In this document: positions 1 to 64,000 of the stretch, piece by piece
Position numbering within the stretch: position 1 is the first letter of the stretch
Layout of the letters: each line of letters starts with the position of its first letter
Origin: Antechinus flavipes
Lineage: Eukaryota
Assembly: GCF_016432865.1 (NCBI RefSeq)
Contig: NC_067402.1
Location: 278,442,001-278,506,000, forward strand
Direction of reading: 5' to 3'
DNA length: 64,000 bases
Notes under the pieces: model-generated
What the model was told of the DNA's origin: nothing
Database searches by the model: none
What the model saw: the letters and a program-made list of their open reading frames with translations, nothing else
Translations under genes and position numbers: made by a program

Positions 1-960
1 GAAGGATGGAGAGAAGGGGAAATCCAAGTTATGTCACAGAGAGAAAAGGGACAGGACTTAGCAACTGAATGGATGGGAAGGGAGAGGAAGAAGACTATGA
101 GACTGAGAAGAGAATGTTACAGGACAGAGTCTGGGAGGATACCTCCATCTAGTGGGCAGAAAATGGATGATGTTCTATTGATGAAAACCAAAGGGCAAAG
201 ATACAGAGGAGAGAGTCTCCCAGGAGGGAGACAGAGGCAGGTAACAGTGTTAGGAACAAATGAGAGAAGGGGTGGAAAGCTCTTTGTCACTCCAGGAAGG
301 TAAGGGCTAATTGCCAAGATAAAGACAACTACAATATGGACTCTCTGAACAAAGCACAGGCCATATTTCTCTATTTTGACTTCACATCCATCTTCCGTGA
401 CATCCAGCTCCCTCTGCTGAAAGCACTTCCCAGCTGTCACTGCATGGGTTCCGTCTGGAAGGGCCTTTCAGGGCATCATTCATTGCCTTCAAGCTTCAGA
501 CTGGGAAATGTATCTGTGATGACTTAACAACGGTTTTCACATATTTACCTTTCCTGTGTGACCGTCCAAATCGATGAGTGTTTAAATCGGTTTAAATGGA
601 ACACCACCAAAGTTCTCCCTAGTACTTTATTTACAAAGTGACCTCCTTAGATCTGTGTAAAGGGGGAAGGAGACAGAGCTTTAATAATCCCGGTATGGGA
701 GTGATTCCCAAAGGACACGCTGGATAAAGCTGGGCTGCAACCTTGAGAACATTACCTTACAGCCATCAAGAACTAGCTTAAAACTGGGAAGTCAGGAAAA
801 TCACTAGAGAAGTTGCTAAAAGCTAGCCATCACTTCAGTGAAGTAGATTTTTTTATATTAACCCTTTCTAAGTAAACATGCACCAACATCTTGGTTTAAA
901 AATATGCATATAAGGAAGAGAAGCAAAGATGTTAACTTGTCATGGTAATATATTCCCTAT

Positions 961-1087
961 AGGGGCAGTTAGGTGGCGCAGTGGCTAGAGCACCAGCCCC
1001 TAAGGCAGGAAGACCTGAGTTCAAATCTGCCCTCAGACACTTAACACTTCCTAGCTGTGTGACCCTGGGCAAGTCACTTAACCCCTA
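961..1087 (+). mobile_element. tRNA-derived SINE (WSINE1/SINE1-like)
   Basis: GGGGCAGTTAGGTGGCGCAGTGG head, B-box-like GAGTTCAAATC, and ACTTCCTAGCTGTGTGACCCTGGGCAAGTCACTTAACC body. Confidence 0.9.
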
Positions 1088-1888
1088 CAGATATACATAT
1101 ACATTATATATATACACACATATATATATTCCCTGTACCTCTAAGGGAAATATAACAACGACCTTATGAATGAGTACAAGTAGGGGATGATCGCTCCTTC
1201 TCCCATTCTGCCACTTATTAGGTGCTTGGGCAACCCTTGGGTCCTCAGTTTCCTTATCTGACAAGGGAGGAACTAAGACCATAGCATCACTGAGGCCCTT
1301 TCTAGCCCTAATATCCTGTCAATGCAAGAAAGTAGAAACTGCCAGAATGGCATTCATTGGACAAAAAAGTATTTTGGGCATGGAGGGGCAGAACCCCTTT
1401 TTAATTAATTGCCTTTAAAGAGGAACATTTCAAGGCTCAATCTCCTTTCCAGATTTAAATCCTAACTGCCACAAACGAAAGTTATTGAGTGTTTTCAGCA
1501 CTACATAGGCCAAGTGCCTCAATTAACAGAAGGAATCAGACCATGGGGAGGAGAACTCCTCAGGAAATACTTGACCAGAAATGGAGGGACCATTCTTTCA
1601 GGAGAACCCGAGCTTAGGCTGAAGGAGGCCCCGTTTCCCCCCCCTCCCCGCCATATTCACTTTCCTTCTGCTTGAGGGGGGACAAGGTGGGCCGCAGCCC
1701 GGCCGCTGACGCCCCTTGGGCACTTGGGTCATGGGCTGAATCAGTTTCCCTGGGTTGTACAAGAGATACGGCCGCGCCCCTGCTGGCTGCCTCCGCATTC
1801 TGAGCGTGCAAGGGAAAAGTGCCCACGCTGATCAGCCTGGGAGGGCCCGGCCAGTGGGAGGAGGAGAGCCACCCCAGGAGCCCAGAAA

Positions 1889-1902
1889 GCGCCACCTACT
1901 GG
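1889..1902 (-). promoter_or_regulatory. CTCF core motif
   Basis: Minus strand reads CCAGTAGGTGGCGC, a full match to CCASYAGRKGGCRS, within a CpG-rich patch. Confidence 0.55.
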
Positions 1903-1992
1903 CCTCCTGCGCCAACCCTAACCTCTAGGCTGCGGGATCCCTGTACCAATGGGAGGAGCTGGGAAATGCCGCCTGCCTTAGCTTTAGGGAGT

Positions 1993-2390
1993 CTAGGCCC
2001 GGAGGGGGAGGTGCCTGGGCCCGGAGGGGGAGGTGCCTGGGCCCGGAGGGGGAGGTGCTTAAGCCCGGAGGGGGAGGTGCTTGGGCCCAGAGGGGGAGGT
2101 GCTTAAGCCCGGAGGGGGAGGTGCTTGGGCCCGGAGGGAGAGGTGCTTAAGCCGGAGGGGGAGGTGCTTGGGCCCGGAGGGGGAGGTGCTTGGGCCCGGA
2201 GGGGGAGGTGCTTGGGCCCAGATTGGGAGATGCTTGGGCCCGGAGGGGGAGGTGCTTAAGCCCGGAGGGGGAGGTGCTTGGGCTCGGAGGGGGAGGTGCT
2301 TGGGCCCAGAGGGGGAGGTGCTTAAGCCCGGAGGGGGAGGTGCTTGGGCCCGGAGGGGGAGGTGCCTGAGGCCGGAGGGGGAGGCGCCCG
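1993..2390 (+). repeat. GC-rich minisatellite, 22-bp unit (TTGGGCCCGGAGGGGGAGGTGC, with TTAAG and CTGGG variants), about 18 copies
   Basis: Read directly. The 22-aa periodicity of the overlapping ORFs equals three units. Confidence 0.97.
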
Positions 2391-2639
2391 GAGGCTGTAT
2401 CCTCAGAAAGCCTCTGTCCCATACTCTCTCTCCAGCAGGGAGCGCAGCGGAGAGAGCCTAGAACGTCCCGGATCTCAGTTTTCCTTATGACCGAGTTTTC
2501 CTATCTGAGGGCCAGGGTATGTGCTGAGCGCCTTCTGGGTGCTGAGGACCTCAAGGCCCCAACATGACAGCTGCTGAAGGAGCCCTAAAGTCTCACGAGC
2601 TTTCCCAGGCGGCTCCCTGGGTGCTCACGGCTGCTGGGG

Positions 2640-2900
2640 GGCGCCACGGGGCCCAGAGCGCTGGCCTGGAGTTCAGATCCAGCCTTACTAGCAGTGGGAC
2701 TCTGGCCAGTCACTTCTCCCTCTTTGCCTCAGTTTCCTCATCTGTGAATTGGGCTCTGTCTTTGCCAAGAAAACCCCAAAGCGCGGGAATGAATGCCATT
2801 CACCACAAGTACTTTGGGGGTGGATGGGCAGGGCCCCTTTTTAATTGCCTTTAAAGGCCCCAAATGGTCACGCAGAATCAGGCACGAGTGACAAACAGCC
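2640..2900 (+). mobile_element. CORE-SINE (Mar1-like, RTE-type tail) interrupted by a 77-bp insertion
   Basis: CORE GCCTCAGTTTCCTCATCTGT; tail TTTGCCAAGAAAACCCCAAA [insert] CCCCAAATGGTCACG. Confidence 0.75.
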
Positions 2901-4385
2901 CAAGGACAATGTGGCCCTCACAATGACCCCAGGGGTAAGTGCTCTTAGTATCCCCATTCTACACCTGAGGAAACTGAGGCAGGCAGCAGGTGAGTGACTC
3001 AGGGAACACGGCTGGCTAGGAACATTCAAAGCCAGACGCAGTCTCAGCCTCGGTCGGCTGGCTTAAAGATGGACAGTAACAAGATTCCACCAAGGCGGGT
3101 ATATGGGGTTAAAGAGGGGTGCCCTGAAGGCCTGGGGCTGCCTGTAACTGCACAAGTTGGAGGCCGGGGCTCCAGGAAGTGATGGGATCCGTGGAGGGCC
3201 CTGAGCAGCCCCACAAGCCTCCTGGCCCTGGATTCCCCAGGGGGTCAGTACCTCTCCAAGGGAGGCCAGCCCTGAGTCTCAGAGAACTGGACGGTCACAG
3301 GGAGACCACGGCTCCCTTCCCTCCCGTCCTCCCCCCCCCCCACTCCTTGAGAGTGTCTAAGGCTGACACTCTCAGCTCCACTGAAGATGAGGACTTTTCC
3401 CCAGAGCGTCAGAGACCCCAGCATGAACCTGGGCCCCATCTCTGCTCAGCACCCTAGTCCTGCCTCAGGCCCTCTCTAAGGCCGCTCTGAGGTCTAGATC
3501 CCACGACCCCATTTACAGTCAAATGCTTTGCCAAGAAATACTTTGAACACCAAAAGACAAAGCCAAACCATGACCCAATAAACCTACAGAAAAACCGTCA
3601 AATGACAAGGCATTTATTAAGCACCTACTGAACCCAGGCACGGTGCTGGGAGCCAAACTGAGGCAAGACCAGTCCCAAAGAACTCACTGTCCAAGGGGGG
3701 GGACAAGGGGCGAACAAGCTGGGGGCAGGGGATGATGGAAAAGGACAGAATTGTACTACAAAGTCTCCAAGATCCTCCAGAACCAATCCTGAGAGGAGAT
3801 TTGCTGAAGAACTTAAAAAAGGATTACAGATGAACACCTTGGTTTGTTACTAAACTAAACGACTCACCACCGTAAGTTAGTTCCTGCAGAGTTTGCAGTT
3901 TCCACCTAAGACTCGGAGAACAGCTGAGAAGAATGTGAGCTCAATTTGCAGCAAGATGTCATTTGGGGTCCCTGGCATGTGATTACTCCTGGTGACCTCT
4001 CTGAGCCTCTGTTTCCCCTTTTATAAAATAGGAGTCACAATACTAATACATTTTTTATTTTAAATGTTTTGTTTTCTGTTCAGTTCCAAATTATCTCCTT
4101 CCTGCCACCAATTTTCCCCACTTACTGAGAAGGCAAGAGACACCCCCAAAGACACCAAAGGAAAAGAAAAAGATCCCATTAGCACAAAATTATCTATAGG
4201 AACTCTCTTTGAGGTAGCAAAGCTTTGGAAACTTGGAGATGTCCATCACCTGGCACAGCATTTAATCAGGTTAATAAATCATTTTACTTAGAGCAACAAA
4301 AGCTAATTTTACAAGTAACTAGCATAGGAATGATATTATAATTATTATTGTCACACATCTTTATCCTATTTTTAAGACTACTTAC

Positions 4386-4532
4386 CAAGGCAGGCGTAAA
4401 GACCCTGACTTATCCAGGCTAATATGGCCAGAGTAATGAGGTCCCCAAAACTAGCAGCAATCGGAGTGGCCACATTGTCCGGGTTGATACCAGTCTTCTT
4501 CGAGCCAACGATGACGCCAACCATTATTATCC
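4386..4532 (-). CDS. SLC41A2: SLC41A2 coding exon 5 (147 nt, [49 protein letters not shown])
   Basis: Acceptor TTTCTTTTAG|GG, donor CTTG|GTAAGT, phase 1-1. Contains the MgtE-family [16 protein letters not shown] motif. Confidence 0.98.
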
Positions 4533-5589
4533 CTAAAAGAAATAAGATCAGTTTGTATCATTCATATCAAGACTCTTTTTTCCTATGATCCTAGAAAACC
4601 CCTCCGGTTCTTAGAGTTGTATGGGAAACTGAAATAGGCGCGTTCATCTCTGGAGCCAAACAACCAATCTGTCTCGATTAGATGACTTAAGCAAAAGGCA
4701 TAAAGAAAATGTTTTGGCAAAAATGCCTTCTAACGATTCTAAATGAAGGTCCCCGTTGAGATAAACATTTTCTTTCATCCATTATTTTCTAAGATGTTCA
4801 GTGATGAGTTATCTAGTAAGAGACTGTTACTTTGTAAATCTGGAGAAATAAATTAAATGCATGCAGATGCTGAAAAACAACATTCAGATGGAAAATTCAA
4901 ATTTGCTACAATATGTAACTTGGATTTAATTTATGCAAAGGCTTCATGGTCCAATATTCTTATTCCAAATCTCAAAAGAAAGCAGTCATTGGGAGCAACC
5001 AAGAAAAGTGGGTCATGTTTATGTGTGTGAGTAACTTGGGGGAAAAAACAGCAAGAAATCAATCTGGTTACACCAATCTAAATTTTGAAATATTCAGAAC
5101 GAGGAAGCAATGATGAATCCTAGATGGCAAAACAAATACAAAGAGCTTTGAAAACTTTTTATTTTTTTAAAGATACTCATCTACAGGAAAAAAAAATCAT
5201 CAATCAGAATTACAAAGGAATCCCCCATCATGGGAGAGTTCAAGAAAGGTTGAGACAGCAAGGATTCCTGTTCAGGTCCAGGTTGGACGAAGTGACCTTT
5301 TGGGACATCTACTTTGAGACACTAGGACTAGGCAAAAGTCACTAGGGGATGCTGGAACATTGGTTCCTGAGAATTGTGAGGTTAGATTCAATCTGGATCA
5401 AAAAGCAACTCTCTACAGATGGGGAACCTTTCATAAATGGTTGACTAATCAAATTTAATAGATACTGCAGGAATGTCAAGATATAACATATAACAGGGTT
5501 TAAGTTTCCCATGGGATCTAGATGGCAAATTCAATAGGGCCCTGACCTTGTTATTAGAAAGACTCAAATTCAAGGGGTCTCTTGATTGC

Positions 5590-6062
5590 TGGATTTGGAA
5601 ACAGGGAGGCACAAGTTCAAATCTTGCCACAGATTTACCCAAATAAAATGACTAGCGACTAGTAAGTCACAGGGTCTTGCAACCTCAGTTTATTCATCTG
5701 TAAAATGCCACATAGAACAGCACCTCCCTCATTGTTGTGAAGAATAAAGAAAACAAGGATTGTTTTGAGGATCAAATGAAGTAATACCAGATAAGTATCA
5801 AATATTGTAAAGTGTTCAGCATAGAACCTAACACATTTGTTGTTATCAGTCATGTCTTTATGACTCCGTTTGGGATTTCTTAGCAAAGATACTGGAGTGA
5901 TTGGCCACCTATTTCTCCAGCTCACTTTACATATGAGGAAACTGAGGCAGACAGGGTCACTCAATTCGTAAGAGTCTCAGGCAGGATTTGAACTCAGGAA
6001 GATGAGTCTTGTCCCCAGCCCCGTGGTCCATGCACTCTGGCATCGCCTGGCTGCCCCACTTG
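5590..6062. mobile_element. Adjacent CORE-SINEs: MIR (+, ~5590-5830) and Mar1-like (-, ~5838-6062)
   Basis: CTCAGTTTATTCATCTGTAAAATG core on the + strand; ATGAGGAAACTGAGGC and TTTGGGATTTCTTAGCAAAGATACTGGAG on the opposite strand. Confidence 0.8.
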
Positions 6063-7876
6063 GCACAAAGCAGGCAATAATGAATGCTCACTCCCTTCCC
6101 ACTTGTAAATCTGATACCAATCAAGTCCGAAATAAAATTCCTCATCTTCCCCTTCCCTACAAATATGTTCAGATCTCTCATATCCTAAAAAAAGTCCCTT
6201 ACCCTGATGTCTCCTCAAGCTGTTGTTCTTGTCTGTTGTTCAATGCTCTACTTCTAGAGATAGTGTAGCTGGCCACCTTCATTTCCTCGGTTTTCCTCAA
6301 GTGTTTCTTGCATCTATATCTAACCCATCCCTCTATTCACAGACAGCTTTCCCCAGGGCTGCCAAAGGCCTCAGCAATCAAAATCCAGAAGTTAACTCCA
6401 TCCTCCCTGTTGAAGGCCAGTCTTCAACACCTGCCCCCTCTCCCAGAGTCAGTCCTTTCTCCTAATCCCAGCCCACCTGCCCAACTGCACCTACTTCAGT
6501 TTCAAGGATCCTACTGCCATCTCTAAGTCTCTGTCTCACCATCTCCCTTGTTCTTTTTCTTTTTTCTCCTTTGCAGAGTTCTTCTGTTCCCACAGATTAC
6601 ATTATTAACTATATTCAAATCAATTCAATTCAATAAGTCCTGTGTGCCAGGTATATGGATGACTATGAAATCTACCCAAAGAGGCTCCATTCTCCCCTGA
6701 AATCTCTTTCTCCATGTTCACCTGGGATCTTCACACTTCCTCCTAAACAATCAGCCATCACCTCAAATTCAACAGATCCAGAACAATTCAACATGTTTCC
6801 CCTCCCCATCTTGCCCCTCTTCTCAACTTTCTTATTTCTGCTAATAGAACCTAGTTCCCACATGACCTCTACCCAAACCACTGGAACAATCCCGTAGCTG
6901 CTCTCCCTGCTCCCATCTCTTGCTTTTCTACTCCATCCTTGATATAGCCACCAAAACAAAGACATAGGCCAAAAGACCTTGTCACTCTCCACTTCATAAA
7001 ACTTTCCTTACTCCCCACTTAATGATGTTAACTTTGTAGAGTGGCTTTTAAGAGTTACTATGGCCTGGAAAAATATTTTCCATTTTTATTAAAGTTTAAA
7101 TTTATTAAATTTTTAAGTTTCCAGAAACTAACTTGTTTATTTATGTGTTCACTTGGCCCTAGAATCTTTTAGGTTGAAACTTACTGGTTATTCAAGAACA
7201 AAGAAATGGCAAATATTTTCAAATACTAAAAGTTATGGCTTCATGGTTTTTATTCAAAGATATTTCTCTCCTGGAGATTTTGCATGAATAAAGAAAAATG
7301 AAGAAAAATAACTCCATAGTTAGATTACTTTTAAGGTCCCTTTCAACTCAGATTCTATGATTCAAAGAAAAATTCTGTTTTAGTTGATTAATCATTAAAA
7401 ATCAGGGGCCTTGAAAATTCAGTAGCCAACAACATATTGTGAGAAGTGCAATGTCATTGCCAGAGAAATACTTCAAAGTTGTTGTAAAATCTGCAACGTT
7501 TTTTCTTCTCACCACAGAAACTGTCCTTGAAACTGTGTAGAATTCCTGGAATCCTTGTTGTAATTTAAATACACTTTGCCAGGAAAACTTCTGGACATTT
7601 TCCATCAAAGCTTTCTCAATTAATTTAACTGAAACACCCTATCGGGAAATTCGATGTTTAGAGCATTTTCTTGAATCTTTTTCAGAACTGTCATTTATAC
7701 CATGAGGAGGTCCAAACTATTCCAGACTACTTCCAGCCAGCTCTCAAAATCTTAAAGGCTAAAAAATGGACTTTTCACACATGAAAAACAAATATGATTT
7801 CAATCCTAAGTGAAACAGACATGAATTACTGATCATCGTTTGAAAGACCATAGGTGTTTACAAAGCAGTTTCTCAC

Positions 7877-8021
7877 CCTGCAAGAGAGATGCAATGAAGG
7901 CAGTGGCCACACTGCTGGCACACAGTAGGATGGAATGATCGAGGCGGTATCTCCCTTCTGGAATCCAGCCCAGGATGATCGCTGCCACGGCGGCGAGAAA
8001 ACCAACCACTGTGGCCTGAAC
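7877..8021 (-). CDS. SLC41A2: SLC41A2 coding exon 4 (145 nt, [49 protein letters not shown])
   Basis: Acceptor CCCCCTCCTCAG|GTT, donor CAGG|GTGAGA, phase 0-1. Transmembrane peptide inside ORF 7833..8168. Confidence 0.98.
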
Positions 8022-8795
8022 CTGAGGAGGGGGAACAAGATTCCATTCAGCTGAGATGCTCTGTGAAGTGCCCACATTCATAAGTATTTTTGTGAAAGTC
8101 ATAAATCTCTCACACAGGAAATGAAGAAAAATTATTGTACACATGACTCCAGCTACATAATCTTTCAAAGAAACTGCTAAACTTTAGTTTAATATCCTTT
8201 AATAGTTTTTAAAATCCCCCCCAATTCAAAAATATAGATGTAAGAGTGTTTGAACTTAAAAAGAGAAGATCCAGATTCAAGCCCTGCCTGACATACACTC
8301 ACTGTGTGATAGTCAGCATGCCTTAACCTCTCTGAGCATCAATTTACTCATCTGTAAAATGGGTTTAATAAGCCTTGGGTTATCTAGCTCAAGACTGACT
8401 TAATTATAAAATATAATAACGGAGTTATAAAATTTTGTAACCACAAAGAACAACGGCTATTCTTGACCAGTAATTACGGGAAATCTATGATAAGAATGGG
8501 AGAGAAGACAGTTTTATAGGGAGAAAAAGGTCAAAGAGATGGATAGTTCCCACGCTGCCTTGAAACCTGCCAAACTGGCAAAGATCTAAAGGAAATCCCA
8601 GGAATACTGAGTGGATTTTCAGTGAAGGAAGTGGGGAAGAACATGAACAAAATCAACAGATAAATTGTGGAAGAGCTGAGAGCTAACACTACAGGAGAAT
8701 GGAGAATGTTCATTTGGGTGAGATCAAGAAGCAGTAGCACTGCTCATTCTCTGCTTCCTAGAGTCCTAAGTCACCTTCTATGCTTCCCTCAGAAG

Positions 8796-8797
<2 letters not shown>

Positions 8798-8865
<68 letters not shown>

Positions 8866-9112
8866 CATCTGTCTGTCTCTGTCTCTTTCTATCTCTTTGT
8901 CTGTCTCTCTCTGGATCTCTCTGTCTTTCTCTTTGGATCCTTTTGTTTCCTCTGTTTCTCTCTGGATTGCTCTCTCTTCTCTCTCTCTCTGGATCTCTGT
9001 CTCTCTCTCTCTGTCTTTGTCTCTCTATCTCTATCTCTCTCTGGATCTGTATGTGTGTGTCTGTGTCTGTCTGTCTGTTTCTCTTTCTGGAGCTCTGTCT
9101 CTCTCTGGATCT

Positions 9113-9165
<53 letters not shown>

Positions 9166-9505
9166 TTTCTATCTCTTTGTCTCTATCTCTTTCTATCTCT
9201 GTCTCTCTCTTTGTCTAGCTGTCTCAGGATCTCTCTGTCTTTCTCTTTGGATCCTTTTGTTTCTCTCTCTTTAGTTCCCTCTCTCTCTCGCTCTCTGGAT
9301 CGCTCTCTCTGGATCTGTCTCTCTCTCTCTCTCTCCTTCTCTCTGTCTTTGTCTCTTTATCTCTGTCTCTCTTTGGATCTCTTTCTGTGTGTGTGTGTCT
9401 GTCTGCCTCTCTCTTTGGAGCTCTGTCTCTCTCTGGATTTCTCTGTGTCTCTATCTCTTTCTGTCTCTCTCTCTCTATTTCTGATTCTGTCTGTCTTATT
9501 TCTGA

Positions 9506-9552
<47 letters not shown>

Positions 9553-9630
9553 AATCCCTCATATTCTGCTCTCCCTCTTTCCCTCTCCTCCCCCCTCTTT
9601 CCCCCTCTCCTACCTTCCCCTCTCTCTTTA
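8798..9630 (+). repeat. Complex (TC)n / TCTG / GGATC low-complexity block, about 830 bp
   Basis: Read directly: pure (CT)n runs at 8798-8860, 9116-9150 and 9507-9546 separated by degenerate units. Confidence 0.97.
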
Positions 9631-10104
9631 GAGGGAGAGAGTGATAGACTATATCTAGATCGATCTGTATCTACATCTATATAAATATAGATATAAACAC
9701 ATAAAAAGACAGTGAGTCCAAGTGCTGCATTGGTGTTCATAAAATATTAGAACTACCCATGAAAATATATCACACAAAATGAGAATGGTGAATAAGGCTG
9801 TAATCCAAACCAGAGAAGAAAATACCCACACTGATCACCAAGGACATGACAGATCCACTGAAGGAATCTATCCACAAAATTCATTAATCCTAACCGGCAA
9901 GAGAAAATAGATCAGTTAACCTAAATAGGTTAATGCTCAGAGATTATGAGGGTCCACTTAATGAATCTTTGTCAACATATTAAATTGTGTTTCAATATAT
10001 TGAAATAATGTAAAAGTTAAAGAATTTTATTTGCATTAGTAATATCAGGTCCTACAATTGCAGGTCTTAATGAATGAAATACTATATGTAAATTACCTAC
10101 TTAC

Positions 10105-10176
10105 CTGTTTTAGTGCCAAGTTGCCTATGATTAGGTTCCACTTTTCAATGGGGGAATCCATCTTCCCAATATTTAC
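10105..10176 (-). CDS. SLC41A2: SLC41A2 coding exon 3 (72 nt, VNIGKMDSPIEKWNLIIGNLALKQ)
   Basis: Acceptor TTTTTAATAG|GTA, donor CAG|GTAAGT, phase 0-0. Peptide matches recalled SLC41A2. Confidence 0.98.
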
Positions 10177-10762
10177 CTATTAAAAATTATATTTTCATGC
10201 ATGAGTCTGTATTTCACACATAAGTCTGTAAAAATATGAATGAACTTAGCAATTAAAACTCCATATGAAGTTTTTAAATCTAAAACAATTATATAGGAAA
10301 AAGTTAAGTGTGTCTACCATCTCTCTGCCAACAGATGGGAAGCCTGATTCATCATCAGTTTTGTGGTGACTGATCATCAATCTTCTAGAATCACGATTAT
10401 TCACTGTACTAATCAGATCTGTAGAGTCTCTTTAATTATTTTTTGGGGGCAATACTGCAGTCATTATATAAAGTGTTCTCTTGGTTCTCCTAACTTTGTT
10501 ATGTACCAGTCATATAGATCTTTCTAATTTCTCTGACATTATTTCTTTCATTATTTCTATTGCACAATAATATACCATTGCATTCATATAACATTTCATT
10601 TAGTCATTTCCCAAATAAGGGGTACCCACTTGGTTTCCACTTCTTTGCTACTGTAAGAGCATGTATGTGTATGTGTGCATATGTGTGTGAATTTGTGTAT
10701 TTACTTAAGGCTCTTTGATCTTTCCAGGATACATGCTTAATAGTAGGATCACTGAGTTAAAG

Positions 10763-10807
<45 letters not shown>

Positions 10808-10808
10808 G
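10763..10808. repeat. (TA)n microsatellite
   Basis: Read directly. Confidence 0.95.
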
Positions 10809-12414
10809 TAATTTTGGGGATGTCAAAACTGGCCTTTAAATCTTATTTTAGTTGGCTATTATCTTTTTAATGAGGAAAATAATTTTTAAGATTATATACT
10901 TTAGGTCAGATAACGCCAACTCCTTGATGCCTTGGTGTACCAACAGATTCCTTTTGTCTTATTTCCTGAGGTTAACTTAAATTGCCCAGCATAAAGTCCA
11001 AACTAGTATATCCTTTAATAATTTTGATCACAGCAGAATGGATGTTATCACTGGGTGAGCCCACCATTCAATACTGCAACTGACACGCAGATTTTGATTA
11101 AGGGTCATAGTGGATTCTTTCAGCAGTTAATCAGCCATGAAGTGGTCAGAAAATTAAACTCCTCAGGTTCAGGAAAGATAAGGAGAAATAGATGTCCAAT
11201 AAAAATTTTGATTCTTTCTTATTTGTGCAGGAGGAAAAGAAGAGGTGCTCATGGAAGAAGGTGAATAATGGTCCTCCTCTGCACCAAAAGATTACCAAAA
11301 GGCAAAAAGTACTCCTCTGTATTTATATAGAATTGGGAGGGAGCAGGCCTCCTGCTGACTCCCTATTAGGCAAACTAGTAAAGCTTGGGACTTGAAAAAC
11401 TTGCCAATTTTTTAATACAACTCGAATGGTAAAGCTCAGTTTGGATAATTATGCAAACAAATTTGACCAGATAAATATGGAACCTTTGATTATTACCTGC
11501 TGTGCATGTGAAAAAACTATAGGCCAGAAAAAAAAAAAAAAAACCAGACCAAAACATGGCACTCTTAAGAAACGGCTTTTGTAGGGAGTAATGAGAGAAG
11601 AAGGAAGTAAATCTTTGTTGTGATGATTCAGGGACTGAAGTGGGTTTGAGGTAGTTCACTAGTGCACACAAGGTCTTTTACCTCAGAGAACTTTAGAGGG
11701 GAACACCTCATGACCTATTTTTTAAAAAATTGCTGTGAGACTGCAAAGAAAGGGAGAAAGTTAGAGGCTAAAAACAGCTCTCCTAGCTGTCAGCATTATT
11801 AAGCAGGGACTCACTGATTTTTTTTTTATTAGGTTTTCAATGATAAGTAAGGAGGAAAAAAAATTGTGAGATTCTTTCCACCTTTACAACATTGGCAAGG
11901 TTGGAGATGCAGAGATAAAGACAGACAAGAAAGAGAAGGAAATCTTTTTTCTTGGTTCATAGAAATTTACAGCATTACAAACTAATTAAAAACAAAAAAT
12001 TGGAAGTGAAATGTAGTATCTTCACCATAAACTTCTAAATCATGGTAATTGCTAAAAACACTAGTGAATTTCGGAAGCTTGAAGCTAGGATTAAGATTAT
12101 TTGCAAACAGCACTCTACTCTCTGCCCTTCCAGGAAGGCATAGATGCATTGCTTGGTAAAAGGTGATTAGAGAATATGCAGAACTGAAGTTTGTGTAAAA
12201 TGATTCAACAGAATTCAATTGTTTTAAGTAAATTAGTAGCAAAGTCACCTAAGTTGAAATAAACTATTCAGTAAAATGTTAAACTAGAATATGATTAATA
12301 AATGAGATGGATTTAAGAAAGTAGTAGAGTAAAGAGAAATAAGGACGAATCAGTGAGTAAAATAAAAGGTCAGTTTCGTTGTTTTTTGTGGATTATTTGT
12401 TTTTAAAGAGAGCC

Positions 12415-12910
12415 AATGACATCTCAGGGTAATGTCTTGACTTGCACATGAATTAGAGTTAAGTGAAGCAGAAGGCACAAGGTCATCAGCTTAACACTCT
12501 CTTCCAGTCACTGAAGCCCAGGGGCAAGACAAAAGTCAAAATATCTGAAGATGCCCCAGGATGAAGTGGATAACCTTGGTATCTTTGATTTCTGATCAAG
12601 CTCTAAGCACTCTACTGCATTTCAATCACCTCCATGGCCATTGGAACAAACTGTGTCCTCTATCCATTCCTCCAGGGAAAGTCTTCAAGGTTGGGGTAGA
12701 CTCCCCTTAATTCACACAACAGGTAAGCCTGTTGGTCTCCAACCTGGTTTAGTTTATCTCCCAGAGGAGACAGTTTTACCAGGGTGTGGCCACTGAGTGA
12801 GCTACAGCTCCTTGAATTCACAGGAGAGAGTTGGATGCCAAAAGTCAATGAGCAGTCCTGAAAGGGGTACAGAAAGCTCTTACCCCAGGTATACTTCATA
12901 TATCTCAAAT
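12415..12910 (+). mobile_element. Marsupial interspersed repeat, MdoRep1-like
   Basis: AATGACATC..GATGTCTTGACTTGC..AAGTGAAGCAG..GGCAAGACAAAAGTC pattern resembles the recalled consensus. Confidence 0.55.
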
Positions 12911-13639
12911 TAGATAGGCTTTAATCAAAGTCCACTTTGATTATATAAGGATAAAGGGAAAAATTTAAAAAGAGGGCTTGAGAAGGGTTTGATTCCATTG
13001 AGATAAGAAGGATTTGAGATATTTTTAGAGAAAACACCTATTAGCAATTTCAGACAGACAGTATGCCAATCCTTAGGATTTGGGGCGCTCCAACAGAGGG
13101 GAGATAAGAATGTGAGCCTACCACAGTACAGTCTCTTTCTATTAGCCTTCCTTTAGCTAATGCTTCTGGGATTAAAACTGAAAAGGTGTCTCAAGGAAGA
13201 GTGAGTAATGCATTTTATGACACCTTCTTAAAGTAACTGGGTGAGTTACACTAGAACACAAAGGGACTGATTTGGCTCACTGGATGATTTTAAGGAATCA
13301 AAATGGTCTACCAGGGAGTTGAGAGTGCCATCACAATTTTCTTTTAAATGTGAGCTAAATGAAAACAGTGGGTCCCGAATTTGAGGTGCTGGCAGCTAAT
13401 GACCCTTGGGAAACTGAGCTTTTGAATATTAGCAGTAGTGATTATAAATCCAGATATAATTTGGCTGAAGTTTGTCTGGAAAATAAATAGATATCCAAAA
13501 GAAAAAAGAAAAAAAGAAAATAAATAGATATGTTTTCTTATTAGGATAACTGTGGCAGATCAAAACAATGCAAAATGCATTCGCTATTTGTCACTAAGGC
13601 AACATGCAAGAAAAATGCATGGATCAAAAAAATATGAGA

Positions 13640-13840
13640 TCAAATCTTGGCTCAGAAATGTATTATCTATGTGAACTTAAACAAGTTACTTCATCTCTGC
13701 TCAGTTTCCTAATCTGTAAAGGAGATGATGATAATAATAGCACCCATATTCCAAGGTTGTTGTGAGGATGAAAAAAAATAATAACTGTAAAGTGTTTAGT
13801 ACAGTGCCTGGCACATGGTAAACACTATAAATGTTGGTAA
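13640..13840 (+). mobile_element. MIR
   Basis: CTCAGTTTCCTAATCTGTAAA..ATAATAATAGCACC..GTTGTGAGGAT..GTAAAGTGTTTAGTACAGTGCCTGGCACAT. Confidence 0.85.
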
Positions 13841-16319
13841 ATATAAGTATTCTATATTAGTCTTGAAAGCAATCAGTGTAGAATGTCAGCAGTGATAAAA
13901 TGAATGATTCTCTATGTAAGATAATTTAGAAATACATTTGAATGAATTGATGTCATCCGACTGGTAATCACTTTTTTCATGTTTTAAAATACATGCTATT
14001 TTGTATGTTATTATTGTGCTTCGATGCTTTTTCTTATATTGTGAAATTTGGGGAAACATTGTATCAGAATTGCTGTTAGAAAAGTCACTTCTTTTTTAAT
14101 CTGGATGCTGTTAGATTGTGAATTAAGGTGTTAAAAGAATGTGACCAAAATGTTTGAAAACTATTAATTATCTAATGAGGTATATTTTGTTCTAAAAGGA
14201 ACAAATAATTTGATTATCATTTATGACAATTATGAAATTGTAACTGTTAATAAATACTATGTATTGAAGTTACAATTTTGAGCCAACTTAGCACCAAAAA
14301 TCTGAAATTCAAAGACCTTAATTTTGCCTTTTGAGTTAACAAGCAATACAGATTGGGGGCTTGTGGCACCCAGAATTTTTCTGGGGTCTTGAGACAACTA
14401 TCATGTACTCATTTTATGTGTGGAAACTTTATAAATGAAGAATAAATAAAATGTCCTTATATGTGCTCATAATTATGACATGAGAAAAATAATAATAATG
14501 TTATTAGCGGAATTTTGTTCTTTGAGGTAAATTCTCTTGGGGCTATAATTTAACATGGTTCTAAATTCTAATTTCAGGTATAATTGCCTAAATTGTCATG
14601 AAGCCAATAGTCTGATATCCAAGGGGAATAGCATTTGCTATCCAAAAGAAGTGAAGTCTAAAAGTTTCTTGTTGCAAGTTGTATCTATCCCTGGGGAAAG
14701 TTGAGGGTGAGACCTTGTACTGTAAGCAAAGATAGGCTCCTCTTGATTCAATTTCCCATTGTGCTATTTCCTTTCTAAACATGAAAATTTCCCATCTGGC
14801 TAATTCTGAGGTTGGCTATGATACCCTGTGAATAATGTGGAACTTTGCTGCATAATGAACTGTTAACCATGACTTTTACCCAGTATCAAACAGAGTTAAG
14901 GGAGTTTCCCCCATTATAGTTTATGTCAGATTAGTCTGAGCATTTGAAGGGACAGTCTTCATACTGTCATAACCATGTACCTCCTTTTATTTCATAACAA
15001 ATTTCTATAATCAGGACAGATGAACAGTGGACATATTTATCGTTTTAATATTAAAACTATTAGTTAAAAGACTAAAAGTTTAAAGACCAATACCAAAATA
15101 TATGAGTTACTACAATAGGATTCAAGCATGAAAGATCTTATTATTTTTAATCTGCATTTATGATCAACTCCATATCTTATGCAACTAGATAAATGAGTTC
15201 TTAGACTTGCCATTCCCTTGATAACAGTTATATATTCATGTATAAGACTGATATCCTTAAAGTATCTCATTCCTTCAAGATATGAGGATTATACACACAA
15301 AACACACACATGTATATTGTATGTATATATATAACATATATATGTATTTGTTTATGAGTGTATGTGGCATGTCTGTATATATAGACATGTACAAACTCAA
15401 AAAGGGAGCATGAGACAAAGATGTAAACGTTATGAAATATAATACATAGCAAACTTTGAGAAGGGAACAAGATTAGATTGTTTTCTGAAAGAACTAAGAG
15501 ATATTATATATCTATATACATATACATACACATACAAGGCTTGAAAATGTTTCTAGTGAGACATACAGATCTTGAATATATTTTAATAATAAGTTCTCAA
15601 AATTGGATTAGGTTTTTTTAACATGTAAAATTGCATTTGTAATTGTAAAGAATTGTAAATCACGTCCTTTTTTCCCTTTTTCAAAGTCCCTATCTGGAAT
15701 AAGAAGTTCATTTCTCAAGCCAGATCCTCTTCCTTCAGCTAATAGATGAAACTGTCTATATCAGAGACAGAGAGTGAATAAAGAGAAGAAGAGCAAGAGG
15801 TATATAAAAACAGAAACTCTCTGAAGATTCTGGTGAATTGTAGGTTCCTGATGTATTGTTCTTAGAACTCTGTTGTTATTAGGGTTAGATGCATAAGTTT
15901 TGAGTTAGTTCTTACCACAAGAACTAGTTACTGGAAAAGCAAATTTGAGAGACTACTAAATTGTATTGAGTCTTGTTACCAGAAGGTTTTAGCAGAATTA
16001 CCTCACAATCTCTGCAAGTAACTTAGAACCAAAGAAGCAGATCTAGAAGATTCCTTCAGAGCTACTCTTTGGATAAAGCCTATTCAATGTCCAAGAGATG
16101 TTTTCAGGGAACAGACAACAGAATGAGATATCTGGGACTCAAGATGAAACGTGCTGATTAATTGAAATTGGGAATAGGTTAGCAGGTTACAAGATAATTT
16201 GACATTATTTAATATTGATGATCATTATAATAAAAAGGGTATGCTTTAATGAAAATCTGTTGATGTTGTTCAGTCATTTTTCAGTCATGTCTGACATTTT
16301 GTGACCCATTTGGAGTTTC

Positions 16320-17540
16320 CTTCCTTGGGGACAGCCCACCATAGCATTCTGCCTCATACTGTCTTTCTTCTCATCCCCCTCTTCCATGCTTTGTGATGCT
16401 TTTCTCCTTGTTATAGCTAACTAACTCTTTTTCAAAACTATTTATTTATTTATTTATTTTTAGTGCACATTGCTTTACGAATTATGTTGGGAGAGAAAAA
16501 TCAAAACAGAAAAAAAAGCTATGGAAAGAAAAAAAAAACAGAAAAAAGAAGTGAACATAGACTATACTGATTTACATTCAGTCTCCTTAGTTCTTTTTAT
16601 GTATGAATATGGTATTTTCTGACCAAAGTCTATTGGAATTGCTTTGGATCATTGAACCACTGAGAAGAACCAAGCCTTTTGTAGTTGGTCATGGCACATT
16701 CATATACACAACCTGTCCAGCCATTCTCCAATTAGTGGGCATCTATTCATTTTCCAATTCTTTGCTACCACAAAAAGGGCTGCTATAATCATTTTTGCAC
16801 ATATGGGTCCCTTTCCCTCCTTTATGATCTCTTTAGGAGACAGACCCAGTGATGGCACTACTGGGTCAAAGGGTATATAGTTTGATAGCCCTTTGGCCAT
16901 AGTTCCAAATTGCTCTCCAGAATGATTGGATCAGTTCACAACTCCACCAACAATGTATTAGTGTTCCAGTTTCCCCACAACCCTTTCAACATTTATCATT
17001 ACCTTTCCCTGTCATTTTAGCCAATCTGAGAGGTGTGGGGTAATACCTCAGAGTTGTTTTAATTTGCATTTATCTAATCAATAATGATTGAAAGCATTAT
17101 TTTCCTATAACTATAGATGGTTTTAATTTTGTCATCTGAAAATTATCTGTTCATATCCTTTGATCATTTATCAATGGGAAAAGCTTACCAATTCTTTTAG
17201 GATGCCAAATTCCTCTTTGGATTTAGCCTGCCTGTCAGTGGTGCACTCCCACCTTATGGTGTATTCTCTTTCTCCTAATTAATTGTGAGTTCCACTGGGG
17301 AATTTATCTTCTCCTTTATTGTTGTTAAAATTCCTTTCCTTGCTATATATGCTCTCCGGGATCTATTTCGTATTTGCCACTCTTGGAGTCTCTTCATTTT
17401 GACCATAACCTCTTCTCATAAATAAAGATACCTTTTGGCAAAGAGAAGGCCATTGTGAATTATTTTAAACATATTTTGAACAAGGAATTGCTATCTCAAT
17501 CTCATCATTTAGTGCCAAACTTCATCACTAGCGGTGCCAG
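16320..17540 (+). mobile_element. LTR-like element split by an antisense L1 fragment
   Basis: 16320-16430 and 17190-17540 align collinearly with the uninterrupted copy at ~39460-39900 (CCACCA.AGCATTCTGCCTC; TTTTAGGATG; TCTTCATTTTG..TATAACCTCTTCTC.TAAATAAA; AAGGCCATTGTGA). Confidence 0.7.
16431..17189 (-). mobile_element. L1 3' fragment (end of ORF2 plus 3' UTR)
   Basis: ORF 16700..16900 FDPVVPSLGLSPKEII...WKMNRCPLIGEWL is L1 ORF2 C-terminus. T-rich left end; near-TSD AACTCTTT/AATTCTTT. Confidence 0.9.
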
Positions 17541-17559
17541 AAACTCACTTCACTTTGAT

Positions 17560-18730
17560 TTGAAAGTCCAAGGCCTGGAAGGTCCTGAAGTCTGAAGCAC
17601 ACTCTGAGCCTAGTAGATCCAGGGAAACCAGTAAAGAAATACTACAATAAGTGGAAGACAGGCAGCAATCAATGAGCATTTTTGAAGGGCCTGAATTTGA
17701 TCAGGTATAGGGCTAAGTTTTAGAAACTAAGCCAGCACAAGAGCTCAGCAAATCAACAAAAGACCCAAACAGGGCTTACCCACCCCACCCAGGAGTACAA
17801 GAGTGAAGTTCTGCCCTAGGCAAAATCTCAAACAAAGAAATGGACCTGAAAACATGAGTATCAGAAAAGGGTACCAACTACCATGAAGACATATCATGGA
17901 TCCAGGGATACATAAGGGATGAACCCAGAAAAAGAAAGTAATTCCCTAACAGCCACATGACCAGAACTTCAAGGCAAAAGTTGACTTGGCCACAAGGACT
18001 ATCAAAGTATCTGGAAGAAATTAAGCAATAAAAAATGAAATTATCGGTGAAAGAAGAGGTTTAGATAAAAGGGAATGAATGAATAGCTTAGAATAATAGC
18101 TAGAGAATTTTATCCAAGTAAAAGACTAAAAATTGGAGTATACCAAACATTTCAATGACTACATGAAAAAAATTATTAGAGCAAAATCAAAAAGTAGACA
18201 AAAATATTAGAAAATATATAGTTATTGTAACCTATTTAACATGTAAAGGACTGCTTGCCATCTGGGGGAGGGGGTGGAGGGAGGGAGGGGAAAAATCGGA
18301 ACAGAAGTGAGTACAAGGGATAATGTTGTAAAAAATTATCCTGGCATGGTTCTGTCAATAAAAAGTTATTTAAAAAATTACTTAAAAAGAAAAAGAAAAT
18401 ATATAGTTATTTACTTTCAAAAACAACTGAAGTTGTCAGAAAGTAGATCAAATAGAAAAAAATCTAAGAACATACTCTCTGAAAACCATAACCAAAAAAG
18501 CATGCCATCCAAAATATAATAAACAAAAACTGTCCAATTCTATTAGAAGTAGAAGGCAAAGTAAAAATAGGAATCCACCAATGATTTTTTGAAAGAAACT
18601 CCAAAATGAAAACTCCCAGGAAGATGCCAGCCAAAAACCAATGCTTCCAAATCAAAGAAAAAATATTGTTCACAGCCAGAAAAGAGTTCAAGAACCCAGG
18701 AGTCAGTCAATATCACACAAAATTTGGGAG
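17560..18730 (+). mobile_element. Degraded L1 5' UTR/ORF1 region
   Basis: KTPRKMPAKNQCFQIKEKILFTARKEFK resembles L1 ORF1p. Confidence 0.7.
18227..18393 (+). mobile_element. Young 5'-truncated L1 3' end with 18-bp TSD
   Basis: Perfect TSD AGAAAATATATAGTTATT at 18209-18226 and 18394-18411; AATAAA followed by an A-rich tail. Confidence 0.92.
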
Positions 18731-19445
18731 GGAGAGAAAGAGAGAGAGGAAGGAAGGGAGGAAGGAAGGAAAGAAGGAAGAAAGGAAATTTAGGAACATG
18801 GTATTCCAAAATATAAATTTATCTTATATACAAAAATATATTACAAGTAAAACTGAATATAGTTCAACTGGCTCCTTCTCATATTCCTCTTGTCTTTAAG
18901 GGACCTTCATTAAACTCTACCATCCATTCAAGCTATCCTCCTATTTCCTTTTTTCTACTCCTTGTCAGCTAAACTGCCTGAAAAAGCTGTGTGCTTTCAC
19001 TGATCTCAGCAAACCCTCAGCCTTTTTGCAGATCAGCTTCTGATTGCTCTCTCCAGAATGGCCAATGATCTCTTAAATGCTAAATCTGAATGCCCATCCA
19101 CTGCTTCTGACATTAACCATCTTCTCCTTCTTGAGACTCTCACCTCACTGAATTCTCCTGGAATTACACTTTCTGATTTTTCTCCTTTCTGTCTGGTCAC
19201 CCTTTCAGTTCCTGCCTCCTCAGGTATAACAAACCCCCACCTCTGGATGTTCTTCCAAATCCAGCCCTAGGCCTTCTTTTCTGACTAAGGAGACTGGAAA
19301 GATAGGTTGGAGCTAAGTTTGTAGGATTTTAAAAGTCAAATAGAAGACTTCATTTTTTTTATTCTAACGGTAATAGGAAACCACTAGTTTTGATTGAGCA
19401 GAGGCATGACATAGTCAGATCAGTATTTAAGAAAATTAAATGTTG

Positions 19446-19607
19446 ATATTTAACATGTATAGGACTGCTTGCCATCTGGAGGAGGGGGTGGAGGGAGGGA
19501 GGGGAAAAGTGGGAACAGAAGTGAGTGCAAGGGATAATACTGTAAAAAAATTACCCAGGCATGGGCTCTGTCAATAAAAAGTTATAATTATGAAAAAAAA
19601 AGAAAGA
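19446..19607 (+). mobile_element. Young 5'-truncated L1 3' end with 17-bp TSD
   Basis: Perfect TSD AAGAAAATTAAATGTTG at 19429-19445 and 19608-19624; same subfamily as 18227-18393. Confidence 0.92.
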
Positions 19608-20091
19608 AAGAAAATTAAATGTTGGTTGGAGGAACAGGAAATTTGGAGATCAATTAAGAGGTTATTGAAAAAGATGAGAGATGATGAGCTCTCAAACTAA
19701 AGTGGGAGCTATGTGAGTGGAGGAAGAGGGCTGAATGCAAAAGATGTTATAAAGGTAGGAATGGCAAGATTTGGCCAGTGATGAGATGTGTGTAATGAAG
19801 GAGACTGAGGAGTCCAGAATAATAACAAGATTAAGCACCTGGCAGGATGGTAGTGCCTTGGAAAGAAGGGAGAATTTTGGGGGAAAGATAACGAGTTTAA
19901 TTGTTTACATGTTGAGTTTGAAATGTCTCTTGGATATTCTGTTTGAAAATTTAAATTTGTTTATACACACACACACATGTCTATAAATCAAGGTGTAATA
20001 GATTTATAATTTCATATATGATTTTCTCTAGAAATGTTTATATTTATAGAAGATTTTCAAGTTCAGAAAACAATAAAAATTATTCTATAAC

Positions 20092-20738
20092 TGTTATGGG
20101 CCAGAACTCTGAACTTGAAACAAAGGATTTTTACAAGGTGCTAAGTCAATGGAACTGATAGAGACAATAATTATCTAATTTAGCATGGTTCAGTATGATT
20201 GATTTAATCCTACGAGGAGATGCTATGGGCCAGAACTTGAAACAAGGTACTAAGTGGAATTGAGGAGACAACGGTTAAATCTAGTTTAGCATTGATTTAA
20301 TCCTACAACAAATAATGGTTTCCTAGTGATATAATGATTGGTGTATACTCAGTGTGGAGCATATAAGCGAGAAGCTCTCAGGGCCAGAAAGGACAAGTGC
20401 ACTAAAAGTTCTCAGAGGCTGAGATAGATTCACTCCATCTTCCACCTTTGTAGTGGCTGGAGGCTGAAAACCTTTGGATTCAGAGACATTCAGAGAGATT
20501 CAGAGGGCACAGAAGGAAGCAGGAGCTCAAGCCCCGGGAACCAAGGAGAAAGATAGGACTCAAAGAAAGCTAACCAGGCTCCAGGAAAGGAGACAAGACT
20601 TTGAAAAAGACAATCGAGGATTTGGACTTTAACACATGGCTATACTTGTGGTGATTACTAAACTGAACAGAAGGCTGCTCCCAGAGAACCCCAAGAAAAC
20701 CTCAACAGAGAACATTACATTTTAGAGAAAATATTACA
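20092..20738 (+). mobile_element. ERV LTR (same family as 28450-28883) with duplicated U3 start
   Basis: TG...CA termini (TGTTATGGGCCAGAAC...ATATTACA); near-TSD TATAAC/TAAAAC; second LTR start at 20221. Confidence 0.88.
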
Positions 20739-23700
20739 TAAAACATCAATTTTGAATAAAATGGCCAGAAAAGACTGCTTTCCATATGTATCCTTTCCTG
20801 TTTAGATTACTGAGAATACCCAGGGATGAAAAAGTAGAGAATTTTCCATTTTGTGTTTCCAGCTACTTTGAGTGGCTCCCATTTCTCTTTTTCTCTAGCT
20901 CAGATGCTCTTCAGTCATCAGACAAGTTATGAAAATCTGGATGAAATGAAAAATAGGTCAGGAAGCTTGACTAGTGCTAAAGACTGTGTACTGTCTTGTT
21001 TACACTATACTTCTGTGGTTCTAGAAATCAACAGGGAATCAAAAGCCAGGTGGATATGGCTAAAAAGCCTGCTGTGTACTCAGGAAATCCATGATTTTGT
21101 CACAGTGGGTAGCCATTCCTCTATGCCTGAGGGGTGAATTGCTATAGTTGAAAAAAAAAATCCTCACCTGATGGGTGAATCCTTTGTTAATGAGGCTTCC
21201 AGAATGGAGTCAGGCTAGATCTTAGATAAAAGACATTCTAATCAATCAATTATGGGGCCCACACTCAAGACCTTTGCATCAAGGACCTGCTAAAGTTTAC
21301 ACTCTTCTAGCAAAGCAATGACAAACTCTGGGTCATATCCATTTCACTAAGAAGCATCAGAGCAGGGTTTTAGTGGAGGTTGGATGATATAATAACAAAA
21401 ATACATTTGGGCAAAAAGCTTTCAAACTGTTAAAAAGTGAAGACAAATTCATCCTTAGTCAGCTTTAAGGCATTCACTCAATTTATCCCATTTGGAGTAA
21501 GTCCTCTTTTACTGGAGTAATTCTCTTTTGAATTGGATCAGCGTCTTTAGCCTACCATCTGGTGATCTCAACAGCAGCTGGACAGTGCTCAAGAATGTTG
21601 TTTTCAGAAATATTTGTTCTGAGGTATATTGGGTTTCCTAGCAAAGTTAACAGGTTGCCTAAATGTTTGTGTATTTAATTGTATTTATCAGAGCAAAGTT
21701 CACTTTCAACCCATACAAAATTGAAGCCCTATTCTCCTCAACATCCTGCTCCATTTTTACCTATTTGCTAAAAGTGCAATTCATACTGTTCCCTCCTGCT
21801 AGAAAACTCTCCTCCTGAATTTTAAGTTCATTTTGAATTTTTCCTCCAATGGCCAATTCTTTATACTAATATATTCCATGAGAATTTTACTGGTCCTGTT
21901 TCTGCAGGTAACAATTAAAGCTAAACAGCTTCTGTATTTCTCATTAGTAATAAGAAGCTTAACTCAGACATAGCTACATGACAGTATTTCAGATGAAGGG
22001 AGTAGGAGATCATTGTTATATTTTCCTGTCTTCTAATGAAAAGGCAATTTATATCTTTCCAAGTAAGTACTCTTTGAAATCATATTTTTAACTAGGACAC
22101 ATTGACTCACAATTCACATGACAAAAGGTAAAGAGCCCTAAGATTTCCCCTACAACCACTAAACTCAATAATCAGAAAAATCAGGAAATCTTAAGAGCTG
22201 AAAGGAACCCAAAAGATCATCATTTTTTTCAGTTTCTACTTAAAACATGAGAAGGATTCTTGAATCTTTCTGAATACTAAACATGACCTTGGAAGTGGTC
22301 ATATGCAAATAGCATGCTAGATCTAAGGGGCAGGACTACATGAGGAGCAGAGAGCAGGAATAAGAGTGGAAGGTCTCTCAGGAGTCACTCAGGCCAACCT
22401 TCTCATTTAGAGAAGGGGAAACTAACACCACTGTATATTTTCAATGGCTATATTATTAGGAATTATGATGGGTGGGGGAAATAATTAGCCCATTCATCTA
22501 CTTTTTCAACAGTCACTTATTAAGAATTTAATCTGTACAAGAACTTCTATAATCTATTATGTTCCTTCATTCATTCGCAGCTCCAGAAAGACACAAAATG
22601 TTTCCTAGGAAGCTCTGATGATTCTGTAGGGACAAAAGGAAACACTCAAAAGGAAGGGCAGAGGAGAATACTAAAAAGAATACCTGGAGCTGACAAACAG
22701 GAAAGAGAGGGGGAGAAAGAGAAAAACTATGGAGAGACAGGTAATGACCAATGACAAAAGGGCAGAGAGGAAAAGAGAGAAATGAACAAATGAGAAAATC
22801 AGAAAGTGTTCTGGATACTTAAGGAATTGGGTGCATGTATAAGTGCATGTGTGCATGTGTTTGTGTAAACTAGGAGAGAAGATTCAGGATATATTATAAA
22901 AAGTCATACAATCCAAGAAACAAAAGATATCCTTAGTATCATCTTGGCCAGCCTGAATGTGAAACAGGAACACCCACCTTGCTCAGGAAGGATCACCACC
23001 TGAAGAAGTCTCCATCATTTCTAAGTGCCAGGACCAATTTTGCCCTCGAATGATGAGCAAAGAACCATTTAATTCTACTCCACAAACCCTGTGGAAGTCC
23101 TTACCACATGTGAGGTATTGGGCATTCTTTCTGTAGGTAATTTCTATAAAGAACAGGCCCTCCCAATCACTCAGGATGGCACCTGAAGGGCCTTGGCAAA
23201 TGTACTGCAGCAAGAGAGCAAATATGGAGTTGGAGAAATCGCTGAGTCTGGCTTGTTCCATTTAGATCAGTGTATGAAGGGCACCAATAGATACAAGGTA
23301 AGTACATCTACCTGGGGTAGCCTTACATGATAATTGGAGGAAGTTTAAGAGACCCCAGGGGCACCAGAACCCCTGAAGGTTTCTGATAAAGGAGTAATGG
23401 GCCATTCCTGTGCTATCACAGAGGAGCTATATAGAGGAGAAATTAGTAGCAGGAGGGAGATCAGGAAAGCAGTCCATGTGAGAGATGCTAAGGACCCTGG
23501 AGAAGACAAGGAGACTGATATGAGAAAAGTTGGGGAGATAAAATTGAAAGGAGTTGGCAGTTGATAAAATGAAGGGAGTCAGAGAGAAGAGAGAATAGAA
23601 GAGTCAATTAAATCAATCTCAGGGAATGAGATGGCGACATCTTCAACAAAATAACCCAGTTCAGTGAGGGGGCGGAGGGGACAAGATGGTTGAGATCTGA

Positions 23701-23946
23701 CTGTCGGATCCCTCAGCATTGGTCACTCTAATGTACAGATCTCTATCAGGGGAAGTCAGAGCCTTCTCCGTAACGCACAGAATCATGGGTCATAGCCAGA
23801 GAGGTGGAAAGGGATGCTTCCTGGTGTCTATTCAGCGTGCCTGTTGGGCGGGCATTTCAAATCTAAACACGTTGGATATGAAATGCTGACTGAGCACACA
23901 GGTAATGGTGCTTAAGTATAGTTCAGAAGCAAGATTAGGGCTGGAA

Positions 23947-23993
23947 TGTGTGTGTGTGTGTGTGTGTGTGTGTGTTGTGTGTGTGTGTGTGTG
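23947..23993. repeat. (TG)n microsatellite
   Basis: Read directly. Confidence 0.95.
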
Positions 23994-24459
23994 TATGTAC
24001 TGGGGGAAGGAAGCTCAGCAGGTGAATGGATTACAGCACTGGGCCTGGAGTCAGAAAACCTAGGTTTAAATATATCTTAGACTCTTACTTGACCCTGAGC
24101 AAGTGATTTAACTTGTATGCTTCAATTTCCTCATCAGTAAAATGGAGACAAGAATAGCACCTAGTTTGTTGTAAGGAGCAAATAAGATAATGATTGTAAA
24201 GTGCTCGGGCACAAAGTAAATGCTCTATAAGATTACACACACACACAAACACAAACACGAGAATTATTTACATTGATGTAACAAGTGAATTTGTGGAGAC
24301 AATATAAAAAAATAGAGAAGAAGACACAGGAAAGATGTCAGGGGGACCATTATACTTAGAGAGCTAGAGATGGTAATGAACCCGCAAAAGAGAATAAGAA
24401 GGAACTAATTATATTACAATATGGTTACCAAAATCTTTAAAATTTAGTTTCCAGGAAAG

Positions 24460-24900
24460 ATTTACATGAACCGATACTGACTGAAGCAAGCAGAACCAAG
24501 AGAACATTGTATACAGTAACAACAAAATTATGTGATGATCATCTGGGATGGACTTGGGTCTTTTCAACATGAGGAGATTCAAGGCAATTCCAATAGACTT
24601 GGGATGGAAAATTCAATCTATGTCCAGAGAGAGACTGAATGTGGATGGAAGCATAGTATTTTCACCTTTTTTTCTTTGTTTATTTTTTCTTGTGTTTTTT
24701 CCCCTTTTGGTTTGATTTTTCTTGCACAGCATGACAAATATGGAAATAAGTTTATAAAAATTTTTGCATATTTAACCTATATCAGATTGCTTGCTGACTT
24801 AAGGAGAGGGAAGGTAAGGGAGGGAGGAAGAAAGCTATGGAACACAAAGTCTTACAAAAATAAATGTTGTATTTGGAAAAAATAAATACTACTAAAAATT
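24460..24900 (+). mobile_element. L1 3' UTR fragment
   Basis: AGCAGAACCAAGAGAACATTGTATACAG..CAATTCCAATAGACTT..GAGACTGAATGTGGA.. followed by an A-rich end. Confidence 0.88.
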
Positions 24901-25664
24901 TAAAAAATAATAATAATAAGTTCCAGGACTTGGGTTCCATTGTCAAGTGTAAGTATGACAACTCCCTAGCTTTGACGTCAGGTGTGACCCTTCCCAATGG
25001 ATTCAGAAGCCCAGCTGGCTAGATACAAAAGTATTTTCTCTTACTAAAAACTAGGATAAATGTAAATTTCCAACTCAAAAGAGTCAACCGCACAGATGCA
25101 GGACAGGGAGTATTGGTTCATATGCACAAGACTGTGTAGTTTTCACAAGGTGCTGACATGGGACCTAAACTCATTGGGCATAACATCCACAGAATCACAA
25201 GAGGACAATCTCATCAGGTTCTAGTGTACGCAGACCATATCTAGAACCCAAAGTTTTCAGTGCTTCATTTAAGTGGAGGAAGGACATGGAACAAAAGGAA
25301 CTTTGGCTAACAAGGAGGGCAGAGAAAGTGTGGAGGTGGAGAAGGAAGAAACAGGAAGAAAACAGGAGAGCCAGCTGCAGGAGTCTGCAAGGCCTTCAGA
25401 TTCAACATGTTCTACTCAGGTCTGGGAGCAAAAGCTAGATAGGTGGATGCTACTGAGAAGCAGATTTTAAGCTGAGCATAAAGATGCTCCTTTAAGAGCA
25501 CCCAAAAAGGCCAGTAGCTGGGCCACCATTGGAGGAAGAATGCCCATCATGCACTAGATCAAGATTGCTCCATCTGCTCAGAGTCAGTTCTGCCTACCTG
25601 ACTCTGAGGTCCCTTCTCACTAACTCTGAGATAACAGTAATTCAGAAGTTAGGCAATGACTTAC

Positions 25665-25772
25665 TGCGGTTGACAATCTGGATGCCAATGTCATTTCCAA
25701 GTTTCCTTTGAGACCGAGAAGTGCTGGGACTAAAATAAAAACTTCAGTCACGTTTTTGAACACCTCCCAGTG
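25665..25772 (-). CDS. SLC41A2: SLC41A2 coding exon 2 (108 nt, [36 protein letters not shown])
   Basis: Acceptor TTCCTTACAG|CAC, donor GCA|GTAAGT. Contains the SLC41/Mgt[21 protein letters not shown] motif. Confidence 0.98.
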
Positions 25773-27717
25773 CTGTAAGGAAAAGAACAGTTCAGATTAG
25801 TTTACAATCTGCCCACCTTCACTTAATGTGCTACACAATGAAAATCAATTTGAAATTTGAAATTTAAATTTGAAAATTATTTTAAATTTGTTTTTCAACT
25901 CCATTGTGGCTAGCTGTGCATGTTTTATAACCAATAGATTTCAAACCATCTGCTCTGTTCTCTCCACATGTCTGGGTTTACTTTAGCAAGCAGCCTGATG
26001 GACAGAATAGGCCCTTCCTGCTACAATAGTGAACAGTGAACTCGATGGTGTTCATGTCACCCAATCTCAGTGGGAGATACTACATGTCCTCAATACTGGA
26101 CTACTGCTTTATCCTTTTGTGGCTTAATTTAATCAACTACAAAATGAAAACAAGCATTTTTTCCCTCCTTCCTGTTAGTCTGGAACATTTATCAAAGAAA
26201 CATTTTCACCTCCCCACTCTAAGTGTGCATTTTTATTGAATGGAAAACAAAGGGCAAAATGATTATAAATGGTTTTGCACCACTAAATTGTTATTGCCAG
26301 CACAATGTTGGTGCCGATAATTGTGATTATGTAAATCTGAAACCTGTAGAAAGACATAATTACCATTGTACAGAATATAAAGGAGTTAGAATTTAATCTG
26401 AAAATCATGCAAAGTGATCAAAGAAAATGAAGACTAAACATGGTTTGTAATTACCAAGAGGACAATGTGGTGCTTTCAAACAAAATCTTTAATCCATGAA
26501 ACAAAAGTATCACAGAAAAACAGAGTTACAAACATGTAACTGTTGACTTTTTTAGAAGAAGTCAACAGTCTCTAGCTATATTACTAAAAAATTCTGTTAT
26601 GCTTTACCAACCAAATAAGTCGATATAGATAGAGATAAACAATTATGGAACAATTGGCAAAGTTGCAATACACTCCTCGCCAAAAAAAAATTACTGGAAT
26701 GACTGGAAAAAGAGAAGCACCACTAGGGAAACTGAATTCATATAACTATTCTGGAAAGTATTTTGGAACTTGACCCAAAAAGCCACAAAAGCAGTCATAT
26801 TCTGATCTAGAAATACCACTATTTGGCACATATCTCCAAGAGGTCAAAGATGGAAGGAGAAAAAGTCACATTACAAAAATATTTACAGTAGCATTTTTTG
26901 TTGTAACAAAGAATTGAAAACAAATTAAGGGGTAGACAAACAGAATAATGACATGTGAATGTAATGGAATATTATTGCACCATGAGGAGTCACGAAAGAG
27001 AGCACCCTGGATCTGAGCATATGAACTATGATGCTGAATGAAGCTAGCCAAACCCAAAGTATCACTTTTATACAACAAGAACAAAAATGGGAAACAATTC
27101 TGGAAAAAGAATTCTGATCAGGGCTCCGGGGCCAAACAATCTGGGAGAATGAGGATGCCAAAAGCTCCTGCTTCTTGGCAATCAGGAAATGGCCTCAGTG
27201 CAGAACCAGGCGAGTGTGCTTGGTCATGCTCGATGCATAAACTGACTTTCCTTGACTATATTTATCTGCTGCAAAGGAAGACTTTTTACTGGGGGCACGG
27301 GAGGAGCCAAGGAGGTAGAGCAGTGATTGTTGGGGGCATGGAGGTGTGTGATAATGATATGTGTAAGGAATAGAAAGAAATGAACCCCAATGAAACATCT
27401 TAAACACAGTCACAAGAGAGGAAGTTCAGGTAACCCAAAGAACTCTCTAAACATCGGATAGAGGCTATAAGCCTGTATCAGTGCTGGATGGGACCCCAGT
27501 TCTGACTACGGAAATACTAAGCGGGAATATAACAAAACAGACGTGGCCTCCAGTCCAAATGGGCACCTCAAAAGCACAGGCCTCCAGGGCCTAGGACTGC
27601 CAGGATTCACCAAACCTGGAGCTTTAGAATAAACTTCAAGGGTTTGCTATGATCTCTAGGATCACCTAGAACTCCATGGGTAGGGCAGGTCCTCCACTCC
27701 TTTAAGATTCAGGTCAA

Positions 27718-27868
27718 GGGACAGCTGGGTAGTATAGCAAATGGAGCAGCAGCCCTGGAATCAGGAGGACCTGATTTCAAATCTGGCCTCAGACACTTAA
27801 CAGTTATAAGTTGTGTGACCCTGGAAAGTCCCTTAATCCCAGTGTCTCAACAACAAAAAAAAAAAAAG
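27718..27868 (+). mobile_element. tRNA-derived SINE (WSINE1-like)
   Basis: Head, AGGAGGACCTGATTTCAAATCTGGCCTCAGACACTTAA body, and poly-A tail. Confidence 0.85.
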
Positions 27869-28449
27869 TTGAAAACTGCCCACCAACCTGAGGTTTTTCC
27901 TGAAGTACAATTCAGATGCCCCATCTCTATCCCTGCACCATATCCCAGTCTTCCTCTTATCCCTGACAAGGTAACTTTCGCATCCCTGGTTCATGTCCAT
28001 GTATGCTTATAAAAACATGTCAATCTCATGCCATATATCAGTCTCCCTTATAATAATGCCAACTCTTTCAAAGCAGGTTATTTTGATTTTGTCTATGCAG
28101 AACCTGGAACATGGTAGATACTTAAGAAATGTTTATTGATGGAGGGATGGAGTTTTGATTTTTTTAAATGAAGAAAAATATTTTTAAAAGGTAAAATATA
28201 GATTAAAGAACTGCCTTGAAATGCAAAAGGCATAGGAAGGGAAGGAGTATGACTTTACAAGTCCTACTGACTGACATTTGGTACCTCTCCTCTCAAGGGA
28301 AATTTCCTGTGTGTTTGTATATCCCTACTAGAAATATCCCTAGCATGCTGTCTCCCAGGTTAGAATGTAAGCTTCTTGACAACAGGGGTTATTTCCATTT
28401 GTAGACTCAAAACCAGCACAATGTCCCACATATAATAATAGGTGCTTAC

Positions 28450-30113
28450 TGTAATATTCTCTCTAAAATGTAATGTTCTCTGTTGAGGTTTTCTTGAGGT
28501 CTTTGGAGGCAGCCTTCATTTCAGTTCAGTAATTATCACATGAGTACAGCTAGAGTTAAAGTCCAAATCCTTTATTGTCTCCTTCAAAGTCCTATCTCCT
28601 TCGGGACTCGGTCAGTTTTTCTGGAGGCCTTCTGGATCTTGGTTTCAGTGGAGAAGTGATAAGAGAGCCTGCCCCCATTTCTCTGTCTTCCCTAGTTCTG
28701 ATTCTGAGTGAGTTTGTCTGAGCTTATATATGCTCTCTTATCAAAGGTGTGAATCTTGTAGAACTATAATAAGTACTAAGTACATGTACTGAACTAGAGA
28801 ACTGTTAAACATCATGCTAAATAACCACTGTCTCTATCAATTCCACTGACTTAGCACCCTGTTTCAAGTTCTGGCCCATAACATCTCCCGCTTTCTTTTG
28901 TTTTTAGAACATAGGTGGTCATGACCTTCCTGACTTCTCAAGGAGGTGAGAACCCCAAACAAGTAGGGGATCATGCCTTCCCAGATTGCTTAAAAAAGGG
29001 GTGAAAGCACCATAAAAGGAGGTGATCATGCCCTCTCTGCCATCTCAGGAAGGGAGATGAAAACACCAAAGGAAATGGGGAATCAAATCAGATTAGCGGG
29101 TTTCTGAAGGTTTTCTCTCTTAAAACAGGTATACATAAATCCATTAACATGGGAGGTATTACACATAATTATATAAATTACATAAGCACATAGTAAAACA
29201 GGCTAGTAGTGATGTAACAAATAACATGAATCAACATGAAGAATTACACATGTCCATAAATCCTAGAAATAGTCCAAAATCAATCTATTGTCCATTACTT
29301 CATGTGTCAGGAATTCAATGATTCCTGCAAGTTTTGAAGTCCTGCAATAGTCTTATTAACAATTTTTCATCTCAGGGAATCTAATGATTCCTGCTGGTTT
29401 TAAAGGTATTTAATAGTCTCATTATCAGCCATGCTCTTTCAGTGTCAGATTTTTTTTTAGGTCTTCTCCTTTGTTTCGAGGTTTTTTCTCTTTTTCGGTC
29501 TCTCTCTAATGGACAAGGCAAATATGGCTCACTGGCCCATTTGATTTCTTCTCAACTGCATAAATACAAGCAAACCCTCTCCCCCAAGCAGTTAACCTAT
29601 CTGGTCTTTTCAATTCACCACTTTCTGGATCTCTCCACATCACCTGGTGATTATCTAAAGATAGTGGAGCTGCTCACACTGGACACTGCCCTTCTGTTGG
29701 GTTATAAAACCTGTCTGCCAGAGCCAGCGCATCTTTATCAAAAATTAAAAAATTAATGGTATAAAGAGCTAAATTTAGAAGTTTTCTAGGATTACCCGTG
29801 GCTTCCCCTTTCTTTTGTTTTTTGAGGAGTGTCTTAATATCTATGTTTCTCCTCTCTACTATTGCCTGACCTTGAGGATTAAAAGGTATGCCAGTGATGT
29901 GTAAAATCTTATACTATGCACAAAAGTGTGCAAAATATTTAGAAGTGTACGCAGGTCCATTGTCTGTTTTTATTGCTTGTGGCACACCCATAATTGCAAA
30001 TGCTTGTGTAAGGAATTCAGTGACCACTCAGGCTGTCTCTTTTGCTGCTGGTATGGCAAAAGTAAATCCTGAAAAAGTATCTACCACCTTGTTTCAAGTT
30101 CTGGCCCATAATA
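28450..30113 (-). mobile_element. Internally deleted class II (betaretrovirus-like) ERV provirus
   Basis: Full 3' LTR 28450-28883; polypurine tract (PPT) 28884-28907; integrase remnant; 29-nt 5' LTR stub 30085-30113; TSD CTTAC/TTTAC. Confidence 0.9.
29506..30087 (-). pseudogene. Retroviral integrase catalytic core plus C-terminal domain (194 codons, 3 internal stops, no frameshift)
   Basis: [71 protein letters not shown]; D-D-E triad present. Confidence 0.93.
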
Positions 30114-31589
30114 TTTACTAAATGCTGATTTGTTGATTCAACAATAAACCAGAGTATAATTGTTTACTCAGTTGAGGAAGTTTATATAAATCAGAAACAA
30201 AAAAATCTTTGAAGAAACCTGTGTTATTTTTTCTCCATCTTCCTCTGAAAAGTGAAATAAGGGCCAGAGGATGCTAGATAGGAATCAGTCCCACTTTGAA
30301 AAACAAGAAGTGACATCCCCAAGAGTACAACGCCAGTAGAAGAACAGCACTGAGCCCCAGTATCCTGACATTTACCCCACTGCTCTCTCACTAAGCATGA
30401 GTATTCTTGATCAAGAGCTGAAATACCAAAACCGCAGTGGAAGAAACCAGATATCGTCATTTTGATATACTGTGTTCAGAAGACTATAGGCAAAACTCTC
30501 CTAGTCTTGCTGTTCTTCTGTCTGCCTACTCTTTGAAACCTTGTCAATCTGACCTTTAAAAGCTCAAGCCAGCTTTTCCCTCAGCACCTACTCCTTTAGT
30601 TCCCCTAGCAGAAGAATAGCGCTATTCAGAGTTTTAGTCTGAGAAACACAAAGCTGATACTGAATCATTCAAACCAGATTCCAAGGATGACAATAAAGAC
30701 TTTTCAATTTCTCCTCATTAAAGTAAATAAAGTTGCCCAGCTAACATTAGAAGTTCAAGGGCCAGCAGCTCGTATGCACACGGCTTGGGAGCAGTCAGGT
30801 CCTTCTGCTTCCTTTCTGGAAAATGAGGAAATCTAATCCAATAATGAAACACTTCCTCTGTCCCAAACTCCTATGTGTGAATTGTGTAAGGGCATACAAG
30901 GTAGATATACTAAGCCCTGATTACAAAGAGCTTAGAACCAAAAAAAGTAATCAGCAAGTATCCCCAATACTCTGCTATAAGAATAAGTGAGAAGTTGGGG
31001 TCCCAAAAAGATTGAGTTCTAGATGTTGCAAGGTCTCAAAAAATTTGCAGGCTCAGACCTGTCTCCAAGGGGACAAAGTGTATTATATTGTAACCCCAAT
31101 TAAAATGGGCTAAATTCCAAAAGAAGATAGCAAAGAATCGGAAACAAGAAGATAAATTTATAGGAAAAACTTAGAGAAACCAAGTGCTTTATGTCACTGA
31201 TATACTAATTTTATGGCTTAGAGGTGGAGTTGAAAAGTAGTCTGGTTCTGAATTTGTGTACAGATGTAATACCTATAATTCTCTGGGCAGAGCTCAAGAG
31301 AGAAATCTTCCAGAGGTGTGTTTTTAGGCCTGAAATGTCGCTACCTCAAGTGACAAACAACCAATTTTGTTCCTGCCTCTGTCAACCTCATTATTGTTGC
31401 TCATTAGTCTCAGAAACTTTATCACTGCCTAAGATAGCTGTTATCTGACAGCCAGCAATATTTGTAGGCACAGCATCTTGGTCATATAGAGTAAACTGGG
31501 GCAGGATAACCTATGGGAAGAAATACATCATTTTCAACTATATCACTCCCAAGGCCAGGGGGCCGTAGAATTATTACTATATCTCCCCT

Positions 31590-32000
31590 AGAAACTGCAC
31601 CACATCAGCTCTTTTCAATAATAAGTGATTCAAGGCAGTTCCAATAGACTTGTGATGGAAAGTGCCATCCATATCCAGAGAGAGAACTATGGAGAATGCC
31701 ATCATAACATAATATTTTCACCTTTTTGTCATTTGTTTGTTTGGTCTTTTTTTTTCTCTCGTGGTTTTTTTGCCACGAGTTGATTTTGAGTTGATTTTTC
31801 TTGCACAATATGATTAATATAGAAATACATTTATTGCACATGCTTAATCTATATCAGACCGCTTGCTGTCTAGAGGAAGAGGAAGAAAAATTTGAAATGC
31901 AAAAATTTGGAAAACAAGGTTTTGCAAAGGTGTGTGTTGAAAACTATCTTTGCATATATCTTGAAAAAATAAAAATACTATTAAAAAATAAAAGGATAAA
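31590..32000 (+). mobile_element. L1 3' UTR fragment
   Basis: CAATAGACTTGTGATGGAAAGTGCCATCC..CAGAGAGAGAACTATGGAG..GAAAACTATCTTTGCAT. Confidence 0.85.
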
Positions 32001-32967
32001 ATCAGTGAAAAGAAGAATATAGAGAGAAAAGAAAGAGATCCTAGGTTGCAACACACCCCCTTAAGAAGCAGGAAAATCAAGTGACCTCAGTTTCCTCAAT
32101 TGTAGAGCAGCTACCTCTTAAGGTTATTGTGAAAATCAAATGAGTTAATATTTGTAAAGCATTCTGTAAACTTTAAAGTGTTACAAAAATGTCAGCTAGC
32201 TATTACTTAAAGGAAACAACATGTGCAAAGATCAGAAAATTCAACAAACTATATACCAAGTTGATTTGAAATTATTTTGTCAGAAGGGCCCTAACCAATC
32301 ATAAGTGAGAAGTATTGTGAAAGGCTGCAACAAAAAATAGCACATGAGTTGAGCCTTGTGTAGACCTAGAGAGCCTAGGAAGGATTTGAGGCATGGAAGG
32401 CAACCTATACAAAAACATGGAGGGAGAGACTGAATATCATGCATGGGAAACAGTAATCCAAAATGTCTAGATTGAAATAGGGAAACCAAGGGGAACTAAA
32501 GATTGAATGTCATGCATGGGACACAGTCAGTAATCGAGTCTGTTTAGACTGAAGTTAAGGGGAACTAAGGCTAGAGTCATATTATAAAGGGCTTTCAGCA
32601 TCAAACAGAAAGCTCATATTTGATGCTAGAAACAAAAGGAACCCAGTTTCTTGATCAGAGGGGAATGACCATAAGACCTATACTATGGGATGATCCATTT
32701 GGCAATTCTGTAGTAGAGATAGTAGAAAATAGAAAGACTAGTTACTAGGAGAACTACTGTTAGAAGAGATCCTAAAGGCTGTCTAGTCCAGATGAGGAAA
32801 CTGAAACCCAGAGAGGTCAAATGACTTCTTCAAGATCACCCAAGGAACAATAAGTGTAAGAGATTAACGACCTCGAGGATGATAGCCAGGAAAAAAGGGT
32901 GTTGATGCTTAGGGGATAGAGATGGTAACAGTATGATTTGACAACTAACAAGGGGCTGATGGTATGA

Positions 32968-32975
32968 AACACACA

Positions 32976-33021
<46 letters not shown>
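32968..33021. repeat. (CA)n microsatellite
   Basis: Read directly. Confidence 0.95.
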
Positions 33022-33024
<3 letters not shown>

Positions 33025-33236
33025 TTTTAATTAATTTACTAACATACTAAAATCAGAGAGGAATCAGACTTCACTCTGGTTCAGACCACACTTGAAGTAC
33101 TGGGGGCCATATGTCTCACATCTCTGACTTAGGTCAGAGTCATGCACATGTGGATGTGGAGAAGGATTCATAAAGCAGTCACATGGCAGGATGACCAAAA
33201 GAAAATTAGGTTAAAAAAAAACCCAGGGGGTGGGAG

Positions 33237-33370
33237 GGGAGGCAGTAAGATGGTGCAGTGGATAGAACACTGAAGTCAGGAAGACCTGAGTTCAAATCTG
33301 ACTTCAGATACTTAATAATTCCTAACTGTGTGACCCTAGGCAAGTCACTTAACCCCAACTGCCTCAGAAA
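33237..33370 (+). mobile_element. tRNA-derived SINE (WSINE1-like)
   Basis: GGCAGTAAGATGGTGCAGTGGATAGA..GAGTTCAAATC..GTGTGACCCTAGGCAAGTCACTTAACCCC. Confidence 0.88.
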
Positions 33371-33414
33371 AAAATACAAAACAAAAGCAAAAACACCCAG
33401 GGAGGAGGGAAAAG

Positions 33415-34520
33415 AGGGATACTAATACATTGTTGATGGAGCTGTAAAATGATCCAACCATTCTGGAGAACAACTTGGAACTCTGCCCAAAGGTCTACTG
33501 CATAATCATAATTGTACTGAAGCATTTAAGGGCTTAGGGAGGAACACAGAGCTCTGTCAGCTGCAGCGTTCTCATCCAGAGAAGACTTCAGACTTTGATC
33601 CAGCAGTGTCTCCACTAGGTCTGTATTCCAAAGAAATCATAAATCATGTGCAAAAGTTTGTAGCAGTCCTAGCAAGGAATTAAAATTGAGTGGATGCCCA
33701 TCAACTAGAGAATGAATACGTTATGGTATGTGAATGTAATATTGTTCTATAAGAAATGAGCAGGCTGACTTCAGAAAATCCTGGAAAGACTTACATAAAC
33801 TGATGCTAAACGAAGGGAGCAGAACCAAGAAAACACTGTAGACAATAACGAGATTCTGTGATGGAGTTGGCTCTTCTGCCTGTGGTGATTTAAGGCAATT
33901 GCACCAGATTTGGGATGGAAAATGTCACCTGCACCCAGTGAGAGAACTATGGAGACTCAATGTGAATTGAAGTGTCGCAGATGGAACTCTGGAAAGGTAT
34001 ACTTGAATCACAGCATGGTGCTTATGGCTGCTCATGTTCAATGTGATGCAGTGAGGTAATCGTACTGAAGGATTTAAGAGCTGAGGGAGAGACACAGAGC
34101 TCTGTCAGCTACAGCATTCTCAGTCAGATAAGACTTCAGGCTCCAGACTCCAGAGTCCAGACTCCATCTTTGACCAACCAAGTGGTGGCTCTCCTGCCTC
34201 TTTCACTTCTACATCTAAAGACCAAGGACTATGGCTGATCTTAAGGTCCTCCAGAAAGCTAGCCTGGACATTATATTCAAGAACAGTATTTTCACTTTTT
34301 GTTTGTTTTCTTTCTCTTAGTTTATTTTTTTCCCTTTTGGTTTGATTTTTCTTGCGCAATATAAAAAACATGGAAATATATTTAAAAGGATTGCACGTAT
34401 TTAACCTATATAGATTACTTGCTATCTGGTAGATAAGAAAGGGAAAGAAAAAAATTTGGAACACAAAATCTTTCAAAAATGAATGCTGAAAACTATCTAT
34501 ACATGTATTTTAAAAATAAT
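33415..34520 (+). mobile_element. L1 ORF2 end/3' UTR carrying a nested LTR and an 83-bp templated insertion
   Basis: L1 consensus resumes collinearly after each interruption (CTTTGATCCAGCAGTG at 33593; AGTATTTTCAC at ~34285). Confidence 0.88.
33973..34275 (+). mobile_element. Solo LTR (~303 bp) nested in L1
   Basis: TGTCGC...CATTATA termini; near-TSD TTGAAG/TTCAAG; 3' part resembles the other LTRs (CTCCAGAAAGCT..ACATTA). Confidence 0.7.
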
Positions 34521-36006
34521 ATTAAATTTTAAAAAACATAATATTTTAAAAATTAAAATAAAATTAGATTTAATTTTTTTAAAAATTAAACCCAGAGACA
34601 AAGACTACAGGAAGAAGGGTGAGCCAGTCAATAAGGTCAACTGCTGCAGATAGATCAACAAAGAAGAACTGAAAAACTAAGAACTGAGAAAAGAGCATTA
34701 AATTTTAATAACTAACCAATCCACTAGTAACCCTTGTAGAAAAGGTTCATTTTAATGGTGGCATCAGAAAAAAAATTTGCAAAGAGGCAAAAATATAAGT
34801 GAGATGTGGATATGGATATAGATATGGAAAGAATATGGAAACAAATGTAGACAGCTATTCCTAGGATTTGGGAAGTGAAAGCCAACAGAATTATGGGATG
34901 ATCTTTTAAGTATGTGGTTGAATCAAGTGAAGCAAATAGCCAGGAGGAAAAAAGATGGCTCAGCATCAAATATCACAGATTGGTCTCAAAAAGTTGAAGA
35001 TAGAGAAAAGGCCCCAGGACACATTTGGTGACATGAAGAATGCTCAGTGGCACTGAAAAAGAGCAGTGTCAGTAAAGTGGTGATGATGGAAGCCTCTCTA
35101 CTCCATGAGAGCACATGGCAAGAGGAGTGGTGAGGAATGAGTTAGCAGATGCAGAAAGTACCAATTACTCTGAGGTTGGGAGTGAAGAATAGAGGTAGGA
35201 TGGCAAGACTTAAAAGAAAATTCCGTATTTTCTTTTTAGGACAGAGAATGCTAATAGGCTTAGGGGAAAACTTACCCAAAAGGAAAAGAATGAAACTTCA
35301 TAAAATGAAAAATGCTCAATGGAGCAAAAGTGATTAGAAGAGATATAAAAGATTCTGAAACAAGTAACCTGCTACCTTTTTACTAATAGAAAGCAATTTT
35401 CAAATTAGTATCCACATGAGTAATATCTACTTAGTAGAAGTGAAAGTTGTGAGAAACAAGAATATAACAAAAGGCAAAAAAGTAGAGTCTGATGAAACGC
35501 AAACAGGTTCTCATTTATATTTCATAAACTGATCCTTTAAAAGGCATTTACTTAAATCAAACCAAATAAATGTGAAAGGGATAACTTTGGACTAATGTGA
35601 AAGGTGGTAGCATCAAACTTTAAAAATTTATCAACAGCAAAAAAAAAAAAAAAAAAAAACCTCAGTGCTGGTGGGGCTGTGGGAAAACAGGCAGATGCTG
35701 TTAACCAGCATTTAAAGAAGTATCTATAACCAGTTTATTCATGTTTTTGTATTCTGTTATTCATTGATGATGCTACATTACTGTTTTCATGGTCAGAATC
35801 ATGCTGGTCTTTCAGAAGTTCAAAAATTACAAAGCCTCCCTATTTTATATTTTACCAGAGCACTATTCTATTTATTTTGCAAGCCGATTGATATAATTTT
35901 AAATCTTTCAGATCATTGGCCAATAAACCCTAAACATCTTTATCTTCTGCAATAAGACAGATCTGGAAAGCAGATTAATTAAAATGCAAAAAAAATGAGC
36001 ACTCAC

Positions 36007-36540
36007 CTGTACTATGTCTAAAACCATGCCAGCTGAAACTGTTCCAAATCCTGCCAGCAGAAATGGCACCAGGATCTGTAAGGCCATCGTGCCACTGGAC
36101 TCCTTTGGCAATCTGTGATTCCCTTCCCCAATGAGATCTTCGTCACCATCACTAGACATGTCTTCATTTTTTAACATGACAGCTGTTTCTGAATTCTCCC
36201 TTCCATCACAGTAATTATAGTTAGCATAGTCATCATACTTTGGGCTACAGCTTGATGGAACATGTCCGTTATTGCCATGAAAAGATTGCTCTGAAAAATG
36301 ATGGTACTCCATGTGTTGATCTGTTCTTATGTTAAATGTCTGTGCTGAGGCTGGCAGGCCATCTTGCCAAATGCCATCTTGATTTTTATGATAAATGACA
36401 GGCACCATACTCAATAGAAAGCTTAAAAATGTGTCAGGCTGAACTGTATTTAAATGGAGAGTCCAATTTACCAATCTTTCTCCACTGTTGACTATGCCGC
36501 TGGTTCTGTTTGTGATAGCTCTTCCTTTACTATTAGTCAT
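36007..36540 (-). CDS. SLC41A2: SLC41A2 first coding exon (178 codons, [10 protein letters not shown]...[10 protein letters not shown])
   Basis: Translation matches the recalled SLC41A2 N-terminus ([62 protein letters not shown]). ATG at 36540; donor CAG|GTGAGT at 36007/36006, phase 0. Confidence 0.97.
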
Positions 36541-36703
36541 ATTGTTGTCACAATGCCCCTGTCCTTGTGCTCCGTGGGTCTCAACGTGCATGAGAAAACA
36601 GCAGGTGACTCAAATACAAACAGGGCTTTAAAGCAAAGAGCAGACAAAAGCCAATGACTTCAGTGATCTAAAATGTTTGGTAATTTCACAGACAGAATTT
36701 GAC
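36541..36703 (-). other. SLC41A2: 5' UTR portion of the first coding exon (whole exon 36007-36703)
   Basis: Strong acceptor TTTTTTCTTTTTCTTTTCCAG|GTCAAA at 36704/36703 on the minus strand. Confidence 0.8.
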
Positions 36704-37600
36704 CTGGAAAAGAAAAAGAAAAAAGCAGATTAATCATCTTACTATATGGACTTTTATCATTGAAGAAACATAATAGACTAATTTTAAAACACATACACAT
36801 AACACTATTTATAAAACTGATGGGCTTAAGCAAATTTAAAGAGGAGTTCAAATATCATTCAATCCTTCACTCTACAAATTATTTTTTAAAACTCAAAACA
36901 AACCTCTCAAAAAATGTCATTTTGAATAGCAAATGAACTTTTCACTAAGAGATCTTAATGTGTCAAATTCAGAATAACAAAAATATTAAAATCCTGAAAA
37001 GGGGAGGGGGGAGAGAAAGCTCTCAGAATCACAGGATCTTCTAATTGCAACCCTTCCTGAAACATGAAGCCACTCTAAAATCATTCCCAACAAGTACTCA
37101 TTTGCTCTCAGTACAGAAAGACAAAAAGCAAAAACCTCTTTACACCCCAAAAAGCTTTGGCATTTTGTCAAGCGAATAAATTCTGATCCTCAAGTTGGGT
37201 GACCAGTGGAATCTAAGGCATTAAATGTATAATATGTCAAAAGCAGGACCACTATCACCTCAGAACATTTAGGCAAAAGTAATGCACTATTTCTGCACTA
37301 TAGGAAAACAATAATAGGAAAGATTAAGAGGAGTTTGAAAAACTATTAGGAACTTATGGGAAGTAAACAGCACCAAGAAACAATATGCACAATGATAACA
37401 AGAGTGGAAATGAAAACACAAAGAAACTGAACAAGGTATCATTAAAACTATCATTTGTCCAAGAGAAAAGACAAGAAAATGTACCCCCTCTTTGCTAAAA
37501 ACATACCCTAAATATGTGAGATATTGTACATACTCAAATAATGTTGGTGTATTGATTTTGCTGAACTGCTTTTTTTTCTTTTTTCTCTTTCCTTTCTAAT

Positions 37601-37754
37601 NNNNNNNNNNNNNNNNNNNNNNNNNNNNNNNNNNNNNNNNNNNNNNNNNNNNNNNNNNNNNNNNNNNNNNNNNNNNNNNNNNNNNNNNNNNNNNNNNNNN
37701 NNNNNNNNNNNNNNNNNNNNNNNNNNNNNNNNNNNNNNNNNNNNNNNNNNNNNN
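37601..37754. other. Assembly gap (154 N)
   Basis: Run of N. Confidence 1.
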
Positions 37755-38809
37755 ATCCACTTTGCTACCAAGGTGCTAGAAAAGAAAGATGCAGATAAGT
37801 TGGGAAGGGATTTAAATGCCATAAAGATTTTTTTATTTGATCCTAAAGTATTAGGCGACCACTGGAATATATTGAGGAGGAGAGCAGTTATGTGAAGAAT
37901 TGATTAGAGAGGGCAATGCTAGGGACTTGAGCCAAAGAGACCAATTAGTAGACAACTGAAGTGGTCCGGGTGAGAGGTGAGGAGTCTGCACTGGGGTGGC
38001 AGACTAAGTAGAGAGAGAATTTGAATGAGGGATATTAAGGTAGAAATGACAAGATTTAGCAGCTGGCTGGATACTTGGGATAACCAAGGTTACAAACCTA
38101 GGAAACTGGAAAGATGATGGGTAGACGTGACAAAAATAGAAGAGTTTAGAAAAAGGATGTTTGGGATAAAGGAAAAGAACTATTTTGAATATGTTGGGTT
38201 TGATAAATGGAAATAAACAACTGGAGCAGAGAGGAAAGAATAGGGCTGGATTTATAGATATGGGATGAGATCACCAAATGAAAGAATACACAGAGAAAAG
38301 AGGCCCTAGGACAGAATCTTAGTTAATTCACAGTCAGGGATTTGGAAATTAACTAGGAAAAGAGACAAAAAAGAAGCAGTCAGATTGGCTGGAGAACCAA
38401 GAGAAAGTAGTGTTAAGAAAATCCAGAGAAGAGGGTGGTCAAACATTTCAGAGAAATGAAGAAAGATGAGGGTGATGAAAAGGCCATCAACTTTAATAAC
38501 TAAGAAATCAAGACTGGCAACTATGGAGAGATTGATTCTGGATGAATAATAAGATCAAAAACCAAATTGTAAAGATAGAAGAAGTGAGTAAGAAGAGAGG
38601 AAATGGCAGAAAGAAAAGCAGAAAGCTTTTTTCCTGGGAATTTTTGGACGTGAAAGAACAGAAAGATTAACAGTGTGAGGGGCAAAGGGAAGATATTAGA
38701 AGCATGGAGACATGACCATTTTTGTAGGTAACAGGGGAGAAACTAAAAACTGGGGTGAAAATGGGAGGAGGTAGAGATGATTGTGGGGACAGTGTTCTGG
38801 AGAGGGTAG

Positions 38810-39200
38810 CATTAGGTTACATGTTTAACAATGAGGTGATTCAGGCCAGTTCCAACGATCTTGTGATGGAGAAAGCCATCTGCACCCAGACAGAGGCCTA
38901 TGGGAACTGAGCATGGATCACAACATAACATTTCCACTCTTTTTGTTATTGTTTGTTTGCATTGTTTTCTTTCTCATTCTTTTCCTTTTTGATCTGAATT
39001 TTCTTGCGCATGCTGCATTATATTTGTGGAAATATGTATAGAAGAAGTGCACATGTTTAACATATATTGGATCACTTGCTATCTAAGGGAGGGGGTGGGA
39101 GAAGGGAAGGAAAAATTTTGGAACACAAAGTTTTGCAAGAGTGAATGTTGAAAATTGTCTATGCATGTGTTTTGAAATTAAAAAGCTTTAATTAAAAAAA
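38810..39200 (+). mobile_element. L1 3' UTR fragment
   Basis: GTGATGGAGAAAGCCATCTGCACCCAG..GAAAATTGTCTATGCATGTGTTTTGAAATTAAAAAGCTTTAATTAAAAAAA. Confidence 0.88.
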
Positions 39201-39227
39201 GGATAAATGCTTAAGGGTGCATCAGTT

Positions 39228-39908
39228 TGATGAAGTCCTGAGCAACTAGGTAGGGTTGGCAGAGAAACACTAACAGAAATGCTCTCTTTGGCAGGCAGGG
39301 AAAGTCCTGATGGGGATCAGTTTAACCTCATAATCCCACCCTCTGTGGAGATCATGGATGGCCACATCTTGCTATGTCCACTCAGAAATCCAAGTTACAT
39401 CAAACCCCTGAGGTTAAATTTCCCCTATAAATCTGTCCATGGCTCATGCCATTTTTGTTGAAGCCCTTTGGGTTACACCCACCACAGCATTCTGCCTCCC
39501 GCCTCTCCTCCCCCCTACACCTCTATTCTTTCTCAAACTCTTTTAGGATGCTAATCTCCTCTATAGAGTTAGTCTGACAGATAAGCTACTCCAATCTCAT
39601 GGGATGTCCCCTTTTCTCCTGGTTCCACTAGAAAACCTTTTTCATCATTAATTGCGAAAACCCCTTTCTTACTAACTCTATGCTCTCCCAATTCTACTTC
39701 ATATTTACCATTCTTGGTGTCTATTTTACCTCTTCATTTTGTCTATAACCTCTTCTCCTAAATAAACCTACCTTTTGTCAAAGGGAAAGGCCATTGTGAG
39801 TTCTTCACAAAACCAAACCCCAACATTTAGTGCCTACTATCTCATCATCTGGTGCTAAAGCCCAAATACATCATTTGGAACCAGAAATTGCTCTCCTAAA
39901 TCACATCA
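39228..39908 (+). mobile_element. LTR-like element (solo)
   Basis: TG...CA ends, TATAAA at ~39426, AATAAA at ~39761; homologous to 16320-17540. Confidence 0.65.
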
Positions 39909-40967
39909 TTTAGTTCACATTAAGTTCATCTTTAAAAAAACACTGGGCCACTTGCATTTAACTGAATGGGCCACTTGCATTAGTTTACCATCACTAAAGG
40001 TCTTTAGCCTTTGCCAGATGATCACATGATGGAAATGTTACAGAAGGACCTGCATGTTCTTGATATGATCTGGACCATTTAAGCCCTTCTATCATTCTTT
40101 CTATGGATCTACAAATGGATGACTGACCAGCTTCAAGCTGAATATCTCTGCAACACTACCAATACCCAAGAGTTGCACTCAGGCACCAAACACTATAATA
40201 AAGACAACTAAAGAAATGTTAAATAAGAGTAAAAGAAATAACCCCTACAGCTCCCCTTTTTATCTCTCCCTTCCCATCCCAGAGATGGACAGTAGGTACA
40301 ATGCCAGACTGAGTTCAAATCAGACTCAGATCCTCACTAGCTGTGTGACTCTTGGCAAGTCACTTAACCTATTTGCCACAGTTTCCTTATCTGTAAAATA
40401 GAGATAATATAAAAACATCTCGCTCTTGGATTCTTGGGAAGATCAAATAAGATAATAATTGTAAAGCCCTTAGCAGTGCCTGATAAATAATATTGTAATT
40501 AATAATTGCCTTATATTCAAAATAATAATGCCACAACTGTTACTTAAGAACAATATGTAGATTTACTAGACCAAAATATCAGGAAAATCTGACCATGATG
40601 GGAAGGGGGTGGAAGGAAGAGAATGGGGAGAAAGTGTTCTCTCTTAAGTATAATTATCATTATTGCTTTCATCTTAAGAAATGGGAAACAGTGCAACAAA
40701 TTAAAAGATAGGTATACAGAATGACTATATTATAGGAGGTGTAATCCTAAATTAATTTCTAAATTACTTGGTTTGATGATCTCATAATTTGTTTGGTAAA
40801 TGTATCCTATACTGGAGGAAAAAGGAGGTCCAGAAAAAAGCTGCTCTAGGGAATGAAACAATGGTTAACCAACAAAGGAGGGAAGGCAAAACTACTCATC
40901 CCTTCTTTTGTTTCTGTTTTCTCAGTTAAGAAAACTATTTGGATTGTCGAAAAACAATGGGGAGAGA

Positions 40968-41106
40968 ACAGCTAGACGGTGCAGTGGATAGAGCAGCAGC
41001 CCTGAAGTCTAGAGGACCCGAGTTCAAATATGACCTTAGATATTAACACTTCCTAACTGTGTGACCCTGGGCAAGTCACCCCCAATGCCTTGCAAAAAAA
41101 AAAAAA
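40968..41106 (+). mobile_element. tRNA-derived SINE (WSINE1-like)
   Basis: CAGCTAGACGGTGCAGTGGATAGAGC..CCCGAGTTCAAAT.. followed by poly-A. Confidence 0.88.
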
Positions 41107-41454
41107 TCACCCCCCCCACACACACACATACACACACAGTAATAGGAAATAGCATCTGGTTGTCCTCAATGAGTTTAGTATGGGTATACTAAATTTTAGT
41201 ATAGTTACCCCTAGGTAACTGCCTAACAGTCTTGCAAAGGCTGCAGATATGACTGATGAATGACTGTCAATGAGACTCAAAAGATCAGAGCATAGGTGAG
41301 CTACTGAAAAGAATGCGGAGTCTGCAACCAAAGGCCAATGAGCATGACTCTGACTTGGTAAAATCCCAGAACTAATTGTTTAAATGGAATGGTTATTTTC
41401 AATAACAAGTTATACTAAGATAACTTTATTTCCATTTTTTTTTTAAAGGATGAC

Positions 41455-42230
41455 CAGTCAGAGAAATGATCTAGATAACATTTATCTAGATTTTGTCAAA
41501 GCATTGGACAGTCTCTCAAGTGATTCTTGTGGAGAAGCTGGAGAGATATAATTTAGATAATAGTAAGTACAGTTGGGTAAATTAGTAACTGGTTTAATAG
41601 CTGGATCCAAAATGCAGTCAATGATAAGTAGAATATCAATGACAATGTCAAGGAAAATCTATAGTGCATTCCACAAGGATGTATCCTAGGTTCTGTGNNN
41701 NNNNNNNNNNNNNNNNNNNNNNNNNNNNNNNNNNNNNNNNNNNNNNNNNNNNNNNNNNNNNNNNNNNNNNNNNNNNNNNNNNNNNNNNNNNNNNNNNNNN
41801 NNNNNNNNNNNNNNNNNNNNNNNNNNNNNNNNNNNNNTAACTCTGTACTCTGGCTTAGTCAGAACATATCTAGAATATCATGTTCAGCTTTGGACACCAT
41901 ATATTAATGGCATTGATAAAAGGCTATCCAGAAGAGGAAAAGAAAGATAAGCCATTGAGAAGACATCATATGAGAAGTCAAATCCCCTCTGCAAAAAGAG
42001 AAAGCAGGTGTAATATTTAAAAAATTATTGGTGGAGGAAGGATTAGAAAGATGTGTTTCCTTTGACCTCAAAGATCAAAACTAGGAGTAATGGGAGAATG
42101 TTTCAGATGCTTGATATAAAGAAAAAATTCCTAACAATTATTATAGTGGAACGGGAACTCTGGAGAAAGTAGATTCCCTCTCATCTCAAAGACTAGTTGA
42201 TCAACTGTTAGTGATACTGTAGAGAGGATA
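41455..42230 (+). mobile_element. L3/CR1 LINE fragment (RT and 3' region), spans a gap
   Basis: DNIYLDFVKALD resembles the CR1 RT motif YLDFSKAFD; ..CCACAAGGATGTATCCTAGG resembles PQGSVLG. Confidence 0.75.
41698..41837. other. Assembly gap (140 N)
   Basis: Run of N. Confidence 1.
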
Positions 42231-42809
42231 TTTGTTGTGTTGTTCCTTCCAATTGTTTGATTATATGTTCAACCCATACCCAAAGGGCCATTGCATGATC
42301 CTCACAATAAACCACCTGGAAATTAGGACTCTTGCAATATATTATAGCTCTTAAAGCATTCTGACTCTGAAGGTATACTTTCACTTTTCATTTTTTATTT
42401 AATAACTTTTTCTTATGAGTTTCTGTTTGCAGTTAAAAATATATAAGAAGGAAATAGATAATATTTCATGTGCAATTAGCTTTCAGAGATACCATACTTG
42501 ACATGATGATATATTTAGTTATCTTAGCTTATAATAAATTCATTTATATCTTTCTTTGAGCTCTGCTTTAAATAATATTGAGAATTTCATTTTACATTTT
42601 TCCCTTAAATTACAAGTCTCTAAATTCAAGGAAGATGTCAAATAATTTATCTCCTTACAGGAACCCAAATTGTGCCACAAGGATTTTAATGATTGGCTTA
42701 ATTGACATCCATAAATCTAGTTGGTCTCCATTCAATCTGTCTTCCACAGCTAGGTGCTAAACATATATTCCTAAAAAAAAAATCAAATCCCACCATATCC
42801 CTGCTAATA

Positions 42810-44445
42810 AAATTTTTGGTTTTTAATTAAGGCTTTTTATTTTCAAAACATATGCATGAATAATTTTTTCAACATTGAATCTTGCAAAACCTTTTGTTCC
42901 AAATTATTCCCCCTTTTCCGCCATCCTCTCCCCTAGATGGCAAATAATACAATATATGTTAAACATATTAAAAATATATATATATATATATGTTAAGTCC
43001 TATATATATATATTTATACAATCATCATGCTGCGCAAGAAAAATCAGATCAAAAAGGAAAAAAATGAGAAAGAAAACAAAATGCAAGCAAAAAAAAAAGC
43101 CAATAAAAAGAGTTAAATAAAATGTTATGTTGTGAATGTGATCCACACTCAGTTCCCACAGTCCTCTCTCTGGGTATAGATGGCTCTCTTCATTACAAGA
43201 TCATTGGGACTGACCTGGATCATCTCATTTTTAAAAAGAGACATGTCCATTAGAATTGATAATCATATAATCTTGTTGCTGTGTATAATGATCTCTTGGT
43301 TCTGCTCATTTCACTTAGCATCAGTTCAGTAAGTCTTTCCAGGCCTCTCTGAAATCATTCTGTTCATCATTTCTTACAGAACAATAATATTCTATAACAT
43401 TCATATATCATAACTTATCCAGCCATTCCCCAACTGATGGGTATCCATTCACTTTCCAGTTTATTGTCACTACGAAAAGGCCACACATTTTTGTACATGT
43501 GGGTCCCTTTCCCTCCTTTATGATCTCTTTGGCGTATAAGCCCAATAGAAACACTGCTGGATCAAAGGATATGCACATTTTGATAACCCTTTGGGAACAG
43601 TTCCAAATTGCTCTCCAGAATGTTTGGATTAGATCACAACTCCACCAACAATCTATTAGTGTTCCAATTTTCTCATATCCCCTCCAACATTCAGCATTAT
43701 TTTTTCCTGTCATCTTAGCCAATCTGAGAGGTGTGTAGTGATAATTCAAGAGTTGTCTTAATTTATATTTCTCTGATCAATAGTGATTATTTCAATTTCT
43801 TCACCTGAAAATTGTCTATTCATATCCTTTGACCAATTATCAATTTGAGAATGGTTTGAATTCTTATAGATTTGCATCAATTCTCTATATATTTTAGAAA
43901 CGAGGCCTTTATCAGTACCCTTGAATGTAAAAATGTTTTTTCCCAGTTTATTGCTTCCCTTCTTCTAATGTTGTCTGCATTGATTTTGTTTGTACAAAAA
44001 GTTTTTAACTTAATATAATAAAAATGATCTATTTTGTGTTCAATAATGTACTCCTGTTCTTCTTTGGCCCCAAATTCCTTCCTTTTGCACAGATCTGAGA
44101 GCTAAACTATCCTTATTTCTTCTAATTTTCTTATAATATTACTCTTTATGTCTAAATCATGAACCCATTTTGATCTTATTTCAGTATATAATGTTAGGTG
44201 TGGCTCAATGCCTAGTTTCTACCATACTAGTTTCCAATTTTCCCAGCAGTTTTTATCACATAATGAGTTCTTATCCCAAAAGCTGGGGTCTTTGAGTTTG
44301 TCAAACACTAGATTACTAGTGTCATATGTCAATGACTACATTGACTTTTGTCCTGTGAACCTAACCCATTCCACTGATCAACTACTCTTATTTCATAGCC
44401 AATACCAAATGGTTTTGATGACTGCTGCTTTGTAATATAATTTTA
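42810..44445 (-). mobile_element. L1, about 1.6 kb 3' portion
   Basis: ORF 43408..43749 YHYTPLRLAKM..CWRGYEKIGTLIDCWW..FDPAVFLLGLYAKEII is the L1 ORF2 cysteine-rich C-terminus. Confidence 0.93.
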
Positions 44446-45689
44446 GGTGCTCATGAAGTTTTGATGGCTTCCTTTTCAATAGTTTCAAACTCCTGTGGGT
44501 TAGCAATTAAAGCCCTTCACAACCTAGCTCCTCCCATTTCCTGGGCTTTGGTCAAACTGGTTTGTTAGTTTCCATATGTACATGACACTTCCTCTCTCAG
44601 ATCAGAAGCATTCCATTGGCTGTTGCTCTGCCCTCTCTAGAAGGCCTTTCTTGACTTATCCAGTTATTAGTTGTCACTCCTTCTCCCCTAAAACAAACAA
44701 ACAAGAACCAAAAAAACCTATCTATACTTCGAACTGACTTATCCCTTCCCCTCAATAGAACACAAACTCTTTCAGGGTAGAGACTTTCATTTTTTGTCTT
44801 TGTAGCTCCAAAGCCTAGTATAATACCTGGAATATATTAAGCCCTTAGGAAATGCTTGAATTTAATTAGCTAATATTCTTTGCTAATTTTCAGCTCAGAA
44901 TATTAGAGTCCAATGTCTAACCTCATCAATTCCATTCAATGGCTAAGTCTTTTCCATTGGATTTTCTCAATATCAAAGTTCCATAACTAAATGCCTTGGA
45001 TTTTTTTTTTTTCTATTACTCTCTACCTGCCAAAGGGAGGACTACCAACTAGTCAGTGCCCTCAGTACAAATCTTAAAACCATTTTCAATTTCTTCCTCT
45101 TTGGCTATCTAAGGCCCAACGTGACACCATATTAAGCTGCCTTTTCCATACCACTAATAGTCTCTTTATTCTAATGAGCTCAGTTGTAAATTATTAGAGC
45201 ACTCTACACAGCTTCTCCTTTTCAGTAAATTTGAATCCTCCACTATCAGCTGCTATTATTATCATCTATCAATCTCACTCCAAAACACTGGTTTCCTCTT
45301 GTAACTCCTGATCTCGGAGTGAGCCTCATTGTCTCATCCTGGTCCAAGATCCTCTATTAGTTTTATCCTAAACTACCTCAGGATCAGAGAAACACATAAG
45401 TAGATAACTTGCATGACAAATGTCAGAGAGAGATACACCCAGATCCAGGGCCAATTCATATTGCACACACCCAAATGCTTGCTGGATTCATTTGGATAAA
45501 AAAGAAGGTACTATTAAATGAAATGAAATGGAAATAATCTATTTGATTTAACATGTATGCATCTTCATATTGTAGAATTATTTCATCCCTCACTATGGCC
45601 AAATACTTTATCAACAAGTGGTCAAATTTCTGGTGAAGAAGCATCTCCCAAATCTTTATTTGTTGCTCTCCTCTCTCTTCTGAGAGCCA

Positions 45690-46340
45690 ATCCTGTATCT
45701 CCAACTGCCTGCAAGACAAGTCCATCCCAAATATACCCAATTGATCTTTCTTCTAAATTAACTCCTCTGAGCTTCCCTATTTTTGTCCCTATTTCCCAAC
45801 TATTCTTCCTGCCACCCAGGTTTGTTACCTACAGTTCTTCCTTCTCACTCACTGATCCTTCGTCCAAATCTTCTCCAGTCCATCTCCTCTCCATTTCTCC
45901 CATCTTTTGACATCTCACCCCCCCCAACCAGACTCTCAAGGACTCCATCACAAGTCTCTTCCCTCTCCAACTAAAACTCCACACAGCTGACAAACTGATC
46001 TTTCTCCAGCACAGGGCAGATCATGGCACCACTCCCCACTGCTCTGAGGACAAAACACATATTCCTCTGTTAAAAATTTCAAGTCTTTCACAATCTGGCT
46101 CCAGGCTCTCTCTAAGAAAAGATGAACCCTTCCCTCCTCCCCCATAGATAAATCCCAAATCTCCATTGATTTGGAGCTCTGGCCAAAGCTCATTTAAGGC
46201 AATCTATCTCCCCCATGGAAGCCCTTGCACAAGCTGTCCCTCCCTACTTACACCTTTTCCGATTCTCCCTATATTTTTTCTCCTTCTCCTACCTACTCAC
46301 ATCCATATCAATCACTTAATAAACACTTGCTGGTTAAATC
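45690..46340 (+). mobile_element. L2 LINE 3' fragment
   Basis: CT-rich L2-type body ending CACTTAATAAACACTTGCTGG. Confidence 0.6.
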
Positions 46341-48261
46341 GTTGGGCTATGCTGATTTCCAGAAAACAGAGACAATCTGTCACTGAGACCAAATTCAAAA
46401 TACTGGCAACTCAGAAAAATCCTGATTTGTATTCTTCAGGCATTGGAAAAACCCAATCAGCTCCATTCCACGATAAGAAACTGGAGCAGGACTTTTGTGG
46501 ATGACCATAAAATTATCTAATACAAATATTCATTTATTTGACTTCATTTTTCTAAATGGGAATCCCTTTACTTAAAATAAATTAAAACAAATTAGCATTA
46601 ATTATGAATTTACATGTATTGAATACATTTACATGTATTCCTTATATGGGAGGAAACTGGAAGAATACTTAACTCTGGCTACTTTTAATTGCTGTATACA
46701 ATCTAGACAACACAAATAGTAAGGCTTGAGGACAAATACTGGTCCATAATCAAGTATTTATCAAGCACCTATTATGTGTCAGTACTGTGCTAGGTGCTAG
46801 ACAAATATTAAGAATGATACGGCCCCTACTTTCAATGAGTTTATATTCCAATGAGGGAGAGAAGTACATATAAAAATATAAATACAAAGAGGTTAGAAAA
46901 AGGTAAAAGTTTGGGACGGAAACCACTAGCAGATGTGGGAAGGGGAGATCAGCAAAGGCTTCGTGCAGAAGATCCTAAAGGAAAAGAGGAACTCAGTGTG
47001 GCAAAAGTAAGGAGGAAGTGCAGTCCAGACAAAGAGGATGGGCAGTATTTGAAGATGAAGCTTGGAAGTGAGGAGGAACAGAAAAAGCCAAGGTGGCTGA
47101 ATCACCGAATGAGGGAGAAAGAGTATTGTTCTTGGATGCCAGAAATACAGATTGGGGCTAAGTTGTATAGGGCTTTAAAAGCTAAGGAAGGAATCTTTCT
47201 AATTTATCTTAAAAGTAGGAAGCCAATAGAGTTGGTTGAATAAGGGAAGGGATGTGGTCAGTTCTGATTTAAGTAAAATTACTTTGGCATTATAGTATAT
47301 ACAGTATATTTAGAATGTTATTTAGTAGTATATAGTTTTATACTTAGTATATAGGATATGAATTTAGTATATTATTTAATAGCATGCTGTTATATATTTA
47401 GTGATATGTTCATTCAGTATTTTTTTTTTAGTCATATATAGACAGGATAAGGTGAAATGGTGAGAGATTTGGACCAGAGAGACCAGTTCTAGTTTTGCTG
47501 TTGCAATAATCTAGGCAAAAGGCCATGAGGGTCTGAACTAAAGTAGCAGCCAGATAAATGCAGAAAAAGGGTCAAATGCAAGAGACGCTAGGAAGGCAGA
47601 AATGGCAAGAATTGGTAATGGAGTGGATATGTGGGAGAGGGACTAGATGAATGGTGGGACTTGGGTAGAGAGCAGGAAGTTTGGAAGAAGGGAGAACTAG
47701 GTTAATGGATTCATTAATAAGATAATAAGTTCAACCATAAATATGATTCAGCTGTCTGAAACTATCCAAAGTCCAAATAATTTAATAAAAACAAAAGATA
47801 CTCAACATTTTCTAAAATCTTCATCAAAAGAAGTAACGTCACAAAATCATTAACCCTGAAAACTCTGCTTGCATGCTATATTCTAATAATTCTAATAATT
47901 AAATATATACATCCTATACCAAGCAAAACAAGTAGACAAAAGTCAAAAAAAAAACACCCATTAAAATAAAATCAACCGAACTTGGTTCTAGAAATAATAA
48001 TATTTAAATACCATATTTTACAAAGTAAGATTAAACTAAAAGATTCACCAACTATCTTATCCATACAATTAGAATACAAAGTATTTTTTACTTTAAAGTT
48101 ATTTTTTACTTTAAACTAAAGTTAAAGATGATTATACCAAATTTCAAATTTGTAATTTTTGTGATTGAATTAAGGAAAGTGAAGAAGCATTTGAGAAAGA
48201 AAGAAATGCAGCATGCATCTAAAATTAAGTGATTTTTCTTAGCATACTTAAAAAGTACATG

Positions 48262-48890
48262 TTATAATGAGATGATCCAAGACAATCCCAATAGACTTGG
48301 AATTCTCATCATAGCATGGAGCTGATTGGGCTTTTCCAATGCCTGAAGAATACAAATCAGGTTTATTCTGTGATGCTAGTATTTTGAATTTGGTCTCAGT
48401 GACAGATTGTGTCTCCTTTCTGGAAATCACCATATCAGAGAGAATTGTAGAGACTGAATGTGGATCGAAGCATAGTATTTTCACCTTTTTTTTTTTTTCC
48501 TTCTTCTGTTTTTTTTTCCTTTTTGGTTTGATTTTTCTTGCACAACATGACAAAGATGGAAATATGTATTTTTTAAAATTGCACACATAATCTATAAGAG
48601 ATTGCTTGCTGCCTTGGGGAGGGGAAAAGGAAGAGAAAGGAGGGAGAAAAATCTAGAACACAAAGTTTTACAAAAATGAATATTGAAAATATCTCAGGGG
48701 CAACTAGATGGCTTACCAGAGCACTGGTCCTGAAGTCAGGAAGACCTGAGTTAAAATCCAACTGTAAACACTTAACTTCAAATTTCACACCAAAAAAAAA
48801 GAAAAAAGAAAAAAGAAAGAAAAAAGGAAAAAAAAAAAACTATTTTAACATATATTTGGAAAAATAAAATACCATTGAGGGAAAAAATTC
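48262..48890 (+). mobile_element. L1 3' UTR with a 131-bp inverted templated insertion and a nested SINE (~48696-48840)
   Basis: L1 consensus is broken at CAATAGACTTG and resumes at TGGAAATCACCAT..GAGACTGAATGTGGATCG; SINE head AGGGGCAACTAGATGG. Confidence 0.88.
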
Positions 48891-51874
48891 AATGATTAGG
48901 GTTTCTTGGGGCAACACGATCTGTATGTTGTTTTTTTTTTAAACTAAATGACCAGCTCTGGACCTGTGTAAATTTAGCTTTGCAGTGAAAGTAGTAAATA
49001 GCTATCAAATGCATAAGTCAGTTTAAAAAGAGACATAAGTGGTCTCATGCAAAATATTTAAGGCATATTTTCTTATGTAAAACCATTTCAATCAGAACAA
49101 AACTCACTGAGTATCTCTTGTGGTTTTCCCTCAGTATCTAATCAGTTCTTAAGGAATCAAGTCACATAGCTTAGCCACAATTGTGAATGAGGTCAGAAAT
49201 TATTCATAGGATATGTCATTCAGACAGACTTGATTCTGTCTTTCTGAAAATGCAAATTCTCTTCATTATGCAACCCAAAATATAAAACCTGCCCTTTAAT
49301 GAACTTAAAATAAATTTCTAGAATAACTTTCCCAAGCTGGAGGAAAAGTGAAACCAATGGGATAATATAATTAAATGGTCAAAATAAGGCAAAATCATAT
49401 TTAAAAAAAAATCTTCTAGCAACTCCTTTTATCAAAACAACCCATCATATAACACAACACTATAATTAAGTTGATATAGATAAATCTATTTATGAAAAGA
49501 TGGAAGGAAATCATTTTATAAGATCATAGATTTATTGCTGGGCAAAACTTAAGAGGTTATTAAGTTCAAATACCCCGCTTTTTACAAACAAGGAAAATGA
49601 GTCTCAAAGAAGTTAAATTCTGTGCCTATGATCCCAATGTTAAAAAGAAACCAAAGCTGAATTTGCTGCCTTGGGGAGTAGGAATCTTCTATCCATCATA
49701 CACCACACTGCTTCTAATTTGTCACACTTAAGGTATATGAATCAAGATCAGCATATCCTATCATTTCTAAGACTGACATATTTCAAATATTTACATAATT
49801 TATTACTTTATAGATGAGAAAAACATCCAGAGGGGTGATGTTATTTCCCCAAAGTCTTTGGCAGCATCTAAACCTAAAGCCAAGCCAAGTCTCCTAGTCC
49901 CCAATCCAATGATCTTCCCATTCTTTCCCAAGCTGTGCTCTGTATGATGTTAAAGGAGCCATGAAATAAATTCTAGTGCTAAGGATATTTTCCCCTCCAA
50001 AAGATATAATATGTATTAATTAATACTTACTATGAGCAGTGATTTTTCATATGGCTTAATTCCAACTATTTGGCTGTCAAATTTCATCCATCCCTCCCAG
50101 ATCAGTATCTATGGCTTCTGTCAATATTTTTCAAGTCTCACAATGTTCTCTGGTCACATCAGTGTGACAGATACTGTGCCTCTGCTTATTTTTAGGGGAT
50201 TTCTCATCCCACACAATGCCTTCTCTTCTCCCTGTCCCTCTGAAGGCAATTTCCTTCTGCTTCGAGGAAGCAGAAGTCCTCCAAATTGCTGTTCTTTCTC
50301 TAGGAATATGATAGAGAGGCATCCACTCTCAGGACATATTCCACACTGAAGGTTATCTCAGGTAGATCTCTACAAAGGCTTCTGGGTGCTCTGCCACCAT
50401 CCACAGGAATAAAAGGGCATCCTCTTTTTATAAGTGGCCACGCCCCTGGGAGGCCGGGATTACCCCCCATTACTTTCCCGGCTGTGTCCCCTTAGCACAG
50501 CATGTGCATACCCAGTTTGGGTACAATCACTATGTTAACTACAGTTCAAGGGAATCCTGGAGTACAAACTATGGACAGATAGATGAACTGCATGTACACA
50601 GCCTCAGGTTACTCAACGACCTTGGCACTCTAGATTGTCTGTTTCACACCCCTTCCAATCATCATGCTCCTCCTCTGCCCGAATGCTGAGGCTCTGCCCG
50701 GACCAAGGCTGAGCTCTAACCTACCAGGGTGCAGGAAGGTGGGGCCTTCACACTCTCAATGCCAAGTTCAAGTTCAAATGTCTGCCCCTCAACCACACCC
50801 ACCCAGATTCAGCCAAATCCCATGCCCCTATCCCCAGGGTAGGCTACTCTGCATCTTCAGCATCACATGCTGGGCTCTCCTCTCTTTCTCAATAATGGAC
50901 CCAAAGGTACCTGGCTCTTGTCCCGACGCTGGGCTGCAGCATCACCAATTGGCCTGGATGACGAAAGTCTTTATTGACCTCCCAACTCTAAAAACGTACT
51001 TTTCATCAGACATTTCCTGTAACTATTGCTTTCCTTGACTCATTTGTGATTTACTACATCCATCCCAGTAAGGGGCCCTATTGATCCGCCAGACTTTGGA
51101 GAAGGGGAATTATTGTTCCAAGGGGAAATATAAGATACTCTTAATTCTTTTATATGTGAGTTTGTGTGTGTGTGTAAAATTTCTTGAAGCAGAAAGAGTT
51201 TTAAAAGGCCAATGTTAACTGCCTATACAAACATTTTCAGTCATGTAATTTCATTGAAAAATATTATGAAATGACAAATAAAGAAATATGTTTTAAAGAA
51301 CATATTTACACATATTTAACCTATATCAGATTGCCTGTTGTCTTGAAAAAGAGGGTAATGAAGGAAGAGAAAAATTGAGAACGCAGAATCTTACAAAAAT
51401 GAATGTTGAAAACTATCTTTACATGTATTGAAATTTTTTTAAAAGAAAAAAATACTAAAATTTACTATCCATTTAATATGAGGTTAAGTTTAATGTTTGC
51501 TACATCTATCTTCATGATTCATCAATAAACAGTTATTAAGTACCTCTTTTGTCAGGCACAGGGGCTCCAAATACAAATAAGGAAACAATCCCTACTCTCA
51601 CTGAGTTTATATACCAAATTAAAATATGCCTAGCTTTAAGTGATTTTTCAATTCTTTGTTCTACTCTGATCTTTGAGTCAGGAAGACCTAGCAGTGTAGT
51701 TGAATCCTATGTTAAATGCATCCTGGGTCTAGGAAAGCGGTCCTCAGACTTTTGTTCGCAATATCTTTATTCTATTAAAAATGAATGAGGATGAGGATCT
51801 GTCCAAAGAGTTTTTGTTTATGTGGTTTATAGTTATAGATATTGATCACATTAAAAATAAAAACTAATTATGAG

Positions 51875-51950
51875 TTTGTAGACTCTCTGAAAGGATTTCA
51901 GAGATTCCCAGGACTCTCTGGACCATACTTTGAGAACCATTGGTCTAGGG
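51875..51950 (+). mobile_element. hAT-Charlie MER5-like terminal fragment
   Basis: GGACCATACTTTGAGAACCATTGGTCTAG resembles the MER5 terminus. Confidence 0.5.
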
Positions 51951-53559
51951 CCCGGGATTAATTACTTAATTTCTCAAGACCCAGCCAACTCTCTAAATTG
52001 CAGGTCAGGTACTAATCTAATCTGTGTTGGGAAGAATGTTTCCTTGCTGGGAATCACCTATACCAGTGTAAACTCAAGGAGGAAAAATTAGTCTCAAACC
52101 ATATAAATTTAGAGTACTCAATGGTTTGCAAAGCATTTTTCCTGATATTAGTCATTTAAGGCAGGTAGTACATCCACACCTCTTTAGATTATTGATACTG
52201 CTGTTGTTAGTAGCAACTTATAGTTGAGCATAATTATATTTTAATCTATATTAAATATTTCTATCATCTTCCAAAATCAATGGGAATTTTAGAACTACAT
52301 TCTGTCTCAAATTGTTACTGTTCTTTTAACAGAATGGCATTCATTAGAACCAGAAGAAAATTACAAGATCCAGAGCTGAAACTGAGAGTTCACAAATCAA
52401 AGCCATAAGTTGGGGAATAGAGCATGTTTAATTGAAATAACAGAGTAGCAAAATTCCCCTCCTTTTCCAGGGATATCCCACCAGCCAACTAAAAGGGAAA
52501 AGCTCTTATGCTCTAGGAGAAGAGGGAAGGAAGAAGGATAAGACAGCAAGACCAGTTATAAAATCCCAGCTACCATAGGCAATCCCCTAAATGAAAACCA
52601 CAACATTCTGGCTGTTTTACCCATAAAAGGTAAAAGGAAGCCATGAATCCCTATGGAAGGGGTAAGGACATCAGAGGCTGCTTTCTGGCTCAAACTGGCT
52701 TCATTTACAATCAAAGGTCTTAGAGTGAGACAAGAAAAGGCTCAACCTCATAGACCTATCATAGACTATCTTAAGTGTGGGGATACTAAGGATGTCGCTG
52801 AAATTCTGACATTGTGAGGAAAATATTGAGACAGAACAGATATTAATATTGATGTTAACAATTTTCTGTCAGATCATTTTGTAAATGAGGAAGGAAACTG
52901 CCTTTGAGAGATGAAATGACCTGGCCAGCCAAGGGCACATCAGTAATATTATGAGAACACTAACCTTGCTATCAGGAGATCTGGATTCGATTGGGTTCAA
53001 ATATTGACTCCACATTTCCTGACACCAAATTCAATGTTCTTTCCACAATATTACACATAGTTTTATTTAGTATATAAAGATAATTGGACTTTAATTTTTT
53101 TTTAATTAGGGAAACCACGAGGAAGCTACCTTCAAGTTCCTATCCCCTAATACAATATCTAATCCATTTTAGAAAGAGACATACCATGTCTGGTTTTCAA
53201 TGAGCCTCTCGAGTATATTAGTCACTGCAAAAGCTGTTCTGCTCATTTGATTAAGCGTTGTGATATGAAGCATTACAGGTCAAGTTGGCCTCCCTGTAAT
53301 GCTTGATTTCTGGAATCTGTAAACTTCTAATCCTGAAGAGGCACAATTTGGCCCATACATCTGTATGGTAAGTCCTGACTACACAGCAAGGCACTGGAGT
53401 GTCCACAGGAAGGCCAGCTGAAAAAGTATAAGACCTGGGGGCCTTCTTCAGGCCAGGGCCAGAGCTGGGCCAGAGCATGGAGTCAGAGGCAACAGGTATT
53501 TTAAAATAGAAGCCAAGACTGGAGTTTGACTGGACGTGAGTTTGTTGTTATTGTTTTGC

Positions 53560-53689
53560 TAAGGCAATTGGGGTTAAGTGACTTGCCCAGGGTCACACAG
53601 CCAGAAAGTGTTAAGTGTCTGAGGCCACATTTAAACTCAGGTCCTCCTGTCTTCAGGGCTGGGGCTCTATCCACTGCCCAGCTGCCCCT
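53560..53689 (-). mobile_element. tRNA-derived SINE (WSINE1-like)
   Basis: GGGGTTAAGTGACTTGCCCAGGGTCACACAGC..CTATCCACTG..GCTGCCCCT. Confidence 0.88.
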
Positions 53690-54759
53690 TGAACGTAGAT
53701 TTTAAGAGAAAAGGAAGCATCCAAAATCATTACTTAGAAGTGACAAGGAGAACAGCAGTGCAAACGATGGGTTCAAATAAGTCCCCGGAAGAATTCTGTT
53801 TTGGAAAGACCAAGGTGTCAGCTGCAAACTGGGAAATCAAGAACAAGACAGAGGTTAGAGCTGTGACTGTTGATAGGAGTCATGTGTAGAGAAACCGTGA
53901 ATGAGAGGCCGAGGACAAAATGTAATGGGGAGAGAGAAGGGCAAAGAGCCTTGATGGTCACCCATACCCGGGGCAGAATGAGAAAGCCATCATGGAGCTT
54001 AGGATATATATTTATATATTTCATGTATATTAGTTACTGCAACAAAAGTCAATATATATGAAAGCCTGGGAAAGAACAGCCAGAGAGAGAGAACAGGAAA
54101 AGAAGCTTCATCATGAGAACCAAGACACAAGAATACCATGAGGGAGGCTTTAGCTAATACAAAACACCAATACAGTTCTAGGACTTAAAAAAAAATAAAA
54201 AAATAAAAATGTTATGAGAGAGAAATTTCCTGATGGAATGTTTTTAAAAGTTTCCACATTTTAAAGGGTGGAAAAAAGAAGGAAATGGAGAAAGTAACGT
54301 CATCTTCTGGACATTAAACCTTGGGACTTCCCATTAATCTTTATGACTATTTACACTCATTTGCTTTCACTGAGTCCAAAGTAGAAGATTAAGTAATACT
54401 GGAAAACGTTTCTCTTTCCCCTCAACTGTCCCCTCTTCATTGCCAGCTTTCCCCAAGCTTGTTTACACCTCTCTTATCTGGATCTGATAATCCACAAGGA
54501 CCTCACCCTCACCTGTGAGGCTCAAGAACTGGAGCCAGGCCAGCAAAGAGCTTATAGCCATTTGGAAAGGAAAGAAAGAATGAAAGAATGATTTTTTTTT
54601 TTTTTTTGGTGGTGGTGGTGGTGGAGGTGTTCTGTTTTTGTCTTTAGTAAATTTATTTATTTTTAATAGATTTAATAATAAAATTAAAATTTTTAAATAA
54701 AAAATAATTTTAATTACTTACTAAATCAGAACAAAAGGGAAACACCACAGAAGAAGAAG

Positions 54760-55125
54760 GAAAAAAAAAAAAAAAACAGAAAAGGAGAAGTGAATACAGC
54801 ATGAGTTGATTTCCATTGAATCTCCACAGTTCTTTTTGATGCAGATGGCATTTCCTGTCCAAAGTCTATTGGGATTGCTTTGAATCACCGAACCACTGAG
54901 AAGAACCACGTCTTTCACAGTTAATCATCACACAATCTTGCTGTTATCGTGTACAATGTTTTCCTGGTTCTGCTTGCTTTGCTCAGCATCAGTTCATGAA
55001 AATCTTTCCAATCCTTTCCAAAATCAGTTTGTTGATCATTTTTTATAGAACAATAATATTCCATTATCTTCATATACCACAGCTTATTCAACCATTCCCC
55101 ATTTGATGGGCATCTACTTATTTTC
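54760..55125 (-). mobile_element. L1 3' UTR fragment
   Basis: CCAAAGTCTATTGGGATTGC..ACAATGTTTTCCTGGTTCTGCTT..CCATTCCCCATTTGATGGGCATC. Confidence 0.85.
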
Positions 55126-55194
55126 CAATAGAAAGAATGATTCTAACACCAATATATTATAGACAACTGAAAGATGGGAATGAGGTAGCACATT

Positions 55195-55420
55195 ATATGG
55201 AATGCTGGCCTTGGAGTCAAGAAGACTCCTGTTTCATAGTTCAAAATATTGACAAACTGTGTGACTGTGGGCAAGTCACTTCACCCTGTTGGCCTCAATC
55301 TCCCCATCTGTAAAATGAGCTGGAAAAAGAAATGACAATCTACTACTCCAGTATTTTTGCTAAAAAAAATCCCAAATGAGGTCACAAGACTGAAACAACA
55401 ATAACAACAATGAAAGGATA
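55195..55420 (+). mobile_element. CORE-SINE Mar1-like
   Basis: Core CCCATCTGTAAAATGAGCTGGAAAAAGAAATG..CTCCAGTATTTTTGC..CCCAAATGAGGTCAC. Confidence 0.82.
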
Positions 55421-56419
55421 TAGCTAAATCAACATATAGAATAAGGTGACCTTTCTCTGGTGAACAATCTTTTTTTTTTTTTTTTGGAAAGAGTTGGGGA
55501 GGAGGGCCAGCTTTCTCCCCATCAAGTTCTTTCCAGCCCTTTATATTAACTTCCATGGATTCATGATGCCATATGGAGAAAGATTGAAGTGGGGAGAGCC
55601 TGGAGGCAGAATGCAGGGGAAAAGTGATAAAGACCTGAACTAGGGCAAGGGAAGCTTTGTGAGTGGATAGGAGGGGGTGCAAACAAGATATATTATAGAT
55701 TTGGATTATAGAATTGGATGTTTAGACTGAGGGAGAATATGGAGATGAGAATGGATGAAGATGAAGTATGTTTTCCTCAAACACAGGACCAGGCAAAACA
55801 CAAACTCTCCTATCTGGCACATAAAAGTCCTCCAAACCCTCACTTTCTACTTATTTTCTCCTCCCCCTTCCCATGGCTCTGGCTTCCTTGCTGGTTGTTC
55901 CCATGAGGCTCCATCTCCCACCTCTGTGCCTTTGCTTCCATGGCCTTCAAGCTCTGCCCCTGCAACTCTCTTCTCACCTCTACTTCCTAGCATCTTTAAT
56001 TCCCTCCAAAGCTCAGCTCACATGTTATTTTCTGTCTAGATTCTGTTCTCCAGCTCTTGGTACTTTCTTCCATCTCAAACTATCTTGTATTTGTGTGTTT
56101 ATTTTATATAAACTTTGGAAGGAAAACATCATCTACAGCCAGAGAGAGAAATATGGAGACTGATAAATCAAAATATGCTATGTTCACTTATTTTTTTCCT
56201 TTTCCTTCTGTTTTTTTTTTTTTCTCTCATGGTTTTTCCCTTTTGTTCTGATTTTTCTCCTCCAACATGATTCATAAGGAAATGTGTTAAAAACAACAAC
56301 AACAACAACAAATGTACAAGTATAACCAGAAAAAAAGTTCCATTTCAGGGCCCTAGCTCCCTTTGAAGTCCAACATAAAACCTTTTTTATTTCAATATAG
56401 AATTGTAATTTGTTTTGTT

Positions 56420-56990
56420 TGCAAGGCAACTGGAGTTAAATGACTTGTCCAGGATCACAGAACTAATTAAGTGTTAAGTGTCTGAGGCAGGATTTGAACT
56501 CAGATCCTCCTGAATCCAGGACCAGTGCTCTGTGCACTGATGAGCCCTGGCATTGTAATTTAATCAATATAATTACTCCTTCCCCACATCAGTATATAGT
56601 GACCTGTCTGCACCTTCTCATCCTGTCATATAAGGCCCATTTAGCTCATCCAGTCCACAACCTTCTGGACACCCTTTACCTGATGGATGTGCCAAGGAAC
56701 CTTCCTTGGGATTTCTTCTTGATGCTGTATGAATATCAATTTGTTGTTGAGTTACTTTAGTCACGTCCAACTTTTCCTGACCCCATTGTGGGTTTTCTTG
56801 ACAGAATATTGAGGTAGTTGGCCACTTCCTTCTCCAGTTCATTTTACAGATGAGGAAACTGAGACAAACAGTGAAGTCACTTGCCCAAGGTCACACAGCT
56901 AGGAAGTGTCTGAGGCCAAATCAAACCTCCTTACTAGGGGGATCCTGCTAACTCCAAGACCAGGACTCTCTCCACTGAACTACCTGGCTT
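56420..56990 (-). mobile_element. SINE (~56420-56550) and Mar1-like CORE-SINE (~56735-56990)
   Basis: Reverse-complement SINE bodies; ATTTTACAGATGAGGAAACTGAG core. Confidence 0.8.
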
Positions 56991-57319
56991 AGTAGAGCAC
57001 TCTTCTTCCACCTTCATGCTGCTCACCAGACTACGTGTGTTCCTGATCATCAATACCCCTGACATCCTCCTGTGCAGCCTACTTAGGTTCAACATGTATC
57101 TCCCCACTGCCTTTTTAAATGACTCACAACTTTAATTCTTTAGTGATCAAGGGAACAAATCAAATGTAAAGGCTATAACAGAATTCTAGGAGGCAGAAGT
57201 CATCCAGGACTGACATAAACACGGATTTGGAGTTGAGGGTCCTAAGATTCAATCCCCCCTCAAAAAAGATTCAGTCCCAGTTCCACAATTTAGGAGTGAT
57301 GTGATTTTGGGCAAAGTTT

Positions 57320-57750
57320 GAAGGGAGTATAGTGATAATCATAGTTCTCTATTTCTTCCTACAATTCCATTATCATTTCCTTTAAGTATTTAGAAGCTAT
57401 GCGTTTTGGTACGTGTGTATATATCTATGATTTAATATTAATTTGCTGTCTGTGGTATTTTAAATACATTGTGTTTCCTGTATTTCCCAACTCATCTCTT
57501 TTTATCATGTCTATATTTATAGTAGCCTTATTTGAAATTATAATTGCTATCTCTACATTTTTTAAGTTCAGGTGAAGCATAATAAAGTTTGCTCTAGTCC
57601 CTTATTTTAAAGAGAATCTTTATGCTTCAGTTGCATTTCTTCTTGTAAACTACTTATCACTGAATTTTGCTTTCTAATCTATTCTGCTATTTTCTTCTGT
57701 TTTATGGGTGAGTACATCCCACTCACATTCATGGTTATGACTGTTAACAG
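57320..57750 (-). mobile_element. Old L1 ORF2 endonuclease-domain fragment
   Basis: Minus frame LTVITMNVSGMYSPIKQKKIAE*IRKQNSVISSLQE resembles L1 EN (TLNVNGLNSPIKR..W..QE); also AIIISNK..IKRD. Confidence 0.8.
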
Positions 57751-58384
57751 TGAACTTCCCTCCATTCTGTACTCCTGTGCTATTTCCTCTCTTTTCCCCA
57801 ACTCCCTTATTCTTATTATAAATAAGAAATGTGTGTGTATGTGTGTGTGTGTATGCGTGCGTGTAATACTGGTGATATATAAAGTGAAAATCTATTTCTG
57901 CTCCATTACCCATCTTGTCTTTTTCCTGCTCTGCACCTGATTCTATTTTTTAATTCTTTTTTTCCTTTTAATCTCCCCTTAATCTATTTCCTCTCTAATT
58001 GTAGACTGTTTTGTTTTCAATTATTCCCTTACTTATTCTCATAACCTTCTCTCTCTCCCTTCTCTCTCCATCTTTTCCCTCATCTTTTTCTACTTCCCGT
58101 TTGAGGTTAATATAATTCTATACTGTGATTTTTGTATGTGTGCTGGGAGGCCCTATTTCTTCTAATACTCTGCTCTTCCCTTCTACTTCTACTTCCCTTT
58201 AGAGATTAATGTATTTCTGTACTGTGGTTTTTGTACATGTGCTGGGGGGCAGTGAGAGAGTAATTTGCATTCAACCTTCCTCTCTATGGTTCAGATCAAA
58301 GTAAGATTCATCCGAGTGCCTCTGCCTCTTTAGAATTCCATTCCTGAAGGCTTTCTATTTCTCCTGTGCAAACTTTTTCAGCTG

Positions 58385-58856
58385 AATTTCAGGCCATCAG
58401 TTCTGATGTTCTCGTGATGAAGAAAGCCATCTGCACCCAGAGAGAGGACTGTGGGAACTGAGTGTGGACCACAACATAGCATTTTTACTCTTTTTGTTGT
58501 TGTTTGCTTGCATTTTGTTTTCTTTCTCTTTTTTCCTTTTTTGATCTGATTTTTCTTATGCAGCACAATAATTGTAGAAATATGTATACAAGAATTGTGC
58601 ATGTTTAACATATATTGGATTACTTGCCATCTAGGGAGGGGGTCGGGTGAAGGGAAGGAATTTGGAACACAAGGTTTTGCAAGGGTCAATGTTGAAAAAT
58701 TATCCATGTATATGTTTTGAAAATAAAAAGTCTTAGGGGCAGTGGATAGAGCACCAGTCCTGAAGTCAGGAGGACCTGAGTTCAAATCTGGCCTCAGACA
58801 TTTAATACTTCCTAGTTGTAAGATCCTGGACAAGTCCCAATTGTCTCAGGAAAAAA

Positions 58857-58888
<32 letters not shown>

Positions 58889-59135
58889 GAAGAAAGAAGA
58901 AAAAGAGCCAAACCAAACCTCAGGATCATTGATTTAAACCTGAAGAGAACCTCCAAAGCCATCTCTTGAGACCAACTTCCCTCACTTTACAACTGGGGAA
59001 ATTGAGGCACCAAGTGGAAGAGTGATGCCCCCCCCCCCCGACCCCGGCGGGATGACTGACAGCAGAAACAAGAAAGAAAAAGAAAGAAGAAAAAGAAAAA
59101 AACAAAGAAAAGAAAAGATAAAGCTTTAATTAAAA
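58385..59135 (+). mobile_element. L1 3' end interrupted by a SINE (~58733-58900) plus a captured 170-bp segment
   Basis: L1 terminus AAAATAAAAAG.CTT is split and resumes as ATAAAGCTTTAATTAAAAA at ~59118. Confidence 0.85.
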
Positions 59136-59635
59136 ATTTAGAAAAAGAATTTCAGAGCATGAAATCCTGCTTCTCCTTCTCTAAATTGTTTGGAAATCTG
59201 CTCCCTTGAAACCTAATAAGCATATCAGCCTAAGTCCAGCTTTAGCCTCCCTCTCTAAAAAAAATTCTAAGCTAGAACAGTCACATCGAGGTTCCCATCA
59301 TTTATATCCCTGCAATGACTTCCTCCTTGTTCAGGAAACTCGGGTCCAGAATTAGGTTTGTCTCCCCAGAGTCTTTCATTTCTCGTACCCCCAGCACAGT
59401 GCCTGCAGAGAGATGCATTTGGCTGATATTCACTGGCTGAGATAAAACTGCTTCAGTACTTTAAAGTATGATTGGAGGGGTTATGGGGCCTCTCTCCCCA
59501 CAATGATGCAAACCACAAGATTTCTAAGAGAGTCAATGAGCTTCGAGAGCTGCTGTCACCAAAGAAATTATCCACCAGGCTGACTTGTAGGTCAATGAGC
59601 CTTTCAGAACTCAGGGTGATAGAGAACAGACTCAC

Positions 59636-59701
59636 CTTCCATAGTTGTATGAAGTGATGCAAAGAAATTAAGCAAAACCAAGGAAACAATTTACAAAATG
59701 A
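59636..59701 (-). other. Candidate 66-nt 5' UTR cassette exon
   Basis: Polypyrimidine tract CTTCCCCTTTCTTTTTCCTTTATGTTATTTTAG, upstream TTAAT branch-like motif, and a consensus donor AAG|GTGAGT. No transcript evidence available. Confidence 0.3.
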
Positions 59702-61226
59702 CTAAAATAACATAAAGGAAAAAGAAAGGGGAAGGTACAAGTATTATTAATCACCTGCTATGGGGTAAGTAAACATTGTGCAGATATTATCTCATTTCAA
59801 AATAGCACTGAAAGACAGCAGAATGCTAGCTAATCACTCCTTCAGACCGACAAGGACACGCGTGCCCTCCCCCTCTCAGTATGGAGGAATGAGGAAGACA
59901 CTGTCAGATAGGGCTAATCTGTTGACTGATCTTTTTTTATCGGACCACAAAGGACTGGTGTGTATTTTAGGGAGGGAGGAGCTGTTGAGAAGTAAAAAGG
60001 ATGTTTTTTAAAAGCCTCAATAAAGCACATTTAAAAAACAAAACTAATCCTAATCCAAATATACCACGTTCTATCTGGAAAAAAAATTAAAAGTGTGTTT
60101 TGGTCAAGTCATCGAACGCTCTTAAACGTGCACACTTCCACTGGCAGCCCTCAAAAACAATGCGGACTAGGGGCGGGGGACACTCATGGTGCTGTAGGAG
60201 AATCGAAGTTGGAGTTTTACTCTCTGGGACTAAATGCCAACTCTGGCTACTTCCTAGTCAGGTGAGCTCAGACATGCCCCTAAGCCACTAGGCCTCAGTC
60301 TCCCTAAGTGTAGAATGAGGGCTTGTTCTAGACAATCAATAAGCCTCCCCCCCAGCTACAAATTCTATGATTCTATTTCATAAAATAACAATTCTTAAGA
60401 TGATTCTATTGACATTCCAATTTATTTAACTTCCACAAAAAAGTGATATTGGCCTCCAGACAACATAAAAACCTGGATTTAAGCCTAAATATTGGAAAAT
60501 GATCACAGCGTATCAGGGAAATTGAATTTTGTTCTGGTTTCGGTAATAATGGAGTATTTGAAATTTCTATTTTTACTCCATTATAGTCAGCATGGCTCCA
60601 TGGCACTACACACTATTTCCTGACCACAAGACCACAGATTTGTAGATCTGGGTGGTATCTCAGAGGTCCCCCAACTCCACGTTTTTCATTTTACAAATGA
60701 AGATACCCGGGCTCAAAAGCTTTCAGTGATTAATCCCAGGTCACACAGGTATAAAGTGGCAGTGCTGAGAGCCAAACCAAACCCCAGAGTCACTGATTTA
60801 AACCTGGAGAGAACCTCCACATCCATCTCCTGAGACCAACTTCCCTCACTTTACAGTTGGGGAAACTGAGGCACCAAGTGGAAGAGCAATACCCCCCCCC
60901 AGGCGGGATGATTGACAGCAGAAACAAGACTCCATCATGAGTCCCCTTATTCTCAGGCTTCTCCTTGTGACGTTTGGTCCAGCCCAGATGCCCCTTCTCC
61001 TGACCCAGCTCACTTTCTGCACAGTGGCCCCAGCCCTCGGCAAAACCATGTTTTGAGAAAAATACTTTTTGTCCCTTACTCTCCAACTCTTATATTGCAA
61101 TCTCATGAAGTCATGGTTACTGTAATTCCATAATCATTTCCTGGACAACAAATCGGCATTATTAAATTCTTATTTGTAAGCTATATGGAGTAGACAGCAT
61201 GGGGTAGGTACCATGGAAAGAATAAT

Positions 61227-61468
61227 GCGGGGGCGGGGGGGGGGGGACAGCTAGTGGTGCAATAGATAGAGCACCAGCCCTGAAATCAGGAGGACATGAG
61301 TTCAAATCTGGCCTCAGACACTTAACACTTCCTGGCTATGTGACTCTGGGCAAGTCACTTAACCCCAATTCTCTCCTCCTTTTCCTCCTTTTCATCCTCC
61401 TTTTCCTCCTTTCCCTCCTCCTCCTCCTCTTCCTCTGCCCAAAATAAATAAATAAATAAAAAGCTAGA
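61227..61468 (+). mobile_element. SINE with G-run head, (TCC)n/(TAAA)n tail and 12-bp TSD
   Basis: Perfect TSD GGAAAGAATAAT at 61215-61226 and 61469-61480. Confidence 0.92.
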
Positions 61469-61539
61469 GGAAAGAATAATACAGTGAAGTCAGAAGGCAT
61501 GGAACCATAAAACATTTGTGATTAAGTCAAAGACAGATG

Positions 61540-61980
61540 GTTCAATGCACACGGCACTGGGCCTGGACACAGGACGTTTCGAGTTCAGGCACAGTCTCTC
61601 GTGTTTATTAGGAGTGAGCCTGGGCGAGTGAGTGACATAATCTGTCTGCCTCAGGTTCCTCTTCTGCAAAATGGAGATAAAAATAGTACACTGAACCTGT
61701 CTGCCTCAGGTTCCTCATCTACAAAATGGGGACAAAAATACACTGAACCTGTCTGCCTCAGGTTCCTCATCTACAAAATGGGGACAAAAATACACTGAAC
61801 CTGTCTGTCTCAAGTTCCTCATCTACAAAATGGGGACAAAAATACATTGAACCTGCCTGCCTCAGGTTCCTCATCTGTAAAATGAGCTGGAGAAGAAAAT
61901 GGCAAACCCCTCCAGTATCTCTGCCAGCAAAATCCCAAATGAAGTCACAAAGAGGTAAACAACACTGAAATAAATGAACA
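61540..61980 (+). mobile_element. CORE-SINE (Mar1-like) with the core amplified as a 52-bp tandem repeat
   Basis: Units start at 61691, 61743, 61795 and 61847, with a diverged unit at ~61636; RTE-type tail follows. Confidence 0.9.
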
Positions 61981-62149
61981 GCATCAGCAAAATTTAAACT
62001 TATTTGAATTAGTCCATCATTCTATCCTGTTGGATTCTAGTTTGGATACTGTCATCCAACATGTCAGCTAGCTCTTACAACCTCCCTTCGTTTACAAACT
62101 TAACAAGCAAGATTTTTATGAAGTCAGTAGTAAAAATGTCAGGCAGACA

Positions 62150-62176
62150 AGGCCAAGGTCAGGAAGGTCAAGGTAA
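62150..62176 (+). promoter_or_regulatory. Nuclear-receptor half-site cluster containing a perfect DR3
   Basis: AGGCCA AGGTCA gga AGGTCA AGGTAA; sequence match only. Confidence 0.35.
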
Positions 62177-64000
62177 GGAAACTTCCTTACCATTAATCAC
62201 CGCTCCATGGCTCCTATCATCCTATGTCCCAGTACTATTGCCTAACCATGTCTCTGGACATTACCTTGTCTTCTTCACAGAGACAGCATAAGAGTGTCTA
62301 CTAAATGTTGTAATGAAATCTAAATACAGCATGGCTACAACACTTCACTTGATCCAGAACACTAGTTACCGGGTCCAAAATTTAAAAAAAAAAAAAAAGG
62401 AAATGAGATTATCCATCAATCATTAAGTGTTTAATATATGCCCACTATATGCAATATGGCCTAACAGATAGAGACTATCTTGAAGCCACAAGATCTATGT
62501 TCAAGTTCCTCTGACACATAAGGTCTATAAGATTTTGGACAAATCACTCTCAGTGCTTCCCAAGCATACAATGATGTTAAATCTCCCTTTCTTCTAGTGG
62601 ATCAGAACTGGCTCTTTGGGAAAACTTTCCAATAGTCAGTTTTTCTTTAGTACCTTTCATTATAGATCTGTATCTCCTCTCCTCAAGTCCCCACACTTGG
62701 GTGGTCCCTGACATAGCCACATATACTTTGAGGGGAAGAATGATAAAGAAATGTTAACACAAGTAGCTGTACACCCTCGGGCCTCCCACCTCTCCACTTT
62801 TGCAGTCTCCCAGTCAAAGCTTCTACTATCTCCATGCCTCGATCTAAATTGGGTATGAGGAGGAATTCATTTAAGGAATTTACTCTAAGATGGCTGTTAG
62901 TTTCTTAACTCTCCTCAAACTGCATTTTTAAAAAATGTCAGATAGATAAGTAATCCTAATTGACTCTGACTCTATATAGTGTTGATAAAGCCCCATTCCT
63001 CCCTCTCACCAAATCTCTAACTGGTAGACTTTCAGAAAATACAATAAAATAAAATGTTCCCTAAGAGTGGGGGGGGAAATATTCTAAGACAAGGATCTAA
63101 GTTGGACCATCTTCTTAGGGACTCTGATCCTTAGTTCAATAAGCCATGTGCTATCCCATCCTTCTCTACTTCTACACCCAAGATTCTTGAAAAACTATAC
63201 TTTTTTCCCAACAGTGCAGGAGCTATGGCCAGACTTAGGAGAACGGGGGGAAGAGACAAAGAATAGAAAGAAAGAAACCATTATAAGTCAAAGATTGCTA
63301 GTATGTCTATTATATTTTCAGAGAGTTAATTTTTAAATTATAATCATTTCATTAATTCCAAAAGCTGAGAAGTCTACTAAAATTGTTATCCTTCATAAAA
63401 GGATTAATTATTATTTCTGAAGTTATATTTGCTACTAGCAAACCTGAGATTAAAATGAAAGTTCCCTTATGTTTCTTTTCAGTTACTATATCTCACCACT
63501 CAAAACAGTTCCATTTTAATATCCCAAGAATTATAGCTTAGGTGACTGGGGGTAAGGAGGCGAGGCAGACTACACTGAGTGGATCAATTAGAGGCAAGGC
63601 TCACTTTAAAAGCAGACTATGGCCTACTTGGTATGACTGCGGGGGATTCAGGTCTCAGGCTTCTCCAAATACCTTCTTTCAGAACTTTGCTGACTGAAAT
63701 GATACAAATTATAGGTATGTGAACTGAATTTAAGGCTTTGTCACTGTTTAGAATGAAAATAACCCTGGGAAGAAAGCTATTTTAAGTCTTGCCAGTCATT
63801 TTCACTAAATCTTTCCCTAAAACTATGTTTTAAGGATTGAACCTTGAAGATAATGGCCACCAAGGTCAGAAAAAGAGGGTCACTAAAAAGGGGGAATCTC
63901 GAGCACTGAGAAAGTCTATAATGTCAAATAGTGAATTTAGGGGTTGAAAGACAGGACTTTTGTTCCAACTTTTTCTCTGGAAAGTCATTTTACCACGCAG

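What the first reader, a model, noticed from the sequence alone, without database searches (positions are those of the whole stretch)
1345..60929. Recurrent local templated insertions: four 75-170 bp copies of nearby DNA pasted into retroelements within 64 kb
Seen in sequence: four donor/copy pairs, 1345-1420 to 2781-2857, 34057-34139 to 33509-33591, 46349-46479 to 48303-48433 (inverted) and 60768-60929 to 58904-59073. Each copy interrupts an otherwise collinear SINE or L1, each donor is 0.55-1.95 kb away, and three pairs are ~87-90% identical by hand alignment. Established knowledge: polymerase theta end joining and abortive synthesis-dependent repair leave templated inserts, usually short and copied from very near the break. 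Inference: this lineage, or this locus, may have had frequent break repair that copies ~100 bp from kb-distant neighbouring DNA, at roughly similar ages. Caveat: inserts are easiest to spot inside repeats, so this count is subject to ascertainment bias.
Basis: partly seen in the sequence, partly recalled or inferred. Interest (0 to 1): 0.8.

Follow-up and report, generated by a model that had tools for sequence, protein, structure and literature searches.

The report
Local repair duplications inside marsupial retroelements
Four short pieces of DNA (77-170 bases) were each copied from a spot 0.5-2 kb away and pasted into an older L1 or SINE; this kind of break-repair scar is already described in placental genomes, and only its density here (four in 64 kb) is unusual.

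Summary
All four donor/copy pairs exist at the stated coordinates. Ungapped identity is 88% for the pair 1 core (81% over 62 nt), 86.7% for pair 2, 89.3% for pair 3 and 90.1% for pair 4. Each is two-copy within the window, and paralogous elements in the window show each copy to be an insertion into an older L1 or SINE. Neither assembly gap lies between a donor and its copy.

This is a known class: the "repair-mediated duplications" of Pace et al. 2009 (PMC2671141) and the "doublets" of Thomas et al. 2004. Those are 50-619 bp long (median 147), with donors under 5 kb away (peak about 1.2 kb). They interrupt TEs, lack poly(A), and have junctions with microhomology, filler, small deletions or 4-21-nt target-site duplications. 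The junctions here fit:
- Copy 1 has a 7-bp TSD.
- Copy 4 has a 16-bp TSD.
- Copy 3 has a TGGAAA(A)T homeology.
- Copy 2 is a clean insertion.

The open point is density. Four events in 64 kb is at least 100 times the published human figure of 0.62 per Mb of TE. Earlier notes of this scan report similar insertions elsewhere in this genome.

The parts
1354..1422 (+). Donor 1. Homology is clear at 1367-1420. It lies just past the end of an old MIR-type SINE (about 1200-1325).
2781..2857 (+). Copy 1: a 77-bp insertion into the tail of a MIR-type SINE, in direct orientation, 1.44 kb downstream of its donor.
   Evidence: Four in-window paralogues of the SINE read straight through this site.
2774..2780 (+). 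Left copy of the 7-bp target-site duplication CCCCAAA flanking copy 1. The right copy is at 2858-2864.
   Evidence: The paralogues carry a single CCC(C)AAATG.
33508..33592 (+). Copy 2: an 85-bp insertion (homology 33509-33591) into the L1 ORF2 C-terminal coding region. No L1 bases were lost or gained (within 1 nt). The left junction has TAAT twice (CATAATC-ATAATTG).
34057..34139 (+). Donor 2, 548 bp downstream of copy 2 in the same L1, in direct orientation.
33975..34276 (+). 'Insert B': a roughly 300-bp insertion of unknown origin in the 3' UTR of the same L1. It contains donor 2 and is flanked by an imperfect 7-8-bp repeat (ATTGAAG / ATTCAAG). It has no other copy in the window and is not a patchwork of local pieces.
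46349..46479 (+). Donor 3, in apparently unique DNA next to what reads by eye as the end of an old SINE.
48301..48436 (-). Copy 3 (homology 48303-48433), inverted relative to the donor 1.95 kb upstream. It sits inside a 5'-truncated L1 3' fragment, about 35 bp from that fragment's 5' end. At the right junction, donor and L1 share TGGAAA(A)T..CAT at 48421-48434. Either no L1 bases were lost, or about 20 nt were replaced.
60768..60929 (+). Donor 4: runs from the 3' part of one MIR fragment into the core of a second. This composite arrangement is specific to the locus.
58904..59073 (+). Copy 4: a 170-bp insertion in direct orientation, 1.86 kb upstream of its donor, inside the GAAA-rich tail of a SINE (body 58736-58850).
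58891..58906 (+). Left copy of an exact 16-bp direct repeat, AGAAAGAAGAAAAAGA, flanking copy 4. The right copy is at 59081-59096. It is probably a target-site duplication and may extend to about 25 nt imperfectly.
   Evidence: The chance of a junction-anchored 16-mer in this low-complexity tail is about 1.4%.

Best explanation
These are four independent repair-mediated duplications.

In each case a break, or a pair of staggered nicks, occurred inside an L1 or SINE that was already in place. [quoted passage not shown] It copied 77-170 nt, was displaced, and rejoined the other end by microhomology annealing or end joining. This is synthesis-dependent strand annealing with an ectopic proximal template. 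The donor stayed intact and the copy became an insertion.

Shown:
- the homology;
- the direction (the copies are the inserted partners);
- the locality;
- the junction features;
- that the host elements are more diverged than the donor/copy pairs, which I take to mean they are older.

Inferred:
- a DNA rather than an RNA template;
- the SDSA pathway itself;
- that breaks made by the L1 endonuclease started at least the events with target-site duplications.
For: Real homology with sharp borders.

Insertion into collinear TEs, shown with in-window paralogues.

Locality. In the first self-alignment scan, three of the four two-copy matches found in 64 kb lie within 2 kb of each other. A random pair does so with p of about 0.06, so p is about 9e-4 by my own arithmetic. 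Pair 1 adds a fourth.

Junctions:
- 7-bp TSD at copy 1.
- 16-bp TSD at copy 4.
- TGGAAA(A)T homeology at the right end of copy 3.
- Clean insertion with a doubled TAAT at copy 2.
- No poly(A) on copies 1-3.

Pair 3 is inverted, which neither tandem slippage nor 3' transduction explains.

Donor 4 is a composite of two MIR fragments, so copy 4 derives from this locus and not from a family consensus.

Size, distance, orientation bias and junction types match the 824 human proximal RDs (PMC2671141).

Ages. Host TEs differ from their paralogues by 15-35%, against 10-14% between donor and copy. Two independent L1 3' fragments with TSDs differ by K2P 0.104, so an L1 subfamily was inserting at about the same time.
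Against: - No genome-wide copy number was obtained, so the requirement that a donor is found at only one other place in the genome is untested.
- No orthologous empty site was seen.
- At 10-20% divergence the exact junction bases are uncertain, so the microhomology calls are soft.
- Copy 4 sits at an A-rich site of the kind the L1 endonuclease prefers, has a TSD and ends in an A-rich stretch. Reverse transcription of a local RNA cannot be excluded there.
- Donor 2 lies in an insertion of unknown nature. If that insertion belongs to a dispersed family, the true template of copy 2 could in principle be another member.
- Replication-based template switching (FoSTeS/MMBIR) predicts the same products.
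Confidence: 0.72

Rival explanations
1. The L1 machinery copied local RNA. The L1 endonuclease nicked the target. The freed 3' end primed by microhomology on a nascent local transcript, and ORF2p reverse-transcribed 77-170 nt. This would be a short retro-copy of local RNA without a proper poly(A) tail.
For: - TSDs of 7 and 16 bp are in the L1 range.
- Copy 4 lies in a purine-rich SINE tail and is followed by AAAGAAAA before the TSD.
- At least the part of the window below 35974 is an SLC41A2 intron, so local RNA exists there.
- An L1 subfamily was inserting at about the same time.
- An earlier follow-up on another piece of this genome reached the same ambiguity (s1-189021).
- ORF2p-made breaks can capture ectopic DNA with 14-16-bp TSD-like duplications (bioRxiv 10.1101/2024.12.14.628481).
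Against: - Copies 1-3 have no A or T tract at either end.
- As I read the nick geometry, the copy 1 target does not match the TTTT/AA cleavage consensus.
- Copy 2 has no TSD, and copy 3 has none and may carry a deletion.
- None of the 39 proximal human RDs examined had poly(A), whereas distant ones often did.
- RNA templating gives no reason for a strict distance under 2 kb, unless the RNA is still tethered.
Confidence: 0.13
2. Replication-fork template switching (FoSTeS/MMBIR). A stalled or collapsed fork switched to a nearby template by microhomology, copied about 100 nt and switched back.
For: - The products are the same: short templated insertions from nearby DNA, in either orientation, with microhomology at the junctions.
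- The similar divergence of three pairs would allow one episode of replication stress.
Against: - TSDs at two of the four sites point to staggered breaks rather than fork switches.
- The four events are separate simple insertions spread over 57 kb with intact DNA between them. They are not a stitched complex rearrangement.
- Sequence alone cannot separate this model from SDSA.
Confidence: 0.1
3. The segments are members of low-copy dispersed repeat families that happen to lie near each other, or they are assembly artefacts.
For:
- Genome-wide copy number could not be measured.
Against: - Each segment has exactly one partner in 64 kb, and that partner is within 2 kb.
- The homology does not end at TE boundaries.
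- Donor 4 spans two MIR fragments.
- Divergence of 10-20% and flanking TSDs are not what an assembler produces.
- Several organisms hold the 10-kb stretch that contains pair 3.
Confidence: 0.04

Closest known systems
[quoted passage not shown]
   Same: - Insertions of at least 50 bp that interrupt TEs.
- Donor under 5 kb away (peak about 1.2 kb).
- Length 50-619 bp, median 147.
- No poly(A).
- Junctions with microhomology, filler, small deletions or 4-21-nt TSDs.
- The rate of formation tracks L1 activity.
   Different: - No marsupial was surveyed.
- Published densities are 0.62 per Mb of TE in human and 0.18-0.26 in mouse, rat, dog and cow. This window has four in 0.064 Mb.
- The requirement for a genome-unique donor was not tested here.
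[quoted passage not shown] 2004, PNAS 101:10349). Known to me from memory and from its description in PMC2671141; the paper itself is not held.
   Same: Pairs of short matches concentrated about 1 kb apart, mostly on the same strand, arising by copy-and-paste of one member to a nearby site.
   Different: Doublets were defined as exact 25-100-bp matches, so they are young. The pairs here are 77-170 bp and 10-20% diverged.
[quoted passage not shown]
   Same: Templated DNA at a repaired break, primed by microhomology. The doubled TAAT at the left junction of copy 2 resembles iterative priming.
   Different: From established knowledge, TMEJ inserts are typically a few to a few tens of nucleotides, copied from within tens of bp of the break. 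They are not 77-170 nt from 0.5-2 kb away.
Ectopic DNA captured at breaks made by L1 ORF2p, and L1 3' transduction or short retro-copies (bioRxiv 10.1101/2024.12.14.628481; Onozawa et al. 2014 templated sequence insertions, from memory)
   Same: TSD-like duplications of 7-16 bp; an A-rich target for copy 4; an L1 subfamily inserting in the same era.
   Different: There is no L1 sequence and no poly(A) within the inserts. No source L1 sits next to any donor. RNA-derived templated insertions usually come from distant loci.
FoSTeS/MMBIR templated insertions in complex rearrangements
   Same: Short segments copied from nearby DNA with microhomology, in either orientation.
   Different: Those are usually chained with copy-number changes. 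Here there are four isolated simple insertions.

Membership tests
Repair-mediated duplication (Pace et al. 2009) | An insertion of at least 50 bp that interrupts a TE which is otherwise collinear with its family | tested here: met
   Copies of 77, 85, 120-136 and 170 bp. Collinearity was shown against in-window paralogues. Copy 4 sits inside a SINE tail.
Repair-mediated duplication (Pace et al. 2009) | Donor on the same chromosome, less than 5 kb but more than 50 bp from the acceptor | tested here: met
   Distances of 1436, 548, 1954 and 1864 bp. No assembly gap lies in between.
Repair-mediated duplication (Pace et al. 2009) | The inserted sequence is found at only one other place in the genome | not testable with these tools
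Repair-mediated duplication (Pace et al. 2009) | No poly(A)/poly(T) tract of 5 or more at an end of the insert, so not a retro-copy | tested here: inconclusive
   Met for copies 1-3. Copy 4 lies in a GAAA-rich tail and is followed by AAAGAAAA, which cannot be told apart from the tail or the TSD.
Repair-mediated duplication (Pace et al. 2009) | Breakpoints with microhomology, filler, a small deletion or a TSD | tested here: met
   7-bp TSD; 16-bp TSD; 6-7-nt homeology, possibly with a deletion of about 20 nt, at copy 3; doubled TAAT at copy 2. The exact bases are blurred by 10-20% divergence.
Repair-mediated duplication (Pace et al. 2009) | An empty orthologous site in a species that branched off before the event | not testable with these tools
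   Word shares put the relatives found at no more than about 6% divergence. Donor and copy differ by 10-15%, so the events would predate those splits. No contig DNA could be laid or fetched.
L1-mediated retro-copy / 3' transduction | Poly(A) tail, a TSD, a TTTT/AA-like cleavage site and, for transduction, a source L1 directly upstream of the donor | tested here: not met
   No poly(A) on copies 1-3. TSDs at only two of the four sites. No L1 adjoins any donor. Copy 4 alone remains ambiguous.
Dispersed repeat family | Several copies with homology that ends at the element's termini, placed independently of each other | tested here: inconclusive
   Within 64 kb each segment has one partner, always under 2 kb away. 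Genome-wide counts are not available.

The most novel reading that the evidence does not exclude
The dasyurid lineage, or this SLC41A2 region, accumulated proximal repair-mediated duplications at a rate one to two orders of magnitude above that reported for placental mammals. The events would fall in a burst around K2P 0.11-0.15, coincident with the activity of an L1 subfamily. That would point to a lineage-specific bias in how germline breaks are repaired, or in how many breaks L1 makes.
Probability: 0.18. Interest if true: 0.6.

Novelty: new member of a known kind. Interest (0 to 1): 0.3.

Why it matters
The four insertions are examples of a described mutational process, so they do not change what is known about break repair.

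They matter in two smaller ways. First, Pace et al. did not survey a marsupial, and a literature search here found no marsupial RD study. These would therefore be documented cases in a new lineage. Second, the local density is at least 100 times the published human figure. If a like-for-like genome-wide count confirmed a much higher rate in dasyurids, it would give a natural system for asking why lineages differ in ectopic-template repair and how far L1 activity drives it. Pace et al. raised that question and left it open.

For annotation, such inserts break TE models and can create inverted repeats inside introns. Pair 3 is one such inverted repeat, though I could not tell whether it lies in an intron. 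Pairs 1 and 2 lie downstream of the SLC41A2 coding exon, in what appears to be its intron.

Tried and rejected
1. Reads and contigs. The look-up of sequencing runs listed 24 runs, all held as Logan contigs. So there is no copy-number or empty-site evidence.

2. Orthologous loci through the SLC41A2 exon. The exon ORF found only fragments of at most 73% identity. The one contig I tried had no DNA served. A search with a longer placental query listed only placental proteins. I abandoned this route, because the gene range would also exceed the 100-kb limit.

3. Insert B as a patchwork of local pieces. No 12-mer or longer match pattern supports this. A 22-nt resemblance of 33982-34003 to the L1 bases just left of copy 2 (1 of 400 random windows) remains unexplained.

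4. Extended homology of the flanks, which would suggest larger segmental duplications. Rejected for pairs 2 (right flank), 1 (right flank) and 4.

5. The local pair 18233-18400 / 19447-19615 as a fifth templated insertion. Rejected. Both are 5'-truncated L1 3' ends, each with its own roughly 17-bp TSD and A tail.

6. The pair at 20.2-20.8 kb / 28.4-28.9 kb. These are two inverted copies of an unidentified repeat 7.7 kb apart, with a small tandem duplication in one. It is not a templated insertion.

7. Pfam and ESM Atlas gave nothing for the ORFs I tried.

8. Thomas et al. 2004 is not held in the library.

9. The search for a marsupial RD paper found none.
Full report
**Observation**

The four donor/copy pairs are real. 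blastn of the eight segments against the window gives:

| Pair | Identity | Length | E-value |
|---|---|---|---|
| 1 | 81.5% | 54 nt | 8e-9 |
| 2 | 86.7% | 83 nt | 3e-21 |
| 3 (inverted) | 89.3% | 131 nt | 5e-39 |
| 4 | 85.9% | 170 columns | 3e-46 |

With gap columns set aside, identities are 88% for the pair 1 core (80.6% over 62 nt), then 86.7%, 89.3% and 90.1%. K2P distances are 0.13-0.23, 0.148, 0.115 and 0.108.

Start-to-start distances are 1436, 548, 1954 and 1864 bp. The two N runs, 37601-37754 and 41698-41837, lie between pairs and never between a donor and its copy. No distance or continuity claim depends on them, and I did not try to fill them.

**More than chance, and local**

Each segment has only its partner in the 64 kb. 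The one exception is a roughly 30-nt MIR core inside pair 4.

I ran a self-alignment of the whole window and filtered for matches whose two members have no further copies. At 40 nt or longer and 78% identity or better, it returned pairs 2, 3 and 4 plus one unrelated repeat pair 7.7 kb apart. A more permissive scan also recovered pair 1. It showed an excess of unique matches in the 0-2.5 kb distance bin.

Two random places in 64 kb lie within 2 kb of each other with probability about 0.06. Three of four doing so has p of about 9e-4 (my arithmetic). Even without genome-wide counts, a local copying process is needed. Independent insertion of a dispersed family does not explain the spacing.

**The copies are insertions into older retroelements**

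- *Copy 1 (2781-2857)* splits the tail of a MIR-type SINE. Four paralogues in the window (55k, 56k, 61k, 5k) read ...TTGCCAAGAAAACCCCAAATGGGGTCA... without interruption. The host has CCCCAAA on both sides of the insert, at 2774-2780 and 2858-2864, which is a 7-bp target-site duplication.
- *Copy 2 (33508-33592)* splits the C-terminal coding region of L1 ORF2. Two paralogues (43k, 17k) lack it, and no L1 base is lost. The paralogous ORF matches human ORF2p residues 1110-1222 at E 3e-23.
- *Copy 3 (48301-48436)* lies in an L1 3' UTR, about 35 bp from the 5'-truncated end of that fragment, and is absent from the other L1 3' ends aligned there. At its right end the donor and the L1 both read TGGAAA(A)T..CAT. 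So the join is either flush or replaces about 20 nt of L1, and in both readings it sits on a 6-7-nt homeology.
- *Copy 4 (58904-59073)* sits in the GAAA-rich tail of a SINE. It is flanked by an exact 16-nt repeat, AGAAAGAAGAAAAAGA (58891-58906 and 59081-59096). In an order-2 Markov simulation of that tail, a junction-anchored 16-mer arose in 1.4% of trials.

**The donors**

Donor 4 runs from the 3' part of one MIR fragment into the core of a second one. The copy therefore derives from this particular arrangement and not from a family consensus.

Donor 3 lies in DNA with no other copy in the window.

Donor 2 is the weak point. It lies inside a second insertion of about 300 bp (33975-34276) in the same L1, flanked by an imperfect 7-8-bp repeat. 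I could neither confirm nor refute that. It has no other copy in the window and is not stitched from local pieces. A 22-nt patch in it (33982-34003) resembles the L1 sequence just left of copy 2 (1 of 400 random windows), which I cannot explain.

**Ages**

The host TEs differ from their paralogues by 15-35%, and donors differ from copies by 10-15% (pair 1 perhaps more). The insertions therefore postdate their hosts.

Two independent 5'-truncated L1 3' ends at about 18.2 and 19.4 kb each have their own roughly 17-bp TSD and A tail. They differ by K2P 0.104. An L1 subfamily was inserting at about the time of pairs 2-4.

The word shares of related coded organisms (0.86, about 0.6, 0.29, 0.15) convert to roughly 0.5, 1.5, 4 and 6% divergence by share^(1/31). 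That conversion is mine and gives an upper bound. By this estimate the events would predate all the splits sampled, so I expect no empty site among those species.

**What it is**

The anatomy matches a described class. Pace, Sen, Batzer and Feschotte 2009 (PMC2671141) searched for insertions of at least 50 bp interrupting TEs whose sequence occurs at only one other place in the genome. They found 824 human cases with these properties:

- the donor lies within 5 kb, 66% within 3 kb, with a peak near 1.2 kb;
- mean length is 162 bp, median 147, maximum 619;
- none of the 39 proximal cases examined had poly(A);
- junctions carry microhomology (2-9 nt), filler, deletions (1-15 nt) or TSDs (4-21 nt).

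They attributed these to SDSA using a proximal ectopic template, and noted that the rate tracks L1 activity. They also link them to the 'doublets' of Thomas et al. 2004. That paper is not held here.

That holds for polymerase-theta inserts but not for this class.

**Mechanism and rivals**

I take SDSA-type copying of nearby DNA as most likely (0.72).

Reverse transcription of a local RNA from an L1-endonuclease nick (0.13) cannot be excluded for copy 4, which has an A-rich target, a TSD and an A-rich end. It is unlikely for copies 1-3, which have no A or T tract. Copy 2 has no TSD, and copy 3 has none and possibly a deletion. Breaks made by ORF2p can capture ectopic DNA with 14-16-bp TSD-like duplications (bioRxiv 10.1101/2024.12.14.628481). 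An L1-made break repaired from DNA is therefore compatible with my best explanation.

Replication template switching (0.10) gives the same products, and sequence cannot separate it from SDSA. Dispersed repeats or an artefact (0.04) fail on locality, TSDs and divergence.

**Density**

Human RD density is 0.62 per Mb of TE DNA, and mouse, rat, dog and cow lie at 0.18-0.26. Even if the whole window were TE, four events in 0.064 Mb is 62 per Mb. At the human rate the expectation is about 0.04 per window, so P(4 or more) is about 1e-7 (my arithmetic).

This window came to me because a reader saw the events, and the published pipeline is conservative. The excess is a lead and not a measured rate.

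Earlier notes of this scan name the genome as the yellow-footed antechinus. They list 51 notes that fit 'templated insertion' in 624 windows of it. Those are unchecked AI notes. They show that the scan has met such insertions on other DNA of this genome, and that most windows do not carry four.

**What could not be done**

Fetching orthologous loci through the SLC41A2 exon failed.

Genome-wide copy number, empty sites and cross-species density therefore remain open. They are listed as next steps.

**Verdict**

This is a new member of a known kind, and only the local density is worth a genome-wide follow-up.

Noticed in passing
window 35974-36591 (-): The open reading frame is the large first coding exon of SLC41A2. 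Hits are named solute carrier family 41 member 2 (E down to 1e-82), and the frame ends at a GT donor after ...MVLDIVQ. The window therefore lies in this gene, transcribed from the minus strand. Lower coordinates belong to the following intron.
   Followed up: partly
window 1996-2384, within a GC-rich block at about 1560-4000: A 22-bp G-rich minisatellite (GGCCCGGAGGGGGAGGTGCTTG, 17.7 copies, 88% matches) sits inside a CpG-island-like block (GC 0.47-0.58). It lies between donor 1 and copy 1.
   Followed up: no
window 33975-34276: A roughly 300-bp insertion of unknown origin in an L1 3' UTR, flanked by ATTGAAG / ATTCAAG. It contains donor 2. It also carries a 22-nt patch (33982-34003) that resembles the L1 bases just left of copy 2.
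   Followed up: partly
window 18228-18400 and 19446-19607: Two independent 5'-truncated L1 3' ends of one younger subfamily (K2P 0.104 between them). Each has an A tail and a TSD of about 17 bp; the one around the second fragment is exact (19429-19445 and 19608-19624).
   Followed up: yes
window 20150-20800 and 28380-28960: Two inverted copies (78-84% identity) of an unidentified repeat of about 450-540 bp, 7.7 kb apart. The first carries a roughly 93-bp tandem duplication marked by an exact 16-bp repeat (20198-20213, 20291-20306).
   Followed up: partly
window 8800-9552: A roughly 750-bp degenerate (TC)n-rich array, with strong negative GC and AT skew over 6-10 kb.
   Followed up: no
window 58088-58250 and 61642-61884: A 99-bp-period two-copy tandem duplication (84% identity) about 650 bp upstream of copy 4, and a 52-bp x 4.6 tandem array built from the core of a MIR-type SINE.
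   Followed up: no
The tool called it a filter that also trips by chance. It is a T-rich stretch of an L1 3' UTR. I worked beside it and sent it to no search tool afterwards.
   Followed up: no
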